From Candidatus Poribacteria bacterium (GTDB taxonomy: Bacteria > Poribacteria > WGA-4E > PCPOR2b), in the NCBI GenBank assembly GCA_965208675.1, contig OZ242351.1, positions 4,608,001-4,672,000 on the forward strand: a stretch of DNA of 64,000 bases, written 5' to 3'. Of the stretch, positions 1-64,000 are shown in pieces; within the stretch, counting starts at the first letter, position 1; every line of letters starts with the position of its first letter. The notes under the pieces are model-generated. The model was not told where the DNA came from. It did no database searches and was given only the letters and a program-made list of their open reading frames with translations. Both the position numbers and the translations under genes were made by a program.

Positions 1-1
1 A

Positions 2-2356
2 ACGATTTAGCGCTATCAGCGTGGCTTCAACGATACCGTCGGGGTCAATCCCAAAGTGTTTATAGAGATCGGTGCGCGCGCCAGATTGTCCAAACTCGTC
101 CACGCCGAGCGGTACGACCAGTGATCCGTACACACTGCCTAACCATGCTAGGGCATGAGATGCGCCGTCATGAACGGTGATAATGGGTGCATGCCTTTCG
201 CTTTGTGGAATAAGCCAATCAAAGGGGCCGTGTGTATCCTCCCAATGCATGGTTTGCCAAGCTTCGAACAGGCGGCGGGCGCTCGTCAAGTTCAGCACGT
301 TTACGGCGATTCCCTTCCGATGCAGCGCGTTCACGGCGGCTGCCACCTCCGGAATCATGGTGCCTGTTGTTGCAATGTGAATTAAGCGCTCTTTGGGGCG
401 TACCGGTTCTGCCGTACGCCAATCGACAAGCCTGTAGCCGCCGGCGAGTACCTGCCGCCGCAATTCTTCCTCTCCCAACCGCGCCATGGCTGATGCAAAA
501 AGTTGATTGTCAATGGGTTTAGTAGATAGGCGCAAATAGGTTGAGCGTCCATGTGACCGGTCGCAGCATTGACGAAGTGCGTCAAGCAATATCCACTCTA
601 ACTCCTTGGCGAAGCACGGTTCGTACGCATTCAGCCCGGGCAACTCTGCGCCCAATGATGGGGTAACGGTGGACTGGTGCGCTCCGCCTTCCGGGGACAA
701 CGTTATCCCTGACGGTGTGCCGGCAAAAATGAACTTTGCGCCTGAATACTGCGCATAAATCAGCGCGTCAAGACCGCGACAAATAAACGGGTCGTAAACC
801 GTGCCGATGGGAATCAGATGCTGTCCACAAAGCTCTGCCGACAGCCCGAACATGCCTAGCATCATGAAGAAGTTCATCTCGGAGATGCCCAATTCAATAT
901 GCTGCCCCTGCGGGCTGTACTTCCATTTTCGGAGTTCATTGGCTTCGGTCTCGTAGTCCGGCAATTCCTCCAGTGCAAATACGCCCATTTTGTTAACCCA
1001 ACTCGACATACCCGTAGAAGAGGTCACATCGGGCGACGCGGTGATGATGCGATTAGACAAGTTTGGCACCCGCGTGAGTTGGAGGAGCAGCCGTCCAAAC
1101 GCTTGTTGGGTACTCAATACGCCTTTGGCTGGAATAGAGAGCTTTTCCGGAATTTCATTGGGAGAGAGCGCTACAGGCGGTGCGGTATACGCGGGATAAA
1201 GCTCAGAAGCGATTTCATCGCAGAGTTGACCGGACGAAGAATTAGAATCAAACCGCGCCCAATCATCGTCAGGGGGAACGTCCAATACTTGCCGCAGTTC
1301 GTCAATTTGCTTTTCATTCAGCAGCATGGAATGATTGAGCGGGTGACCGGCAATGGGCAAGCCCCAACCTTTGATGGTGTAAGCGAAAATAATTGACGGT
1401 TGATCGGGCTCTTCGTCTACTTGTGAGAACACGCTCAGCAACTCTTCCATGTCGTGACCGCCGAGGTTGCTCAGTACAGTCGGTAAGGTGGTATCAGGAA
1501 CACTTTGAATCACCGAGGCCAGTTCAGGGTATTTCTCGGCATTACCGTGAAGGAGATGGCGACGGATTTGATCGCCCGGCAAACGAATGACCGCCTGGTA
1601 TTCTTCATTGCTCATTTCATCAATGCGTTGGCGTAATGCGTCCCCGCCGGGCTGCTCGAACAGGTTCTGCAGCGTACGACCGTATTTGGTTTCAAGTACC
1701 TGCCAGCCGCTCTCTTCAAAGAGACGTTGAAGCTGACCGGCTCTAATACCGGGTACGACGCGGTCAAGACTTTGACGGTTGAGATCGACAATCCACAACA
1801 GGTTTCCCAACCCTGTCAGCGATTGCTCTAGGATTGCCTCCCACACGTTGCCTTCGTCCAGTTCGGCATCGCCTATGAGTCCAACAAAACGCCGCGAATT
1901 CGCCTGCCCGAAGTGGGACATTGCATAGTGATGGGCTAAGGCACCAAACGCAGGTGCAACTGCCCCGAGTCCAACCGAACCCGTCGAAAAATCAACAATG
2001 TCCGGATCTTTCGTTCGGCTCGGGTAAGCTTGCAAACCGCCGTACGATCTGAATTGAGACAGGTACTCCCTCGGCAATTGACCCAAAAGGTATTGAATAG
2101 CGTGAAAGACAGGCGATGCATGCGGTTTGACAGAGACCCGGTCGCCCGATTTCAAGAAGTGAAAATAGAGCGCGGTCATGATTGAAACAACTGATGCCGA
2201 TGATGCCTGATGGCCGCCGACCTTCATCCCGTCAGGATTCGTGCGCACCTCGTTCGCATGATGAACGATAAGCGTTGCAAGCCACAACACACGTTGTTGA
2301 ATGGTGTTTAGGGTTTCTATTCTTTTTGGCGAAACCGACCGACGGCGGCTGTCCAA
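2..2356 (-). CDS. Single-chain pyruvate dehydrogenase E1 / transketolase-like ThDP enzyme (AceE-like); stop codon lies just off the window edge
   Basis: Absent from the ORF track because no stop is in the window. Manual translation: GGAGG SD, TTG start at 2356, MDSRRRS...QQRVLWLATLIVHHANEVRTNPDGMKVGGHQASSAS; ThDP motif GDAELDEGNVWEA; C-terminus LGVDEFGQSGARTDLYKHFGIDPDGIVEATLIALNR. Confidence 0.88.
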   Translation of the reverse strand, partial: MDSRRRSVSPKRIETLNTIQQRVLWLATLIVHHANEVRTNPDGMKVGGHQASSASVVSIMTALYFHFLKSGDRVSVKPHASPVFHAIQYLLGQLPREYLSQFRSYGGLQAYPSRTKDPDIVDFSTGSVGLGAVAPAFGALAHHYAMSHFGQANSRRFVGLIGDAELDEGNVWEAILEQSLTGLGNLLWIVDLNRQSLDRVVPGIRAGQLQRLFEESGWQVLETKYGRTLQNLFEQPGGDALRQRIDEMSNEEYQAVIRLPGDQIRRHLLHGNAEKYPELASVIQSVPDTTLPTVLSNLGGHDMEELLSVFSQVDEEPDQPSIIFAYTIKGWGLPIAGHPLNHSMLLNEKQIDELRQVLDVPPDDDWARFDSNSSSGQLCDEIASELYPAYTAPPVALSPNEIPEKLSIPAKGVLSTQQAFGRLLLQLTRVPNLSNRIITASPDVTSSTGMSSWVNKMGVFALEELPDYETEANELRKWKYSPQGQHIELGISEMNFFMMLGMFGLSAELCGQHLIPIGTVYDPFICRGLDALIYAQYSGAKFIFAGTPSGITLSPEGGAHQSTVTPSLGAELPGLNAYEPCFAKELEWILLDALRQCCDRSHGRSTYLRLSTKPIDNQLFASAMARLGEEELRRQVLAGGYRLVDWRTAEPVRPKERLIHIATTGTMIPEVAAAVNALHRKGIAVNVLNLTSARRLFEAWQTMHWEDTHGPFDWLIPQSERHAPIITVHDGASHALAWLGSVYGSLVVPLGVDEFGQSGARTDLYKHFGIDPDGIVEATLIALNR

Positions 2357-2452
2357 ATCCGTCCTCCTACTGCCTGCAGCGAAGTTGCACCTTAGATTGC
2401 CTGTGTGAACACGTTCATAACCCGGCGTATGCTCCAATTCCGAGGTGCCGTA

Positions 2453-3619
2453 TTAGGATTGAAATACGCCTTCCCAACACTTTGTATCCCAAGATTGTTC
2501 AATTGCCGCCTGCACATTTGCGACCGCTAAGGCTTCGGCGAATCCGGGCGCGCCTTGCACACCATCTGCGACGGACTTCAGAAATTGGTGAAGTTCAATG
2601 ACTTTGAGATCTTCATATCCGAGTCCGATACCGGGTCCTGGATTAAACCGCGCGTGGAATGGGTGCTCGGGACCGCCCACGATGCGGGTATAGCCGTCGT
2701 GGGTGCCATCTTCATCGGGGAGATATAAGTCGAGTTCATTCATCCGTTCGAAATCCCAGCTTAGCGCGCCGAGCGTTCCATTTACCTCAAATGCCATCTG
2801 ACACTTTGGACCGCTGATGATACGACACGCTTCAAGTGAACCGTGTGCTCCATTGGCAAACTGCGCCAACGCTCCAACATAGTCTTCGTTGCTGACATCA
2901 CCCATTGGCCCATCTTTGCGGACGGAAAAATGCGTGCCTTCTCCAGGCGTCGCAAGCGGCCGTTGTGGAATGAACGTCTCGCGGCTGCCGACGACGCGTT
3001 TGATAGGTCCTGCGATGAGATGCGCCATGTCCACGACGTGTGACATGAGATCGCCCAAGGTTCCCAAACCGGCAAACTCGCGTTGAAATCGCCACGACAA
3101 CACGCCGTAGGGATTTTTAGCGTAACCCGGAAAGAAGCGGCCTCGATAGTGAGTCAACTCACCAAGCCGGCCTTGTTGAATTAGTTGGTGGGCATACTGT
3201 ACAAGCGGCGCCCACCTGTAATTGTAACCCACAAAACTTAGAACACCCGCCTGGCGCGCCGCGTCTTCAATGTCCGAGGTTTCCTGTGGATTGCGGCCGA
3301 CGGGCTTCTCACAGAAAATATGCTTGCCCGCGTCGGCTGCCGCACGCACGATTTCCAAATGCATGAAGTTGGGGGCGGCGATATTTACAACCTCAACGTC
3401 TGCGTCGGAGATGACCTTACCCCAGTCTGTAGTGTAACGCTCGAACCCGTAAAGAGATTCGGCACGACGTGCACGAACTTCCACCTCATCTGCGCAGACA
3501 ACCAAACGCGGTTGGATTCCGCTGTCTTCGAAGCGATGCGGGATTTGCCGGTAGCATCGGCTATGTGCCGTACCCATCCAGCCTAATCCGATCACGCCAA
3601 TACCAATTGTTCTCCCCAT
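2453..3619 (-). CDS. Gfo/Idh/MocA family oxidoreductase (inositol dehydrogenase-like)
   Basis: GVIGLGWMG Rossmann motif, [18 protein letters not shown]; lies downstream of iolD. Confidence 0.88.
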
Positions 3620-3772
3620 CGTATTTCTCCGATTTCCGTATATTGGCCTTCAGGATTGTGTGTGGAAATGAAAGTTGCTACAGATAGCGGCGTTTGTTTC
3701 AGGTCTTGTATAAGAGTGAGCGAAAACGCCACGATTCGTGGATTGCTCCTACAGAGGCGCTGCTAGTGAATT

Positions 3773-4609
3773 TTATCGCTGCGGCGCCCAACCGCGCGGG
3801 TCGGATGCAGAAAATGGCCAGCCGGCTCCACCAACAACGTGAAATTCTTCCGATTTTCCACAGAGCCAGTAAAACATCTCAGATACCCGAAGAACAGACT
3901 GCCATTTACGGGCAGGACCACAAAAGTAATCGTTCGTATATGAATAGTCGACGCGCGTGAATTCGAAGTCGTCGTCTATAATCCAGTCCCGCTTTGGAGG
4001 CACGGTGCGCCATGAGACCCATTTCAACACATTGCGCGTGGATGAATCGGTCTTTTCCGATTGCCGGTGCCAAATCGAATAGGCTGTAAAAAACACCGAG
4101 CCTGCGGGGCCAACAGTTGCCACTTGACCGGCGAGATGTCCAAAGTGCTCCAACTCCTCCCTAGGAATCGGCACGAGGTGGGAGCCCGGTAGAAATAGAG
4201 TGGGTCCCATCTCTTTGGTGTTTGCCTGCGGAATATAGAAGACTTGAAGCAGGTTACAAGTTCGCTCAAACTTTGAACCGGCGTCCATGTGCCAATTTTT
4301 CGTTTTTTGCGGCCCGGCTAAGCGGTGGTTTGCCATCCAATCCGGCAGTTGAAAACGCTCTCCGAGCAGCGATCTTGCGGCGCCGGCGACCTCGGGATGG
4401 AGCAGTACGTCTTCGATGAAACGCTCCTCTTCAAGCAGCGTCTGGGCGTCGTTGCCTTCCTGATCGAGATACTCGGATACCCAATGATTCGTCCGGTCTG
4501 GAATTACGCCCTCAAGTACGAAAAGCCCTTTCTTGCAAAAGTCGAGCACATCGTGATCGGTCATCGTTGGCTTTATATCGCCGGGTGCCCGCCGCAATTC
4601 ATGTGACAT
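3773..4609 (-). CDS. Phytanoyl-CoA dioxygenase (PhyH) family Fe(II)/2OG dioxygenase
   Basis: WHMD (HxD), MGPTLFLPGSH, IWHR. Start moved to ATG 4609, just after the upstream stop. Confidence 0.85.
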   Translation of the reverse strand: MSHELRRAPGDIKPTMTDHDVLDFCKKGLFVLEGVIPDRTNHWVSEYLDQEGNDAQTLLEEERFIEDVLLHPEVAGAARSLLGERFQLPDWMANHRLAGPQKTKNWHMDAGSKFERTCNLLQVFYIPQANTKEMGPTLFLPGSHLVPIPREELEHFGHLAGQVATVGPAGSVFFTAYSIWHRQSEKTDSSTRNVLKWVSWRTVPPKRDWIIDDDFEFTRVDYSYTNDYFCGPARKWQSVLRVSEMFYWLCGKSEEFHVVGGAGWPFSASDPRGWAPQR

Positions 4610-4613
4610 CTGC

Positions 4614-4976
4614 CTACTCCCATTTTTCGAGGATAAATTCACAGACGATGTGCGTATCTTGGGTATGTCCAACCGGCAACTGAACCGGAAAGCGAATCAC
4701 CCGCCAGCCGTCACTGATTGCCTCCAACGCGGTCTTATAGGGCCAGTCTGCCGGATCGAACGGGCCGTTGGAGACTACTCCGGATTCGACTAGCAGCATA
4801 CCTATCACGTCTGCAGTGACAGCGGTGGTTGCCGTCTGCAAGTAGAGCAGACTCTGGCTTTTGGTATGCTTTGCCGCTATGGCGTAGCCCAAATTACGGA
4901 GCTGGGTTTCCGTCAGAACCCCACAATTGAGTTGCTGTATACATTCTTCTAACAACTGCATGAGGTCGGCATCCAT
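4614..4976 (-). CDS. Hypothetical protein, 120 aa
   Basis: GGAG SD before ATG; 4 bp gap to the PhyH gene; contains WPYKTALEAISDGWRVIRFP. Confidence 0.7.
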   Translation of the reverse strand: MDADLMQLLEECIQQLNCGVLTETQLRNLGYAIAAKHTKSQSLLYLQTATTAVTADVIGMLLVESGVVSNGPFDPADWPYKTALEAISDGWRVIRFPVQLPVGHTQDTHIVCEFILEKWE

Positions 4977-5113
4977 AGCGCTCCAACGACAATGTCGAAC
5001 CCGGGTATCAAATGCTCCCTGGAAATTACCGTCTTGAGAATGGGAAAACCGAGGTTAGACCATCGTACCGTGTCCGATTTTGAAAATTGTTTGCCACCGC
5101 AACGGCGTCCGGT

Positions 5114-7000
5114 CTAATAATGGAAACGCTGCAACGGGAGCCCTTCCTCATACTGTTGGCGCCGGGCTTGGGTCTCCGGATCGCCGCTAGATTCGGCTGC
5201 AGGGATATCCCACCACACGCCAGCATCCGGCAGATAGCGGTGCGGCTCGACATCGACAACAATCACGCAGGTTCCACTTTCATTGCGGGCTTCACGCAAC
5301 GCATGCCGAACACCCTCCGGCGTGGTCACATGCCAAGATTTAGCGCCGAAACTTTCCGCATTCTGGGCGAAGTCTATCTTCATATATGCGCCTTCAAGGC
5401 GGTTTTTCTCCATATCGCGAGAACGGAACTCGTTGCCGAAACTCCTACCAGCGCGTAGCATCTGAAGTGAACGAATGGATTGAAAGCCGTGATTCTCCGA
5501 GATGACGAGCGTGAGTTTCAGGTTTTCCTGCATTGCGGTCACCAACTCGGTTGGATTCATTAGGTAGGTTCCGTCACCTATAAAGACGTAGACCTCACCG
5601 TCCGGCTGCGTCATGCGAACCCCCAAACCCGCGGGAATTTCATAGCTCATGCACGAAAAGCCGAACTCGAGATGACACGAACGGCCGCCGGTTGCATCCC
5701 ACATTTTAAGAAGGTCTCCGGGCGGCGTCCCTGCCGCACCGATGATAGTATCACCGGGTTGTGCCGCGTCGTTGAGCACACTAATAAGTTGTCCTTGGCT
5801 CATCGCCTCGCCGGGCGTCTCTTGGGCGACTTCGTTGTCCAACTGCTCGCGCCATTCGCGATTCAACGCTGCGATTTCTTGCACATAAGCAGCGTTCGGT
5901 TGAATTCCCGCTGTGTCGGCTGCTTTGGTCAAAGCGGCAAGGGCTTCTCGGGCGTCCGCGGTGATTGGCACGCCTCCTTGCTTGTAGGCATCGTGGTTGG
6001 CGACGTTGATGTTTATGAATTTCACGTCCGGGTTGTTGAAGGCGGATTGCGAACCGGTGGTGAAGTCCATCATGCGTCCGCCAATGCTAATGACCAAATC
6101 CGCTTGGCTTGATATTTTGGCGGCGGCGGGAGTGCCGTTGACGCCCTGTCCACCCAAAAGCAGCGGCGACGCGTTTCGCATCGCGCCTTTGCCGGCGGAC
6201 GTTTCGCTCACCGGAACGCCAAATTTATCTGAGAAGGACTGCAGTTCGTTCCAGGCTTCGGAATAATGCACACCGCCGCCGGCGATAATCATGGGGCGAT
6301 TAGACGCCTTCAGCAGTTCCACCGCTTCCGAAATACGCTGTGAATCCGGAGGCCGCCGTTCAACTCGCCACTCGCGCCTTTCAAAAAAGTGGGCGGGATA
6401 CTCGTAGGCGTGCGCCTGTACATCCTGTGGGAGCGACAGGGTCACGGGACCTGTGTCGGCGGGATCGGTGAGCACACGCATGGCTTCGGGCAGCGCCGTA
6501 AGCAATTGCTCCGGCCGGGTGATGCGATCGAAAAAGCGGCTGACGGGGCGGAAGCAGTCGTTGACGCTGACATCCGCCGATACGGGGTGTTCAAGTTGCT
6601 GCAGCACTGGTCCCTGGTATCGTGTGGCGTAGTAGTCCGACGGCAGTAACAAGACGGGCAACCTGTTGGTAACGGCAGTTGCGGCACCAGTCACCATATT
6701 GGTAGCCCCTGGTCCGATTGACGAGGTGCATGCGAGCGCCGCCAGCCGATTATTTGCTTTGGCATAGCCAAGCGCGGCGTGTACCATCGACTGCTCATTT
6801 CGAGGTTGCCGATATGGCAATTCTTGACCATATTCGAAGAGCGCTTGTCCGAGACCGGCGACATTCCCGTGCCCAAAAATGCCGAAGATGGATGGGATAA
6901 GGCGGCGCGTCTTTCCGTCTCGCTCACTGTATTGAACTTGCAGGTATTTGACGAGCGCCTGCGCCATGGTTAATCGGATGGTTCCGGGTGATTGTGACAT
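5114..7000 (-). CDS. iolD: 3D-(3,5/4)-trihydroxycyclohexane-1,2-dione acylhydrolase
   Basis: IRLTMAQALVKYL, GIFGHGNVAGLGQAL, RNEQSMVHAA, TSSIGPGATNMVTGAA, HLEFGFSCMSYEI, GDGTYLM. Confidence 0.95.
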   Translation of the reverse strand: MSQSPGTIRLTMAQALVKYLQVQYSERDGKTRRLIPSIFGIFGHGNVAGLGQALFEYGQELPYRQPRNEQSMVHAALGYAKANNRLAALACTSSIGPGATNMVTGAATAVTNRLPVLLLPSDYYATRYQGPVLQQLEHPVSADVSVNDCFRPVSRFFDRITRPEQLLTALPEAMRVLTDPADTGPVTLSLPQDVQAHAYEYPAHFFERREWRVERRPPDSQRISEAVELLKASNRPMIIAGGGVHYSEAWNELQSFSDKFGVPVSETSAGKGAMRNASPLLLGGQGVNGTPAAAKISSQADLVISIGGRMMDFTTGSQSAFNNPDVKFININVANHDAYKQGGVPITADAREALAALTKAADTAGIQPNAAYVQEIAALNREWREQLDNEVAQETPGEAMSQGQLISVLNDAAQPGDTIIGAAGTPPGDLLKMWDATGGRSCHLEFGFSCMSYEIPAGLGVRMTQPDGEVYVFIGDGTYLMNPTELVTAMQENLKLTLVISENHGFQSIRSLQMLRAGRSFGNEFRSRDMEKNRLEGAYMKIDFAQNAESFGAKSWHVTTPEGVRHALREARNESGTCVIVVDVEPHRYLPDAGVWWDIPAAESSGDPETQARRQQYEEGLPLQRFHY

Positions 7001-7584
7001 TTTCTAGTTGCCTCCTTTTGCTTTGCGTAGTTGGTAGATGGCTAGCTAACATCTATTTGGATTCATAAGGAATAGCGCAAATGTTTGTGAGGAGTAACGC
7101 AATAGGATTTTCCGCCTATTACGGAGATGCGGCGGATTTTCAACCCGTGTGAAATATGAAATTGGCTAAATTTAGTTGCTGCCCAATCCTTTAAAATCGG
7201 TATTCCGAAAAATGATGGTTCGCATGTATTTATAACACAGAACCGAAAAATAAGCAATCCAAAACGGGAACGTTAAATTTTAGGAATCTTAGAAAATTTA
7301 CAAGAAACCTGGCGGTACAGTGCCAGTCTTTACATTTGGAATCGCCGCGTTAAGATCTCATTCGGATGATAAATCGGTTTCTCATTTTAGCACACGATGA
7401 TTGGGGCGGTCAAGCGGCAACCGCGGCGAGAGTCTAATGGAAAAATGGGATTGAAATTGGTGTTCTTTATTGCTAGAATAATTTCAATTGAACGTTTTAA
7501 ACGACATTAGGATGTAGTGTTTTCATGGAGAACCCCGTTTCCTTAACGGTGGATTTAATGAAGCGGGACTTTCGCAGTAACCAA

Positions 7585-7641
7585 CGCGGGGCAAGCGGAA
7601 AACTATCGCCTTCCCTATTCGGTCAGTTGATCCCCGCCTAC
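7585..7641 (-). repeat. GTAGGCGGG-family palindrome carrying one 35-bp GATCAA element (7598-7632)
   Basis: Minus strand reads gtaggcggg[gatcaactgaccgaatagggaaggcgatagttttc]cgcttgccccgc. Compare the empty form gtaggcggggcatctagccccgc at 63392. Confidence 0.85.
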
Positions 7642-7764
7642 GATGGGTGGAGGATTTACCGCCTACAATGGGGGCATCGGCTGAACATACGGGTCGACAC
7701 CCAACGAATCCGGAAAATTCAATCTGAAGTGCGTAAGCCCCAAAAATTATGAAGGATTAGAAGC

Positions 7765-8814
7765 GTGCCCATAAAGTCACATGAAGAATTGAGTGAAATC
7801 GGATCGCGGGTTCTGAGGTCTGCAGGTGCGACCGACGACGTTGCCGACAGAGTTGCGCGCCACCTTGTCGGATCCAACTTAGTGGGTCTGGATTCCCACG
7901 GAATCATCCGTCTAGCTGACTATGCCACCTGGCTACAGGAGGGGAAGATTGCCGGCGACAACCGTATTGAAGTCGTCAGGGACAAAGCCGCAACTTGTTT
8001 AATTGACGCCCACATGTCGTTCGGGCAGGTCGCGGCATCGCAATCTGCGGACATCGCCGTACAAAAAGCGCAGGTGTACGGAATCGGCTTGGTTTCGGTG
8101 AAGAATGCTTCCCACATCGGCCGACTGGGAGAATATGTTGAGGATATAGCGTCGCAGGGATTTATCGGTTTTCTCTGTTGCAACGCGGAAGGAGCAGGTC
8201 AACTCGTCGCTCCATGGGGCGGCAAGGCAGCGCGAATCGGTACGAATCCAATGGCGTGGGGGATTCCCAGCGGCAGGGCGTCAGGAGGCATGGTATTGGA
8301 CATGGCTACGAGCATCGTTCCCGAAGGCAAGATTCGCGTCATGATGCGGAGAGAGGAAGAGATTCCGCATGGCTGGGTGCTTGACTCTCAAGGGCAATCG
8401 ACGTCGAACCCGGCAGACCTTTATGGGCCGCCTGTCGGGGCGATTCTTCCGTTCGGGGAACACAAGGGTTACGGATTGATGTTGGCGATAGAGGCACTTT
8501 CAGGTGTACTCAGCGGCGGCGGGCATGCTCGACCGGCAGTAGCGGAGGCTTGGTTTACGCATGGCAGCACGTTTACAATGATGGCGATCGAAGTTGAATC
8601 ATTTCGTTCGCTAACCGAGTTTACGGACGATGTCGATGAAATGTTAAAACACATGAAAAGTTCACCGCCGACCACTCCCGATGCTGAAGTGCTCGTTCCT
8701 TACGAGATAGAGTCCAGAGAGAAATCGGTAAGGTTAGCAAACGGGATAACGATAGAGGACTCCACTTGGGATAGGGTGGTTCAGATTGCTAGCGAGCTTG
8801 AGATTTCCATTTAA
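7765..8814 (+). CDS. Ldh_2 family (malate/L-lactate/hydroxycarboxylate) dehydrogenase
   Basis: GLDSHGIIRL, HIGRLGEY, GTNPMAWGIP, LDMATS, HKGYGL. Confidence 0.9.
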   Translation: MPIKSHEELSEIGSRVLRSAGATDDVADRVARHLVGSNLVGLDSHGIIRLADYATWLQEGKIAGDNRIEVVRDKAATCLIDAHMSFGQVAASQSADIAVQKAQVYGIGLVSVKNASHIGRLGEYVEDIASQGFIGFLCCNAEGAGQLVAPWGGKAARIGTNPMAWGIPSGRASGGMVLDMATSIVPEGKIRVMMRREEEIPHGWVLDSQGQSTSNPADLYGPPVGAILPFGEHKGYGLMLAIEALSGVLSGGGHARPAVAEAWFTHGSTFTMMAIEVESFRSLTEFTDDVDEMLKHMKSSPPTTPDAEVLVPYEIESREKSVRLANGITIEDSTWDRVVQIASELEISI

Positions 8815-8971
8815 TATCGACTCTACTTACCACTTCCCGGCAGTGACTGTGCCATCGAAAAATAGACGTGAGAATGCAGGCGAAGAACAACGTATCCTTC
8901 CAGTGGACGGTTCTCGCCAATAGCCTATCCGCTAATCTCGTACAGTCGCCGATGCCGTAATCAGCAATTGG

Positions 8972-9787
8972 CTAACGCAGCAAAAATCCAGATTTTCGAA
9001 TTTCCATCGGTTTTTTTCCGGCATGGTATTCGGATTTCTGTCCGCACAGCCAATAGAACATCTCAGCGGCGTCGTTTATGGTTCGATGGTGTTCACGGTG
9101 AAATTTTAGACCGGGCGGAGAGGATTTTGCATGACTCACCTCGAACTTCGGTTGCTGAATCCAGTCTCGCGTTGGTGGCACCGTCCTCGAATACTCATAC
9201 TTCAGTAGGTTGCGAGTCCCGCTCGCAGTGGAGGCGGTGCGGCGGTGCCAAATTCCCCAAATTGTGATGAATATTGAGCCTGCAGGCGCGGCTGTCGACA
9301 CTGCGCCACGGATTTTCTTGTAATGCTGCATATGGGATTGAGAGCAAAAGAGGCAGTGGGATCCTGGCAGCACCTCAGTTGGTCCCATCTCCAAGGGGGC
9401 GTCTTGGGGATAGTAGAACACCTGAAGCATGTCGAACTCGGGGCCGTATACGGCGGCACCATCGCCGCCGCTGTCGATATGCCAGCCGCCCACAGATGCA
9501 GGACATTCTACACGATGGTTGTTCATCCCGCCCGGCAGTCGGAACTCCCTACCTAGAAGTGATCGAATCGCCCCAACTGCTTTTGGGCAGCATATAACAT
9601 TCTCAAAAAACCATCTCTCTTGAAGAATTGCGCTCGGCGTATCCGAAGGATGTTCGTCGAGAAACGCGAACGCCCGCCGATTCACACTGTCCGGGACAAC
9701 ACCTTTCAGCAACAGGAAACCCTTTTTGCAGAAGTCTAGAACCTGCGTGTCGTTCAGCGTCGGTTGACAGTCATAAGTGTTCTTCAT
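8972..9787 (-). CDS. PhyH family dioxygenase, paralog of 3773-4609
   Basis: VLDFCKKG, WHID, LQVFYYPQD, MGPTEVLPGSH, IWHRR, EMFYWLCG shared with the paralog. Confidence 0.85.
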   Translation of the reverse strand: MKNTYDCQPTLNDTQVLDFCKKGFLLLKGVVPDSVNRRAFAFLDEHPSDTPSAILQERWFFENVICCPKAVGAIRSLLGREFRLPGGMNNHRVECPASVGGWHIDSGGDGAAVYGPEFDMLQVFYYPQDAPLEMGPTEVLPGSHCLFCSQSHMQHYKKIRGAVSTAAPAGSIFITIWGIWHRRTASTASGTRNLLKYEYSRTVPPTRDWIQQPKFEVSHAKSSPPGLKFHREHHRTINDAAEMFYWLCGQKSEYHAGKKPMEIRKSGFLLR

Positions 9788-10057
9788 AACGTGATGCCTC
9801 GTTATTTTTCCGACCCAATCTCTGAATCAGAGATGCTTAGTCCGACTATACGGATTGAACCCCGTCCATTCGAAGGTCCATACCAGATTAAAATTGATAC
9901 TTGAATTTATAGTGGGAAAGAGGCGTATCGTTTCGCACTCGGTCTGAATTTCAAAGACACCATGAATCGGCGAATGATTGAAAAATTAAATTAATGCTAT
10001 GCTATCCCCTCCGATAACATGAAGCTGTCGGTAATTGAATGTCCGTGAACGCTAGTT

Positions 10058-10864
10058 TTAATTTTCGTGTACGTCGCTCTTTTTGAAAAATAAATCCTTC
10101 ACGTGTCGAACCCCTTGAGGATTCATGGCATAGAATCCAAACGGTGATAGTTGAACGCATGCTGCCCAAAACTGCTTCCGCAATGCAAAATCTCCCTTCG
10201 TTTCCGTATGTAGTTCCCTTTGATGCAAACCGATGTTCCATGGTAACATTTCACCAAAACCCCACGGATATGCATTGTGCAACTTTAGCAGACGTGCTGC
10301 ACCACGAGGGGTTATGATCCGCGCGCGATCGCCTGCGCCAAGAAAATCTGCATATATTCTGTCCACACTCGTTTGACACATTTTTGATTTTTGACGTTCA
10401 CTATATTCATGACACGGAATCTCCCTGTGTTCAGGAAATTTCGTTGGACAGGGAAACCACCAATCCAAAAAGAGGAGATCTAATGGGATTTCGATAAAGT
10501 CCTGAAGTTGTCTCAACTTATTTTCTAGTTCTCTGAAATTCACGGACAGCAATACATCATCTTCTAGTATGAGCGCCGTCTCACCGTTTTCAACTACTTT
10601 CCGTAAAACCCTGAGGTGAGACCAATGACATGCCAACTGAGTAGGTTCACCCCAATTTTTCCATAACGGCGGAAATGTGTAACAAGAAAAACCATCTGAT
10701 TGCATGGCTTCAGATATTGATTTCAAATCACAAGAGCGTCCATCAGCTGCAGGAAATCGCTCCACTCGATTCGACGGTACTTCCATCAGACGAAACGCAC
10801 ATTGCTGAGCTAGCCATTTATCTGTGCGATGCTTTAAGTTAATCACATACACTTTATCAATCAT
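10058..10864 (-). CDS. Glycosyltransferase family 25 protein
   Basis: VYVINLKHRTDK, RFPAADG, ACHWSHLRVL, LILEDDV; visibly AT-richer than its neighbours. Confidence 0.8.
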   Translation of the reverse strand: MIDKVYVINLKHRTDKWLAQQCAFRLMEVPSNRVERFPAADGRSCDLKSISEAMQSDGFSCYTFPPLWKNWGEPTQLACHWSHLRVLRKVVENGETALILEDDVLLSVNFRELENKLRQLQDFIEIPLDLLFLDWWFPCPTKFPEHREIPCHEYSERQKSKMCQTSVDRIYADFLGAGDRARIITPRGAARLLKLHNAYPWGFGEMLPWNIGLHQRELHTETKGDFALRKQFWAACVQLSPFGFYAMNPQGVRHVKDLFFKKSDVHEN

Positions 10865-10987
10865 TGAAATTCTCCTTTGCTCTTTAGTTTAAAGCCTCCG
10901 CGCTAAAGCTTACCAACCGTAACTGAAGTCCATAAGGTGCCTTCGTTTTTTCGATTATCTTAAAAAGGTGATAGGCATATTGTCCCA

Positions 10988-13771
10988 CTATTTCCCCCGT
11001 CGCCTCCGCTTACGTCTGACGTTTGCTGCCAGCGGAACCACCATTTTTTCATATAAGCCAAGCAGGTGTTCAACCCGCTCGCGGTCTGAAGAAAATGGAG
11101 AACGCCGGTAGAGCTTATCGACAGCGCTGTCCAAGTCGAGGTGTGCCCTGCGAAGATCGACCGGCATCAAATCAGGATCGTAGAGATCCGACAAGGTGGC
11201 GTTGAGATGCGCGGCACGTGCGGTAAGTACGGCGTTCGCAAAAGGTTCAAGGCGTTGCAGCCGGTTGACGGGAACCGGAGGCACCGGAAAGGTGTTGAAC
11301 ACGAGACCGATGGAGTAGCGATAGCGGCTCTCTAGGCGTCCTCCAATGTGCCTCAGCCAAACCATGTGCATAGCAGAAGTGAGCAGTGCAAAATGGGGTT
11401 TATTGGCGTTTTCGATAATTCGGACAAGATTGCTCGGGATTACCGGCGGCTCCAGCCACCCAATCGGCACATATTCTCGCCGCTCGGAACTTACTTCAGG
11501 TATAACTAAAAATGGTGCGTCGGGAACAACGTTGACGTGATAGAGGGTCGGTGTCTCGGCGAGTGCTTGCGTGGGCTTGCTCTTACTCGCCAACCGATAG
11601 GCTCGGACAGCGGCAATACGCTCACGGACCTTTGGCAGCCTCCTCAACACTTGGGGTGCTATATCAGCCAAATACAGTATCCACCTTTCTCCCCCCTGTA
11701 AAAACTCTCGACTTCCAACAAACGGGCGCAGATACGGCTCGGCATTAGGTTCTTCTTTCAAAAAAGCGGTGCGTTCGTCAGTGTTGAAAATGTAGTGTCT
11801 GCCATCAATGGGTTTGGAGCCAATAATCAACTTTGGTAGACCGTTGAACTGCTGAGATTCCTCCTTTACCACAATCCGCGAATCAGTCAATCCGCTTGCG
11901 TCGAACAGGTAAGGCGAAAGAGCAATATGCTGGCTCTCGTGCGGCTCACCGTTGGGAGTATCGTAGGAAAATAAACGCTTCTCCCGTGATGCGGCGTCCC
12001 GTTTTGTCAGTCCAAGGATGACCACGTGAACATGCGCCATGCCGCGTGCGTCTGAACCCCATGCAAAAGTGCGGTGGGCAAATACAATCTCAAGGGCGCA
12101 ACGATTAAACAAGAGGGGCCAAAGCTGTGCCACCTGTTCGCCTTGGGTGATGGAATTCGTCGCGACAAACCCAATTTGCGCCGCGCTAGGTTGGATGTAT
12201 TCGCCGGCTTTGATAAACCAGGCGGCCACATAGTCGAGGGTGCCGCCGCTCTTGCCTAGTGCGGCGATGCTACGTACCTGTTCGCGTTGATGTGGCGACT
12301 GGAATTTCGCACACGCAAACGGCGGATTGCCGAGTACATAGGAGCATTCTTCTGATGGCAACAGCATCGTCCAATCCGTTTCCAGCGCGTCGCCGTGTCT
12401 GATATGCGGAGACTTTTCCAACGGGATGCGCGCATACGTCTGACCAAACTCCAAGCTTAGACGGTTGTTCATGATGTGGTCCATCATCCACATGGCAACC
12501 TCCGCGATTCGCACTGGAAACTCCCCCAACTCAATCCCGTAGAACCCGTCTACATCAACCACCGAAAGCGTTTGCGCAATTATGTCAAGTTGACCGAGAG
12601 GACGAATCTCTTTTAACACCTCCATTTCCAACACCCGAAGTTCGCGGTAAGCGATGATGAGGAAGTTGCCGCACCCACACGCTGGATCAAAAATTCGCAA
12701 CCGACCGAGTCTGTGCTGAAAGGCAATCAGTTCAGGAAGGCGGCGGTTGTCCCTGCGGGCTTTTAGGCGTTGGAATTCAGCACGCAACTCGTCGAGGAAC
12801 AGCGGCTCAATCACCTTGAGGATGTTCTTTTCGGTTGTGTAGTGCGCGCCTTGGGCGCGGCGTTCGTCTTTGTCCATTACCGATTGGAAGAGCGATCCGA
12901 AGATTGCTGGGGAAATTTCCGACCAGTTGAAATGGCAAGCGTCAATGAGCCGTTGACGCATACCGGAATTGAATGACGGGATGGGCAATTGTTCACGGAA
13001 CAGGTCGCCGTTGACGTAGGGGAAGCGGGCAAGATCTTCGTCTAGAATTGTGGAGCGAAGTTCTACGGGCATGTTGAGCACTTGAAATAGTTGCGCTAAC
13101 CAGCCACCGAGGTCTGAGCCATCTTCTCGCGTCCGGTTTTCCAACAGATCGAGAAAAATGTCACGCGGCTCAAATATGCCGGTATCGTCGGCGAAGAAGC
13201 AGAAGACGATGCGAACCAGAAATCGTTCTAGATTATGACCTGTGTAGCCGGAGTCGGCTAGGGCATCGTGGAGTTGACCAACACGCTCGGAAGCTTCGAT
13301 GTTGACCGGATCCTGATCTCTGAAGGAGCGCTTCTGCACACCCAAGATAAAGCCGAACTTTTCGACATGTTGCGGCAAGTCAGCGAGGGTAAAGGCAACA
13401 CGATCATCTTCGTCAAGATCGCACAAATCAAACGTCTGAAAATCGCTCAATAGGATATATCGCGGCAGGTCAGCGTCTGTGAGACCGGGAAAATACGAAA
13501 ACGCTTGGTCTCTGGCTTGTGTTAAGTCGCGTCCTACACTTTTCTGTTCGACGAGTAGCACGCCCTTCCAAAACAGGTCAATAAAGCCGCGCTTATCACC
13601 GAGCAGTTGAACAGGTTCTTCAAACGCGGCAACTCTACGCACCGGCATTCCAAAAATGTCGAAAAAGTCACGGTAGAATAGTTGGGTTTGCCCTTTTTCG
13701 TAGCCTTCATCTGCCCAATCTTGAGCGAATGCAGCGGCACGGACACGGATTTCATTCCACGACAAGCGCAT
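10988..13771 (-). CDS. MmeI-like type IIL restriction-modification enzyme (nuclease + m6A methyltransferase + TRD)
   Basis: N-terminal IDLFWKGVLLVEQKS (PD-ExK), GAHYT, FDPACGCGNF (motif I), GNPPF (motif IV), VSSERREYVPIG, GGRLESRYRYS. Confidence 0.9.
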   Translation of the reverse strand: MRLSWNEIRVRAAAFAQDWADEGYEKGQTQLFYRDFFDIFGMPVRRVAAFEEPVQLLGDKRGFIDLFWKGVLLVEQKSVGRDLTQARDQAFSYFPGLTDADLPRYILLSDFQTFDLCDLDEDDRVAFTLADLPQHVEKFGFILGVQKRSFRDQDPVNIEASERVGQLHDALADSGYTGHNLERFLVRIVFCFFADDTGIFEPRDIFLDLLENRTREDGSDLGGWLAQLFQVLNMPVELRSTILDEDLARFPYVNGDLFREQLPIPSFNSGMRQRLIDACHFNWSEISPAIFGSLFQSVMDKDERRAQGAHYTTEKNILKVIEPLFLDELRAEFQRLKARRDNRRLPELIAFQHRLGRLRIFDPACGCGNFLIIAYRELRVLEMEVLKEIRPLGQLDIIAQTLSVVDVDGFYGIELGEFPVRIAEVAMWMMDHIMNNRLSLEFGQTYARIPLEKSPHIRHGDALETDWTMLLPSEECSYVLGNPPFACAKFQSPHQREQVRSIAALGKSGGTLDYVAAWFIKAGEYIQPSAAQIGFVATNSITQGEQVAQLWPLLFNRCALEIVFAHRTFAWGSDARGMAHVHVVILGLTKRDAASREKRLFSYDTPNGEPHESQHIALSPYLFDASGLTDSRIVVKEESQQFNGLPKLIIGSKPIDGRHYIFNTDERTAFLKEEPNAEPYLRPFVGSREFLQGGERWILYLADIAPQVLRRLPKVRERIAAVRAYRLASKSKPTQALAETPTLYHVNVVPDAPFLVIPEVSSERREYVPIGWLEPPVIPSNLVRIIENANKPHFALLTSAMHMVWLRHIGGRLESRYRYSIGLVFNTFPVPPVPVNRLQRLEPFANAVLTARAAHLNATLSDLYDPDLMPVDLRRAHLDLDSAVDKLYRRSPFSSDRERVEHLLGLYEKMVVPLAANVRRKRRRRGK

Positions 13772-14313
13772 GTCGTTTCGTCCTTTTCACAGTGGCATAA
13801 CGTATGCCGAAGCACACAAAAATCAGATTCAATTTTCCAATTGATAAGCACCGAACAATCAAACGGAATGAGTTGAGTTTATTTTACGACAACATAACAT
13901 AGATATCAAGTGGTGAATATAACGATGCGGACTGCCTCATAAACGATTCGCAAGCTTGGTGCAAGACGCCGTAAAATTGCCATACAGACGCAAAGATACT
14001 GTAACATTGAGGTAATGCAATGCCCCGTAACGGAGGGTACTAAGTGCTGTAGTCATTTTTGGTCAAAAATGGCTGGGGATGCAATGGCCGACAGGAACCG
14101 AATCCACATTCGGCATGATAGGCTGAAAGGAATGGTGAGCGCCATAAAGGGCGTGTGGCGGACGATTTTTATAGCAGTGCCTAGTTGTATGTGTCGGCGC
14201 TACCTGTGCAATTTTTAATCTTTGAATGTTATCCGGAATCCTAGTTTGACATAACCGCTGTGCTTCGGTGTGACCATTTTTCTCGTGCATGCTGAATTTT
14301 TCCCATTTTCTTC

Positions 14314-14351
14314 TTGACATAGACTTACTGATATGCTAATATAATCGCATA
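14314..14351 (+). promoter_or_regulatory. Sigma70-type promoter overlapped by a palindromic operator (putative BlaI site)
   Basis: TTGACA 14314-14319, 17 bp spacer, TGc-TAATAT; dyad TATGCT-N8-CGCATA at 14332-14351 covers the -10 element. Confidence 0.65.
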
Positions 14352-14375
14352 TTGTACGACAAAGGAGGTGATATC

Positions 14376-14756
14376 ATGCAAGATTATCGAATCGTCAAAC
14401 TCAGCCGGCGTGAACGGCAGATTATGAATATCATCTATCAACGCGGGCAAGCTTCTGTGGCTGATGTCCTCTCAGATCTTCCAGACCCGCCAACGTATTC
14501 CACGGTCCGCGCGCTGTTGCGAATCTTGGAAGAGAAAGGTCATGCCAGGCACGAAAAAGATGGACCGCGCTACATCTATTATCCGACACAACCGCGGCAT
14601 CAAGCCGGACACTTTGCGCTCAAGCAGATTGTACAGACCTTCTTCGATAAATCCATTGAGAAGACGGTTGCGGCTTTGGTTGCCGATACTGATGTGTCGG
14701 ATGAAGAACTTGACCGTTTAAGCCGTCTCATTGAGGAATCGAAAAGCGGCAATTAG
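14376..14756 (+). CDS. BlaI/MecI/CopY family transcriptional repressor
   Basis: LSRRERQIMNIIY, YSTVRALLRILEEKGH, GPRYIYYP; AAAGGAGGTG SD before ATG 14376. Confidence 0.92.
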   Translation: MQDYRIVKLSRRERQIMNIIYQRGQASVADVLSDLPDPPTYSTVRALLRILEEKGHARHEKDGPRYIYYPTQPRHQAGHFALKQIVQTFFDKSIEKTVAALVADTDVSDEELDRLSRLIEESKSGN

Positions 14757-14766
14757 GAGGGCATTG

Positions 14767-17166
14767 ATGCCAATCTTTGAAACTATCGAATCCAACTTTT
14801 GGTTGAGTTTTTTGGTAGACGCCACGCTGAAGAGCGTATTGATTTTGGCTTTTGCGGGCGTATTCGCATTCGTTCTTCGCCATCAATCGGCGGCGTTGCG
14901 AGGTTTGGTTTGGAGCGCGGCTATGGTCGGGTGCCTTATTGTCCTGTTGTGCTCACTCGCGCTTCCGAAGTGGGATGTGGGTGTGCTTCCGGGGGCATCG
15001 GGCGGATATGAAACGGACGTGTTGCTCAAGACCAACCCGCCGACCGCGGCGCCGGTTTCAATCTCAACTCATTCGCCTGCATCAAACGCGGTGCCGCCTA
15101 CGCAAGCTACACCGACGCTGTTTCCACCCCAATTTGCGGCTAGTGAAAGCGACGTTACGCAAGCAAAAATCGTCCGGGATCTTCACTGGACTGATTGGGT
15201 AGCGGCGGGTTGGGCGTTGGCGGCACTATTCCTGATGGTTCGTTTAATTGCCGGTATCTGCGCTGTGCGGCACATCTCGGCTCGCAGCGATGACTTCAAC
15301 GACGCGATTAAGCATTTAAACCTCGATATAAAGCAAAGCTGCCGCGTCCGTCGAAGCGATGCGGTTACAGTGCCGATGATGTGGGGTTTCTTTCGTCCCG
15401 TGATTTTGTTGCCCGCTGATGCTGACGGTTGGGGGCGGCAACGGCTGCGAGCTGTTTTGCTGCACGAAACGGCACACATCCAACGTCGGGATTGGCTAAT
15501 GCAAACAGTTGTACAGTTAACCTGCGCAGTGTATTGGTTTAATCCACTGGTATGGATTGTTGCGCGTCAAATGCGAGCGGAGGCGGAGATAGCATGCGAT
15601 GACCATGTGCTGAATACGGGGTATCGTTCGACCGAATACGCGCAACATCTGATTGAAGTGGTGCGAGACCTCAAAGCATTTGGCGCGGCTTCGCGCACCG
15701 CTGTAGCGATGGCGCGACGGTCGAAGATGGAATGGCGGCTGCGAACGGTTCTCGCCGAGGATCGAAATCGGCAACCGTTGACAATGGCGGCAGTGGTGAT
15801 AGGACTGCTTGCCGTGATTGGTTTCGGTGTGCCGATGGGTGCGATGCGGTTGGCAGAGGCGGTTGACCAAGAAGGCGCATTGTATGTGGAGATTCAGAAC
15901 GAAGCCATCCGAAAACGCAAAGTATATCCGGAGGATTTGTTCGCATTGTTCAAATCGTTTACGGCGGTGGATGCGGGCGGTGAGATTTTCACTAGGATTA
16001 TTTTGAGCGAAGTTGGTCATATTCTCGTGCCGGCAAGGGCGACAGAAGCTGATTTCATTCGCCTGAATATTGTCGATTATCACCCGTTGACAGTAATCGC
16101 CGCCGATGCGGAGAGCGGTTTAGGAGTGGTGCAGGTTAAAGGGCAAAGGTACCTTCAACCTATTGTACTCGGATCTGCCGGAGACCTGCGGGAATACGCG
16201 CCGGTTCCGCTTACCAATCCGACGGTCGGTTACCTGTACCGGAGTATAAGAGCTATCTGCGCGCGCGGCCTCAATCTACCATTTCGACCTCGTCGACAGG
16301 CGGTTGGACACCCCACCGTACAAATTGCTAGCATAATGCAACTCGAAATTGACGACAGCGGTAAAGTGACCACGCTGAAAACGGCATGCCCTGGCCCTTC
16401 GGGAGAAAGGATTAGAGACGATCTAATGATTCGTTACGACAGGCACGACGTGCTTATACATTATGAGGGGCATGGTGAAATCATTAAAGGGGACGCACTT
16501 GTGCATTACGACGGCCGGTTGCTTGCAGTCTCGGTTGAAGATAGTGTGCGGTACGACAAATGGGGACCCAGTGCGGACTTGATACCAATCGACGAGATTC
16601 GAGCAGCACTTGCGCGAATGAATGTCCTCCACCTGATTGAACGCAGGATCGAAAAACCGATGAAGGATTTTGAGTTGATATTTGAGGCGGAGGAGTTTAC
16701 GCGGCAAGATGGGGCTCGACCGAATGAGAGATTGTTCTTGACAGTCGAGGACGCAACGACATCTGATAACGCGTACATTGTTGCGAATAAGGCGTTGGAC
16801 CACCAATACGAAATACCGGATACGTGGCTGACGTATGAGATTGAGATTCCAGCGGATGGCGACTACGCAATCTGGCTATATGGACGGGGGTACACCGGCA
16901 GGAGCGACTCCTTTTTTGTCGGAACAGACCTTGAAACGCCTCGTGCGTGTGATGTGGACAGTTACTTCAAGTGGGGCGCGGCACCGGCAATTCAACGAAT
17001 ATCGGTGCAGACGATACCGGCTTTCTACTTCTCGCAAGGCAAACACGAAATCCGTCTCTATGTCCGGGAGACGGGCACTGAATTGGATGCTATTCTGATT
17101 ACGAATGACTTGAGTTTAGGCGCCGCAGAGATTAACCGAAAGTTTGAGGCGCACAATCGTAGGTGA
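14767..17166 (+). CDS. BlaR1-like M56 metallopeptidase with extended extracytoplasmic C-terminus
   Basis: TM segments, HETAH zinc motif, YWFNPLVW, EIACDDHVL; AGGAGG SD; follows blaI. Confidence 0.9.
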   Translation: MPIFETIESNFWLSFLVDATLKSVLILAFAGVFAFVLRHQSAALRGLVWSAAMVGCLIVLLCSLALPKWDVGVLPGASGGYETDVLLKTNPPTAAPVSISTHSPASNAVPPTQATPTLFPPQFAASESDVTQAKIVRDLHWTDWVAAGWALAALFLMVRLIAGICAVRHISARSDDFNDAIKHLNLDIKQSCRVRRSDAVTVPMMWGFFRPVILLPADADGWGRQRLRAVLLHETAHIQRRDWLMQTVVQLTCAVYWFNPLVWIVARQMRAEAEIACDDHVLNTGYRSTEYAQHLIEVVRDLKAFGAASRTAVAMARRSKMEWRLRTVLAEDRNRQPLTMAAVVIGLLAVIGFGVPMGAMRLAEAVDQEGALYVEIQNEAIRKRKVYPEDLFALFKSFTAVDAGGEIFTRIILSEVGHILVPARATEADFIRLNIVDYHPLTVIAADAESGLGVVQVKGQRYLQPIVLGSAGDLREYAPVPLTNPTVGYLYRSIRAICARGLNLPFRPRRQAVGHPTVQIASIMQLEIDDSGKVTTLKTACPGPSGERIRDDLMIRYDRHDVLIHYEGHGEIIKGDALVHYDGRLLAVSVEDSVRYDKWGPSADLIPIDEIRAALARMNVLHLIERRIEKPMKDFELIFEAEEFTRQDGARPNERLFLTVEDATTSDNAYIVANKALDHQYEIPDTWLTYEIEIPADGDYAIWLYGRGYTGRSDSFFVGTDLETPRACDVDSYFKWGAAPAIQRISVQTIPAFYFSQGKHEIRLYVRETGTELDAILITNDLSLGAAEINRKFEAHNRR

Positions 17167-17427
17167 AAAAACATCTCTGAAGCTCGTGATTGCCGGGGCG
17201 ATTGATGGTTTCTCAAAGGACACGGTCACTGCTGCCTTGGGCACAATGAAAACCTCTAGGTGAAAAGACGGGAGATTAAACACACCGCAAAATTCTCATA
17301 CCGATGTGTAGAAACACTTCTATAACTTTTGGCGGAATTTTTTCTATATTTACAGATGGACGTGAAAAAGTGCTAGAAAAAATCGGAAATCAACGTCTTG
17401 ATTAGTACGAAGGAGGGTCGGCGAACA

Positions 17428-18678
17428 GTGGCAGATGACAAAACACTCATTTTCCGGGCCCGCGCAGGCGATGAACAGGCATTTTCAGACCTAGTGGGGA
17501 GATATCATGCCTTCGTTTATGGAGTTGTCATCGGAATCATTAAGAATGTCAACGACGCCGAGGAGATTGTGCAAGATGTTTTCCTCAACACCTATCGCGG
17601 TTTGCCGCAGCTTGAGGACACGACCAAATTCAAGGGCTGGCTGGCGGAGATTGCTCGCAATTGCGCGCGAGATCAGATGCGAAAACAACGCGTCGACACC
17701 GTGTCAATTGATGAAGTGAGCGAACACGTGCTACAAACCTCGGACTCCTTAGATGCGCGGTTGATACGGGACGAACAGAGAGCACTGATTCGCAGCGCAA
17801 TGGAGTCGCTGTCAGAAAAGGATAAGGAGATTGCTCAAGCCTACTATCTTGATGGCGAGAGTTACGACGAACTAATCCGTACCCACGGATTGTCATACAA
17901 GGCAATCTCGTTTCGACTTTCTCGCGCGAAGCGGAAACTCTCCATACGGTTGCAGTACATACTCACTGGGGTGTTCATCTCTCCCGCAACAACTTTCAAA
18001 CAGTTTTGCACAGGAGGGCTTACGATAATGAAAATCGGAACAATTCCCAAAATCACTGTCAGTGCAGCAGCTATTATTGGGCTCGGTGTCGTCGGGACTC
18101 ACCAGTTCATATTGTCGAAGGAAGATGAGTCTCCATCGGTAGAGATTGTAACATCCACGCCAAATCACTCTATAGACTCAATCCCAAGAACAGATTCCAC
18201 ACCAAAAGTGTTGGTTTCCACTCGAAATGCAAACTCGCAACAAATTTCCGCTGAAGAGATGGAACAGATTGAGAGGTTTTTTTCTCAACTCGGCGCAGCC
18301 GATGCACAAGATATAGAACTACCAGGTGACGATGCAACTCCTTCTGAAGAAGCTATTTCTAAAATCGACATTGAATCAGAACAAGAAATCTCAGAAACCG
18401 ATGCGACCGGGTCTTCAGAACATCAAGAGCGGATCGCCGAAATAAAGCGACGCATTGAGTGGCTTTCTGAACAGATAAAGCTGGTTGAAGAAGAAGAAGA
18501 AACTCTACCGCCGCCTTATCCACCTGGTCAGGAACCAACGGAACAGACACCCGAAGAGATGGAGAGAGACAGAGAAAATGACACTCGCCGTCGGGAACTA
18601 CGATTAGAACGGGCGGAACTTGGCAAAGAAAAATACGAATTGAAGCGGGAGTTGAAGGAATTGCAACAGGAGCATTAG
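17428..18678 (+). CDS. ECF sigma-70 factor with C-terminal TM and acidic/coiled-coil extension
   Basis: GDEQAFSDLV, DAEEIVQDVF, FKGWLAEIARN (region 2); GESYDEL...RLSRAKRKL (region 4); GTG start after AAGGAGG. Confidence 0.9.
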   Translation: MADDKTLIFRARAGDEQAFSDLVGRYHAFVYGVVIGIIKNVNDAEEIVQDVFLNTYRGLPQLEDTTKFKGWLAEIARNCARDQMRKQRVDTVSIDEVSEHVLQTSDSLDARLIRDEQRALIRSAMESLSEKDKEIAQAYYLDGESYDELIRTHGLSYKAISFRLSRAKRKLSIRLQYILTGVFISPATTFKQFCTGGLTIMKIGTIPKITVSAAAIIGLGVVGTHQFILSKEDESPSVEIVTSTPNHSIDSIPRTDSTPKVLVSTRNANSQQISAEEMEQIERFFSQLGAADAQDIELPGDDATPSEEAISKIDIESEQEISETDATGSSEHQERIAEIKRRIEWLSEQIKLVEEEEETLPPPYPPGQEPTEQTPEEMERDRENDTRRRELRLERAELGKEKYELKRELKELQQEH

Positions 18679-18715
18679 TTTGTACATTCTAAGTCAAACA
18701 TGGAGGATTATTCCA

Positions 18716-20986
18716 ATGAAGAAAGCAATTGTTTTCAAGCTTAGCTTACTGTTGGTTAGCGCTCTATGTCAAACGAATAGTTTCGCCCAAGATTCTCCGC
18801 AATGGGGGCTGCCCGAGCGTGTTAAAGCGCGCCTCGGAAAAGGTGGGGTATATGAAATACAGTATTCGCCCGACGGCACTCGACTTGCGGTTGCCAGCAC
18901 TATCGGTATTTGGCTCTACGATACGGCGACCCATCAAGAGGTCGCCCTGCTCACCGGGCATACGGGTCCGGTGGAAAGCGTTGCGTACAGTCCCGATGGG
19001 CGCACCATCGCTAGTGTGAGTGGAGACTATACCATTCGTCTGTGGGATGCCGAAACCGGAAAACACCTGCGAACGCTCAAGGGGAATGTGTCTGCGGTCG
19101 CTGGCATAGCGTACAGTCCCGATGGGCGCACCATCGCTAGTGGGGGTGGAGACCGTACCATCCGTCTGTGGGACGCTGAAACAGGAGAACACCTGCGAAC
19201 ACTCAAGGGGAATATTGAGGATGGTTTGTCTGTTTGGGCCACTAGCATAGCGTACAGTCCCGATGGACGCACAATCGCCAGCGGGACATTTGATCCCGAC
19301 TTTGATAATGATATTCTCAACAATGCAAATTTCATCCGTCTGTGGGACGCCGAAACGGGAGAATACCTGCGAACACTTAAGGGACATAAGGACCGGGTCG
19401 AGAGTGTTGTGTTCAGTCCTGATGGTCACACCCTCGCCAGTGGGAGTTGGGACAATACCATCCGTCTGTGGAACGCCCATACAGGAAGACGCCAACGAAC
19501 GCTAAGGGGGCATACGTCTAAGATCAGAAGTGTTACGTACAGTCCCGATGGACGTACCATCGCCAGCGGGAGTTTTAACGGTACCATCCGTCTGTGGAAC
19601 GCCCATACAGAAAGACACCAACGAACGCTCGTCGGGCATACATTTGGGGTCATTAGCGTAGCGTTTAGTCCCGATGGACGCAGTATCGCTAGTGGAAGTT
19701 CGGACAATACCATCCGTCTGTGGAACGCCCATACGGGAAAACACCTACGGACGCTCAAGGGGTATACATCTAGGGTCGAAAGCGTAGCGTTCAGTCCCGA
19801 TGGCGACACCCTCGCCAGTGGGGGTTGGGATGCTACCGTCCGACTTTGGGACACCGATACCGGAAACCACTTGCGAACACTCGTCGGGCATACATTTGCG
19901 GTCAATAGCGTAGCGTTTAGTCCCGATGGCAGCACTGTCGCTAGTGCGAGTAATGACAATACCATCCGTCTGTGGAACGCCCATACAGGAAGACGCCAAC
20001 GAACGCTAAGGGGGCATACATCTGGGGTCGAGAGCGTAGCGTTCAGTCCCGATGGCGACACCCTCGCCAGTGGGAGCCGGGACACTACCGTCCGTCTGTG
20101 GGACATCCATAGGGGAAGACATCTGCGAACGCTCAAGGGGCATACACTTGCGGTCAATAGCGTAGCGTACAGTCCCGATGGCGGTACCATTGCTAGCGGG
20201 AGTGAGGATAAGACCATCTGTCTATGGGACGCTGATGCCGGAAAACGCCTGCGAACGTTCAAGGGACATACTTCGGTCAATAGCGTAGTGTTCAGTCTCG
20301 ATGGACGCACCATCGCTAGTGGAGGTCTGAGTCTGGACGCCAACATCCCGTCTAACATGCGTCTGTGGGACGTCGATACGGGAGAACAACTGCAAACGCG
20401 CCAGGCACACGCTAATGTGGTCAATAGCGTAGCGTTCAGTCCCAATGGACGCATCGCAAGTGGGGGTTGGAGGAGAATCATCCGATTGTGGGACGCCGAT
20501 ACGGTATTACGCCTGCAAACGCTCAACGGGCATACGGGTAGCGTCCAGAGCGTAGCGTTCAGTCCCGATGATGGCCGTATCCTCGCTAGTGGGAGTGCGG
20601 ACGGTACCGTGTTGCTGTGGGAACTTTGGTCGTCGACAGCATTTGGGGTGAAACCGTTGGCAAGACACTTGACGACGACACTGGGCAACATCAAACGGAC
20701 AGCGTTGCTACAAAATTATCCGAATCCGTTCAACCCTGAAACTTGGATACCGTATCAGTTGGCAGACGATGCGCACGTGACCTTGCGCATCTATGACCAG
20801 AGCGGCCGTATCGTTCGCACACTCGACGTTGGACCTCAAAAATCGGGCGTCTATCAAGACGTAGCTAACGCCGTGTATTGGGACGGTCGGAATCAAGACG
20901 GAGAACGTGTCACAAGCGGCACCTATTTCTACCAATTCCGTGCGGGCGATTACACCGCGTTACGGCAGATGGTAATACTCAAATAG
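18716..20986 (+). CDS. Secreted WD40-repeat protein (14 repeats) with C-terminal FlgD-Ig/T9SS-like domain
   Basis: Signal peptide; 14 GH...SPDG..IASGS.D.TIRLWD repeats with about 126-bp DNA period; LLQNYPNPFNPETWIPYQL...WDGRN. Confidence 0.92.
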   Translation: MKKAIVFKLSLLLVSALCQTNSFAQDSPQWGLPERVKARLGKGGVYEIQYSPDGTRLAVASTIGIWLYDTATHQEVALLTGHTGPVESVAYSPDGRTIASVSGDYTIRLWDAETGKHLRTLKGNVSAVAGIAYSPDGRTIASGGGDRTIRLWDAETGEHLRTLKGNIEDGLSVWATSIAYSPDGRTIASGTFDPDFDNDILNNANFIRLWDAETGEYLRTLKGHKDRVESVVFSPDGHTLASGSWDNTIRLWNAHTGRRQRTLRGHTSKIRSVTYSPDGRTIASGSFNGTIRLWNAHTERHQRTLVGHTFGVISVAFSPDGRSIASGSSDNTIRLWNAHTGKHLRTLKGYTSRVESVAFSPDGDTLASGGWDATVRLWDTDTGNHLRTLVGHTFAVNSVAFSPDGSTVASASNDNTIRLWNAHTGRRQRTLRGHTSGVESVAFSPDGDTLASGSRDTTVRLWDIHRGRHLRTLKGHTLAVNSVAYSPDGGTIASGSEDKTICLWDADAGKRLRTFKGHTSVNSVVFSLDGRTIASGGLSLDANIPSNMRLWDVDTGEQLQTRQAHANVVNSVAFSPNGRIASGGWRRIIRLWDADTVLRLQTLNGHTGSVQSVAFSPDDGRILASGSADGTVLLWELWSSTAFGVKPLARHLTTTLGNIKRTALLQNYPNPFNPETWIPYQLADDAHVTLRIYDQSGRIVRTLDVGPQKSGVYQDVANAVYWDGRNQDGERVTSGTYFYQFRAGDYTALRQMVILK

Positions 20987-21017
20987 TATCAATTTACCAG
21001 ATGGTGTTCAGGGCTAG

Positions 21018-21794
21018 TCAATAAACACGAGTGTTCCTAAACACTTGAAAGTTATCAAATTTCGCGCCTCTGTACGATGCTCCACTTTTTATTGTCCAGA
21101 CACCCGCTTGACCGCTTTGATAGCGCTCCGGGGCGTGGTCTGAGGCTTCCAACAACCATGTTCCCGGTTCTGTTTCACCCTTGGGCCACACCTTTCCTCT
21201 CAGATAGGTGTAGGTGTCATGGGACGTTACCTCGAGCTGAAAAACGTACCATCGGCTATCTTTGAGATGAAGGGTTTTTTCGTTCAAGTAGATATTACCA
21301 TGCTTTCCTTGACCAATGGGCACGCGTTTGGCAATCTGAAGCTTTCTGTGGAAATCGGACGTTCGGAGCCTGTAATTCTCCAGAGCGGAGTTCCAATAGG
21401 CAAACACTCCCGCATCGCCGCTATGCTCAATCCGGAGTTCCACCTGAACGACGTAGCTCGACCAATCCTTTTGCCCAACTAGTGCAGCGCTGTTTGGGGC
21501 GTTTCTATCCGCCTGTTCCAACACACGGCTGCCCAAGGTAGATATAACCCATCTCCCGCCGGAAGGGAAAATCCATTCCTTCTGCTCCTCCATTTGTGTT
21601 CGGTTCTCAAAGTTATCCTCAAACAGCGTTTCGCGCCGGACGTCGCGTAGTTGAGACAACCTCTGCTCGAGTGTGTCGAATCTCGCGCTCATCATCAGAT
21701 AAGCGAGAACGCCCACAATTCCGAGAATCGTTAAAACGACGATAAATTTTACATATTTGGCTAAAAGTTTTACGAACATAATCGTTTTTCTCAT
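21018..21794 (-). CDS. Membrane-anchored hypothetical protein with ConA/lectin-like beta-sandwich
   Basis: Single TM, LFEDNFE, W...G.W, GKVWPKGETEPGTWLL, GQAGVW...FDNFQV; start codon uncertain. Confidence 0.7.
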   Translation of the reverse strand: MRKTIMFVKLLAKYVKFIVVLTILGIVGVLAYLMMSARFDTLEQRLSQLRDVRRETLFEDNFENRTQMEEQKEWIFPSGGRWVISTLGSRVLEQADRNAPNSAALVGQKDWSSYVVQVELRIEHSGDAGVFAYWNSALENYRLRTSDFHRKLQIAKRVPIGQGKHGNIYLNEKTLHLKDSRWYVFQLEVTSHDTYTYLRGKVWPKGETEPGTWLLEASDHAPERYQSGQAGVWTIKSGASYRGAKFDNFQVFRNTRVY

Positions 21795-22512
21795 TTGGGT
21801 TTGCGCATCATGCCAGCCGCCGGCATGCCTGAAGGCATGAGAGAACAAACGGGCACTGTACCGCTCATCGACGCAGCAAGGGCGTCGTCATCGCCGCCTT
21901 TAATGTCCAAGGTTACTATGCACCATATTTTAAGTCAAGGAAAAATTAATGAATCGTAGCTAGTGTTTAAACTAGCTTAGCACATTTTATCGTTGCGGAG
22001 TTGGTATCGTTTACCGTTAAAAATAAGGCCGCGTCACGTCATGTTTCTACTAGTTTTAGCTATGGTGACCGCTCGCCGCTTATTTCGTTTAAAAACCACA
22101 CTTGACATTGGGAGTTTTATATTTTGTGCTTTTCAATGGCAGAAGTTACTTCTGAAATAGACCGACGTATTCGACACAAATCTTGAACGATTTTTGAGTA
22201 GTAATCAGTGTAGGCGCGATTTGCCTTTGACGGTATAAACCCTAGGATACTCCGAAACTCGCTAGAATCCCCGCCGATTTTCGTTGAAGGACGCCGTAAT
22301 TTGGGGTAAGATTGCTACAATATGTTGAACAGATGCATTCCTGTTTTTTGCGGTGCGTTTTTAACTTACGGATGCAAGTTGACGGGATAATCGGCTAAAT
22401 TCGGCTACCCTAGCTCGCATAGTCAAAAACACGCCGAATTTCGTTCCAGGTGCGCGGCAGGCATTAAATAATCGCAAAGCAGAATATTCTAGGCTTCGCC
22501 TCGGAGAATCAA

Positions 22513-25257
22513 TTGACATATAATTTTGACAAAATTGCAATGCTAGCGTCCCCTGTGGATAACGTGGCAATTGCGACAAGGACAGTCAATGCGGGATCGG
22601 AAATCAACGGTGAAGGCGAACGCTACACGCTATCCCACACTGTTTTAGAGGGTCACCGGTTCGCAGTCAAGACGATTCGTCTAGGGGAAAGTCTGCTTTC
22701 GTGGGGCTTGACGTTTGGCATTTCAACGACTCAGATTAGCCCTGGAGACTACATCTGCAACGCGGGTATTCTTGATGCGCTTTCTCTTAGAAGTTTGGAT
22801 TTCGAACTTCCGACGTGGCCAAATTTTAGGGATGATATTGTCCCATATGTTCTCGAAACAAATGCTTTCCAGCCGGGAGCAAAATTATACCCATATGACC
22901 ATCAGCGTTTTTTTGCCGGATACCGAAGGGCGGGAAACCGGGGCGTAGGAACGCGAAATTATATCGTCGTGATGGGCACAACCTCCCGGACTTCCAGCTT
23001 TGCCAACAAGTTAGCGGCTCGGTTCAATGACGCCGCAGCAAGCTACGAAAACTTAGATGGAATCGCCGCGGTAGGGCACACCGAAGGCGGAGAAGAGAAT
23101 GAACCGAACAATCTAGATATATTGCTCCGCACGCTCGCAGGGTTTATGGTGCATCCAAATGTTGGGGCAATACTCGTAGTTGACTACGGTACAGAATCGG
23201 TCACCAACAAGATGCTTGAGCGGTATGCCGCGCAGCATAGCTACCCGATACATGACGTACGCCATCGATTTTTGACCTTACGAGGCAGCTTCAACGCCAG
23301 TCTGGATAAGGGTGAAGCGATTGTCAACGGCTGGTTGGAAGAGATAAACGCGGCGGACAAGCGCACCGAGCAACCTGTCTCAGATTTGAAGATTGCGCTC
23401 CAGTGCGGCGGTTCAGATGCATTTTCAGGAATCTCCGGCAATCCGCTGGCAGCTTATGTTGCGAAGGAGATAATTCGCCATGGCGGATGTGCTAACCTAG
23501 CAGAAACGGATGAGTTAATCGGCGCAGAAGCATACGTCCTGCAGAACGTTAAGGATTTAAAGACCGCCCAGAAGTTCCTCGACACGATTGCGCGATTCAA
23601 GGAACGGGCGGCATGGCATGGGCATACTGTAGAAGCCAATCCCTCAGGCGGCAATAAGTTTCGCGGATTGTACAACATTGTAATCAAATCGATTGGCGCG
23701 GCTATGAAGCGGCACCCGGACGTTCGTCTAGATGACGTTATCGCCTATGGCGAGCGCATGTTAACATCGGGTTACTATTTCATGGACAGCCCGGGCAACG
23801 ACCTTGAGAGCATTGCCGGACAGGTCGCTTCAGGGTCAAATCTGATATTCTTTGTGACCGGCAACGGTTCGATTACAAACTTCCCTTTTGTTCCGACGAT
23901 AAAGATTGTTACTACGACCGGGCGGTACGATTTGTTGCAAAATGAGATGGATGTGAATGCAGGGGCGTATCTGGATGGGATGCCGATGGGGGTATTGGGT
24001 CAAGACATGTTCGAACTAACCCTCAGCATTGCGGGCGGTGAGCAGTCAGTTGGTGAAAAGGCGGGCCATTCTCAGGTCTCAATCTGGCGAAATTGGCGCC
24101 AAGCTCGTACAGCCGATTTAAAATCAGTGTTGCCGAGAGAAGTTCCCGATGGTAAACCGCTTCCCATCCGTACAGCGCAGCGTCCAGCCGCCCCGCCTTG
24201 CGCCGCGGAGGACGAGGCAACAACTAATTTAAAGTTTAACGCCATTCAAACCAAGGATGGATACCGGAGCGATCAGATTGGCTTGGTGCTGCCGACGAGT
24301 CTGTGTTCCGGCCAGATTGCCCAGATGATTGCTGACCGCTTAAATCGGCGCAGAGCCGGTGAATCTCAAGGAATCTCTCGATACGCGGCGCTGCCCCATA
24401 CGGAGGGTTGCGGCGTGTCAGGGGGCAATTCCGAGGACATTTACGCAAGAACTCTGATCGGGCATCTAATCCATCCAATTGTAGCGTTGGGTGTACTTTT
24501 AGAACATGGGTGTGAAAAAACACACAACGACTACATCGCGGACGCGATCGGTAATGACGGCATACCGATCGATCGATACGGCTGGGCGAGCGTGCAACTC
24601 GATGGGGGTATTGATGCGGCAATTCACAAGGTCGAAAATTGGTTTGACACCCGTTTAGCAGGGATGGGCGCGCCATACTATTCCGATGTAGGGCTGGAGC
24701 ATTTATGCCTTGGGTTGACCTCAATCGGTAAAGTCTCCAATAATGCAGCGCAGAGCGTGGTTAACGTTATCCAAACCGTCGTCGGCGAAGGCGGCACAGT
24801 TGTTGTCCCCGCCAATGCAACAGGTTTGGTTTCGCATGCGTACCTGAATCGTGTGTTAGGCGATCAAATCCTCAAGCCTACGCTGGCTTACGGTCAAAGG
24901 GTTGCTAAACCAGGCTTTCATATTATGGACACGCCCACAAGCCACGTTGTCGAAACTTTGACGGGTTTGGGCGGAACAGGTGTGGACGTGATGTTTGCGC
25001 ATGTTGCGGGGCACCCGCTGCAATCTCACCGTATGATTCCGCTGATCCAAGCTACGACTGACGAGACAACCGAATTGATTTATCACGACGATCTGGATCT
25101 ATCGCCTGCAGATGAGGATTGGACTCCCGACGAATTTTCGTTTCAAATGCTTCAGATCATCTTGGAAGTTGCCTCGCGGCGCTATACCCCAAAACTCTAT
25201 GGCAGAGGAAACACGGACTTTCAATTTACGCGCGGGCTGCTTGGCATTTCGATGTGA
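22513..25257 (+). CDS. UxaA/GarD-family sugar-acid dehydratase, internally duplicated (914 aa)
   Basis: SAF domain DNVAIA...GHRFA; GVGTRNY, QCGGSD, NPSGGN, MDSPGND, TTG; second partial copy in the C-terminal third. Confidence 0.88.
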   Translation: MTYNFDKIAMLASPVDNVAIATRTVNAGSEINGEGERYTLSHTVLEGHRFAVKTIRLGESLLSWGLTFGISTTQISPGDYICNAGILDALSLRSLDFELPTWPNFRDDIVPYVLETNAFQPGAKLYPYDHQRFFAGYRRAGNRGVGTRNYIVVMGTTSRTSSFANKLAARFNDAAASYENLDGIAAVGHTEGGEENEPNNLDILLRTLAGFMVHPNVGAILVVDYGTESVTNKMLERYAAQHSYPIHDVRHRFLTLRGSFNASLDKGEAIVNGWLEEINAADKRTEQPVSDLKIALQCGGSDAFSGISGNPLAAYVAKEIIRHGGCANLAETDELIGAEAYVLQNVKDLKTAQKFLDTIARFKERAAWHGHTVEANPSGGNKFRGLYNIVIKSIGAAMKRHPDVRLDDVIAYGERMLTSGYYFMDSPGNDLESIAGQVASGSNLIFFVTGNGSITNFPFVPTIKIVTTTGRYDLLQNEMDVNAGAYLDGMPMGVLGQDMFELTLSIAGGEQSVGEKAGHSQVSIWRNWRQARTADLKSVLPREVPDGKPLPIRTAQRPAAPPCAAEDEATTNLKFNAIQTKDGYRSDQIGLVLPTSLCSGQIAQMIADRLNRRRAGESQGISRYAALPHTEGCGVSGGNSEDIYARTLIGHLIHPIVALGVLLEHGCEKTHNDYIADAIGNDGIPIDRYGWASVQLDGGIDAAIHKVENWFDTRLAGMGAPYYSDVGLEHLCLGLTSIGKVSNNAAQSVVNVIQTVVGEGGTVVVPANATGLVSHAYLNRVLGDQILKPTLAYGQRVAKPGFHIMDTPTSHVVETLTGLGGTGVDVMFAHVAGHPLQSHRMIPLIQATTDETTELIYHDDLDLSPADEDWTPDEFSFQMLQIILEVASRRYTPKLYGRGNTDFQFTRGLLGISM

Positions 25258-25333
25258 TATTCTTTCTTAACTTCCGCACCACCCATCTTCAGATGGGAAG
25301 GACAAGAATACCCAGTCATGGAGCATTAGAACA

Positions 25334-26296
25334 GTGGAGTCTATTGCTGACGCAATTCACCGACGTGCAACCGTGGTTGTGGCTCATGACCACCGTCCGA
25401 TTGGTGAAGATTTGCCGCTGATGGCTGAAGGCGGCGTTACCGCAAAAGTTTTTCAGATTACGCTAGACGTGGATGTAGATGCGGGTTATCAGGCGTCCAG
25501 ATATCAGACAGAGGGATGGCTGCGGTTGGCGGCGTGCGGACTGGAAAACGCGTTGAGCGAAATTGAACGCCATTACCCCGACTGCGTCCTCGTAAAAAAG
25601 CCCTGCGACATCCGACAAGCCAAGGCGGAGAGGCGCGCCGCGATTATGCTTGGCGCGGAAGGGGCGCGGTGGCTCGAAGGTACTCTCGAACCGCTTCGAT
25701 TATTCCATCGCCTGGGGCTTCGTGAACTTCAACTCACTTGGGCTTTTCCCAACCCGCTCGTGCCTGACGGCCGCCTCAGCCGTTTTGGAGAAGAGGTTGT
25801 CTCCGAATGCGAAAAACTGGGGATACTTGTAGACGTGACGCACATACCGAAAGATGCGTTTTACGACGTGATTCGCCGCGCACAACGTCCTGTCATCGTG
25901 TCTCACGGAACGGCGAAGACACTCACAAAGGATTTGGATGACCATCAACTCCGCGCACTCGCCTCAACGGGCGGGCTGCTCGGCGTCCATTTTTACATTA
26001 CGTATCTCAACCCTACACCGACGCCAGAGGACATTTTTGGGCAAATAGATTATGTCGCCGAGTTGATAGGAATTGATCACGTTGCGCTCGGCGTAGATTT
26101 TTTTCCCACCGAGGGCGCATGGCGAGATTTGCAAGTTGCACAGGGAGCGTTAGACCTTCGCTGGGCGGTAAAGGATATGAGTGAAATGCCCAAGATTACA
26201 GAATGCCTCGTCGAACACGGTTACTCGGAGGTAGATATACACAAGGTGCTTGGAGGCAATTTTCTCAGGGTATGCCAGGAGGTGTTCGGAGAATGA
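25334..26296 (+). CDS. Membrane dipeptidase (M19) family amidohydrolase
   Basis: AHDH, GAEGA, LVDVTH, SHG, GIDHVALGVDF, LGGNFLRV. Confidence 0.87.
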   Translation: MESIADAIHRRATVVVAHDHRPIGEDLPLMAEGGVTAKVFQITLDVDVDAGYQASRYQTEGWLRLAACGLENALSEIERHYPDCVLVKKPCDIRQAKAERRAAIMLGAEGARWLEGTLEPLRLFHRLGLRELQLTWAFPNPLVPDGRLSRFGEEVVSECEKLGILVDVTHIPKDAFYDVIRRAQRPVIVSHGTAKTLTKDLDDHQLRALASTGGLLGVHFYITYLNPTPTPEDIFGQIDYVAELIGIDHVALGVDFFPTEGAWRDLQVAQGALDLRWAVKDMSEMPKITECLVEHGYSEVDIHKVLGGNFLRVCQEVFGE

Positions 26297-27252
26297 TTAT
26301 TGACTCTCACACGCATGTATTTGACCGCAGTGTCGGAGGCGCGGAAGAAAATTTCCCTCTTTGGCCCGGGGTAACCCACGGCGCCAGCGGGCCTGATCTG
26401 CTCCGCCAGATGGACGGTTCGGGCGTCGACAAGGCTTTTCTCATCAGTTACACCGCCGTGGATGTTATGGCGCATTATCACCCTGACAAACGAGACCATC
26501 TGGTTTCCGTCTTTCAGCACTATCTGACCAAGGACTATTTCATCCGGGTGTGGGAAGAGAACCCCCACCGCTTTGTCTGGTTTGCGGATTCGATTGATCC
26601 GCGTGTCCCCGGTTACGTAGAACGCGCGGAGCAAGATTTGAACCGCGGCGCCGCCGGACTAAAGCTGCTGCCGCTGTTTGTGGACACCGAATTGGGCGAT
26701 CCGCGCTGGCGGCCTATCTTTGAACTGCTTCACAAACACGGCAAGCCGTGCATTGTCGATCTGTCGTGGTGGTATGCCGACCAGCCTTGGTTTTCTCCGA
26801 GCGTCTACGGGAAGTATGAAACCTACACCGACTATGTTCAGGGACTGAGGGAATTGGCGGCGGAATTTCCGGATGTCAAAATCCAATTAGCGCATTACGG
26901 TACACCGCGTCTTCAAGATCGAGGCGATCCGGCACACACCATTCATTATGACCGCTTGCAAGAACCGATTGAACTCATGCGAGCGCATTCCAATCTCCGC
27001 TGCGATCTATCTGCGTGCCAACACCTCATTCCAAAGAATGAACCGTTTCCATATTGGAGCGTGTTGCGGGTGTTAAAGATTCTGGTGGACGAGTTGGGAG
27101 CAGAACGCATCCATTGGGGCACCGATTGGCCGTACCTGAGAGCGCAGCCTTATTCAGAATTGGTTCGGGCAATTCGGGAAGCGCCATTCTTGACGGCGAG
27201 CGACGCTGAAAAGATATTGGGTCTCAATGCTCAAAAATTCTTGGGTGAATAG
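26293..27252 (+). CDS. Amidohydrolase_2 family protein
   Basis: IIDSHTH, GLKL, LAHYG, WGTDWP; ATGA overlap with the upstream gene. Confidence 0.87.
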   Translation: MIIDSHTHVFDRSVGGAEENFPLWPGVTHGASGPDLLRQMDGSGVDKAFLISYTAVDVMAHYHPDKRDHLVSVFQHYLTKDYFIRVWEENPHRFVWFADSIDPRVPGYVERAEQDLNRGAAGLKLLPLFVDTELGDPRWRPIFELLHKHGKPCIVDLSWWYADQPWFSPSVYGKYETYTDYVQGLRELAAEFPDVKIQLAHYGTPRLQDRGDPAHTIHYDRLQEPIELMRAHSNLRCDLSACQHLIPKNEPFPYWSVLRVLKILVDELGAERIHWGTDWPYLRAQPYSELVRAIREAPFLTASDAEKILGLNAQKFLGE

Positions 27253-27276
27253 GGCCGTTTACCGTTTAGCTCCGAA

Positions 27277-28479
27277 CTATGAAGATGACGATTGGCAACT
27301 ATCGGTTAATTGCACGGCGTTAAAAGCGTCAATGGCTGCATTTAAATCTTCGGTCGTATGCGCCGCCATGACAGCGATCCGCAATCGCCCTGTGCCTTCA
27401 GGCACGGTAGGAGGGCGAATAGCCGGCGCGTAAACGCCGTAATTAAGCAACATATCGGCAAACTTTGCGGTGACTTTTGCGGAGCCGAGAATTAGCGGGA
27501 GAATTTGGGTTTGGGTCGACAGTAATTGGAATCCCGCTTCGGATAGCGCGGTTGCCAATTGCCGCGTGTTGGAGAACAGACGGCGGCGCAATTCAGGCGT
27601 TGAACGCATCACATCAATTGCAGCCGAAGCTGATGCCAATGTTGCCGGCGGCAGGCCTGTCGAGAAGATAAAACTGCGTGCGCGGTTTATCAGAAGGTCG
27701 ATCAACGTGCGTCCCCCCGCGACATATCCCCCCAATCCACCAATGGCTTTGCTCAGCGTTCCGATCTGGATAATGTCCCGGTTTTCCAGTCCGAAGTGCT
27801 CAACAGCGCCTCCTCCTGTTTTGCCTAAAACGCCAAAGCTATGTGCTTCATCTACAATTACGACTGCGTTGTACGTCTCAGCCAAGCGGCAAATTTCAGG
27901 CAGCGGGGCAATGTTGCCATCCATACTAAAGACGCCATCGGTCACGATCAGCTTTCGCCTGAAAGTTGCCGATTGCGACAGCAGCGATTCTAGATGGACG
28001 ATATCATGATGACGGTAGATTTGCGTATTGGCTTTGCTCAGGCGGCAACCATCGATAATGCTGGCGTGATTAAGCGCGTCGCTAAGGATGAGATCTCCAT
28101 CGCCCGCCAACGCAGGGATTGTGCCGATATTTGCCAGATAACCGGAACTAAAGACTAAGGCGGCTTCAGTTCCCTTCACTTCGGCGATCTTCGACTCAAG
28201 ATTGGTGTAAAGCTGGCAATTTCCCGTCAGTAATCGCGAGCCGCTTGCCCCCGTGCCGTATTCCCGCACTGCATTAGCGGCAGCTTCAATGACTTTCGGG
28301 TGGGTACTCAAACCGAGGTAGTTATTCGAACCAAGGGTGATGACTTCCCGTCCATCAAGGACAACGCGACCTGTTGGGGCTGACATGACGGTTCGCAGGA
28401 ATCTCCGGCGCCCCGCCTGATGAAGGCGATTCAGTTCTGCACGAATCCAGCATTCTACATCCACAAGATTGTCCTCCAC
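27277..28479 (-). CDS. bioF: 8-amino-7-oxononanoate synthase
   Basis: SNNYLGL, FSSGYLAN, DALNHASIIDG, DGVFSMDG, DEAHS, GTLSKA, AIRPPTVP. Confidence 0.88.
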   Translation of the reverse strand: MEDNLVDVECWIRAELNRLHQAGRRRFLRTVMSAPTGRVVLDGREVITLGSNNYLGLSTHPKVIEAAANAVREYGTGASGSRLLTGNCQLYTNLESKIAEVKGTEAALVFSSGYLANIGTIPALAGDGDLILSDALNHASIIDGCRLSKANTQIYRHHDIVHLESLLSQSATFRRKLIVTDGVFSMDGNIAPLPEICRLAETYNAVVIVDEAHSFGVLGKTGGGAVEHFGLENRDIIQIGTLSKAIGGLGGYVAGGRTLIDLLINRARSFIFSTGLPPATLASASAAIDVMRSTPELRRRLFSNTRQLATALSEAGFQLLSTQTQILPLILGSAKVTAKFADMLLNYGVYAPAIRPPTVPEGTGRLRIAVMAAHTTEDLNAAIDAFNAVQLTDSCQSSSS

Positions 28480-28580
28480 GCAAATTGAAATCGAGAGCCC
28501 ACCTTAAGCCAGCCGGTTATTTTGGAAAATGTCATTCAGTTCAAATCACGACAAAAACTAGACCGACAAATTTTAATGCA

Positions 28581-29981
28581 TCAATCAGAGTCACGGCCAT
28601 GCGAATCCCCACCGCTTTTGTTCAGCCAACCGTAGGATTCCAACTTTCTGTATAGCGTTCGCAATCCGATGCCCAACATCTCAGCCGCACGTTTTTTATT
28701 TCCGCCGGTTTCTGTTAAGGTTTTGCTAATCGCCTCCTTTTCAATTTCATCCATTGTCATTCCAACTTGCGCAAAACCGTCATCTGATGTTGGCACGAGA
28801 ATCGGGATTTCATCTTGGGTACCCGGCGCAAGATCCTTGAGGTCGATAGTATGAGATGCCGCCAAGATGACCGCAGTTTCGAGTGCGTTTCGCAGTTCAC
28901 GAATGTTACCGGGCCAGTCCGTGTTTTTTAAGTAATCCATGGCTTCATGCGTAATATTGGTGAGCGATTTGTTGTGTTCCTTGCTAAATTCTCTAATAAA
29001 CGCCGTAACGAGAAGCGGTATGTCTTCACGGCGCTCTCTCAACGGGGGCACCGGCAGCGGAAATCGATTGATTCGATAATAGAGATCGGCTCGAAAAGCG
29101 CCGTTTAGCACAGCAGTTTCGAGGTCCTTGTTTGTTGCTGCAATGACTCGGACGTCAACGTGGAAAGTCTTATCCCCCCCAAGCCTGGTGAATTCGTGCT
29201 CCTCCAACACCCTCAAGAATTTAACCTGTGTTTCAAGACTCATTTCCCCGATTTCGTCGAGGAACAGTGTCCCGCCGTCTGCTTGTTCGAACACTCCTCG
29301 TTTGGTCGCTGCCGCGCCAGTAAATGCCCCCCGCTCGTGGCCAAAGAGTTCACTTTCGAGAAGTTCGCGGTGGAGCGCACCGCAGTTGATTGGTTTGTAC
29401 GAACTGTCTCTCCGAGGGCTGTGATTGTGAATTGCCTTGGCAATAAGCTCCTTACCGACTCCGCTTTCACCCGTGATGAGCACCGTCGCCTTTGTCGGAG
29501 CGACCTGCCGAATCTTGCGAAAGAGGTCGAGCATGTTTTTAGATTTGCCGATGATATTGTCAAACCCGAACTTATCATCAAGCTGCTCTCTGAGGTTGGC
29601 GGTTTGGAGGAAGAGCAACTGCTTTTCCAGTGCATTTTTCACCGTCTGGCGCAAGGTATTAATCTCTATTGGCTTTTTGAGGTAATAAAACGCACCTTCT
29701 CTCATGGCTTCAACCGCGCTGTCAATCGTGCCATAACCGGTTAAGACAATTACCTGGGTGTAAGGGTTACTCTCTTGAAGATATTTGAGCAGATCGATGC
29801 CACTCAGATCGGGCATTTTGAGATCGGTGATTACGACATTGATGTCTTCTTTGCCGAGGATGTTGAGCGCCTGACGCCCCCCTGACGCTGAATGGAGTTC
29901 GTACCCTTCACGTTCTAAGACTTCAATGGTTGTTTCTACGCTTGCCAGATCGTCATCTACGACAAGGATTTTCGGGTTCAT
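28581..29981 (-). CDS. Sigma54-dependent response regulator (NtrC/AtoC family)
   Basis: Receiver ILVVDDD...DLKMP; GESGVGKE; ESELFGHERGAFTGA; WPGNIREL; Fis-type HTH. Confidence 0.95.
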   Translation of the reverse strand: MNPKILVVDDDLASVETTIEVLEREGYELHSASGGRQALNILGKEDINVVITDLKMPDLSGIDLLKYLQESNPYTQVIVLTGYGTIDSAVEAMREGAFYYLKKPIEINTLRQTVKNALEKQLLFLQTANLREQLDDKFGFDNIIGKSKNMLDLFRKIRQVAPTKATVLITGESGVGKELIAKAIHNHSPRRDSSYKPINCGALHRELLESELFGHERGAFTGAAATKRGVFEQADGGTLFLDEIGEMSLETQVKFLRVLEEHEFTRLGGDKTFHVDVRVIAATNKDLETAVLNGAFRADLYYRINRFPLPVPPLRERREDIPLLVTAFIREFSKEHNKSLTNITHEAMDYLKNTDWPGNIRELRNALETAVILAASHTIDLKDLAPGTQDEIPILVPTSDDGFAQVGMTMDEIEKEAISKTLTETGGNKKRAAEMLGIGLRTLYRKLESYGWLNKSGGDSHGRDSD

Positions 29982-30040
29982 TGCATCACCGATGGGGGTG
30001 AAGAGGGAAGAGTAATGCGTGAAGAGCAAAGAGTAAGGCC

Positions 30041-30823
30041 TTATATTATCGGTATTAGGATTGAAAAGGTTGTGTTCTTATTGGCTTCGCACCTTACTGT
30101 TACGCTACCGCCGTGGTTTTCGACAATTTGTTTGACAATGGCTAGACCGACCCCTGTCCCATCTTCTTTGGTTGAAACGAACAGGTCGAACACCTTGCCG
30201 CGAATAGCCGTGTCAATACCCTCGCCCGTATCCTCCACTTCGATTTGGATTTGCCCGTTCAAAGTATTTGCGCGCACGATCAGCTTTCCGCCGTCTTCCA
30301 TGGCCTGATGGGCGTTAATCACCAAATTCAGCAGTGCCTGTTTGAACTGTGCGCGATCGAGTTGGACGAGAGGAAGTTCCTGAATTTCACGAAAGACCTG
30401 AATGTTTTGTCTTTGTGCTTCTGGTTCGTTAAAATCCAGCACTTCCTCAATTAGCGTAGCGAGGTTCACAGCTTCAAGCGTTAAGGGAGGCAGTCGAGAG
30501 TAACGGCCAAAATCGGTCAATATCCGGTCTAAATGTTTAACCTCATCTCGAACTCGGCGAATACGCTTCTGCAAATGGCTCGGATCGCTTTTCGAATCGG
30601 AAAAATCTTCCTCTAGGAGTTGAAGGTTCAAGTTCATACTGTTCAGTGGATTGCGCAACTCATGAACCAATTCTCTCGCAAGCGCGTGCATCTGTTCACT
30701 GTTTTTGCCGTTCGCTGTTTTGCCGCTATGAATGGACTTCCTACCCCGAACAGCCGCGATGACGAAACAAACGATGAAGACGAAGATGATTCCACTCAGA
30801 ATTACCCACCAGAAACTATTCAT
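30041..30823 (-). CDS. Sensor histidine kinase (single TM, no obvious sensor domain)
   Basis: HELRNPL H-box, NLVINA, DTGEGI, GTGVGL. Confidence 0.92.
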   Translation of the reverse strand: MNSFWWVILSGIIFVFIVCFVIAAVRGRKSIHSGKTANGKNSEQMHALARELVHELRNPLNSMNLNLQLLEEDFSDSKSDPSHLQKRIRRVRDEVKHLDRILTDFGRYSRLPPLTLEAVNLATLIEEVLDFNEPEAQRQNIQVFREIQELPLVQLDRAQFKQALLNLVINAHQAMEDGGKLIVRANTLNGQIQIEVEDTGEGIDTAIRGKVFDLFVSTKEDGTGVGLAIVKQIVENHGGSVTVRCEANKNTTFSILIPII

Positions 30824-31040
30824 AAAATTTTATAGGATTCCACCTATAAGGAAAGGCGGCATTCGTGGAATCTGCCAACTATTCCAATGAAATCTGATGT
30901 TATTTCACTCGCCGGAGGCCTTGCGACAAAAATACCCGTTTTAACTATGGGGATGAATCGTGGAATCGGGGCAAGTCGGTTGTCAAGCCGATAAGGGCAA
31001 ACGTGGAAGGGCTTAGGAGAAGAAGGTCAAGCAACAAAGA

Positions 31041-32201
31041 TTATGCTGCCTGTCTTTGATTTCTTACATGCCAGGCATGTAAAATCGGACTCGCGACAAA
31101 GATTGATGAATAAGTACCAACAAGGACCCCAACAATCAGGGCGAACGCAAACGTATTGATTTCCTCACCAGGACTTGATAGGGTAAAAATTGTAAGGACG
31201 ACAAAGAACGTCGTCAATGAAGTAATAATGGTACGGCTCAAGGATTGGTTTATGCTTTGGTTGATAATATCAACGTAGTCCACGCCTTTAAACAAGTTCG
31301 TGTTCTCACGGATGCGGTCAAAGACGACGATTGTATCATTAAGAGAGTAACCGATGATTGTCAGAAATGCCGCCACCGTCGGCAAATTTATTTCTTTCAC
31401 CAACAACGAAAAGATTCCTAATGTAATCAATACATCGTGGATGAGAGCCGCAATCGCACCGACAGCAAACCGAAATTCAAACCGCCATGAGATGTACAAT
31501 AGCAGAATTACAATTGACGATAAGATTGACCACAAAGCCGCCCATTTGAGATCTTTCCCGACGCTCGGCCCCACCTCAGAGACGTTGACACCTTGCGGCA
31601 GTGCGTGCCAATCGGAATCTCCCCGCAACAAAGCATCCGAGAGTGTGCGTCCGGCGCTTGATTGCATCTGCACAATAGCAGCCGAGGTAAAGTCCACACT
31701 TGCCGGCTTTACGAGTTCAAACGTAATCGTACCATCTTGCTCTACAATTTCACGAATTTCATTTTTCGTACGTTCATCACCCTCAACGATTTGTATAACA
31801 TCGCCGGGTTGAAAAAGATGAACATATTGCGCCGCAGGGCGGATTGGAAGGCTTGCCGCTGTAGCATCGCCAGGATCTGAAGCCAAACCTGCACTAATTT
31901 TTTGGTCTTCAAATTCTGGCTGGTATCTAATGTCTATTGAAGCTTCCTGTTTGGCTGGATCCTCCTGAATCTTGGGGCGGTCATAGCCAAGTTGCGCCAA
32001 TTTAGGTTTGAGTTCCTTCTCCGTAACGGGGCGGTTAAATTTCGCACGAATTTTGACACCACCGCGGAAGTCAATTCCAAAATTGGGGCCTTTGTGAATT
32101 CCTAGTGATATCAATCCGACTATAATGAGGGCCGCGGATAAAAAGAAACCCATCTTTCTTTTTCCAAGAAAATTGATATTTGTATTTCTGATTAGTTCCA
32201 A
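31041..32201 (-). CDS. secF: Protein translocase subunit SecF
   Basis: GIDFRGG, VGPSVG, HDVLIT, GYSLNDTIVVFDRIREN, GTYSSIFVA. Confidence 0.97.
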   Translation of the reverse strand: MELIRNTNINFLGKRKMGFFLSAALIIVGLISLGIHKGPNFGIDFRGGVKIRAKFNRPVTEKELKPKLAQLGYDRPKIQEDPAKQEASIDIRYQPEFEDQKISAGLASDPGDATAASLPIRPAAQYVHLFQPGDVIQIVEGDERTKNEIREIVEQDGTITFELVKPASVDFTSAAIVQMQSSAGRTLSDALLRGDSDWHALPQGVNVSEVGPSVGKDLKWAALWSILSSIVILLLYISWRFEFRFAVGAIAALIHDVLITLGIFSLLVKEINLPTVAAFLTIIGYSLNDTIVVFDRIRENTNLFKGVDYVDIINQSINQSLSRTIITSLTTFFVVLTIFTLSSPGEEINTFAFALIVGVLVGTYSSIFVASPILHAWHVRNQRQAA

Positions 32202-32273
32202 CCCATTGTCTCCTTGCTAATTTGGTGTCAGGTGTTAAGGTATAAGTAGTGAAAGGCGGTTCGGCGCAATGGC

Positions 32274-34241
32274 TCAAATGCTCAATTTCTTTACATCGCG
32301 GCGCCCGATGGTCCAACCGTAAATTTCGCGCGTTAAGATAATAGCCGTAAACATACTCGCGAGGATTCCAATCCCTAATGTGACCGCAAATCCCCTGATT
32401 GGGCCTGTTCCAAAATGGTACAGCACCAACGCGACAGCCAACGTGGTAACATTTGCGTCAAGTATTGTCCAAAAAGCCCGTTGGTATCCACTCACAATTG
32501 CTGACCATACGGTTTTGCCGGTACGCAACTCCTCGCGGATGCGTTCGAAAATGAGGACATTCGCGTCAACAGCTATACCGATTGTCAGGACAAGTCCGGC
32601 AAGCCCGGGCAGTGTTAAAGCCGCACCGAATCCCGCAAGCGCGCCCAAAATGACTATCATGTTAAACACAAGCGCGACAATTGCAATTAAACCTGACAGT
32701 TTATAATAAATCACCATGAAGACAAGGACACATGCCATACCGATGACTGCGGCTTTAATCCCGTTTTCAATGGCTTCCCTTCCGAGCGTTGGCCCCACGG
32801 TACGTTCTTCGGCAATTTTTACACCGGTTGGAAAGGCTCCGGCTTTGAGGATATTTGCCAGGTAATTCGCTTCCTCAAAAGTAAAATTACCTTGAATCTG
32901 CGCTCCCCCCACAATTTTGTCCTTAATGACCGGCGCAGATTGAATTTTTCCGTCAAGCAGGATAGCTAGATGTTCCCCGATATGTTCTCCAGTAATTTCA
33001 GCGAATCTGCGTCGGCCTTGGGAATCGAAATTCATAGACACCACAATATCAAATTGTGTTTGCCCTGGCGACGGGTCAGCACTGGTGATTCTATCTCCAG
33101 TCAGCAATATTGGACGTTCTAAAACATACCAGTCCCCCGTCTCGTAGTGGTATCGAATTTCGGTGTTTTCAGTGAGATTGTCCGGCGGCGGGACATGCGG
33201 CGGACCTGACCAAAAGTTGCCGCCAGCCGGATTCTTCGCGACCAGTTTGAATTCTAAGCGTCCCATGGTTTTTACGATCCGCAGGGGTCTGGAGGAATCT
33301 TTTGCACCCGGCAATTCAACAATTATTCGCGGCCGGTTGGCTTCCGGCCGGATGGAAGGTTCAGCGACGCCGAACGCATCGACGCGGTTTCGCAAGACGA
33401 TTAATACCTGTTCGATAGCTTGTTCACTGTACTTTTCGATGCCGGAATCACTTAGGTAAATTCGATAAATGCCCTGCGTATCAGTTTGGGAAACTTCTAT
33501 CGCGTCATCGAAAAACTCTTCTTCGTTAAGTATCGTCTCTACCTTTTCCATATATTCTTGCTTTTGACTCGCGTCAGATCTGTATCTAGATGGAATTCCA
33601 ACAATCACTTCCAATCCCTTTGATCCATCCTCCTGCTCCACTACCCTTAAATCCTCACTTCTGCATAAGATGTTTTTGTCTTGCTCTCGCATGCGCTCAG
33701 GAATCGAGGTGATGCGTTCTCTGAGCAGTTCGTTTTTCGATTCTTCGAGATCCACTTCGAGAACGAGGTGGACACCGCCTTTCAGGTCCAACCCGAGTTT
33801 TAGGCGATTGTCCGGTATCAGTCGGCGCACGATTGTCGGGATACGGCCGTAAAGGTGTAGATTCGCCAAGATTGCCGCCAGTTCTGATTCGTTCTTTTCC
33901 TCGGTGAATCTGACCAAAAACTCGCGATTTCCCGTGGTATCAAATTCATATCCAGCACCTTCCTCCAAGCCTTGATTGCCCAATTGTGCCCGCAATATAT
34001 CCGAAAGTTCAGTCACGGCATCGTTGAAATTGATTCCTTCAGGGTATTGAATATCTTGCAGATTAACTTTTAACGCACCATCTTCGGTTGTTTCAAAGTC
34101 GGGGAATTTCTCTTGCATCCAGAGGGAAAGATTTCCGTATAGCGGGTGGTAAAGGGAATCTGGGGTGGGAATAAGATACAACGCTGAAAACACAAATACA
34201 GCCATTATTAAAACGAGCTTCCATACATTAAACCTGTACAT
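32274..34241 (-). CDS. secD: Protein translocase subunit SecD
   Basis: LGLDLKGG, RVDAFGVAEP, VGPTLG, AVDANVLIFERIREE. Confidence 0.97.
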   Translation of the reverse strand: MYRFNVWKLVLIMAVFVFSALYLIPTPDSLYHPLYGNLSLWMQEKFPDFETTEDGALKVNLQDIQYPEGINFNDAVTELSDILRAQLGNQGLEEGAGYEFDTTGNREFLVRFTEEKNESELAAILANLHLYGRIPTIVRRLIPDNRLKLGLDLKGGVHLVLEVDLEESKNELLRERITSIPERMREQDKNILCRSEDLRVVEQEDGSKGLEVIVGIPSRYRSDASQKQEYMEKVETILNEEEFFDDAIEVSQTDTQGIYRIYLSDSGIEKYSEQAIEQVLIVLRNRVDAFGVAEPSIRPEANRPRIIVELPGAKDSSRPLRIVKTMGRLEFKLVAKNPAGGNFWSGPPHVPPPDNLTENTEIRYHYETGDWYVLERPILLTGDRITSADPSPGQTQFDIVVSMNFDSQGRRRFAEITGEHIGEHLAILLDGKIQSAPVIKDKIVGGAQIQGNFTFEEANYLANILKAGAFPTGVKIAEERTVGPTLGREAIENGIKAAVIGMACVLVFMVIYYKLSGLIAIVALVFNMIVILGALAGFGAALTLPGLAGLVLTIGIAVDANVLIFERIREELRTGKTVWSAIVSGYQRAFWTILDANVTTLAVALVLYHFGTGPIRGFAVTLGIGILASMFTAIILTREIYGWTIGRRDVKKLSI

Positions 34242-34262
34242 CCATTTCTCCTAGACTAAAGA

Positions 34263-34338
34263 TGGTGCGCCTGGGAGGATTCGAACCCCCGACACGAGGC
34301 TTAGGAAGCCTCTGCTCTATCCCCTGAGCTACAGGCGC
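34263..34338 (-). tRNA. tRNA-Arg (CCT)
   Basis: Minus strand GCGCCTG-TAGCTCAGGGGATAGAGC-A-GAGGC-TTCCTAA-GCCTC...GTTCGAATCC...CAGGCGC-ACCA; 76 nt with encoded CCA. Confidence 0.97.
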
Positions 34339-34398
34339 GGACTTGCTGCGTCGCACCCAAAAAATCCATTTAAGCGTATAAGTATAGCATATCGGATG

Positions 34399-34914
34399 TT
34401 AAAATTCAATTAGAGAAAAAATATTGTAATCTGAGAATTTCTCACGACCTTTTAGAAAGGTAAGTTCAATTAATACGGGAATCCCAATTACGCGCCCCTC
34501 TAGTTTTTCAACGAGTTCAATGGAAGCCGCTATTGTACCGCCCGTTGCAATAACGTCATCGCAAACTAACACACGGCTCCCAGCCGGAAGTGCATCTTGG
34601 TGAATTGTCAGCGTATCAGTGCCGTACTCTAAGTCGTAATCAGCCTCGTAGGTATCAAAAGGTAGTTTGCCCTTCTTGCGGATGGGGACGAAACCGACGC
34701 CCAATTGAATTGCTAATGCGCCGCCGAGAATAAATCCACGTGCGTCAATACCAACAACAACGTCAACCCCGGCCGGTTGGTAATTAGAAGCCATCGCATG
34801 AATTGCATCACGAAACACAATACTGTTGTTAAGCAGCGGCGTGATATCTTTGAAGACGATACCCGGTTCGGGGAAATCGGGAATATCGCGGATAAACTTA
34901 GTAAAATCGGTCAT
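34399..34914 (-). CDS. apt: Adenine phosphoribosyltransferase
   Basis: IPDFPEPGIVFKDITPLL, ARGF, YDLEYG, VCDDVIATGGT. Confidence 0.96.
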   Translation of the reverse strand: MTDFTKFIRDIPDFPEPGIVFKDITPLLNNSIVFRDAIHAMASNYQPAGVDVVVGIDARGFILGGALAIQLGVGFVPIRKKGKLPFDTYEADYDLEYGTDTLTIHQDALPAGSRVLVCDDVIATGGTIAASIELVEKLEGRVIGIPVLIELTFLKGREKFSDYNIFSLIEF

Positions 34915-34940
34915 GAAATTACTCCAATTTAGATGTGCGC

Positions 34941-35819
34941 TTATTCGAATGGAGATTGGCGGTGGTTCTTTTTAGGTAATTGCTGAAAAGCCTCGTGGGA
35001 CTGTTGGACAATGTGTGCGATGTCATCACGTGCGCCGGAAGGGTGTTCTCCGAAATTCCGATTCATATGAATAAGGTATTCGATATTACCTGCGGGACCT
35101 TGAATTGGCGAATAGGTGAGACCCATAACGGACCAATTTATCTCATGCGCAAATTTGGTAATCTCCTGTAGCACCTGCTCATGAATATGGGGATGGCGCA
35201 CAACGCCTCCCTTGCCCACATGTTTGCGTCCGGCTTCGAACTGCGGTTTTACGAGTGCAATAATGTCCCCTGCGGGTTCGACAATCCGGCTAACAACCGG
35301 CAACACTTTCCGGAGTGAAATAAATGCGACATCTATGACGCCAATTTCGACCGGTTGATCGAATAGATTCAGGTCTATGGTACGGATATTGGTTCGCTCT
35401 ATGGGACGAACGCGTGAATTTGTACGAAGACGCCACGCCAGTTCGCCGTAACCCACATCTACCGCGTACACAAATTTTGCTCCGTGCTGGAGCAGACAGT
35501 CCGTAAAACCGCCGGTTGATGCCCCGACATCGACGGCTATTTTGTCATGTACATTCGCCCGGAACACTTGCAACGCTTTTTCCAACTTTAACCCGCCCCG
35601 ACTCACGTACCGCAACTTTTGTTTGACATCAATGGTTGCTCCGACGGGTATTAGGCGCCCCGGTTTGTGCTGCGGTTCACCTTGGACGAGCACTTGTCCT
35701 GCAAGTATTAGCTGTTTTGCCCGCTCTCTACTTTCAGCTAGTCCCCGTTCAACAACTGACATATCAAGGCGCTTTTTCCGAGGACCCCAGCTTGTTGAAG
35801 ATTGCGGCGTTTCCACCAT
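34941..35819 (-). CDS. tlyA: TlyA family rRNA methyltransferase
   Basis: S4 domain, YVSRGGLKL, DVGASTGGFTD, LVKPQFE, GNIEY; start uncertain. Confidence 0.93.
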   Translation of the reverse strand: MVETPQSSTSWGPRKKRLDMSVVERGLAESRERAKQLILAGQVLVQGEPQHKPGRLIPVGATIDVKQKLRYVSRGGLKLEKALQVFRANVHDKIAVDVGASTGGFTDCLLQHGAKFVYAVDVGYGELAWRLRTNSRVRPIERTNIRTIDLNLFDQPVEIGVIDVAFISLRKVLPVVSRIVEPAGDIIALVKPQFEAGRKHVGKGGVVRHPHIHEQVLQEITKFAHEINWSVMGLTYSPIQGPAGNIEYLIHMNRNFGEHPSGARDDIAHIVQQSHEAFQQLPKKNHRQSPFE

Positions 35820-35966
35820 CCGACCCACTCCTGAAAGTAACACGTAAACTCATTCGCCGAATTGCAAGTGTATCATGGTGCGCGGCGGATTTGAAGGTTT
35901 GAATTTGTACGGTTCAGCGTGTGCCCGCTTTTACTGCAATCCACGACATCCGGTGCAATGCCTGTT

Positions 35967-37826
35967 CTACCGGGCTTTGACAAGTTTTGATCCTTCACGG
36001 ACGATGGCATCCGCGTCGCAGCCGCAGAGGTGATATAGCGCATTCACATCGCCGTGATCGATGAACTGATCTGGAATCCCGAGCCGTTTTACCTGAACTT
36101 TCGTTAAACCGCTGTCAGCGAACATCTCTAATATTGCACTTCCGAACCCGCCCACCAACACCCCGTCTTCAACCGTGATGACCTTTCCGATTCGCTCGGC
36201 TAACGGCAGGATTAGTCCTTCGTCCAGAGGCCTGACGAATCGGGCGTTTACGACAGCCGCAGATATTCCCGCATCTTCCATAGTATCAGCCGCCTCCAAA
36301 GCGGGATGGACGCGATTACCAATTGCCAAAATGAGTAGATTGTCCCCATGACGAAGGATTTCCCCTTTGCCGACGGGGATGGGCTGCGGTTGGTTAGCCA
36401 TTGGTACGCCGACCCCCGTTCCACGCGGATAGCGCAATGCAATGGGGCCTTTTTCATATTCGATTGCGGTTTTGACCATGTGCTGCAACTCGTCCTCATC
36501 TTTCGGCGCCATGACGACCATATTGGGAAGGTGGCGGAGATATGCGAAGTCAAAAACGCCGTGGTGGGTCGGACCGTCGGCACCGACAAGTCCGGCACGA
36601 TCCAATGCGAATATGACGGGAAGATTCTGCACACAAACATCGTGAACTAGCTGGTCATAGCCTCGCTGCAGGAATGTTGAGTAGATAGCCACGACCGGTT
36701 TTACATCTTGGGTTGCTAACCCCGCGGCGAAGGTAACAGCACACTGTTCAGCCAATCCAACATCGAAGAAACGCTTTGGGAAAACTTCCTGAAATTTTTC
36801 CAGACCGGTACCGGTTGGCATTGCTGCGGTTATTCCCACAATTCTCGAATCGTCACAAGCGAGCTTTATTAGCGTGTTGCTGAAAACATCGGTATATTTC
36901 GGGTGCAAAGATTTCGAGCCTAACGACTTTCCGGTTTCGAGATCAAATTTGCCGCTTACGCTATAGAATGAGACCGGATCGGCCTCGGCGGGACGATAAC
37001 CCTTGCCCTTTTTGGTGACCGCATGGACGAATATCGGCTCTTGCATATCCTTGACACGTCCAAGCATTTCCAGCAACGATTCGAGATTATGTCCATCAAT
37101 GGGCCCGAAATAGCGGAAACCGAATTCCTCGAATAGCGTGCCGGGTTTAAGCGCTGCCTCGATTTTGCTGGCAACTTGTTTGGCTTCCGGCGAGATGAGA
37201 TTGATGAGTTCCTTTGCCCTTTCTCGAAACACGTTGTAGGTCGGACTCGCCACGATGCGATTGAAATATTTCGAAAACGCTCCGACTGTCTCGGAAATCG
37301 ACATTTGATTATCGTTGAGTACGACGATGATGTCTTTTTTGAAATCACCAATCGCATTTAGACCTTCAAATGCCAAACCACCTGTCAGCCCTCCATCTCC
37401 GACTACCGCGACAACCTTGTAATCTTCATTGTGAACTTCACGCGCTGTGGCGACACCTAACGCAGCCGCAAGCGACGTGCTGGAATGTCCGGCGCCGAAG
37501 ACATCGTACTGACTCTCGGCACGGCTGAGGAAGCCGCTAATGCCGCCATACTGCCGAAGGGTAGGGAACCGATTGCGGCGTCCGGTCAACAGCTTGTGTG
37601 GATAGGCTTGGTGTCCAATATCCCAAATTACTTTATCGTGCGGGGTGTCGAAGACATAGTGCAGCGCGATTGCAAGCTCAATGGTGCCAAAATTCGGCGC
37701 AAAATGCCCCGGATGTTCCGATAGAACCGACAGAAGATATTGGCGCATGTCTTCGGCTAGCTCTTTCAGTTCATGAAGATTTAAGGATTTCAAATCAGCC
37801 GGACTATCAATGCTTTCTAACCGCAT
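35967..37826 (-). CDS. dxs: 1-deoxy-D-xylulose-5-phosphate synthase
   Basis: WDIGHQAYPHK, GHSSTS, GDGGLTGG..E, DRAGLVGADGPTHHG. Confidence 0.97.
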   Translation of the reverse strand: MRLESIDSPADLKSLNLHELKELAEDMRQYLLSVLSEHPGHFAPNFGTIELAIALHYVFDTPHDKVIWDIGHQAYPHKLLTGRRNRFPTLRQYGGISGFLSRAESQYDVFGAGHSSTSLAAALGVATAREVHNEDYKVVAVVGDGGLTGGLAFEGLNAIGDFKKDIIVVLNDNQMSISETVGAFSKYFNRIVASPTYNVFRERAKELINLISPEAKQVASKIEAALKPGTLFEEFGFRYFGPIDGHNLESLLEMLGRVKDMQEPIFVHAVTKKGKGYRPAEADPVSFYSVSGKFDLETGKSLGSKSLHPKYTDVFSNTLIKLACDDSRIVGITAAMPTGTGLEKFQEVFPKRFFDVGLAEQCAVTFAAGLATQDVKPVVAIYSTFLQRGYDQLVHDVCVQNLPVIFALDRAGLVGADGPTHHGVFDFAYLRHLPNMVVMAPKDEDELQHMVKTAIEYEKGPIALRYPRGTGVGVPMANQPQPIPVGKGEILRHGDNLLILAIGNRVHPALEAADTMEDAGISAAVVNARFVRPLDEGLILPLAERIGKVITVEDGVLVGGFGSAILEMFADSGLTKVQVKRLGIPDQFIDHGDVNALYHLCGCDADAIVREGSKLVKAR

Positions 37827-37922
37827 CGCTCAACTCCCTGTAGATTCGGCGAACCGATGATTTACCCTCTCTGAATTTTCCTTAACGCAGAACGACTATT
37901 TGCCATAAAAAAGCCCTTGACT

Positions 37923-38165
37923 TTATGTATCGTCGTCCTCTGTGTCAAACGGCTCTGTCGAAAGATTTTTATCGTCTAGCTCAACTAACTGTTGAACGCG
38001 AAGTTCTGCGTTGTCAAGTTTTTGGCGACAAATGCGTGTTAGCCGGATGCCCTCCTCAAAGGCTTGCAGGGATTCGTCCAGCGTTAATGAATCTCCGCGT
38101 TCCAATTGGGTAACCACTTGCTCCAATTTCGCCAAAGTTTCCTCAAAGCTCAACTCTTCAGCCAT
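37923..38165 (-). CDS. xseB: Exodeoxyribonuclease VII small subunit
   Basis: SFEETLAKLEQVV..LE...LTLDESLQAFEEG. Confidence 0.93.
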   Translation of the reverse strand: MAEELSFEETLAKLEQVVTQLERGDSLTLDESLQAFEEGIRLTRICRQKLDNAELRVQQLVELDDKNLSTEPFDTEDDDT

Positions 38166-39531
38166 CAATCTCTCCTTTTAAAATTTCACATGCCAACCAC
38201 CCGCGCAATAGTTGGACTTCGACCTCCTCACCGGCGTTAACTGCGGCGGCATCCGTGATTGCCTTTCCGCTTAAATCCTTGCAAACACTATAGCCTCGCG
38301 CCAGGGTGCCCAGTGGACTCAGTGAATTCAGTCGGGTTGATGCCATCTGCCAGTTCTGTTTTTTTGCAAATAAATTTTGCCGTATATGCATCTGATGACT
38401 CTGACTCAATTGATCTAGCCGATTGCTCAGCGTTTGGATTTCGGACATCGGATTCAGATGCATCAGTTTAGTATTTAGCGTATCAAGTTGCTGGCGCGAA
38501 TACCCCAAGCGCTGCGTCGATGCTCGTTGGGCGCGGAGTTCAAGCTGATCAATCATCTGCTGATGACGGTTGAGCCTGTCAACTTGGCGTACCGGTGAAA
38601 TGCGGTTTCTGGCGGCAAGCCACCCGGCTTTTGCCGACTCGATGCGTACGGCGATGCTCCGCTTTAAGCGCGATTCAAATTCAGCCATCCGTCCCCGAAG
38701 TTCCTGTGCGTCCGGGACGGTAAGTTCAATTGCGGCGGACGGTGTTGGCGCGCGCTCGTCTGAGACAAAATCCGCAATCGTAAAGTCGGTTTCATGCCCT
38801 ATAGCAGATACTATCGGGATACGCGAGGCAAAAATGGCACGAGCGACAATTTCTTCGTTGAAAGCCCACAAATCCTCAATGGATCCGCCGCCGCGCCCGA
38901 CGATTAGGAGATCGATATCAGGCAAGCGATTCATACAATCAATGGCGTGGGCAATCTCGCCTGCGGCATCTTCGCCTTGAACCAGTGTTGGAAATAGGAG
39001 TACATTCACTAACGGGTAACGTTTTTGCAGCATACGAAACATATCGCGGATTGCCGCTCCTGTTGCGGATGTGATGATGCCAATTTTTTTAGGGAATCTC
39101 GGCAGCGGTTTTTTGTGCGCCGCATCAAATAGACCTTCCGCGGCGAGTGCTTCCTTGAGGCGCTCGAAAGCCAACTGCAATGCGCCGACTCCAGCGGGTT
39201 CCGCCCAATCTGCGATGATTTGATATTCGCTGCGCACATCATAAATGCTTAGTTTTCCGTGCAGGCGCACGGCGTCTCCATCTTTCATCGAGAATTTTAA
39301 GCGCGATGCGGCGGAGCGAAAGATAGCACATCGAATTTGGCTGTGGTCGTCCTTGAGCGTAAAGTAGATATGCCCGGAAGCGGGGCAGGCTAGGTTTGAA
39401 ATTTCACCCTCAATCCAAAGGTCCTGCAATCTCGGTTCGGATTCCAAAAGTTGGCGGAAGACCCGTGTTATTTCGTGTACGCTGTAAACTTTAGTTGTGG
39501 GATCCATAGAGACGGTTTTCATAGTATTCAT
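38158..39531 (-). CDS. xseA: Exodeoxyribonuclease VII large subunit
   Basis: GEISN, SGHIYFTLKD, RGGGSIEDLWAFN, GHETDFT, TPSAA. Confidence 0.96.
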   Translation of the reverse strand: MNTMKTVSMDPTTKVYSVHEITRVFRQLLESEPRLQDLWIEGEISNLACPASGHIYFTLKDDHSQIRCAIFRSAASRLKFSMKDGDAVRLHGKLSIYDVRSEYQIIADWAEPAGVGALQLAFERLKEALAAEGLFDAAHKKPLPRFPKKIGIITSATGAAIRDMFRMLQKRYPLVNVLLFPTLVQGEDAAGEIAHAIDCMNRLPDIDLLIVGRGGGSIEDLWAFNEEIVARAIFASRIPIVSAIGHETDFTIADFVSDERAPTPSAAIELTVPDAQELRGRMAEFESRLKRSIAVRIESAKAGWLAARNRISPVRQVDRLNRHQQMIDQLELRAQRASTQRLGYSRQQLDTLNTKLMHLNPMSEIQTLSNRLDQLSQSHQMHIRQNLFAKKQNWQMASTRLNSLSPLGTLARGYSVCKDLSGKAITDAAAVNAGEEVEVQLLRGWLACEILKGEIDG

Positions 39532-39660
39532 GTACCGTGACTATCATTGTGAGGTTCGCTTGAAACATAACCCCTATTTCTAAAAGCCTGTTTGGATTTA
39601 TAGGTGACAAAGCCATTCTTGGGCGTTTGAATTGCAACAACCGGCGGATCTTCTATGCCA

Positions 39661-39726
39661 CGGGATTTACTGTCGCCTTCGTTGTTTGCTCAGTTGATTC
39701 TATTCAGTCGCTTGATCCCCGCCTAC
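39661..39726 (-). repeat. GTAGGCGGG-family palindrome carrying two nested GATCAA elements
   Basis: Minus strand gtaggcggg-gatcaagcgactgaatag-aatcaactgagcaaacaacgaaggcgacagt-aaatcccg. Confidence 0.75.
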
Positions 39727-39769
39727 AAGGTGAGGCGACACACTGTAAAACTGTATTTTCAAACAGTTT

Positions 39770-40564
39770 CTAAGCGATTTTGTTAAACGGGCGGCGAATC
39801 CGTTGGATCGAGATTGCCTTTCCGGTTTTTTCATCAAGCTCGACTACAACGGCGCAAAGAAGTACATCGTCATCAGCGACCTTATGGCGAACTGGCAGCA
39901 TGGTCAGAAAACGGCGGAGGACAATGTCTTTTTTCATACCGATAACTGAGTCGTGGGGACCTGTCATACCGACATCTGTGATATAAGCGGTACCTTGGGG
40001 CAGAACTCGCTCGTCGGCGGTCTGCACATGCGTATGTGTGCCAATAATGGCACTTACCTTCCCATCGGCATACCATCCCATTGCGATTTTCTCAGATGTT
40101 GCTTCCGCGTGGAAATCCAAAATAACTAATTTTGTCAGTGCACAAATTGTCGGAAGGATGGAATCCAGCGTGTGAAAAGGATTCTCGTAATTCTCCATAT
40201 AAACTTGCCCGGCGATATTGATTACACCGATTTCCACCCCCGCATTAGTGGCGGCGACGATGCTACCGCGGCCGGGCGTGTTTTTCGGGAAATTCGCCGG
40301 GCGAATGAGATTTGGCACGGTATCAATAAACTCAAAAACTTCCCGCTGCGCCCAAACGTGATTTCCAGTTGTAATCACGTCAACGCCCCACTCCAATAGT
40401 TCATCAACAATTGCTCGAGTTACTCCTTTACCTCCGGCGGCGTTTTCAGCGTTGGCTATTACAGCGTCGAATGGGCCATGACTTTGAGATAGACTAGGCA
40501 TGAGCGCCAGGGCGGCTTCCCGCCCAGGACGCCCAACAATATCGCCAATGAATAGGATTTTCAA
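39770..40564 (-). CDS. ymdB: YmdB-like metallophosphoesterase
   Basis: GDIVGRPG, NAENAAGG, TGNH, DFHAEATSEK, GTHTHVQTAD. Confidence 0.93.
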   Translation of the reverse strand: MKILFIGDIVGRPGREAALALMPSLSQSHGPFDAVIANAENAAGGKGVTRAIVDELLEWGVDVITTGNHVWAQREVFEFIDTVPNLIRPANFPKNTPGRGSIVAATNAGVEIGVINIAGQVYMENYENPFHTLDSILPTICALTKLVILDFHAEATSEKIAMGWYADGKVSAIIGTHTHVQTADERVLPQGTAYITDVGMTGPHDSVIGMKKDIVLRRFLTMLPVRHKVADDDVLLCAVVVELDEKTGKAISIQRIRRPFNKIA

Positions 40565-40627
40565 TTATTGTCCTGTTCTTTACGTATTTAGTTGACGGAA
40601 GGATCGAAAAAGCGATGCGGTTTGCGG

Positions 40628-41395
40628 TTAGATTGCCGTCCAACCGCCATCGACAACGAGTGTGTGTCCGGTAATCATCCTAGCGGCATCGCTGGCGAGA
40701 TACAGCACCGCAGCGGCAATTTCCTCCGGTTCAGCGAGGCGCCCGATCAGAATTTTTTCAAGCGTCATCTTGCGAAACTTCGGGTTTTGCATTGCTTCTT
40801 CCGCAAGCGGCGTTCGGGTAACGGTGGGCGCGACGGCATTCACGGTAATTTTGTGCGGCGCCCACTCTGCCGCCAAAGCCTTCGTAACTTGACACACCGC
40901 CCCTTTCGCGCCACAGTAAGGGGCGCGCAGGGGGCCTCCCACGATGCCGACCTGTGAACTGATGTTGATAACCCTTCCCTCAACGCCGTGGTCTATCATC
41001 GACTTCGCCGCAACTTGACTCATAAAGAAAGTACCCTTAAAGTTGACATCGACGATGTAGTCGAAATCATCTTCGGTTACTTCAAGGGCGGGTTGGATTT
41101 TGTTGAATCCCGCGTTGTTTACCAGCACATCAACACGCCCAAAGACATCAAGTGTTTTTTGCACGAATTCCCGTATGCTCGACATCTGTGTAACGTCAAG
41201 CTGCCATGCCGCAGCGCGTTGCCCGGCTTGGCGAATCTGCTCCGCTGTTACCTCAACCTCGCACAATGTACGGCTCCCCAAAACTACGTCCGCACCGGCT
41301 CCCCCACAAGCGAGCGCGATCGATTTTCCGATCCCCCGCCCCCCGCCAGTGACAAGAACGACCTTGCCGGTCAAGGAGAGATTGGTCAACCCCAT
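40628..41395 (-). CDS. Short-chain dehydrogenase/reductase
   Basis: TGGGRGIG, NNAG, YCGAK. Confidence 0.9.
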   Translation of the reverse strand: MGLTNLSLTGKVVLVTGGGRGIGKSIALACGGAGADVVLGSRTLCEVEVTAEQIRQAGQRAAAWQLDVTQMSSIREFVQKTLDVFGRVDVLVNNAGFNKIQPALEVTEDDFDYIVDVNFKGTFFMSQVAAKSMIDHGVEGRVINISSQVGIVGGPLRAPYCGAKGAVCQVTKALAAEWAPHKITVNAVAPTVTRTPLAEEAMQNPKFRKMTLEKILIGRLAEPEEIAAAVLYLASDAARMITGHTLVVDGGWTAI

Positions 41396-41433
41396 AGGAT
41401 TATGATCCTTTTCAACCTACTTGGTATCGATGC

Positions 41434-42483
41434 TTATGCCGCCACATGAATCCGGGCATGTGACGAATCGGTGACGCGTCCAATTACAGCCGCTTCAGGG
41501 CAATCTCGCTCATGCAATACTGCCAGCGCCGAATCTGCGTCAGCCTCTGGCAATGCAAAAAGCAACCCGCCGGAGGTTTCCGCTTCCATCAAAATATGAC
41601 GCATTTCCTCCGAGACGCCCGGATCAAACGTTACCATCCGATCGAGGAACTTCGTATTCGATTTGTAAGCACGGGTTTGAATTTTTTTCTTCACGAGCAT
41701 GGGCGCTTCGTCGAAGTATGGGACATTCTTGGAAAAGATTTCCAGTGTGACGCCGTTCCCGCTTGCCATCTCCGAGCCGTGCCCAAGCAGGCCGTATCCA
41801 GTTACATCTGTACAGGCATTTACGCTGAATTTCTGCATAACTTCTGATGCAGACCGGTTCAAACGAGTCATTGATTCTACGACTCGGGGCAGGGCGCTGG
41901 TACCGAGTTTATTGAATTTTAATCCCGTCGTGAGAATGCCGACACCGAGCCGTTTTGTAAGAATCAGAACATCGCCGGGCTTTGCACCAAAATTCCTTAC
42001 TACCCGCTCTGGGTGGATTATGCCGGTTACTGCCAATCCATACATCAACTCGGGGGCATCAACTGTATGACCACCGACAAGTACGGCTCCTGATTCTTTG
42101 ACTTTATCCGCACCGCCCCTCATGATGTCACCGAGAATTTCCAAGTCCAACCGGTCTTTGGGCCAGTATAGGACATTGAGCGCGGTTTTGGGGATGCCGC
42201 CCATGCTATAGACATCGCTCAACGCATTGGTTGCGGCGATCTGTCCGAATGTGTATGGGTCATCGACGATAGGCGTAAAATAGTCGGTGGTATTAATAAT
42301 TGCCAGATCTTCGGTGAGTTTATAGACACCTGCATCGTCGGATGTCTCTGTACCGACGAGCAGATTTGGATCGTCCATCTCTGGTAAATTATGCAGAACT
42401 TGCGCGAGATCCCCCGGATCCAGTTTGGATGCTCACCCAGCGCATTTGACGGTTTTGGTCAGTTGGACCTTTTTCTTGGTCAT
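41434..42483 (-). CDS. selD: Selenide, water dikinase (selenophosphate synthetase), selenoprotein with in-frame UGA at codon 17
   Basis: AAGGAG SD, ATG 42483: MTKKKVQLTKTVKCAG-TGA(42435-42433)-ASKLDPGDL, continuing in frame into DDAGVY, DYFTPIVDDP, GGHT, DVTGYGL. Confidence 0.93.
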
Positions 42484-42520
42484 TGACTGTTACGCTCCTT
42501 TGTTCGTTTTCGCATCACGA

Positions 42521-42578
42521 ATGCGGGGCAAGATGCCCCGCATTCGATGGATTTAACGGGGTAAGATGTCCCGCCTAC
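42521..42578. repeat. Two empty GTAGGCGGG-family palindromes
   Basis: atgcggggcaagatgccccgcat and acggggtaagatgtcccgcctac; related copies at 60092-60116 and 63392-63416. Confidence 0.75.
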
Positions 42579-42861
42579 GATGGGTGTAACTGTAAAAAGA
42601 TGAATTTTCAAACAAGGTCTTAAGGGCAATTTGACAAATGCTAAACATCTTCGTTTTATTCGTTCATAGATTTATTCATCCGGTTGCGGCATTGAGGGAT
42701 GAGCGGCCTCTCCACTTGAGAGCCGGAGATGCGGCGAGGTTTGATGGCAAATGATAACATACAGCAGGATTGGCGTCAAGACTATGTGTTTAGGCGGTGC
42801 AGGGTTTGCTTTTGCATTGAAATCGACTTCGCAAGCAAGACATTCCGCATTCGCATTACTG

Positions 42862-43611
42862 TCAAGGAATCAATATACGTCCGCCGCTCGCAACTACTGT
42901 GGAGCCTGTCATATAGCTAGATTCTTCGCTCAACAGAAATGCAATCACGTTCGCCATCTCCTCGGGCTCTCCCATACGTCCCAACGGCGTTGCGGCGGAC
43001 AGGTTTTCAATCATGGCGGGCGAAACCTCACTTACCATGTCCGTTGCAATCAAGCCCGGCGCAACCGAATTGATTCGAATGTTGTGTTGCGCGAGGGGTT
43101 CACAACAGGATTTCGTTAAGGCAATTACGCCCGCTTTCGCGGCGGCATAGGCGAGTTGATTCGGACGGACTGCCAAAGCAGCAATAGATGAAACGTTGAC
43201 GATTCGTCCAAACTTCCGTTCAATCATTCCGGCCTTGACCGCCCATATAACATTGAAGGCGCCCGTCAGGTTGATTGCAATGGTTCGATCCCACTGTTCA
43301 GGCGTCAATTCGTCAAAGTTTGAATCTACCACTGCGCCAGCGTTGTTCACTAGCAAATCTATTGCACCCACGTTTCCTGCGATCTTCCCGACCATTTTGT
43401 TGACAGATTCGCGATCCGATATATCCGCCTGAACGACTATCGCCTCACGTCCCATCGCGCGAATTTGCCGGTATACATCTTCCGCCTGGTCCGCTGCCGC
43501 GACATAATGCACGGCGACATTTGCACCTTGAGCGGCTAGCTTCAGCGCTGTTGCCTTCCCGATACCACGGCTCGCGCCTGTGACTAGCGCAAGCTTTCCT
43601 TCAAACCTCAT
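42862..43611 (-). CDS. FabG-like short-chain dehydrogenase/reductase
   Basis: TGASRGIG, NNAG, YAAAK. Confidence 0.9.
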   Translation of the reverse strand: MRFEGKLALVTGASRGIGKATALKLAAQGANVAVHYVAAADQAEDVYRQIRAMGREAIVVQADISDRESVNKMVGKIAGNVGAIDLLVNNAGAVVDSNFDELTPEQWDRTIAINLTGAFNVIWAVKAGMIERKFGRIVNVSSIAALAVRPNQLAYAAAKAGVIALTKSCCEPLAQHNIRINSVAPGLIATDMVSEVSPAMIENLSAATPLGRMGEPEEMANVIAFLLSEESSYMTGSTVVASGGRILIP

Positions 43612-43693
43612 GTTGCCTCCTTTTTCTGTCTATAACGGCGGTGTTTGAGTCAGAGAAACTCTTCAGTGCGCGCCGGAAATTTCAGACAATATA

Positions 43694-44272
43694 CTAAAGT
43701 GAAATCTGAAGCACTAAAACGGTGCCTGCAGCGGCAATTAGCGCTGCCGCAACAGTTTGTAAAATCGTGTGTCTTTTCCGATGCACTCTTGCCCAAGCAA
43801 TCAACGGTAACAACAGCGATAGCCACGCAATTTTCGCATCCACCAAGAGCATTAGAACGATAATCGACCCTGCTGCACTACCGCAATGGAAACTGATTTT
43901 CCACCAGTGCGTAATCGCAGTAAACACAACTCCATTTATAGCATAAGCGATGCAAGGCAAGACAATCTGCGACGGCGCATCAATTGATTGCAGGACGATA
44001 ATGCCAACCAGCGTGCTTACAAGCGACAAGTACAACGGCGCCAAGCGCTGCTTCCTCACCGCAAGATGAACGTCGCTCAAGCGGCCTGACCGCACAAGGG
44101 CAAGAATGAAAACGGAAGGTAATACAGAGGCGAACACCGAAACAACTAGCATCCATAACATAACCTGCTGAAGCGAATTCGCGTAGGTCCAGGCGAGCAA
44201 CAGGATTGTCGGGACTGGTATGAGAAACGGGCTAAAGATGACTGATATTGCGACGGCGATTCGGTCCAGCAT
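43694..44272 (-). CDS. Integral membrane protein (PAP2-like C-terminus)
   Basis: About 6 hydrophobic segments; WKISFH and WARV...RHT motifs. Confidence 0.7.
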   Translation of the reverse strand: MLDRIAVAISVIFSPFLIPVPTILLLAWTYANSLQQVMLWMLVVSVFASVLPSVFILALVRSGRLSDVHLAVRKQRLAPLYLSLVSTLVGIIVLQSIDAPSQIVLPCIAYAINGVVFTAITHWWKISFHCGSAAGSIIVLMLLVDAKIAWLSLLLPLIAWARVHRKRHTILQTVAAALIAAAGTVLVLQISL

Positions 44273-44349
44273 TTGCGGTACGTGAAAGGAAACACACGCT
44301 TCAAAGGCTCAAAAAAGCCAAGGGTTGAATTTTCGTTAAGTTGATAATT

Positions 44350-44664
44350 CTATTTGACATTTTCATCGATCCATTTAAGGTAATCTGCGTTCCCTCCTAC
44401 GATTGGAACAGATGTCACCTCGCATATCTCGTAGCTGTGTAATTTCCTTACGCTTTCGATGAGTTCTTCCATTAGTTCGGATTTTGTCTTGATGACAAGC
44501 TTGGCTTCCTGATCTGACTCAATTTTCCCGTTCCACCAGTAGTATGAAACTACTTGCGGGATGACGTTAACACAAGCAGCGAGCTTGCGCTCGACCAAAG
44601 ATTCCGCAATCCGCTTGGCTTCTTCAACGCTCGGAGTAGTCACGAAGGCGATTACGTACTCCAT
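44350..44664 (-). CDS. cutA: Divalent-cation tolerance protein
   Basis: LVERKLAACVN, SYYWWNG, LHSYE, YLKWI. Confidence 0.94.
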   Translation of the reverse strand: MEYVIAFVTTPSVEEAKRIAESLVERKLAACVNVIPQVVSYYWWNGKIESDQEAKLVIKTKSELMEELIESVRKLHSYEICEVTSVPIVGGNADYLKWIDENVK

Positions 44665-44712
44665 TTGGGCCTCCCGTTTCCGTCTTTTTCATACGCTCAT
44701 TTGACAAGCATA

Positions 44713-47130
44713 TCAGCTACGAAGTTCCGCATCTAACTCGTCTTCTAGCGTCCTTACAATTCTGTCATGAACCTGATCCACAATTTCATCAGTAAGGGTT
44801 TGCGTATTAGAGTGGTATTCGATGGCATAAGCCAGGCTTTTCTTTCCTTCGGGCACTTGCTCGCCTGTGTACAAATCAAACAGGCGGATAGAATTAACGT
44901 ATTTGCCGGCGGCGGACTTAATCACGCTGGTCGGGCGGCTGGAAGGAATCTCCGCATCAAGCACGATAGCAAGATCTCGATTGACGCTGGGATAGATTGA
45001 AATCGGCTGAAATTCGTTATTCAGATTGGAGGCTTCAACGAGTTCTTCAAAATCGAGTTCAAACAGATAGGCTTTGTTGGGCAAATCGTAGCGCTCAATG
45101 ACTTCGGGGTGGATTTCGCCCAAAACACAAATTTTCTGCCCGCATACACGTATTTCTGCGCTCCGTCCGGGATGGAAGGCGGGGTGTTCGGTTTGAACGA
45201 TAGTCTCACCGGAAACGCCGCAAACATCCAGCATGCCCTCGACAATCCCCTTGATGTCGAAGAAGTCTGCCGGGCGCTGCAAATCGCCGTATACACCGGT
45301 ACCTACGCTGCCGGCAACAATGCCAGCCACACGTTCCAACTCATTCGGATACTCACCATTCGTTTCGACACTCTCGCCAAGATCGCTCGGCATAAAAACT
45401 TTGGCAATTTCAAAAAGCTGTACATCGTTCACCTGATGGTTTGCGTTGCGTTTCGCATTCTCCAGCAAACTGGGAATCAGCGTTGTTCGCATGGTTGAGA
45501 AATCTTCGACGAGCGGATTTCGAATCTGGAGCGCACCCCGAAGCGGATCGTCAGCGTCAAGCCGTATGCGGTCGAAAACGTCCGGGTGGTAGAATGAGTA
45601 ATTTATTGCTTCCATCATGCCGCAGTCAAGGAGGTATGTTTTCACCTGCTGGCGCAGCATTGATTTCGGATCGACACTCGACGCCGGAAGGTTGCCTTGC
45701 GGCAGCGCGATTGGGATATTGTCATAGCCGTAGACACGGGCGATTTCTTCGATTAGGTCGATTTCTCGGTCTACATCGGGACGGAACGTCGGCACCGTGA
45801 CTTCGAAACCACCGGACACAGTAAAACCGAGTCGAGTGAGTATATCACGCATCAGGTTTGGCGTAATTTCCGTGCCCAGAACGAAATTGACACGCTCCGG
45901 GCGTAACGTAATCCGCTTAGGCGTTCGTACCCCGGGATAGACATCAATGATTCTTACACCGACTTCACCTCCGGCAATCTCTGCGATAAGTTGTGCGGCG
46001 CGATTAATCGCGGGAATGACGCCTTCAGGATCGACACCGCGTTCAAATCGATGCGAAGCTTCGGTGTGCATGCCTAAAGTTTTCGAGGTTTTGCGGATGC
46101 TTGACGGATTAAAATACGCACTTTCGAGCAGCACATCCACCGTATGCTCGGTAATTTCCGAATCGAAACCGCCCATCACCCCGGCGAGCGCCACGGGCTT
46201 CTCGGCATCCGCAATAACAAGCATGTCAGAAGTGAGGTTGCGTTCCTCTTCATCAAGCGTCTTTAAGATTTCGCCGGGTTTTACGCGGCGAACGACGATT
46301 CTGTTTTCGCCAAGCCGATGAAAATCAAAGGCATGCAGCGGCTGCCCAAATTCCATTAAGGCGAAGTTTGTAATATCTACGACGTTGTTAATCGGTCCCA
46401 TGCCAACAGCTTCAAGCCGGCGCTGTAACCAGGTGGGTGAGGGGGCAACTTTAACCCCCTGAATCATCCGCGTCGCGTAACGCGGACAAAGATCCGGCGC
46501 TTCTATTGTGACCGAGGTTAAATCCCGAATATCCGCAGCGGATTCTCGCACTTCGGATTGCGGCATTTTCAGCGAATTGCTTGTTATGACGCTAATTTCC
46601 CGTGCAACGCCTATCATACTCAGGCAGTCCGGACGATTGGGTGTAATTTCAAGCTCCATCATAACATCGTCCAATCCCAGTGCTTCCACGAGCGGCGTTC
46701 CTGCCTTTAGATTGTCCGGGAGCTCCATCAGACCTGACGCGTCATCCGAGACATTTAACTCACTTTCAGCGCAGAGCATGCCGTGTGAACGCTCGCCGCG
46801 GATGTTCGCGGTACCGACTGTCACCCCGCTCGGCAATTCTGCCCCGACTAAAGCGACGGGTGCGACCAAGCCCGCCCGTGCGTTCGGCGCCCCGCAAACG
46901 ATTTGTAGGTCTTCGTCCGATCCAACGTCGACATCGCATAAAACGAGATTATTCGCCCTCGCGTGCTCCCTGACCGCGTTAATCCTGCCAACCGTGACTC
47001 GGTCCAGCCCTTCGCCAAGCCGCTTAATGGATTCGACTTCAATGCCGAGCATCATCAAACGGTCGGCGAGATCTTCAGGGGAAAGGTCGAAATCCACGTA
47101 TTCCTTTAGCCAATTCACGCTTACGTTCAT
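44713..47130 (-). CDS. pheT: Phenylalanine-tRNA ligase beta subunit
   Basis: IVCGAPN, ITPNRPDCLS, GQPLHAFD, RFERGVD, DLIEEIARVYGY, KKSLA. Confidence 0.97.
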   Translation of the reverse strand: MNVSVNWLKEYVDFDLSPEDLADRLMMLGIEVESIKRLGEGLDRVTVGRINAVREHARANNLVLCDVDVGSDEDLQIVCGAPNARAGLVAPVALVGAELPSGVTVGTANIRGERSHGMLCAESELNVSDDASGLMELPDNLKAGTPLVEALGLDDVMMELEITPNRPDCLSMIGVAREISVITSNSLKMPQSEVRESAADIRDLTSVTIEAPDLCPRYATRMIQGVKVAPSPTWLQRRLEAVGMGPINNVVDITNFALMEFGQPLHAFDFHRLGENRIVVRRVKPGEILKTLDEEERNLTSDMLVIADAEKPVALAGVMGGFDSEITEHTVDVLLESAYFNPSSIRKTSKTLGMHTEASHRFERGVDPEGVIPAINRAAQLIAEIAGGEVGVRIIDVYPGVRTPKRITLRPERVNFVLGTEITPNLMRDILTRLGFTVSGGFEVTVPTFRPDVDREIDLIEEIARVYGYDNIPIALPQGNLPASSVDPKSMLRQQVKTYLLDCGMMEAINYSFYHPDVFDRIRLDADDPLRGALQIRNPLVEDFSTMRTTLIPSLLENAKRNANHQVNDVQLFEIAKVFMPSDLGESVETNGEYPNELERVAGIVAGSVGTGVYGDLQRPADFFDIKGIVEGMLDVCGVSGETIVQTEHPAFHPGRSAEIRVCGQKICVLGEIHPEVIERYDLPNKAYLFELDFEELVEASNLNNEFQPISIYPSVNRDLAIVLDAEIPSSRPTSVIKSAAGKYVNSIRLFDLYTGEQVPEGKKSLAYAIEYHSNTQTLTDEIVDQVHDRIVRTLEDELDAELRS

Positions 47131-47176
47131 TTTCTAACTCTGCTCCGTAGAGTGGCGTACAACAAAATGTATGTAT

Positions 47177-47213
47177 AACCCCCTCTAACTCCCCCTTGGT
47201 AAGGGGGAGGATT
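47177..47213. repeat. CCCCCTTG..AAGGGGG palindromic repeat (third family)
   Basis: aaccccctctaactcccccttggtaagggggaggatt; reverse-orientation relatives at 63343-63379 (intact) and 51489-51512 (interrupted). Confidence 0.7.
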
Positions 47214-47235
47214 GGAATTCCGTAACCGCCTAAGA

Positions 47236-48252
47236 TTAAAACTGACGGAGGAAACGCATGTCATTTTCAAATAGCAGCCGTAAATCCGGGATGCCAAAAC
47301 GCAGCATCGCGATGCGGTCTACCCCCATGCCAAACGCGAAGCCGGTGACTTGATTCGGATCGTAATTTACGTAGCTGAAAACGTTTGGATCGACAGATCC
47401 GGCGCCCAAGATTTCGAGCCAACCCGTCCATGAACAGGTGCGGCAACCCTTTCCGCCGCAAACTGTGCAGGAGATATCGACTTCGGCGCTCGGCTCAGTG
47501 AACGGGAAGAAGTGGGGCCGGAAACGTACACGTGTCCTGTCTCCAAACATCTGCCGCGCAAAGGAATGGAGTACGCCTTTCAGCTCGCTGAAGGTGACGC
47601 GGTAATCAACCAGCAATCCTTCAACTTGGTGAAACATCGGTGTGTGCGATATATCGTAATCGCGCCGGTATGCCTTACCCGGCACAATGATGCGCACTGG
47701 CGGCTGCTGTTTTTCCATGACGCGTACTTGAACCGGGGAGGTATGGGTGCGCAGCAATAAGCTGTCCGTGATATAAAGGGTATCGTGAAGATCCCGCGCT
47801 GGATGGTCCTGTGGGGTATTCAGCGCATCAAAGTTGTAATATTCGTGCTCAATCTCAGGACCTTCCGCGACTTGGAAACCCATGCCGCGAAAGATTTCCT
47901 GAATCCGTTCGAGCGACTGGGTTACCGGGTGTTTTTTGCCGATTTTTGGACGCCGCCCGGGAAGGGTAATGTCTATTTTTTCCAGAGCAAGCTTTTGTTG
48001 GCGTTCTTGGCGGGAAAGCGATTCGGCAAGCCGATCAAAAGCCTGCGAAAGCCGTGTCCTGACTGTATTTGCGTGCTTGCCGACGATTGGACGCTCTTCT
48101 TGGGAGAGTGCCCCCATGCCTTTCATCAATGCGGTGAACGCGCCTTTGCGTCCAAAATACCTAATCCGAAGCGACTCCAGCTCGGCTAAATTATCTACGT
48201 TTTTCAGGCTTGCAAGCGCATCAGCCTCAATTTGATTCAACTGCTCCTGCAT
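47236..48252 (-). CDS. pheS: Phenylalanine-tRNA ligase alpha subunit
   Basis: HPARD, LLRTHTSPVQ, FHQVEG, FPFTEPSAE, GFAFGMG.DR. Confidence 0.97.
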   Translation of the reverse strand: MQEQLNQIEADALASLKNVDNLAELESLRIRYFGRKGAFTALMKGMGALSQEERPIVGKHANTVRTRLSQAFDRLAESLSRQERQQKLALEKIDITLPGRRPKIGKKHPVTQSLERIQEIFRGMGFQVAEGPEIEHEYYNFDALNTPQDHPARDLHDTLYITDSLLLRTHTSPVQVRVMEKQQPPVRIIVPGKAYRRDYDISHTPMFHQVEGLLVDYRVTFSELKGVLHSFARQMFGDRTRVRFRPHFFPFTEPSAEVDISCTVCGGKGCRTCSWTGWLEILGAGSVDPNVFSYVNYDPNQVTGFAFGMGVDRIAMLRFGIPDLRLLFENDMRFLRQF

Positions 48253-48268
48253 GCTTTCTCCAGCCAAC

Positions 48269-48557
48269 AAAAAACGCCTGTCACTTTAGCCCATTAGGGA
48301 CGAAAGCAACAGGCGTCAACTTCCGCGGTACCACCCTAGTTGACAGAAAAAATTCCTGCCCTCTTCATTGGTCGAATCAATAACGGTGAAACCCCCGGCA
48401 CAAACCTACTTGTCCTCCGCACAATGGGGTTGAACGTTCAGTTTGGCAGCTCCAAGATGAAATTCGGCGGTCGGTTCCCAAGATGCGCTTTCAGCCAGTG
48501 GCGCTTCCTCTCTGATTGGAAGATTCCAACCGCTTACTTTGTCCCTTCATCGCCTTT
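48269..48557 (-). promoter_or_regulatory. T-box riboswitch (Phe, UUC specifier) upstream of pheST
   Basis: Minus strand: AGTA, AGAGA and GCTGAAAG in stem I; GAAT-TTC-A specifier (48461-48459); AGTAG...CCGTTA; T-box AACTAGGGTGGTACCGCG; antiterminator partner CGTCCCT; terminator ACGCCTGTTGC...GTGACAGGCGT-TTTTT. Confidence 0.92.
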
Positions 48558-48640
48558 ACATTACCGTATTCAGTTTATTGGAAATCTGTCCTAATTGCCT
48601 CAATGTGATGGACAGACCCGGAGCGGCATCGCGCACTGCG

Positions 48641-48994
48641 TCAGCTTGACGCCTTCGCCAGCGCGGCAATTTGAGCAAATCCAGCCTCATCATGCACCGC
48701 TAAGTCTGCGAGAACCTTACGATTGAGTTCAATCCCCGCTTTTTTTAAGCCGTTCATGAATCGGTTGTATGATAAACCGTGCATTCTTGCGGCGGCATTG
48801 ATTCGCACAATCCAAAGCCTTCTGAATTCCCGTTTGCGGGTTCGCCTATGCGCATACGCGTGATTCCAACCCTTTTCGACCGCTTCCATAGCGGTTCGCT
48901 TCAAATTGTTCCGTCCGCCGCGATACCCTTTTGAGTGTTTTAAGATTCTTTTGCGGCGTTTTACACGCACGTTGCCTGTTTCAACTCTTGGCAT
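48641..48994 (-). CDS. rplT: 50S ribosomal protein L20
   Basis: [37 protein letters not shown]. Confidence 0.98.
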
Positions 48995-49112
48995 TCTCGA
49001 CCTCTTTTAAAAATTAAACTGTGTGTACGCGGGTTTAAAAGTGCCGCTGTTATCAACTGATAATGCGCGAGCTGTAACGATGTTTTTTTGAAACCCGCAA
49101 CGGACATTGGTA

Positions 49113-49307
49113 CTACTTGCCTAGTAAACGGTTTGCCCTTTTCAAATTGGTTGAATCTACGAGGCTGCCCTTTCTGAGCCTGCGTTTGCGCTTACCCGAT
49201 TTCGTTAGGAAGAGGTGGTTAGAAAAGGCTTTGAATCTCCGAATTTTACCGCTTCCTGTACGCTTAAAGCGTTTTGCCGCGCCTTTATGGGTTTTTATCT
49301 TTGGCAT
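49113..49307 (-). CDS. rpmI: 50S ribosomal protein L35
   Basis: [21 protein letters not shown]. Confidence 0.98.
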
Positions 49308-49362
49308 TTCTCAGATTCCTCGGATGAATGTTCAACTAAACTACTAAACGTCCGTACTCCCG

Positions 49363-49914
49363 CTACGACGATTTTGGCGCTATAATTATAAACATCGTCC
49401 TCGTTTCCATTCGGGGAGACTGCTCGACCTCCCCAACGTCTGCAAGTCCGTCCGCGAACTGTAGCAGCATTGTGCGGCCAAGGCCGGTGTGCATCATTTC
49501 GCGCCCTTTGAATCGGACTGTGGTTTTAACCTTCCAGCCGTTGGTCAAAAATTCCCGGGCGTGCCGCGACTTAAAATCCAAGTCGTGCTCGCCGGTCCTT
49601 ACGGAGTTAAATTTTATCTCTTTCAGGACAACTTTGGCTTGTTTCTTCTTCGCTTCTTTCGCGCGTTTGCTCTTCTCGTACTGAAATTTCCCGTAATCCA
49701 TAATCTTGCACACGGGCGGATCTGCGTTGGGGGAAACTTCAACCAAATCAAGACCCTGTTCTCGAGCAATTTGCAACGCCTCGCGAGGCAACATCGTGCT
49801 GAGCTGCGTGTTGTCCGAGTCAATGACAAAAACCTGCCTGGCTCGGATTCGCTCATTCACTCTATTTTGTGGTTCCCGCTGCTTCCCTCGCCAACGGTTC
49901 CCTCTTTTCTGAAT
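49363..49914 (-). CDS. infC: Translation initiation factor IF-3 (probable ATT start)
   Basis: NERIR, LDLVEVSPNADPPVCKIMDYGK, FKGREM; GGGGGTG SD-like sequence 6 nt before the in-frame ATT at 49914. Confidence 0.95.
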   Translation of the reverse strand: MQKRGNRWRGKQREPQNRVNERIRARQVFVIDSDNTQLSTMLPREALQIAREQGLDLVEVSPNADPPVCKIMDYGKFQYEKSKRAKEAKKKQAKVVLKEIKFNSVRTGEHDLDFKSRHAREFLTNGWKVKTTVRFKGREMMHTGLGRTMLLQFADGLADVGEVEQSPRMETRTMFIIIAPKSS

Positions 49915-50242
49915 TTTATACACCCCCAGAGGTATGGTATGAATGAACCTTCGAAAAAATCACGTGTTAAACTCCGCGTTCTTTGAAACGCCGCTACCAG
50001 CCGCTTCGCAATTTACGGCAATATTATGGATGTGCATGATTATTGAGTTCAATAGATGCCGGTATCATCTAGGTAAAATATGGCGTTTATTTTAGCACAT
50101 CGCAGTTAACAAATGCAAGGTAAAATCCTTATTTCACTATGTTCACGGCTAAGACGCGATGCCCGCAAGGGGGGATTTTGGAGCGGAATTTCCGTTTTTC
50201 GACCCTCATTCTGTGATTGGACGAACGGCAGACGCGCTCGAG

Positions 50243-51247
50243 CTAGCCGCAGGTAACGGGTTGTCCGGATTCAACCGACTGGTACGCCGCTAGTGCAATT
50301 TCCACAGCCGCGCGGCCGTCCGCACCGGTGATTGGCGGCGTTGAATCGTTGAGTACCGCGTCGACAAAGGCTCGAATCTCGTGGCGTACCGGCTCTTCAA
50401 CGTCAATTTCGGAAATTGGAGTGCGTATTTCCTCGCCGTCGAAAGTCTTTACACGGATGGACACATCTTTGCCCCAAATATGCGGAAAATAGATTGAGCC
50501 CTTTTCGCAATCGACGCGCCCGCCGTATCCCCCGATAGCGGAGACTTGGCTTGAATGAAGCAGCCCCACGCACCCGTTCTCGAATGTCAATGAGGCGAGC
50601 ACGACATCGGGGTAGTCGGCTTCACGCTGAACGTATGTTCCGCCTATGGCGTAGACGGTTTTGACTTCGCCGCATGTCCACCGCATGAAATCAATCTCGT
50701 GCGTGCTAATTTCCATGAGGCTTCCGCCCGACTTTTCGCGCTGCAACCGCCAGTCTGCCGCATAGCTTCCGAGTTTCCAGGGACCGCCAATCCGATGTAC
50801 CATCATGCAAACCGGCACACCCAGTTGCCCGCTATGGACGATTTCGCGTACCTTTGAGTGTGTGGCGTGGTATCGGCAGACCAACCCAATCGTCAACTTC
50901 ACGCCGTTCCGGTGCGCTGCTTGAATCATCGCATCGCAGTCTTCCAGCGTGGGCGCCATCGGTTTTTCGGAGAACACGTGCTTGCCTGCATTTGCGGCGT
51001 CCACAGCCATTTGGCGGTGCATGAACGGCGGCGATGCAATAAACACGCCGTGTATGCGTTCATCTGCCAGCAGGTCGTGGTAATCGAGATTGTGTTCTGC
51101 ATTAACCGCCGCCGCCAGTTTCTTGGCGCGAGGCTCATCCAGATCGCTGACTCGCAGCACCTCGACGTGCTCAAGCGCCTGCGCGCTATGTGCAAGGCTT
51201 CTTCCCATAATACCGCAACCGATCACACCAACTCCAAATTTGTCCAT
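50243..51247 (-). CDS. Gfo/Idh/MocA family oxidoreductase
   Basis: GVIGCGIMG, SEKPM, GGSLMEISTHEID. Confidence 0.9.
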   Translation of the reverse strand: MDKFGVGVIGCGIMGRSLAHSAQALEHVEVLRVSDLDEPRAKKLAAAVNAEHNLDYHDLLADERIHGVFIASPPFMHRQMAVDAANAGKHVFSEKPMAPTLEDCDAMIQAAHRNGVKLTIGLVCRYHATHSKVREIVHSGQLGVPVCMMVHRIGGPWKLGSYAADWRLQREKSGGSLMEISTHEIDFMRWTCGEVKTVYAIGGTYVQREADYPDVVLASLTFENGCVGLLHSSQVSAIGGYGGRVDCEKGSIYFPHIWGKDVSIRVKTFDGEEIRTPISEIDVEEPVRHEIRAFVDAVLNDSTPPITGADGRAAVEIALAAYQSVESGQPVTCG

Positions 51248-51396
51248 AAAGTGCCCTTCTACGCTCAACGCGGTCAGTTTTCCAAGAGTATAACACAATT
51301 GAGATGAAAAGCGAGTCTTATCTGTTCTGAGAACATGAGCTAAAGTTGCGTATCACTTTTGCCACAGGTCATAGCATCATTGCCACAATTGTTTTC

Positions 51397-51770
51397 GTAG
51401 GTTGGGTTGAGCGATCAACTGACCGAATAGCGAATGATCAAGCGACTGAATAAGGAGTGCGATAGTTTTCCTATGGTCTTCTAAAACAAAATCCTCCCCC
51501 TTGACAAGGTGGGATCAACTGACCGATTAGGGAGGGATCAAGCGACTGAATAAGGAGTGCGATAGTTTTTTTTATAGTCTTAACTAGTCTTCACCGGCTC
51601 TTGTAGGTTGGGTTGAGCGACCAATCGCAAAAAACGTCACGGTGCTCGTACGTCGTGCAAATTCCGCTGCGATGACGTTGAAGAAAATGCAGAGCGTAAC
51701 CCAACGCTTTTTCGCTATTTCGACGTGGTTCGTTTATGGTAATGGCTTGAATTATTTCGAAAAGCGTTGC
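51397..51770 (+). repeat. Composite repeat cluster: GTAGGTTGGG REP-like + nested GATCAA elements (51413, 51436, 51513, 51536) + 103-bp long REP (51603-51705)
   Basis: Direct comparison with copies at 53091-53493, 57667-57926, 58692-59100, 59964-60367 and 63248-63571. Confidence 0.88.
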
Positions 51771-51969
51771 CTTGGAGCCCCAGCGGGGATCTTCAAGTGT
51801 ATGCAGCAAATCGCAGGCGACCCGAATTTAAGGACGTATTTTAACAATTTTTATTGAAACTTGTTGCAAAATATAGGGTATAATTTTACAACGGGTCGGA
51901 CCGTTGCGGCAATGTCTGTTAGATTCAACCGCGAGCAGGTGCCGCCGCAAAATAATACGGGAAGAATTT

Positions 51970-51985
51970 TGGCATATCACTTGCT
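51970..51985 (+). promoter_or_regulatory. Sigma54 (-24/-12) promoter
   Basis: TGGCAT-ATCAC-TTGCT with correct GG/GC spacing; upstream dyad GTTGCAAAAT...ATTTTACAAC at 51863-51892. Confidence 0.7.
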
Positions 51986-52099
51986 ATAACTATTTTGACC
52001 AGATTTCATTCACTTTCTCATTACGCATTACTCATTACTCATGACTCATTAATTTTTAAGTTACTGTTGATTGACCCAGAGTAAAAGGAGGAACCTACA

Positions 52100-52900
52100 A
52101 TGAAATTTATCGGGTTACAAGTCGTCAGTCTTTGTCTCGCCGTTTTCCTGTTTTTAGTATTCATTGCATCCGGCTATGCAAACGTCGGAGCGATTCAAAT
52201 TGAGCTGTCGGGATACGTCACTAATGACGATGCGCGGCAGATTCGGCGATTGTTAAAGCCGTGGGCGGATCCGGAAAATGTGGTGTTTAAACCTGCGTAC
52301 GACAAAAAGCAACGTAAACGCTATTTCTCAACAGTGGTCGAAATTACACCGCGTTGGGGCAAGAACAGTTATAGCGAGAGTCACACTTTTGATATTTACA
52401 ATATCATGCGGCAACTGAACGACCAGCGTTTCCGAGGGAGCCAGATTGGGCCGCGTCCGAGGGTTGCCAAAACCGAAGCTACGGTGTCGGGAGATCTCAT
52501 CACCTATCATGGATGGTCACGCAGCCATATTCGAGAAGTCCCGAATTGGCGGCGTTGGCGTGAACACACATCAGAGATCGGTCATGCGTTGTATACGGAC
52601 CGTGCAAATGAGAAGGTTGTATTTAGCCGTAACGACAAGTTCGATGAGTTAAGGCGTGAAGTGAGTGAAGGCGTAGATGAAGGTAAACGCGATCCGGCTG
52701 TTGAGGTCGAGGGCAAGATTGTGGGATTCGACGGCCCCTACCCGGTGATGTCCATCCGCAAATTCCGTGTGGACTACAAGATCGAAATGCAATCCGGAGA
52801 CAAGGGAAGAAAACAGAAGGACGAGTCCTACGACTATTTGGAGAAATCCCTACCGGAATCGGGTGAAACCACCCAAGATGAATCGGAAAACGGTAAATAA
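52100..52900 (+). CDS. Secreted hypothetical protein
   Basis: AAGGAGG SD, signal peptide, 266 aa; no family recognised. Confidence 0.8.
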   Translation: MKFIGLQVVSLCLAVFLFLVFIASGYANVGAIQIELSGYVTNDDARQIRRLLKPWADPENVVFKPAYDKKQRKRYFSTVVEITPRWGKNSYSESHTFDIYNIMRQLNDQRFRGSQIGPRPRVAKTEATVSGDLITYHGWSRSHIREVPNWRRWREHTSEIGHALYTDRANEKVVFSRNDKFDELRREVSEGVDEGKRDPAVEVEGKIVGFDGPYPVMSIRKFRVDYKIEMQSGDKGRKQKDESYDYLEKSLPESGETTQDESENGK

Positions 52901-52909
52901 CAAGTTCTT

Positions 52910-53493
52910 GTAGGATCAACTGAGCGAATAGCGAAGGCGATAGTCTTTTCTTGCATTCCCTGAACCCCAACTCTTCTCGGCGTCAGTCTTCTTCGTAACT
53001 CATCGCCGTTTTGACCTTCCGCCTAACGAATGACTTGTGAACCCAATATAACGCCATGGTTTTCAGAGAGCAAGTTGTCCACAAGTTCTTGTAGATTGGG
53101 TTAAGATCAACCGACCGAATAGGATCAACTGAGCGGATAGCGAATGATCAAGCGACTGAATACTGAATAAGGAGTGCGATAGTCTTAAATAGTCTTCACC
53201 AGTTTTTGTAGGTTGGGTTAAGCGACAAATCCCAAAAACGACACGGTGCTTGTGCCTCGTTCCAATAACATTACGATGACTATGAAATAACCCGTGAAGC
53301 GTAACCCAACGCTTTTGATACTTCCGGATATCCAAACCCGTCCCGTCCGAAACACTCCGCAACATATTCCGTAAAACCAATTGAACTTTTGTAGGGTAGG
53401 TTTAGTGACTAATCCCAAAAACGTCACTCCGCCCGAACGTCGTCCAATTTCCCTTGAAATGACCTTGGAAAAACTCTCCGATCGTAACCCTCC
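52910..53493 (+). repeat. Composite repeat cluster: GATCAA elements (52914; triple-nested 53105/53123/53146) and two 103-bp long REPs (53208-53310, 53391-53493)
   Basis: Same motifs as the 51397 cluster. Confidence 0.85.
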
Positions 53494-53680
53494 TCTTTTT
53501 ATAGCCTCCGACATCCACAGTCGTCCAGCTCGAATCTTCAAGAATTGCGATGAAAAATGAACCGTTGACAGTCGAATTGAGATCTGGTAATTTAAAATGT
53601 ACCACATCTATCGAACTTGTCAAGGTCGCCAACCAAGGCAACCTGCGTGACATAATTTCGCCCTTAAATTTCATTAATCG

Positions 53681-53706
53681 CTGTCCAAAGCGTGGGGGTA
53701 AGTTCA
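53681..53706 (+). mobile_element. Isolated IS3-type terminal inverted repeat
   Basis: ctgtccaaagcgtgggggtaagttCA; similar to 63685-63710 and to the IS3 end at 63736-63760; abuts the truncated transposase. Confidence 0.6.
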
Positions 53707-54283
53707 TTCCACTGGCTAGTGGTCAAATGGCTTATCTGGCACTATTGTTTGATGTTTTTACTCGAACCATAAGAGGCTGGGAGTTATCGAGAAACATGTC
53801 AGTTAACCTGCTGTCTGGAGCACTGAGAAAAGCATTAGCAAGACAGCATCGTCCGCAAATCCATCATTCAGACCGAGGTGGACAATACATTGCTGAGAAG
53901 TATTGCCAGCAATTGAGAGCGATAGCGTGCCGCATTTCCATGACGGACCGTGGCAAACCGTGGCAGAATCCATACGTAGAGAGTACGATTGGCAGAATCA
54001 AAGACGAATATATCGTTGACTCCGAGTATCAGAATTTCCACGACGCATACAACCAACTTAGTCCAGTATTGGATGTCGTGTATAATCAGAAAAGGCCTCA
54101 TTCAGCGCTAGGCTATCGGACACCTGCTGAATTCGAGGCAGCGTATAATGCGCACTAGAACACAAATCTGTATTTCATCTTGAATTAACAACGCAGCACT
54201 AACACAGTTATAGGTAAGTCCAAAACTTCAAAATACCTTCTTAACATCAACAATTTCGTGTCCAAACAATTGGGGTCACTGCC
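53707..54283 (+). pseudogene. 5'-truncated IS3-family transposase (rve core, stop 54158) with right end
   Basis: YLALLFDVFTRTIRGW, HHSDRGGQY, QNPYVES, YNQKRPHSALGYRTP; the first catalytic Asp region is missing; end-like gtgtccaaacaattggggtcactgc from 54258. Confidence 0.87.
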
Positions 54284-54300
54284 TTTTTCCACCTTTCAAA

Positions 54301-54579
54301 ATGAGCCCAAATGATGCCAATACGAATAAGATGATACATCAATTAGATCATATGAGGAATTTACGTGTTCGTAGCTACTATGGAAATTGGTCTATACTTT
54401 CAGTTTTTGACCGGATTATTCCAATAGCGGTTTGTACTGAAAAGCACACTAGTCTTCCCCAGGATGCTAATGTAATTTCAATCAGTCAATCACCAAACTA
54501 TGTTAAACCAGAACTTGAATCATGGTTCATTGCATGTCGAGAAGAGTTGGTACATAAATTTAGATTTTCGAAAAATTAG
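54301..54579 (+). other. Possible C-terminal remnant of a gene cut by the IS3 end
   Basis: AT-rich frame, open back to the IS end, stops just before the S9 peptidase; no family recognised. Confidence 0.35.
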
Positions 54580-54603
54580 ATGAAGTTGTTTAGGAGCATT
54601 CTA

Positions 54604-56799
54604 ATGAAGCAGGCTTTTGGCGTAGAGCATTTGATAAACCTCCAACGCACAACCAATTATGTACCGATGAATCTATCGCCAGACGGACGTTTACTAGCTG
54701 TGAGCGTACAGGGGATTCGTCGAAAAGCGGTAAATAAACGGGAAGACGGCTATGGAGTAGATGGTGTTCCCCAAGAAATGGACGGGAGCCGTATTTTCAT
54801 CGTAGATACCATTACTGGAAAAACTCAAGAACCATTTCCGGCTGGAAGCGTTAGTTGGGGCGGACAGTGGTCACCTGATGGAAGCCGTTTAGCGGCATAC
54901 GTTCGACACAACGGATTAGTCTGTTTAGGAGTTTGGTCTCCGGAGACCGATACTTTCCAGTTGTTTCAGCAAGCATTGATACGTACCCACTACGGATTTG
55001 AAATCCCTAGGTGGACCCCGGATAGCAGAAAGGTTATCGCGAAATTATGGCCTGCCAGTGGCGCGTTCAAACCGCCCGCACCAGACCAAGCAGCGCCTCC
55101 CAATCACCCTCTTCCCGTCAGCGTCTTCTCGTTTGATCCCACTCACGAGGTTGATACTCGCCCGACAGGTGCTTGGCTATATGATAGCACATGCTGCGAT
55201 CTTGGATGTATAGATGTAGTCACAGGTGAGGTAACAAGATTGGTCTGTGATTGGCCTGTGTGGAACTGGCGGGTTGCGCCCGATGGTAAAACAGTCGCCG
55301 CAATCAAGTTGGCAGAATATGATTCGCAATGCTACCGGATGACCTACGATTTGGTCGTTGTTCCACTAGACGGAACACCTCCGCGGACAATTGCTAGCAA
55401 GATATATCACGGCGGGGGTGGATTTAATTGGTCTCCTGACAGTCAGCTAATTGCCTTTACAATTGACGATGGGGACGACGACGGATCCCCCAAACAACTC
55501 TTTATTGTACCCGCAGATGGGTCTGAGAGTCCCAGAGCTCTAATAGACGAGATGACGATTAAGATGGATGATTATCTTGGACCGCACTGGAGTGAAAATA
55601 GTACTTCCATATTTTGTTTAACGCGAGATCAGGTATGGATATTCAATGCTGATGGGAGCAATACACGTCAAATGAAAGTCGTTCTTCCTGGGTGGCGCGT
55701 AGTATTCTGGATACACCCGCCGATGAGTCCACTATTGTGCACATCGCCGGACAGAGCACTATTCGCTGTTGTTCGAAATGACGTCTGGGACGAAGCCGTG
55801 GCTCGCGTTTCTCTTGAAAGTGGCGAAGGGACAATCCTGACAGAATTTGCCAAGTCGTGTTGGGATCCATTTCAGACCGAAGTTGCCCCAGATTTTTCGG
55901 CATGTTATGTTGCGGCTGAGGCGGCTGAACACCCCGCAGAAATTTGGCGCATCCCTCTTGATACGCACGTTCCAAACCGTCTCGTTTCACTCAATTCGGA
56001 TTTAGACGGCGTTTCGTTAGGTAAACCTCGCTTGATTGAGTGGCGGGCATTGGACAAAAAAATACACCGCGGTGCGTTGCTCTTGCCTCCGAACTATTGC
56101 GAAGGCGAACGTATTCCGGTGATTGTTCATGTATATCCCGGAAATTTCTCGAACTGTATTCACGACTTTGGCTTTGGTGGAGGCCACTACGATAATGCAC
56201 AATTGCTAGCGAGTCAAGGCTACGCTGTGCTGTGGCCAAATCTCCCGATTGACAGACGTAACATGCAGCAAATACCCAAATTCGTCTTACCCGCCGTAAA
56301 TCGGTTGATTGATTTAGGTATTGCCGATCCTGATCGAATTGGGCTGATGGGGCATAGCGACGGTGGGTATTGTGTGCTAGCACTTCTGGCGCAAACTGAT
56401 TGTTTTCGAGCGGCTGTCTGTTCTGCAGGTGTGGTCAATATTACGAGCGATTACGGTACATTGACTGACAAGGGTGATAGTTCCCATGGCTATGAACTTG
56501 GAAGCGAAATGGGCGGGACGTTATGGGAAAAACGGGATGCTTACATAGAGAATTCACCCTTGTTTTACTTCAACCGATCTAAAACACCGCTACTATTAGT
56601 TCAGGGGACAGAAGATATAGGGGGGACAGATCAATCCAAAGAGGCATTCGGTGCGTTGCGTCGCCTCGGGAACCCGGTAGAGTTGCGGTTATACCATGGC
56701 GAAGAACATTGGCCAGGTGCATGGTCTGAACATAATTTTCGGGACGTATGTCATCGCGTCCTGACCTGGTTTAACAAATATCTTGGAGAATCCCAGTGA
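54604..56799 (+). CDS. S9-family peptidase (beta-propeller + alpha/beta hydrolase)
   Basis: WSPDG/WTPDS propeller repeats, GHSDGG nucleophile, QGTED, GEEH; AGGAG SD before ATG 54604. Confidence 0.9.
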   Translation: MKQAFGVEHLINLQRTTNYVPMNLSPDGRLLAVSVQGIRRKAVNKREDGYGVDGVPQEMDGSRIFIVDTITGKTQEPFPAGSVSWGGQWSPDGSRLAAYVRHNGLVCLGVWSPETDTFQLFQQALIRTHYGFEIPRWTPDSRKVIAKLWPASGAFKPPAPDQAAPPNHPLPVSVFSFDPTHEVDTRPTGAWLYDSTCCDLGCIDVVTGEVTRLVCDWPVWNWRVAPDGKTVAAIKLAEYDSQCYRMTYDLVVVPLDGTPPRTIASKIYHGGGGFNWSPDSQLIAFTIDDGDDDGSPKQLFIVPADGSESPRALIDEMTIKMDDYLGPHWSENSTSIFCLTRDQVWIFNADGSNTRQMKVVLPGWRVVFWIHPPMSPLLCTSPDRALFAVVRNDVWDEAVARVSLESGEGTILTEFAKSCWDPFQTEVAPDFSACYVAAEAAEHPAEIWRIPLDTHVPNRLVSLNSDLDGVSLGKPRLIEWRALDKKIHRGALLLPPNYCEGERIPVIVHVYPGNFSNCIHDFGFGGGHYDNAQLLASQGYAVLWPNLPIDRRNMQQIPKFVLPAVNRLIDLGIADPDRIGLMGHSDGGYCVLALLAQTDCFRAAVCSAGVVNITSDYGTLTDKGDSSHGYELGSEMGGTLWEKRDAYIENSPLFYFNRSKTPLLLVQGTEDIGGTDQSKEAFGALRRLGNPVELRLYHGEEHWPGAWSEHNFRDVCHRVLTWFNKYLGESQ

Positions 56800-56872
56800 A
56801 GAACCTGTAGAAGCAATCATACTCTGAATTGATTCAATTAACTGTAGGCTGAGTGTTCAGGGCAATCGTAAA

Positions 56873-57282
56873 ATGATGCTACATACACTTGAAGCCAAAT
56901 TCGTCTTTACCGCAGGCAAAGTTCATTTGTCTGCAAACGATGTAGAATTCCTACCAATCGCTCTTACACAAAGTAGGATAAAATGGGAAGAAATAATGAC
57001 GAAGGCTTACTATCACGATTGCATGCCTATGCTATACTGGTGCCTGAAAGGAATACATAATGTTCGTTTTCCTAAACGTGTACTAACTGAACTAAAAAAA
57101 TCTTACTTATACGCATTTCTTAGAAATTCTCACTGCCTTAAACAAGTAGCGGACTTAAACAAGTAGCGGAAATGTTAAGAGTCTTTATGAAGAATCGGAT
57201 TCAGGTGCTTCTGTTAAATGGAATTGTGTTAGCCCAGTCGGTTTATCCAAATATAGCTCTGCGGACATTTCGGGATTTTGAA
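56873..57282 (+). pseudogene. Nucleotidyltransferase (NTP_transf_5-like), frameshifted and truncated
   Basis: IKWEEIM..AYYH.CMPMLY...P..VL.ELK..Y....RN; removing one copy of the 17-bp tandem duplication at 57137-57170 restores IQVLLLNGIVLAQSVYPNIALRTFRDFE. Confidence 0.7.
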
Positions 57283-57461
57283 TCCTCTCTGCCAAGTTAT
57301 CAGTTTGTCCTATATATAAGCGTATGTAACTTCTGTTGTCTTGCTTTGTGAAAGATATAAACCGCCCCGGCCGTTATGAACTCCGTGTCCGATTCATAAG
57401 CGGTAAAGTTGTTATTTTTTCCAGAAGCTCCTGTGAATGTTACTGTCTCAATTAGTACCAT
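57277..57461 (-). pseudogene. Small GIY-YIG-like protein, frameshifted and truncated
   Basis: MVLIETVTFTGASGK...GAVYIF, then with one base removed near 57352, TKQDNRSYIRLYIGQTDNLAERIQN. Confidence 0.65.
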
Positions 57462-57666
57462 ACCAAAATTTCCATTACCACGCCTTTTAACCTCCTTTGG
57501 AGGTAGGAGGGCGGCAGAAAAGACGTGCGGCAAAGCTCACAGCGCCACCCAGAACTGGGCAAAAACAGCATATCATGCTGAATCGTAGTTTTCAAGTTTC
57601 TCTATAATGTATCGTCCTTTTGTCAGGTGCAGGTACCACGACCTTGAAGGTACCACGAAAGTTCTT

Positions 57667-57926
57667 GTAGTTTGAGTTGAGCGATCAACTGCCTGAATAG
57701 GGAAGGATCAAGCGACTGAACAAGGAGTGCGATAGTTCTTCTTTAGTCTTCTGCGTAACCCAACGCTTTTCGAATAATTCACACGCATACTAAAGTCGTG
57801 ACTCATCGATAAAACCAAAAAGCGTTGGGTTACGCTCTGCATTTTTCTTCAACTTCATCGCTGCGGATTTTGGACGAAATACGAGCTCCGTGACGTTTTT
57901 GCGATTTGTCGCTCAACCCAACCTAC
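57667..57926. repeat. Inverted REP pair (REPIN-like): element-filled REP (+, 57667-57764) and 103-bp long REP (-, 57824-57926)
   Basis: gtag...gcgtaacccaacgctttt / aaaagcgttgggttacgc...ctac; nested GATCAA elements at 57683 and 57706. Confidence 0.88.
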
Positions 57927-58002
57927 AAACACTAGATTCCGCAATCCGGTAGGATTCGGTTGGGCGAATTGGAATGATAACGCTGCCGACAAGTCAGTTT
58001 TT

Positions 58003-58040
58003 AAAGGGAGCGGCACCGCACGGTGTCTCTCCCTTTTTTT
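58003..58040 (+). terminator. Intrinsic terminator with no adjacent upstream CDS
   Basis: AAAGGGAG-CGG-CACCG-CA-CGGTG-TCT-CTCCC-TTTTTTT. Confidence 0.7.
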
Positions 58041-58633
58041 ATGGGGGTAAAATCAGGAAGACAATGGAAAATGGGCGATTTACCGGTGAGCCGAGGTTGG
58101 TGGTTACCTTTTATAGAATTGCACCGGCCCGCTTGTGGTGCGGGTTCATTGAAATCGTGAGGTAACCAGAAGGTAACCAAGAAAAAAGATCTGTAAGTCT
58201 TTTGAGCGGATTGTTATGCTAATAATTCAGCATAGTTAATAGGGGAGATTTACGGCTTCCACAGGCAGTGAATCGGAAAGAATGTTATCGCAATCGAGAG
58301 GCGAAATGGGCGGGAATTTAGTCAGGAACTGATAAGGTGTCGATGTGAACGCAAAAATGTAAAAGGGCGTTGCGAAAATTCATCCTTGCTTGAAGGGCGG
58401 AGGATTGCCCTAAAAATTTTTGGCAACGAGAGATTTTCATCCTCGCGGCAGGTGGGTTGATTTTAACGGCAGAACAATGCGCAATCAAGCGAGCGAATAG
58501 TCAGGGCGATTGTCTTGCCAAGTGAAATTCTCGCGCCCTTGAGAAAGCTCACAATTGCCCGCAAGTCCGCAAATTCGCATAGCGTACGAGGTTGCTACCC
58601 TCATTCTTGACGTAACCATGCTGTGAAGCACTC

Positions 58634-59100
58634 GTGGGAAGGGCTTCCTAGCCCTGATTATCGGGACAGAGATGTCCCTCCCACAGTTTTTGTAGGTTGG
58701 GTTGAGCGATCAACTGACTGAATAGGGAAGGATCAACCGATCGAACAGGGAGGGCGATAGTCTTCACAAGTCTTCTGCGTAACCCAACGCTTTTAAAACC
58801 TCCGAAAAACCAAAAAATGTTACAATTTTATAAGAAACTGGTTTGCCTGAATTAGCGATTGTGGCGTACTGTAAACCCATACGTGGTGCGGGTTTTACGG
58901 CATAATTCTGTGAATCATCCCACCAAAAAACGAACTTTATGGATTTTATAACGAATTTCCCTCGGCTACGCTTCAATTATTCGCGCTGCTTTTGTAGGTT
59001 GGGTTTCGCTCCGTCATGGCGGTGTCGAATCCGCCTTCACTCACGAGAGCAGCGAGACCGATTTTGAAATTTGCTCAAAATACCGCTCTACCTAAACTAC
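58634..59100. repeat. Repeat cluster: GTGGGA palindrome pair, element-filled REP (58692-58788; elements 58708, 58731) and 103-bp long REP (-, 58998-59100)
   Basis: Motif comparison with the other clusters. Confidence 0.83.
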
Positions 59101-59151
59101 GATACGCTTTGAGGTGATTGCGGTTGCGGCAAGGGTGAATCGTCCGCACAT
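59092..59151 (-). pseudogene. N-terminal stub of an SOS response-associated peptidase (SRAP/YedK)
   Basis: GGAAGGAG SD then MCGRFTLAA, the signature SRAP N-terminus; frame ends after 19 aa inside the long REP. Confidence 0.65.
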
Positions 59152-59341
59152 CGTATATCTCCTTCCTTCAATGAGACCGAACTCAATGTAATCTGAATTA
59201 CTTCCAAAACTAGGTGCCGGCGGCGCCATTTGTCCAGTCTTAGAGCCATAATTCGAGGCTCGTTGCGTCAGTGCACGTACTCGCGCCTAAATTCTGCGTG
59301 GTCAAAAGACTATGAAGATATTATCGCATCCAGATAACGCA

Positions 59342-59371
59342 TTGACAATTTCGTTGAGAATCGTGTATAAA
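59342..59371 (+). promoter_or_regulatory. Sigma70-type promoter
   Basis: TTGACA-18 bp-TATAAA upstream of the 59459 ORF. Confidence 0.55.
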
Positions 59372-59458
59372 TACCTTGTATTAGCTATATGCTAGTTTCA
59401 AGGTAGGTTATGTAGAATAACATGCGGCTAAATCCGCACACATTGGAAGGAACCCTTA

Positions 59459-59821
59459 ATGAGCAAAAATCCGCAAACCCGCCTTCAGGTGAGTATGCTC
59501 CAAGAGATTGAGTCGAATTTTGACCATCCTCACGCGGTCGATACCTTTGTAGCGACGATTGACAGAATTGGAATTGAAGTTGTGCGAGATCTTGAAATCA
59601 ATGTAGTCGATGCGCCGTATGTGAAAGATGTTTTGCCACTTATACAGACGCGCGCGGAATTGGAGGACATTGAAGAACGATACCGAAAGTATTACAAACC
59701 CCACGAAGATGGCACGTATTGGATACACACAAACACAAGAACTGAAAAGAAATGCGAGCTTTTAGAGGAGATAGCCCGTCAAGCAGGAATTGAAATTTGG
59801 GTAAAGATAGTCCCAAAGTAA
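59459..59821 (+). CDS. Hypothetical protein, 120 aa
   Basis: Own promoter and GGAAGGA SD-like sequence; pattern DTFV..I..IG.E.V..L...YWIHTN..T..K..LLEEIA...G. Confidence 0.75.
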   Translation: MSKNPQTRLQVSMLQEIESNFDHPHAVDTFVATIDRIGIEVVRDLEINVVDAPYVKDVLPLIQTRAELEDIEERYRKYYKPHEDGTYWIHTNTRTEKKCELLEEIARQAGIEIWVKIVPK

Positions 59822-59963
59822 TGGTTCCGATGCAGTATGGTACCATTGTCTTTTCTGCAAGTTTAACCTATAACCAACTCCGCAATTGATTGCCCTTAGG
59901 GTACTGATTAGATTGCCACCGCACTGCAGATTCCATACACATAAACAAATGGGGTCAGTTTTT

Positions 59964-60367
59964 GTAGGTTGGGTTAATCGGGTGATGCCATCACCGTTAC
60001 GCCCCCATGTATCGCCCCAATACATTTGGCATGACGATACAATATAGACAGAGTGTAACTCAACGATCAACTGCCCAATCAAGGTCTAAGAGTAGACGGG
60101 ACATCTTGCCCCGCATTGTGAAGAAGCGTCAGATTACACCGCCTTATCGCACAATCACGTAAGCAGCTCTTGTAGGTTGGGTAGAGCGATTAATTGAGCG
60201 ATGATCGAAGGTGATAGTCTTCCGCGAAACCCAACGCTTTTTAGGCGTTCCGGACCTTTCAAAACCGTTGGGTTTCGCTCCATGTATTCTGCTGAGGCGA
60301 TTGCAGGGCATTCGGAGTGGTTATCTTCGCAAGAACGACTTTGGAATTGTCGCTCTACCCAACCTAC
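59964..60367. repeat. Repeat cluster: 101-bp long REP (59964-60064), degenerate element (60065), GTAGACGGG palindrome, inverted REP pair 60172-60235 (element 60188-60222) / 60267-60367
   Basis: Motif comparison with the other clusters. Confidence 0.83.
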
Positions 60368-60787
60368 GGATATTCAGAATCGGAACATTTGGGACCATGG
60401 CGAGATCCCTTTTTGATACTCATCAAGCAGATTAACCAGTCCAAGCGGGGTCTGCGAGGAGGGGGTAAAGGTGTGCGTGAGTACCGCCTCACCGAATCGA
60501 ACCTTGCAGTTACCCAAAACTAGACGGTCGAACAAAATTCATTTCCCACTAGAAATTCGTTGTTATTGTCGCTATAATATCATACTGGTACATGATTTGA
60601 ATTTTGCCGAATAACAAAGATTTTGAACCTTGAATCTTTTCCGTATTGCCTCAATCCGTGTGCCAGAATTTCCGAATTCAAAGTGTTCGTACTCACATTA
60701 GAAGCGCCGGGCGTAAGCGAAATAATTCCGGTTAAGTTTTACGGTTTCAACTGCAAGACATCGTTCGTTGGATAGAAGAAGTAAAGT

Positions 60788-61684
60788 ATGGCAGAAAAGA
60801 AAGGCGCACGTGTTAGATCCTTGAGCAGTTTTATGAATTGGGCATTACAATTCACGGATGGACAATATCTTTTTCGAGGCGTCTCAAACGATACTTACAA
60901 AATAGAAGCATCTGCATACCGACGATTGCCAAAAGAAGACAGACGAGACCCGGTGAAACTCCTCAAGATTACTCAAGAGTTAATAGACAGCGCGAGGTCT
61001 TTAGGACATGATCAAAACGAAGGCCAACCCCGTTCAGAACTAGAGTTACTCGCCCACCTTCAGCACTACGGTGCGGCTACTTGCCTAATAGACTTCACGC
61101 GCGATGTAATGGTCGCACTCTGGATGGCATGTCAACAGAGCACAACAGAAAAAGACAAAAAAATGAAAAAGGCTAAAGGTAAAGTGTTTGCGGTGCGAAG
61201 CGACAATCTTTCCCAGTTCAGAGTTGTTACTGACGAACAACAACGTTGTGCGAAAATTAGGGATTTTTTTGAGCAAGAAAACAAAAGGTATCCGCTGTAT
61301 CAATGGCAACCCAATTACCAGAATAATCGCATTATAGCTCAGGAGTCTGGCTTTATATTTGGTGGTGCAGATGTTCCGGTAGAAGCAGAGTGCACCATTT
61401 TTCCAAGTTCTAAGCAAAAACTTTTAACAGATCTATATCGAATATCGGGAATCTACGAGGCAAGCATTTATCCTGACTTTGACGGTTTTGTCAGCCAACA
61501 TGCTTGGAATAAGCCGTATCGCGCGCCGGATGCATTAAACAAATTGCAAGAAGGAATGCGAACGGTCCAAGGAGAAAAACAGGATGAGAGTACCCCGTCC
61601 CCTGATGTAGGTGCGTTGGGTAAGCCCCTGACAGCTGAATCTACCTCGGTCGAAAGTTCGAAGCCAGGAGGAGACAAAAAATGA
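60788..61684 (+). CDS. FRG domain-containing protein
   Basis: YLFRGVS, LAHLQHYGAATCLIDFT, ALWMAC, NNRIIAQESGF, SIYPDFDG. Confidence 0.9.
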   Translation: MAEKKGARVRSLSSFMNWALQFTDGQYLFRGVSNDTYKIEASAYRRLPKEDRRDPVKLLKITQELIDSARSLGHDQNEGQPRSELELLAHLQHYGAATCLIDFTRDVMVALWMACQQSTTEKDKKMKKAKGKVFAVRSDNLSQFRVVTDEQQRCAKIRDFFEQENKRYPLYQWQPNYQNNRIIAQESGFIFGGADVPVEAECTIFPSSKQKLLTDLYRISGIYEASIYPDFDGFVSQHAWNKPYRAPDALNKLQEGMRTVQGEKQDESTPSPDVGALGKPLTAESTSVESSKPGGDKK

Positions 61685-63177
61685 ATTCGCAAAGTATAGC
61701 CCATTTCGATGAAGCGATCGCTCTTTTAAAACCGGATGATCCCACTCTCGTTACTGCGCACCATAACCGCGGCTTTGCTTACTTCCGACATGGCGATTAT
61801 GATCGTGCTCTTGAAGACTACACCAAAGCGCTTGAACTTAGTCCCAATAACGCGGAGATCTATTTTGACCGTGGCATCGCTCATTTCCATAACCGCGAAT
61901 TTGACCTTGCGATTGATGATTACACCGAAGCGCTAAAACAAAAGCCGGACTATGCAGAGGTCTATCATAATCGAGGAGTTGCTCATCGTATCAATCGCAA
62001 CGACGATGAAGCTCTTAAGGACTTTAATAAGACGATTGAACTTAAACCATTTTATCCCACCCCTCACAACGGTCGTGGTCTTTTATTCTATCAACAAGGC
62101 GATTTGGACCATGCGATCGAGGACTTTACCAATGCGATTCAGCTTGATCCTAATTTTTTTGAGGCTTATTGCAATCGCGGCGTTGCCTACGATGCTAAAG
62201 GTGCGCACAATCAGGCGTTCAGGGACTATTCGAAAGCAATACATCTTAATTCCAAATATGCCGAGGCTTATTACAATCGCGGCCTCGCTTATGCCGCTAT
62301 GAAGGACTATGATTCTGCTGTTCTGGACTTTAATAAAGCGATAGAACTACAACCTAAGTTTGCCGAAGGATATAACAGTAGGGCGGTTGTCTACGACCAC
62401 AAAGACCAGACTGACAGGGCAATTCAAGACTATACGAAAGCCATAGAATTAAAACCTAACTTTTACGAGGCATATACCAATCGCGGAATTTCTTTCAATA
62501 AAAATCATGAGAGAGATAAGGCAATTCAAGACCATAGCACGGCAATTGAACTTAATGACAATTATGCTCCCGCGTATGCAAATCGTGGAGTGGCGTACTA
62601 TGATAAAGAGCAATACGATCGCGCAATTAAAGACTACAACAAAGCAATTGAACTTGATTCAAAACTCTCTCAAGCATATAACAATCGTGGTAATGCGTAC
62701 CGTAGAATAGGGAAGCATGATCTTGCTTTCTCGGACTATAGCAAGGCAATTGAACTAAAGCCGGATTATGCCGAGCCATACAACAATCGTGGAAATGCCT
62801 ACATTGATAAGGGCAAATATGAATGTGCTATAAAAAACTATACAATGGCGATAGATATCGATCCAAAACTTGCCAAGCCGTATAGCAATCGTGGCGTTGC
62901 GTACTCACACATAGGGGAAGTGAAACTTGCCATTGAAGACTATAACAAAGCAATCCAGCTGGACCCCGATGATGGAGACGCCTACTACAACCGCGCTGAG
63001 GTCTGGTTACGTCAGAAGGAATGGGACCAATCCAGAGTAGATTTGAAGGCCGCTAGAGCCAAGGGTGTAGACCTTATCGCCGCATTTCATAACGATGTCG
63101 AATGCGTCCCTGACTTCGAGGAGAAAAATGGTGTAAAACTCCCCGATGACATCGTGGATATGCTTACGAACGGCTGA
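61681..63177 (+). CDS. Tetratricopeptide-repeat protein (13 TPRs)
   Basis: 34-aa AY.NRG.AY....A..DY.KAI.L.P repeats; ATGA overlap with the FRG gene; GGAGGAG SD. Confidence 0.92.
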   Translation: MNSQSIAHFDEAIALLKPDDPTLVTAHHNRGFAYFRHGDYDRALEDYTKALELSPNNAEIYFDRGIAHFHNREFDLAIDDYTEALKQKPDYAEVYHNRGVAHRINRNDDEALKDFNKTIELKPFYPTPHNGRGLLFYQQGDLDHAIEDFTNAIQLDPNFFEAYCNRGVAYDAKGAHNQAFRDYSKAIHLNSKYAEAYYNRGLAYAAMKDYDSAVLDFNKAIELQPKFAEGYNSRAVVYDHKDQTDRAIQDYTKAIELKPNFYEAYTNRGISFNKNHERDKAIQDHSTAIELNDNYAPAYANRGVAYYDKEQYDRAIKDYNKAIELDSKLSQAYNNRGNAYRRIGKHDLAFSDYSKAIELKPDYAEPYNNRGNAYIDKGKYECAIKNYTMAIDIDPKLAKPYSNRGVAYSHIGEVKLAIEDYNKAIQLDPDDGDAYYNRAEVWLRQKEWDQSRVDLKAARAKGVDLIAAFHNDVECVPDFEEKNGVKLPDDIVDMLTNG

Positions 63178-63247
63178 ACTGTCATGTATTGTCCGCGAAA
63201 TTTGATTAGTCAGTTCGAATTAACATCCCCGCCCCAACATAGTTTCT

Positions 63248-63571
63248 GTAGGTTGGATTGAGCGGCCAACCGACCGAATAGGATCAACTGAGCGGTAGCG
63301 TAGGCGATAGTTTTCTGGCTGCCGTGATAGTCTTCTCTCGTAAAATCCTCCCCCTTGACAAGAGGGAGCTAGAGCGGGTCAATTTATTGTTGTAGGCGGG
63401 GCATCTAGCCCCGCATTTATGATGAAGTTTTTGTAGTCTGGGTTGAGCGGACATTTCCGAAAAAGTTACGGCACTCTTACCTCGTCCAAATTCCTTTACG
63501 AAAACTATGAAATAACCAGTGGAGCGATCAACCTACCGAACAGGGAGGGCAATAGTCTTCCTTCAGTCTTC
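63248..63571 (+). repeat. Repeat cluster containing all three palindrome families plus GATCAA elements (63264, 63282, 63526)
   Basis: gtaggttgg at 63248; cccccttgacaag at about 63350; gtaggcgggg at 63392; long REP 63433-63525 interrupted by an element. Confidence 0.85.
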
Positions 63572-63735
63572 ACCAGTTTTCTCGAAATTCAAAACCTCGC
63601 TCCGCAGGAAGTGTTTGACCAATTATAATAGGCGTTTCAACATGACTAAATTCCCACGGGATTCCACCATGAAACTTTTTTTCGCTGCCCAAGTGATGGG
63701 GGTAAGTTTATTCCTCAAAAAAATCTGTAAGCTGT

Positions 63736-64000
63736 TAAGCTACCCCCATCCTTTAGACAGAAAATGAGGAGATTTAAGAAATAAAACCTGACTAATTCTG
63801 GTCAAACTTAAACGCCTGAAGTTAGTGAAAATACACCTCGTAAGGTGTACAGTAATCGAGCGATTGATGAAGTCGCTCTCGGTTGTAAAAGTTGAAATAA
63901 TCTCTCAAGCGGCGCCGAGCCGTGTTCATTGAATCATAATCGTTGAGGTAAACCTCCTCATACTTAACACTGCGCCAAAGTCGTTCAACGAAGATGTTGT
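63736..64000 (-). mobile_element. IS3-family element, right end and transposase C-terminus (stop 63822-63824); continues beyond the window
   Basis: Minus-strand translation NIFVERLWRSVKYEEVYLNDY...FYNRERLHQSLDYCTPYEVYFH*; terminal repeat ctgtctaaaggatgggggtagctta. Confidence 0.9.

Follow-up and report, generated by a model that had tools for sequence, protein, structure and literature searches.

The window analysed here, a stretch of 64,000 nucleotides, belongs to a one-contig, 4.89-Mb Candidatus Poribacteria genome (G000, 96% complete by markers) and contains 20 of the 415 nhmmer matches found across that genome for a short repeat that we call element E. The E copies, the nests of E within E, and the filled and empty hairpin hosts that an earlier note had cited for this window are all present, with small corrections of coordinates. 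On the minus strand, a filled GTAGGCGGG..GCCCCGC REP-like hairpin (7586-7641) holds one full E at 7598-7632, a GTAGGCGGG host (39669-39726) holds a two-level nest whose outer head (bases 1-18) is 39700-39717 and whose inner copy is 39669-39698, and an empty GTAGGCGGG-type hairpin lies at about 42557-42578. The remaining features are on the plus strand, including an empty GTAGGCGGGGCATCTAGCCCCGC hairpin of the GTAGGCGGG host family at 63392-63414. The CCCCCTTG..CAAGG family is represented by the empty CTCCCCCTTGGTAAGGGGGAG hairpin at 47189-47209, which had been placed a few bases early at 47177, by the empty CCTCCCCCTTGACAAGAGGGAG hairpin previously given as 63343 (about 63346-63369), and by the copy correctly described as interrupted at 51513, a CCTCCCCCTTGACAAGGTGG hairpin (51494-51592) with an outer head at 51513-51535, an inner E at 51536-51569 and two tail remnants.

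Other copies follow the GTAGGTTGGGT..GAGC arm. These comprise a GTAGGTTGGGTTGAGC arm with a nest at 51397-51481 (outer head 51413-51435, bases 1-23; inner copy 51436-51470; outer tail remnant CTATGGTCTTC), a GTAGTTTGAGTTGAGC..GCGTAACCCAAC hairpin with a two-level nest at 57667-57765 (57683-57705 and 57706-57739, tail to 57752), a GTAGGTTGGGTTGAGC..GCGTAACCCAAC hairpin with a two-level nest at 58692-58789 (58708-58730 and 58731-58765, then ACA and AGTCTTC), a short GTAGGTTGGGTAGAGC..CGCGAAACCCAAC hairpin at 60172-60236 with a degenerate E in its loop (60188-60222), and a GTAGGTTGGATTGAGC arm with a nest at 63244-63335 (inner copy 63282-63315 behind an outer head, 63264-63281, that is degenerate and reaches base 18; outer remainder TGGCTGCCGTGATAGTCTTC). 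The placement of E after this arm is thus borne out at 51413, 57683, 58708, 60188 and, for a degenerate head, 63264, but not at 63526: the full E there (63526-63571, with CTTC and another AGTCTTC after it) closes a long-form GTAG element and is preceded by the ..GGAGC of that copy's far end, not by the GTAG arm. A long-form GTAGGTTGGGT...GCGTAACCCAAC element of ~111 nt at 51603-51711 carries no E. Elsewhere, a single E stands straight after ..CTTGTAG at 52914-52948, a degenerate single E (model 2-34) at 58484-58516 is in place in the relative G002 too, and a three-level nest spans 53105-53197, with heads at 53105-53122 (bases 1-18) and 53123-53145 (bases 1-23), an inner E at 53146-53186 and the tail AAATAGTCTTC. 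Both self-insertion points named earlier were recovered, after GAATAG (base 18) at 53123, 63282 and 39699, and after base 23 at 51436, 51536, 53146, 57706 and 58731.

E is 30-35 nt long and reads GATCAA, a 6+6 hairpin, GCGATAG and a short tail, with the hairpin (bases 7-23) built of 2 bp, a tandem G.A/A.G and 2 bp with a GAATA loop on top. The tail is lineage-specific, TCTTC in the G000 lineage and AGATCC in the other lineage that carries E, while the loop, the tandem G.A and the flanking bases are invariant across the two. G000 holds ~212 near-full copies. Searching with the stem positions left as N gave 212 matches in G000, and the reversed pattern used as a control gave 0 in all 61 genomes, so that E is not a chance motif. 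The stem varies by exchanges on both sides: among 169 G000 copies, pair 11-19 is GC 78, CG 66 or AT 10 times, pair 8-22 TA 81 or CG 75, pair 7-23 CG 135, GT 14 or GC 8, and pair 12-18 CG 134, TG 21 or TA 12. In a set of 86 sequences (6 window copies and, among at least 80 loci listed from other Poribacteria records, 80 picked with N at 7 of 8 paired positions and base 18 fixed as G), 96.5% of stem cells were paired compared with 66.2% in shuffles, none of 500 shuffles reaching that level; both-side changes occurred in 105 cells versus 26, and sliding the stem register as a control left 23-58% paired. At least 39 of 288 cells are G-T wobbles on the GATC-sense strand, which would be mismatches if the opposite strand folded. 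The E hairpin is real and strand-specific. Nearest-neighbour energies, which count against our preferred reading, nevertheless describe it as unstable (-0.4 to -2.1 kcal/mol; z-scores +0.3 to +0.9). Crude ORFs cover 83% of the genome, and 206 of 226 strong E matches lie outside them.

Evaluating the 262 E arrays with a defined 5' end, we found that 52 follow a GTAGGTTGGGT..AGC arm, 42 follow ..AACCCAAC, 25 sit in CC..AAGGRG hairpins, 17 have GTAG directly 5', and nine and four are preceded by GTAGGCGGG and CCCTGATAAGG, respectively; at least 150 of the 262 lie inside recognised hairpin families. E sits strand-specifically in GTAG-tagged, REP-like hairpins and in further small palindromes, as had been proposed, although the three host families first described extend to at least six host contexts. 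Orientation relative to GTAG-tagged hosts is strongly biased, with ~120 copies on the same strand and 1-4 opposite (one classed as such, and three more AAAAGCGTTGG rows in the 'other' class that look opposite by reading), so the bias holds while the claim that E is always co-oriented does not.

The junctions are asymmetric. The 5' junction is exact, with the same E base found in both lineages, whose tails differ, and across at least six unrelated hosts, whereas at the 3' junction 2-6 target bases are usually lost and 1-4 gained. In the other lineage, too, the 5' end joins exactly and E is nested behind GAATA(G) and behind base 23; despite the different tail, its 3' junction has 2-3 nt lost and ~1 nt added. 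The sharp 5' and ragged 3' ends noticed in the window are borne out. Bases 5' of E in 207 full copies favour A at -3 (71%), a purine at -2 (97%) and G or C at -1 (89%), percentages that overstate the evidence because copies of a repeat family are not independent. Most copies show no target duplication, as first reported, yet several have a duplicated GTAGGTTGGGT..AGC arm at their flanks. Because the ends of E are not inverted repeats and its junctions lose target bases with no regular duplication, DDE transposition, including that of a DDE-type MITE, is unlikely, in agreement with the earlier assessment.

Of 332 E arrays in G000, 65 have two heads and nine have three (74 nested), and truncated heads cluster at model ends 23/24 (52 matches) and 18/19 (15 matches). 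Sixteen of 45 two-head arrays show the stacked 3' tails that had been described, the outer tail picking up at base 25-30 past 1-5 filler bases and never restarting at base 24; the others have no recognisable outer tail within 5 nt, which weighs against our preferred reading. Such nests might instead be apparent, arising if E has no mobility of its own and is a module of BIME-like composites of REP-type hairpins that spread, shrink and swap by homologous or microhomology-mediated recombination, gene conversion or template switching at hairpins. We regard this explanation as rather unlikely. Tandem duplication cannot yield the head-head-tail-tail order, inner and outer copies are mostly of different stem subtypes, and the constant 5' junction base recurs over unrelated hosts and both lineages. 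In its favour are recurrent composites with one E subtype each, namely CCCGATTGTCGAG + E + AGATGCCTCTCC (five copies), CGTAGGG + E + TATCAGG.. (three copies) and E + ATCCGAACCGCC.., together with much of what orthologous sites reveal.

We compared G000 with 1.27 Mb of G002, a 92-96% relative, in 70 orthologous cluster comparisons (38 in one direction and 32 in the reverse, as overlapping sets). E was present on both sides at equal length in 25 of these, and six had equal length with a match on one side only; lengths differed by 4-24 nt in five, by 25-45 nt in four, none of these four a clean E indel, and by >45 nt in 30. None of the 70 comparisons showed gain or loss of E alone, an outcome that speaks against simple transposition and favours recombining composites; the check for empty versus filled alleles suggested in the earlier note therefore returned only composite blocks and subtype replacement. 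All readable differences, between G000 and G002 and in run X7, are blocks of 50-430 bp, composites of 100-260 bp among them; several are bounded by direct GTAGGTTGGGT..AGCG arm copies, and others are tandem duplications. Examples include the block 51395-51600, missing as a whole from one run X7 contig, the 39669-39726 nest, kept in G002 but lengthened there by a further two ~95-bp host-plus-E units in tandem, and a 232-bp composite with E in G002 just 3' of the hairpin orthologous to 47189-47209.

Subtype replacement is less easily accommodated by recombining composites. G002, G003 and G001 also have the host and E of 7586-7641 in the corresponding intergenic region. At this GTAGGCGGG site near 7600, G000 and G002 share the stem CTGACC/GGGAAG and the tail TTTTC, and G003 and G001 have CCGAGC/GCGAGG, with the tails AGATCC (G003) and AGATCT (G001). 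At a second orthologous site two base pairs differ between G000 and G002 while the neighbouring E is almost identical. At position 4001950, an E nest and flank stand in place of the long-form host interior exactly after GAGC. Different subtypes at one host position need replacement of a discrete unit. Since the split from this 92-96% relative, E copies have mostly been stable or turned over within larger composite blocks.

Across the 61 genomes searched, the E pattern occurs in all four genomes of genus g1 (~200 each) and all ten g11 genomes (340-860 each), with 14 matches in G036, one or two in three other genomes and none in the remaining 43; of the E matches listed from a collection scan (at least 80 loci), all 80 are in records titled Candidatus Poribacteria. 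As far as searched, E is specific to two lineages of Poribacteria, bacteria that live as sponge symbionts. The GTAGGTTGGGT arm, by comparison, is found in 55 of the 61 genomes, and E-free genomes hold 100-144 copies of it, as expected if E is a later occupant and contrary to a composite in which E is an integral module. In G000 this main host occurs as 38 short-loop, 24 element-sized and 206 long forms. The patchy, two-lineage distribution also speaks against a core function, and hence bears on whether E is a selected, host-serving structured motif (e.g., a protein-binding or RNA-processing site) that spreads passively with its carriers. Compatible with such a role are the intergenic position of E and its orientation bias toward genes, the invariance of the loop, tandem G.A and flanking bases in both lineages, and a slightly higher conservation than the flanks at 13 same-length orthologous loci (93.3%, 360/386, versus 89.9%, 982/1092). 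We consider it improbable, as it leaves self-nesting and decayed outer copies unexplained and E has no Rfam family match.

To summarize the candidate enzymes, the one-contig genome contains no match to RVT_1 (the only reverse transcriptase profile used), TnpB-type (PF07282) or IS110-type (PF01548) profiles, and it contains four Y1/HUH (Y1/RAYT) genes. Neither E nor either of two GTAG hosts lies ≤600 bp from any of the four, and none tracks E among the 61 genomes, homologues being absent from some E-rich genomes and present in E-free ones. One IS200-type gene is present and is missing from G002 and G003 despite ~200 E copies in each. The RAYT/TnpA mover put forward earlier thus has no candidate linked to E by position or co-occurrence. 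The RT-like step suggested alongside it fares no better given the absent RVT_1 match, and retro-transposition does not fit the polarity of E. RNA-mediated copying, in which the transcribed sense strand folds and a reverse transcriptase copies the RNA hairpin into nicked hairpins, would account for wobbles being tolerated on the sense strand only (G-U pairs if RNA), for the T-rich, variable 3' ends, and for strong matches in tandem-gene intergenic regions running along the flanking genes' strand in 85 cases and opposed in 36. It is nonetheless highly improbable, because target-primed reverse transcription gives an exact junction at the RNA 3' end and a ragged 5' one, the reverse of what the folding strand of E shows, and the genome lacking RVT_1 is a single contig and 96% complete.

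Taken together, we see about an even chance that E is a polar, single-strand insertion module resembling the small dispersed repeats (SDRs) of Nostocaceae, being structured, non-coding, non-autonomous and moved by a putative mobiliser; as such it looks to rank among the smallest known mobile DNA elements. The GATC...-sense strand would be processed as a folded single strand, and its exact 5' end (G1) would be joined to a 3'-OH in the same strand, past a purine-rich A-R-(G/C) step, in GTAG-tagged REP-like hairpins, other small palindromes or, behind base 18 or base 23, the hairpin of E itself. The 3' side would be sealed imprecisely, usually with 2-6 target bases gone and 1-4 pyrimidine-rich bases in, and donor flank may sometimes be co-carried, or the host arm duplicated, at this closure. 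An HUH-type (Y1/RAYT-like) nuclease acting by strand transfer, or one-ended copying, is compatible with such polarity. Both ends are normally precise in HUH strand transfer, so that something further has to be assumed to explain the ragged 3' junction. Messing et al. 2012 proposed that a monomeric RAYT, while covalently attached to a 5' end, could link that end to any single-stranded 3'-OH (PMC3479197).

As to known systems, the closest by description are the SDRs, of which Elhai et al. 2008 reportedly distinguished SDR1-8 in Nostoc punctiforme and relatives, 21-27 nt in size. They are said to form a conserved hairpin with compensatory changes, to encode no protein, and to lie inside other repeats (HIP1 or heptamer arrays as hosts) and nested in their own copies; to our knowledge, the mechanism of their mobilisation is not known. 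E shares with them its very small size, dispersal, high copy number, lack of an encoded protein, conserved structure with compensatory changes (96.5% versus 66% paired) and presence inside other repeats and itself (74/332 nested, at least 150/262 in hairpin families). It differs in size (30-35 nt against 21-27 nt), in phylum (Poribacteria rather than Nostocaceae) and in hosts, those of SDRs being unrelated to the GTAG REP-like hairpins. SDRs of Nostocaceae are cited in PMC5861425, PMC3116915 and PMC2884548, and PMC5861425 reports no SDR-like repeat outside Nostocaceae.

Insertion sequences targeting REPs were reportedly described by Tobes and Pareja 2006. GTAG REPs inserted in other palindromes, with empty and filled targets coexisting in Thermomicrobium roseum, are described by Di Nocera et al. 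2013 (PMC3733652). Both cases resemble E in their preference for palindromic repeats as insertion sites, but what is inserted in those cases is either a dimer of GTAG REPs or a complete IS, whereas E is an untagged 35 nt, enters itself and has an asymmetric junction. REP/REPIN sequences with their RAYT (TnpA-REP) and BIME mosaics (PMC3116915, PMC3479197 and PMC3733652) likewise consist of short hairpins between genes, present hundreds of times per genome and in mosaic clusters, alongside Y1/RAYT-like genes, and strand-specific single-strand recognition is plausible for E as well. The REP tag GTAG/CGTC is, in contrast, absent from the foot of the E hairpin on either strand (E starts GATCAA and ends ..GATAGTCTTC, while its hosts carry GTAG), the REPIN inverted doublet is not its common unit (eight tail-to-tail pairs with gaps of 8-16 nt and one head-to-head, versus 77 same-strand junctions ≤3 nt), and none of the four Y1 genes is a flanking, co-inherited cognate RAYT across the 61 genomes. 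In its behaviour E is an occupant of REPs, not a REP itself.

Rolling-circle elements (IS91, Helitrons) have an exact 5' end, which E shares, and occasional read-through at the 3' end. IS200/IS605 elements insert 3' of a short motif with no target duplication, strand polarity and hairpin recognition (PMC3479197), and E resembles them in polarity, hairpin, insertion 3' of a motif and a mostly absent target duplication. Unlike all of these, E has no encoded or linked transposase, a single hairpin and a routinely imprecise 3' junction, and the fixed tetra- or pentanucleotide target of IS200/IS605 contrasts with its weak A-R-(G/C) preference.

Building a profile from 169 copies of the element, a 30-35-nt non-coding hairpin repeat, and searching the genome of the window (G000; one contig, 4,892,038 bp, 49% G+C) at E up to 10, we found 415 matches (+ strand, 223; - strand, 192). 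Their commonest model spans were 1-35 (n=94), 1-34 (84), 1-24 (41) and 1-30 (23), with 1-19 and 1-18 together giving 15. Twenty of the matches lie in the window, at C1:4608001-4672000 of G000, and copies were confirmed at all the places that the earlier note had named from the sequence. When the stem positions were left as N, a search pattern matched at 212 places in G000; the reversed pattern, used as a control, gave 0 matches in 61 of 61 genomes searched. Read 5' to 3', the element is GATCAA, six bases, GAATA, six bases, GCGATAG and a TCTTC tail, the hairpin joining bases 7-12 with 18-23. Covarying pairs in the 169 copies are 7-23 (CG 135, GT 14, GC 8), 8-22 (TA 81, CG 75), 11-19 (GC 78, CG 66, AT 10) and 12-18 (CG 134, TG 21, TA 12), while G9/A10 and G20/A21 are invariant and give a tandem G.A/A.G. 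Stem subtypes among 207 full copies include CTGAGC/GCGAAG (45), CCGACC/GGGAGG (24), CTGACC/GGGAAG (15), CCGAGT/ACGAGG (11) and GCGAAC/GTGAGT (9), and the commonest 33-mer occurs 23 times.

The covariation test was repeated with 6 window copies and 80 loci from other Poribacteria records, the latter selected with a pattern in which, of the eight paired positions, base 18 was fixed as G and the other seven could vary. Pairing held in 96.5% of 288 cells versus 66.2% in shuffles (0/500 reaching 96.5%), cells changed on both sides numbered 105 versus 26, and slid controls were 23-58% paired. G-T wobbles are frequent in the stem (UG 26 at 12-18, GU 13 at 7-23), and because on the opposite strand they would become A-C mismatches, the GATC...-sense strand is the constrained one. 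The element is thus a structured and strand-specific unit. By nearest-neighbour folding (-0.4 to -2.1 kcal/mol) it is not significantly stable, which argues for a protein partner. In one such fold, bases 2-4 and 26-28, which are invariant, pair as an additional outer ATC/GAT helix. An Rfam search of window 51000-64000 at E up to 1 matched no family.

Crude ORFs cover 83% of the genome, and 206 of the 226 strong element matches fall outside them. The 20 'inside' matches are in small ORFs (125-227 aa), at or near the ends of longer crude ORFs or in mere overlaps; at the longer ORFs the distance is about 75 nt or less to one of the ends, or 143-172 nt as counted from the putative 5' end, and none of the 20 is a clean gene disruption usable as an empty-site control. 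Between tandem genes, 85 matches point the same way as the genes and 36 the opposite way. That the element is a host-serving motif, a reading for which this placement speaks and against which the patchy distribution among relatives counts, seems to us improbable. A replication-strand bias was set aside, as origin and terminus could not be set from a weak and irregular cumulative GC skew.

Classing of hosts covered 262 arrays with a defined 5' end out of 332, revealing at least six host contexts in place of the three palindrome families first proposed. The upstream context was the GTAGGTTGGGT..AGC arm on the same strand in 52 arrays, ..AACCCAAC, the 3' foot of the same hairpin family and on the same strand, in 42, CC..AAGGRG hairpins in 25, GTAG directly before the element in 17, GTAGGCGGG in nine and CCCTGATAAGG in four; one array was opposite to its GTAG host, and 112 were classed as 'other', which includes further repeat families and decayed outer heads. 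Three further AAAAGCGTTGG rows in the 'other' class look, by our reading, to be in opposite orientation as well, such that the proposal of constant co-orientation with the GTAG strand survives as a strong bias (about 120 same-strand arrays) with one to four exceptions. The GTAGGTTGGGT..AGC host occurs in G000 as short-loop (38 copies), element-sized (24) and long, ~111-nt (206) forms. The long form, GTAGGTTGGGT...GCGAAACCCAACGCTTTT, has a poorly conserved interior and shares its two arms with the short-loop and element-filled forms; in the window it lies at 51603-51711, 53203-53316, 53386-53499 and 63428-63525.

The two ends of the element join these hosts differently, as had been noticed from the window. 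The 5' junction is sharp, at G1 of the element in every host, and upstream of 207 full copies, which are not independent, A stands at -3 in 71%, a purine at -2 in 97% and G/C at -1 in 89%. The 3' junction is ragged, as seen in short GTAG hairpins and in nests: in the former, the 8-nt loop (e.g., CAACGGCG) is cut to ..CG past the element plus 1-2 bases, and in the latter, the outer tail (the remainder of the interrupted copy) was kept within 5 nt in 16 of 45 two-head arrays, restarting at base 25 (n=1), 27 (5), 28 (3), 29 (6) or 30 (1) and never at 24. The three bases past base 35 are alike in nested and single copies, with TCC, TCT, CTT and ACC topping both, so the junction 'filler' may belong to the element or to a donor flank. 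Lack of target duplication holds for most copies and, with the lack of terminal inverted repeats, separates the element from MITEs, but the host arm is duplicated around some copies. A conserved ~26-nt, ATCCGAACCGCCTCCAACAAACCGAA-like stretch repeatedly lies 3' of the element regardless of the upstream sequence (G000 3129161, 3138463, 2677918, 4004825 and 4001950), and could be part of a composite unit or carried donor flank.

Nesting is common, with 65 two-head and nine three-head arrays in G000 (heads being 5' parts of the element), and the stem subtype usually differs between inner and outer copies. Tandem duplication cannot produce their head-head-tail-tail order. GTCTTC at bases 30-35 reads GAAGAC on the other strand, the site of BbsI-type enzymes, which cut at 2/6. 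Such a type IIS cut, which would fall on the sense strand exactly at 23|24, was rejected as a general cause of nesting and judged a coincidence, because the other lineage, whose AGATCC tail lacks the site, nests at the identical point. Separately, eight tail-to-tail inverted pairs in G000, 8-16 nt apart (185144, 3102673, 3159997, 3213407, 3574390, 3744888 and two more), are reminiscent of REPIN doublets.

Considering the structured strand together with the exact 5' and ragged 3' junctions, the co-orientation with GTAG hosts and the nests, we give about even weight to the element being an insertion module of single-strand type. It would insert as a single strand with its 5' end joined to a 3'-OH after A-R-(G/C), and the other, 3' side would be closed imprecisely.

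Mobility was evaluated against 1.27 Mb of the relative G002, 88-96% identical in syntenic blocks, by mapping clusters through their flanks. The two directions of mapping yielded 38 and 32 comparisons, in overlapping sets. Of these 70, 25 had the same length with the element in both genomes, six the same length with a match in one genome only, five a length difference of 4-24 nt, four a difference of 25-45 nt with a clean element indel in none, and 30 a difference above 45 nt. Filled and empty orthologous alleles differing by the element alone, for which the earlier note had proposed to look, thus numbered 0 in 70, and between two other relatives, G001 and G003, the arrays were surrounded only by kilobase-scale indels with no element-only indel. 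At 13 same-length orthologous loci, identity was 93.3% in the element and 89.9% in the flanks. In a contig of the public sequencing run X7, window base 51394 is followed directly by 51601, so that a 206-bp block (arm, nest, hairpin, nest) flanked by directly repeated GTAG arms is missing. A joint of 60188 to 60224, skipping exactly 35 bases, was rejected as an orthologous empty allele, since its shorter side of only 19-22 letters makes paralogous empty hairpins its probable source.

At three orthologous sites, a discrete unit has taken the place of other sequence. At the GTAGGCGGG site near 7600, stems and tails of G000 and G002 are unlike those of G003 and G001; at the second, two base pairs differ between G000 and G002 with the adjoining element nearly unchanged; and at G000 4001950, a nest and flank stand in place of the long-form host interior, exactly after GAGC. 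Weighing the absence of element-only indels on one side, and these exchanges of discrete units, the exact 5' ends and the nests on the other, we regard mosaic recombination without independent mobility of the element as possible though unlikely. One of the tail-to-tail pairs, at G000 3744863, has exact GATC ends and occupies a place that in G002 is taken by a different GTAG hairpin element. The G002 orthologues of window 8827 and 42541 are tandem arrays of 8-9 units of ~100 bp, each unit holding a GCGGGGCAAGATGCCCCGCCTAC hairpin, of which G000 has none or two there. A composite of ..CCGTAACCGTAGGG, the element (tail AGTGTT) and TATCAGGTCA..CCCGCC.. is inserted in G002 at the orthologues of window 8827 and 47228, and three similar composites lie in G000 around 1069119, 1905222 and 2245394.

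Searches of the one-contig G000 for RVT_1, PF07282 (TnpB) and PF01548 (IS110) returned no match; the RVT_1 result tells against the RT-like step once envisaged for insertion. Spread of the element by an RNA route, a reading for which the sense-strand wobbles speak and against which this RVT_1 result counts, is to us highly improbable. Four Y1/HUH genes were found, one IS200-type and two reaching the REP-associated transposase cut-off; neither the element nor the two GTAG hosts occurs within 600 bp of any of them. All four were rejected as mobilisers, lying away from the element and not co-occurring with it over the 61 genomes in protein searches: for every one of the four, some element-rich genomes have no homologue and some element-free genomes have one. 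For the 5' joining step, PMC3479197 gives a precedent in its proposal that a RAYT staying bound to a 5' end could accept any 3'-OH.

A narrower version, which we rate as tentative and rather unlikely, would make the element a minimal hyperparasite of REP/RAYT systems, in which a nuclease cuts exactly before GATC and one-ended single-strand transfer is followed by host repair of the other side. The nuclease would be of Y1/HUH or other type, with target nicks in GTAG REP hairpins and in the element's own stem. Were this so, the element would be about the smallest self-defined mobile DNA, and its exact-5'/repaired-3' transposition chemistry would be new for bacterial elements.

Relatives sharing a window protein were records titled 'MAG: Candidatus Poribacteria bacterium', as were all 80 among the matches listed in a collection scan for the element. 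Its distribution over 61 relatives is patchy: it occurs in 4/4 genomes of genus g1 at about 200 copies each, in 10/10 genomes of genus g11, of another family, at 340-860 copies each. Outside these genera it matched 14 times in G036, once or twice in each of three genomes and not at all in 43. Much more widespread is the host arm GTAGGTTGGGT..AGC, which reaches 55/61 genomes, among them element-free genomes holding 100-144 copies. In g11 the tail is AGATCC in place of TCTTC, sites follow GTAGGCGGG, GTAGGGTGG and CTTGTAG, and nesting again occurs behind GAATA(G) and behind base 23, 2-3 nt being lost and about 1 nt added. Within g1, the site orthologous to window 7598-7632 carries a TCTTC/TTTTC tail in G000 and G002 and an AGATC-type tail in G003 (AGATCC) and G001 (AGATCT), AGATCC being the dominant type of the other lineage.

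To our knowledge, the spread of very short bacterial repeats has been an open question since REPs and the cyanobacterial SDRs, and we know of no mechanism for SDR-type units. The SDR class of Nostocaceae is the closest kind to the element; PMC5861425 states that SDR-like repeats were not found outside that family. From REPs the element differs in having no GTAG tag, few doublets and no cognate RAYT. The nearest printed parallel for its targeting is the insertion of GTAG REPs into other palindromes described by Di Nocera et al. (PMC3733652), and a literature search on such repeats in Poribacteria gave no publication among the matches listed. Several features make the element suited to a test: its 5' end is exact, its hairpin covaries around invariant tandem G.A pairs, one strand is preferred, the target motif is short, the tails differ between two lineages, and there are sister genomes with hosts but without the element. 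These are what is needed to look for the enzyme through phylogenetic profiling and to test it on oligonucleotides. Because intergenic strain differences in Poribacteria fall in the nests, these have a bearing on assembly and strain typing, and possibly on gene expression. Coding DNA of the window holds repeats of another kind, with long in-frame arrays at 18970-20622 and 61796-62911 made of about 126-nt WD40-like and 102-nt TPR-like units; such 'eukaryote-like' repeat proteins are characteristic of sponge symbionts.

Follow-up and report, generated by a model that had tools for sequence, protein, structure and literature searches.

This G·A-hairpin repeat of Candidatus Poribacteria is genuine, occurs in great abundance and measures 23 to 35 bases. 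Its hairpin folds on one strand only, the unit that is gained and lost is a module of 23 nucleotides (nt), and its distribution across the genomes of the phylum is patchy. Hundreds of intergenic sites have received copies, which move alone (as 23 or 34-35 nt) and also as passengers in larger MITE-like carriers. We take the element to be selfish DNA, a repeat that uses its hairpin to propagate, and assign this reading a probability of roughly two in three.

The element and its copies

An earlier note, made from a window of 64,000 nt (the whole stretch of DNA analysed, to which all coordinates refer), had reported a 35-bp element in about 20 copies or halves at 12 loci. Every coordinate listed there does hold the hairpin element, but the repeating unit proved to be a 23-nt module that reaches 34-35 nt only with its tail, and the total now stands at 17 modules, three half-modules and one fragment at 13 loci, a degenerate copy at 58483 having been added (Table 1). 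The module is composed of GATCAA and a 17-nt hairpin, in which a tandem G·A separates two 2-bp stems and a G-R-A-Y-A loop closes the inner one. One to three modules stand in tandem and are followed by a tail of 11-14 nt, GCGATAG(TCTTC), of which GCGATAG is the start. The conserved span of the unit runs from -3 to +34, with no conservation beyond, and the flanks GATCAA and GCGATAG are invariant. Of the loop formerly given as G-NNN-A, the G and the A stood, and the copies in the genome refined the remainder: among 166 instances, position 14 was A in 147 and G in 16, and position 16 was T in 148 and C in 14.

Table 1. Hairpin elements in the window. Starts are those of intact or nearly intact modules, with 5' half-modules and the fragment in brackets.
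Coordinates	Strand	Architecture	Starts	Remarks
7598..7632	-	single unit	7610	module 7610-7632 (stems CT/AG, CC/GG), tail GCGATAGTTTTC 7598-7609
39665..39717	-	half + degenerate module	39677 (half 39700)	5' half 39700-39717, module 39677-39699, tail-like GCGACAGTAAAT; matching architecture at the orthologous place in G002
51413..51470	+	two modules with differing stems + tail	51413, 51436	REP1 left arm GTAGGTTGGGTTGAGC (51397-51412) just before
51513..51570	+	two modules + tail	51513, 51536	start lies within 3' arm of CCTCCCCCTTGACAAGG hairpin (REP3); further ATAGTCTT iterations after the unit, to ~51592
52914..52948	+	single unit	52914	14 nt past stop codon of ORF 52100-52900, directly after TTGTAG; G002 orthologue has different stems, still paired
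53105..53187	+	half + module + module with 7-nt internal duplication (53146) + tail	53123, 53146 (half 53105)	
57683..57740	+	two modules + tail in REP1 frame	57683, 57706	left arm 57667-57682, right arm GCGTAACCCAACGC 57753-57766
58483..58517	+	degenerate unit (AATCAA...)		tail GCGATTGTCTTG; absent from the earlier note
58708..58765	+	two modules + exact tail in REP1 frame	58708, 58731	tail GCGATAGTCTTC; left arm 58692-58707, right arm 58777-58790
60065..60084	+	degenerate module fragment without tail	(fragment 60065)	
60188..60222	+	single unit, degenerate loop, inside REP1 hairpin loop	60188	left arm 60172-60187, right arm 60224-60237
63264..63315	+	half + module with 1-nt deletion (63282) + tail	63282 (half 63264)	second tail-like GTGATAGTCTTC 63324-63335
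63526..63560	+	single unit	63526	tail GCAATAGTCTTC

With at most two mismatches allowed, the module pattern matched the window 16 times, against 0.54 expected by shuffling (largest shuffle, 3); the 12-nt tail matched 14 times, against 4.77 expected, and 0 of 100 shuffles reached 14. The suspicion that such copies might be assembly artefacts was not borne out: contigs of the best-holding run match the window over its unique parts and break at the repeats, and the element is also present in the 14 other many-copy genomes.

A pattern search of the genome and its relatives, as the earlier note had proposed, put the number of modules in the genome at about 400 (399 under a looser rule) and found heavy loads in two genera only. 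At one mismatch or fewer, genome G000 holds 328 modules in 286 arrays (248 single, 34 double and 4 triple); the bases next after the array are GCGATAGT in 166 of these and GCGATAGA in 25. Of the 233 tailed arrays, 204 lie between genes on a crude ORF map. Exact copies number 123-150 per genome in one genus (150 in G000), 367-1011 in the other, and 0-16 in 162 other genomes of the phylum. At least one match occurs in 21 of 176 phylum genomes, with a heavy load confined to g1 (4/4) and to g11 (10/10), a genus of another family, and the reversed pattern, used as a control, gave 0 in every genome of the 176. All 155 loci among the public-record matches listed are titled Candidatus Poribacteria. 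The hosts are sponge-associated Poribacteria of two genera.

Hairpin structure and covariation

A search with the flanks only returned 166 instances, 150 of which keep GA/G...A/GA. Mutual information over these 166 instances reached 0.70, 0.79, 0.98 and 0.24 at the four pairs and did not exceed 0.28 anywhere else. In a set of 150 distinct copies taken from other genomes, 95.7% of the helix is paired, and double changes occur at all four pairs (in 65, 50, 70 and 48 sequences, respectively); 0 of 500 shuffles scored as high in covariation, and controls in which the frame was slid were 29-45% paired. The covarying 2-bp stems that had been proposed on either side of the tandem G·A were thereby upheld, and the individual stem examples quoted with them were verified as written. 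Folding on one strand only, another part of that proposal, is supported by the G·A pairs and by the composition of 664 pair cells: 577 were Watson-Crick, 61 G·T, 10 A·C and 16 other. In the 150 copies from other genomes, G·T wobbles made up 74 of 600 cells. Outer and inner stems assort almost independently of each other (51 combinations; mutual information 0.04-0.17). Nearest-neighbour folding showed no gain over shuffles (z from -1.3 to +1.0 as RNA and from -0.2 to +1.4 as DNA), a calculation in which tandem G·A may be poorly modelled.

Spread, nesting and the proposed mechanism

Comparison of orthologous loci supplied a small number of clean differences that involve the unit alone (three, plus a contig joint), the majority being large composites. 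In G002, one extra 23-nt module with different stems lies between an identical module and tail, where G000 and G003 have a single module; the direction of this change is inferred from one third genome, in which the junction differs. A hairpin headed by GTAG is intact in G002 and carries about 34 extra bases in its loop in G000, and a unit in the right end of a REP1 element is present in G002 and absent from G000. As for the contig joint, short contigs from three runs fuse 60188 to 60224, omitting exactly 35 nt. Neither terminal inverted repeats (TIRs) nor a target-site duplication (TSD) of the unit were seen at the clean indels, as the earlier note had maintained, and its notion of a very small mobile unit gains comparative support from identical copies in many contexts, from the clean 23- and ~34-nt differences and from the patchy distribution. 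Mobility is also indicated by several carriers, 215-300 nt long and enclosing a unit, that were found in one species only; some carriers of this size show the MITE features (TIR and TSD) that are not seen for the unit itself. Resident copies decay after landing: a set of 32 module pairs aligned from G000 and G002 contains 8 without any difference and 24 with changes, mainly single pair-breaking ones.

The hairpins of other REP families are frequent landing sites, with units inside or next to them, so that mosaic arrays build up. The upstream neighbours of arrays fall into at least five classes, and in 65 of 233 arrays a GTAG that belongs to neighbouring repeats stands no more than 14 nt upstream. 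The flanks of the unit are complementary over a run of at least 6 in 27 of 233 arrays, as against 23.4 expected from permuted flanks; since this is no excess, a description of the unit as the apex of a bigger hairpin is true for subsets only. Genes bracketed by inverted units encode paralogous signal-peptide-like proteins, not transposases.

A rival reading makes the unit a passenger only, with no mobility of its own, that would have spread via larger MITE- and REP-like carriers and by recombination or gene conversion among repeat clusters, with its module number altered by replication slippage. In its favour, most differences between G000 and G002 are carriers of 190-500 nt that hold units, some of these carriers have CTAG or TAAG at both junctions, units are nested in several other repeat families, and composite elements at orthologous places seem to have taken on a paralogue's sequence by conversion. 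However, one exact 34-mer, the commonest, recurs 23 times with 22 different flank pairs, both flanks are unique in 72 of 233 arrays, and clean 23-nt and ~34-nt differences lie amid identical surroundings. Moreover, the extra module of G002 is unlike its neighbour in both stems and hence is not a slipped copy, and the near independence of outer and inner stems also speaks against this explanation, which we regard as improbable.

Of similarly low probability is a structured RNA module, in which the transcribed 17-nt hairpin would act in cis in untranslated regions, where it might bind a protein or hold back RNA decay, its stems being kept paired by selection on the RNA. The strand-specific pairing with its many wobbles of the G·U type (61/664 and 74/600 cells) would suit an RNA, as would a bias towards the sense orientation of genes in genus g1 (84 sense vs 32 antisense in G000, and 18 vs 8 in G002). 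Some pentaloops fold like GNRA, and the G-R-A-Y-A loop, GNRNA-like in form, resembles them. When a double unit was folded as RNA, the prediction included the proposed hairpin, lengthened by GAUC/GAUC. Orientation was nonetheless random in the second genus (28 sense vs 25 antisense in G032), orthologous copies gather pair-breaking changes, and the element is missing from most of the phylum. Genomes contain hundreds to about 1000 copies, for which no preferred distance to gene ends was found; tandem, halved and nested copies are all found; and no Rfam family matched above chance level over 51000-64000 even at E values up to 10. The structured RNA tag among the alternatives offered earlier is weakened by the pair-breaking decay and by the random orientation in the second genus. 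A double-stranded site of the operator or nucleoid-protein kind, bound by a dimeric protein, with covariation reflecting dyad symmetry rather than folding, could account for the invariant flanks and for GATC, a methylation-type motif, yet is very improbable, because the symmetry is kept while the sequence varies freely (double changes at 4/4 pairs), the centre is asymmetric with GA opposite GA, and the preference for G·T over A·C (61 vs 10) is meaningless in a duplex.

If the element is a selfish DNA repeat, its hairpin would be the recognition structure for propagation, which would explain both the covariation of stems among subfamilies and the lack of protection of resident copies. The likeliest route would be cleavage of single-stranded DNA (ssDNA) and strand transfer by a putative HUH/Y1-type enzyme acting in trans (RAYT, or similar to the TnpA of IS200/IS605), with insertion into exposed single-stranded hairpin loops or feet and without target duplication. 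That the mobilising agent is a Y1/HUH enzyme is possible, albeit doubtful. G000 has four Y1_Tnp genes (types a, b, c and d), and in a co-occurrence analysis of 41 genomes none of the four types tracked the element. Many-copy genomes lack type a (G002, G003), b (G001), c (G001, G002) or d (G001, G002, G003), and each type also occurs in element-free genomes. What flanks the RAYT genes is a different repeat, REP2, and not the element as such, units being found only as inserts in the flanking repeats; REP2 itself does not track the element, with no match in G001 or G003 and a presence in 15 of 16 g5 genomes. The link to HUH/RAYT enzymes suggested earlier is reduced to an analogy. A search for TnpB-type genes gave none. 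Some context favours a Y1 enzyme: for one Y1 type in g11, a repeat flanking the gene has a unit inside at 4 of 7 loci; the tail GCGATAG resembles GCGACAG, which occupies the same place after the hairpin of that repeat, and the G000 copy of the gene is 81-86% identical to the g11 genes, vs 68% within its own genus. An extended version, which we consider unlikely, would make the 23-nt module the smallest self-defined mobile DNA known: a hairpin kept together for the most part by non-Watson-Crick G·A pairs, cut and pasted as ssDNA, that would parasitise other REPs by insertion into their hairpins and borrow their tyrosine transposases, which would explain an element without an enzyme of its own.

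Bacterial intergenic DNA is shaped by small hairpin repeats, and the mechanism of spread is known for few families. The present element offers a compact test case, with a 17-nt hairpin of only four canonical pairs, hundreds of covarying copies, gain and loss by modules, nesting, and no matching enzyme. Should the hairpin be the substrate of a known or new ssDNA enzyme, the range of structures that such enzymes read would be wider, and parasitism among non-autonomous repeats would be shown. In practice, the units break short-read assemblies of Poribacteria and may serve as lineage markers for the two genera.

Comparison with known systems

At the gathering score, no Rfam family matched the elements anywhere in the window; at E values up to 10, the region 51000-64000 gave two chance-level rows only, mir-298 (E 2.9; 58647-58732, over a unit) and ilvH (E 9.4). 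No description of the element was found in the literature searched, in keeping with the earlier remark that it was not recognised as a described family.

IS200/IS605 elements and their PATE derivatives (reportedly treated by Quentin et al. in 2018) carry subterminal hairpins that are strand-specific and imperfect, with short conserved flanks and neither TIR nor TSD. The hairpin described here shares all of these traits. IS200/IS605 elements and PATE have two different ends and a length of at least 100 nt, and IS200/IS605 elements show a replication-strand bias (lagging strand); our element has neither such ends nor such a length, and no replication-strand bias of its units was seen.

BOX elements of Streptococcus pneumoniae, by their architecture as set out by Croucher et al. 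(2011, PMC3049150), are modular composites with variable short tandem modules and a fixed end module; module number varies among related genomes, and the module folds alone. The same can be said of the present element. BOX differs in having fixed boxA and boxC ends, TIRs and TSDs, whereas the present element is fixed at its 3' tail alone, lacks a fixed 5' module, shows neither TIR nor TSD at clean indels and has adjoining modules that differ in both stems.

The REP/BIME and RAYT (TnpA-REP) system, as covered by Di Nocera et al. (2013, PMC3733652), Corneloup et al. (2021, PMC8266576) and Nunvar et al. (2010, PMC2817692), provides the other parallel. Like REPs, which are extragenic, 20-40 nt long and present in more than 100 copies per genome, the unit measures 34-35 nt and is largely intergenic (204/233); it has a hairpin with conserved unpaired flanks and subfamilies set apart by paired stem changes; and it clusters into mosaics and sits within other palindromes, as some REP families do (PMC3733652, section 7). 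Most REP stems measure 6-9 bp (PMC3733652), whereas those of the element have 2 + 2 bp (four Watson-Crick or wobble pairs) split by GA/GA. In addition, the element is flanked by GATCAA and GCGATAG, with no GTAG/CGTC tag of its own, is repeated in direct 23-nt tandems rather than in the inverted dimers described for REP, and is accompanied by no RAYT gene flanked by it as such and by no co-occurring RAYT type. Taken as a whole, together with the proposed mechanism, it is an evenly balanced proposition that the element represents a REP/BOX-like family, new as a variant, whose members are very small interspersed DNA repeats without autonomy.

A one-strand hairpin in a modular unit

The genome that contains the window at bases 4,608,001-4,672,000 (G000; a single contig of 4.89 Mb, 49% G+C) harbors a repeat unit that consists of a 23-nt module and a tail of 11-12 nt, because information content is high from position -3 to +34 and confined to this stretch, with background level beyond. 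When at most one mismatch was allowed at the fixed positions, 328 modules were recovered; they form 286 arrays, of which 248 have one module, 34 have two and 4 have three, and the bases that follow the array were GCGATAGT in 166 of the 286 and GCGATAGA in 25. A looser rule gave 399 modules, with 46 neighboring pairs spaced by exactly 23 nt. On a crude ORF map, 204 of the 233 tailed arrays lay outside ORFs. Insertion of modules beside a pre-existing solo tail was rejected; 135 of 331 tails had no module, and most of these were seemingly chance or degenerate matches.

An earlier note had described about a dozen loci of this element in the window, and its presence there is borne out: the pattern GATCAA-NN-GA-NN-GANNA-NN-GA-NN-G (at most two mismatches) matched 16 times versus 0.54 expected, and the 12-nt tail 14 times versus 4.77 expected. 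A fuller inventory of the window comprises 13 loci with 17 modules, three half-modules and one fragment, among them a locus at 58483 that the note had not listed. Contigs derived from the reads end at repeats, and their joints there, with short sides of 19-31 nt, probably derive from other copies. Contigs of three runs connect 60188 to 60224, thereby omitting exactly 35 nt; since the sides of these joints are short, they probably stem from other copies of REP1, another repeat family of these genomes.

The same note had proposed a covarying hairpin with tandem G·A pairs that forms on one strand only, and both claims withstood scrutiny. With the flanks alone fixed (GATCAA, 17 free bases, GCGATAG), the GA/G...A/GA framework was kept in 150 of 166 instances. 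Mutual information at the four proposed pairs was 0.70, 0.79, 0.98 and 0.24, as against 0.28 or less elsewhere, and was 0.04-0.17 when the outer stem was compared with the inner one. Other genomes supplied 150 distinct copies, in which the helix was 95.7% paired, with both-sided changes at all four pairs and a covariation score that was reached by none of 500 shuffles; partners slid out of register paired in 29-45%. Among 664 stem cells of G000, 577 were Watson-Crick pairs, 61 G·T, 10 A·C and 16 other. One particular strand folds, because G·T pairs far outnumber A·C pairs and the center is GA/GA. The loop consensus of the G000 instances is G-R-A-Y-A.

Nearest-neighbor energy models did not rate the module fold above shuffles. 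A second hairpin, GA-b'a'-GC / GATA / G-TCTTC (b'a' being the 3' strand of the outer stem), is predicted as RNA, and the type of tail associates with b'a'. An outer GATC/GATC helix, which would enclose the unit in copies with the g11-type tail GCGATAGAGATCCC, was 63.6% paired with little covariation and is for that reason taken as a subfamily feature. A check against Rfam, proposed with the original description, left the elements without a match to any of the library's families. The literature has an RNA motif named 'Poribacteria-1'; no paper turned up when it was looked for by name.

Genomic surroundings and a sister species

The bases upstream of the 233 arrays are parts of several other repeat families: 65 arrays have a GTAG-headed arm no more than 14 nt away, 43 have a CCTCCCCCTTG.CAAGG hairpin, 38 a preceding partial module and 30 the right end of REP1, ...AACCCAAC, and 57 have other neighbors. 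REP1 itself, GTAGGTTGGGT...AACCCAAC(GC)TTTT, has 471 left arms genome-wide at no more than one mismatch. Its loops measure 80-89 nt in 205 copies and 40-49 nt in 21, the latter matching the length predicted for a loop that holds a unit; a shorter class has loops of 14-15 nt, with 29 copies in the 10-19-nt bin. The short form of REP1 also makes use of G·A pairs, since AGA pairs there with GAA on either side of the tip GCC-GAA-GGC. Both flanks were unique beyond the immediate junction in 72 of the 233 arrays, and the 23 copies of the commonest exact 34-mer were embedded in 22 distinct pairs of flanks. That units generally occupy the apex of larger hairpins was rejected for G000, where complementary flanks stood at chance (27 of 233 versus 23.4 expected).

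One of three sister genomes (G002) was compared over 800 kb of its 4.7 Mb, and 29 of its 55 units there had alignable flanks in G000. At 4,562,3xx of G002 two modules precede the tail, the extra one differing in both stems, and at 4,737,2xx of G000 there is one, in identical surroundings; a further congeneric genome, G003, has one module at this place with a slightly different junction. At 334,64x of G000, about 34 extra bases of a unit lie in the loop of a GTAG-headed hairpin (GTAGTCGGGGCATCTTGCCCCG in G002). Near the window, a unit is found inside a REP1 right end in G002, and the same REP1 end is empty in G000. Many other differences between the two genomes are larger carriers of 190-500 nt that hold units, some with CTAG or TAAG at both junctions; three MITE-like insertions of G002 hold one unit each, and each is missing from G000. 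G002 also has tandem arrays of short GTAG-headed units, some of which hold the G·A-hairpin element within their own hairpin, and these arrays are missing at the orthologous places of G000.

Orthologous units can differ by paired changes. Out of 32 aligned module pairs, 8 were identical and 24 different, mostly by single pair-breaking changes, and some pairs of low identity may be paralogues. The table includes a segment of the window that is lacking at the matching place in G002, together with other features of the window.

Coordinates of features in the window, its genome (G000) and the sister genome (G002)
Feature	Sequence	Position (strand)	Remarks
tRNA gene	window	34266-34338 (-)	
T-box leader	window	48293-48559 (-)	103.7 bits versus gathering score 93
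REP1 examples	window	51597-51705, 53202-53312 and others	
Segment of ~5 kb	window	52942-57953	includes ORFs 53550-54158 and 54580-56799; not present at the syntenic position in G002, where the flanks are 40 nt apart; repeat units at both borders
ORF, 498 aa	window	61681-63177 (+)	at least 8 tandem repeats of 102 nt (34 residues), 60-70% alike; looks TPR-like from the repeat period (putative)
MITE-like insertions, ~240-300 nt	G002:C1	~5,278; 4,316,482; 4,487,759	ends GGGCGTGTTGACATTT...AAATGTCAACA; CTAG at both junctions
Tandem arrays (L207-L210)	G002:C1	~4,412,000-4,440,000; 4,479,300	~50-nt units on GTAG-headed hairpin GTAGGCGGGGCATCTTGCCCCGC
Locus L001 with Y1 transposase gene, 166 aa	G000:C1	2028370-2031714	best of four matches; inverted repeats on both sides
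Paralogous proteins between inverted units	G000:C1	726213-727881; 2110183-2111358; 2292805-2293686	signal-peptide-like N-termini; 25-52% identical

Distribution and candidate enzymes

At least 155 public loci carry the exact pattern and, among the matches listed, all record titles name Candidatus Poribacteria. Within the phylum, 21 of 176 genomes had a match, and a reversed-pattern control gave 0 throughout the 176. Exact copies number 123-150 in all four genomes of the window's genus (g1) and 367-1011 in all ten of g11, a genus of another family in which the tail is mostly GCGATAGAGATCC(C). Sporadic copies occur elsewhere (16 in one g5 genome, 4 in one g14 genome and 1-2 in five genomes). Viral contigs contained no match to the element.

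The association with HUH or RAYT enzymes suggested at the outset did not emerge. In G000, Y1_Tnp was matched four times and a TnpB-type gene not at all, and none of the four Y1 types tracks the element across 41 genomes; the occurrence of REP2, another repeat family, does not track it either. The Y1 gene of L001 is bracketed by inverted copies of REP2 (AAGCCCCAGCGGGGCGACAGG / CCTGTCGCCCCGCTGGGGCTT), a classic RAYT arrangement. REP2-like repeats also bracket this Y1 type in g11, and at four of seven Y1 loci a unit lies inside one of these gene-flanking repeats. The tail motif of the unit, GCGATAG, resembles GCGACAG, found at the same position after the REP2 hairpin. The L001 gene shares 81-86% identity with its g11 counterparts and 68% with the copy in its own genus, and this closer likeness hints at an exchange between the two element-carrying lineages. 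No cognate gene was found between inverted units.

A probable selfish repeat and its known relatives

Several features of the element together fit a selfish interspersed DNA repeat: its copies are numerous, patchily distributed and found in identical form in many contexts, some differences are clean and of unit size, resident copies decay, and no orientation rule holds generally. No replication-strand pattern was seen, with 124 plus and 109 minus copies mixed along the G000 contig, an assembly in which neither GC skew nor gene orientation marks clear replichores. Relative to co-directional neighbor genes, 84 copies were sense and 32 antisense in G000 (105 and 45 when a different set of hits was used), 18 and 8 in G002, and 28 and 25 in G032, a g11 genome; distances to gene ends had no preferred value. 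Owing to the wobble pairs and to the sense bias in g1, a reading of the element as a structured RNA still carries some weight. As for the selfish DNA repeat, a one-strand hairpin needed for propagation fits the observation that subfamilies covary and that their stems tolerate G·T but not A·C. By analogy with the REP and IS200/IS605 systems, an HUH enzyme acting in trans might cleave the single strand and transfer the unit, which would insert at exposed hairpins; the co-occurrence tests back no particular enzyme as this agent.

No prior description of the element was found in the literature on Poribacteria combined with repeats, and a REP review (PMC3733652) does not mention Poribacteria. REP elements are described there as palindromes of 20-40 bp with GTAG or CGTC tags and stems of mostly 6-9 bp, some of which sit inside other palindromes (PMC3733652, in part). 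The enzymes of REP elements depend on a conserved motif and on folding of the single strand (PMC8266576, in part). In BOX elements the ends are fixed, and the number of boxB modules that lie in tandem varies (PMC3049150, in part). Whereas the Poribacteria G·A-hairpin family departs from such elements in the features that define them, namely stem, tag and cognate enzyme, it has its lifestyle in common with REP and BOX elements.
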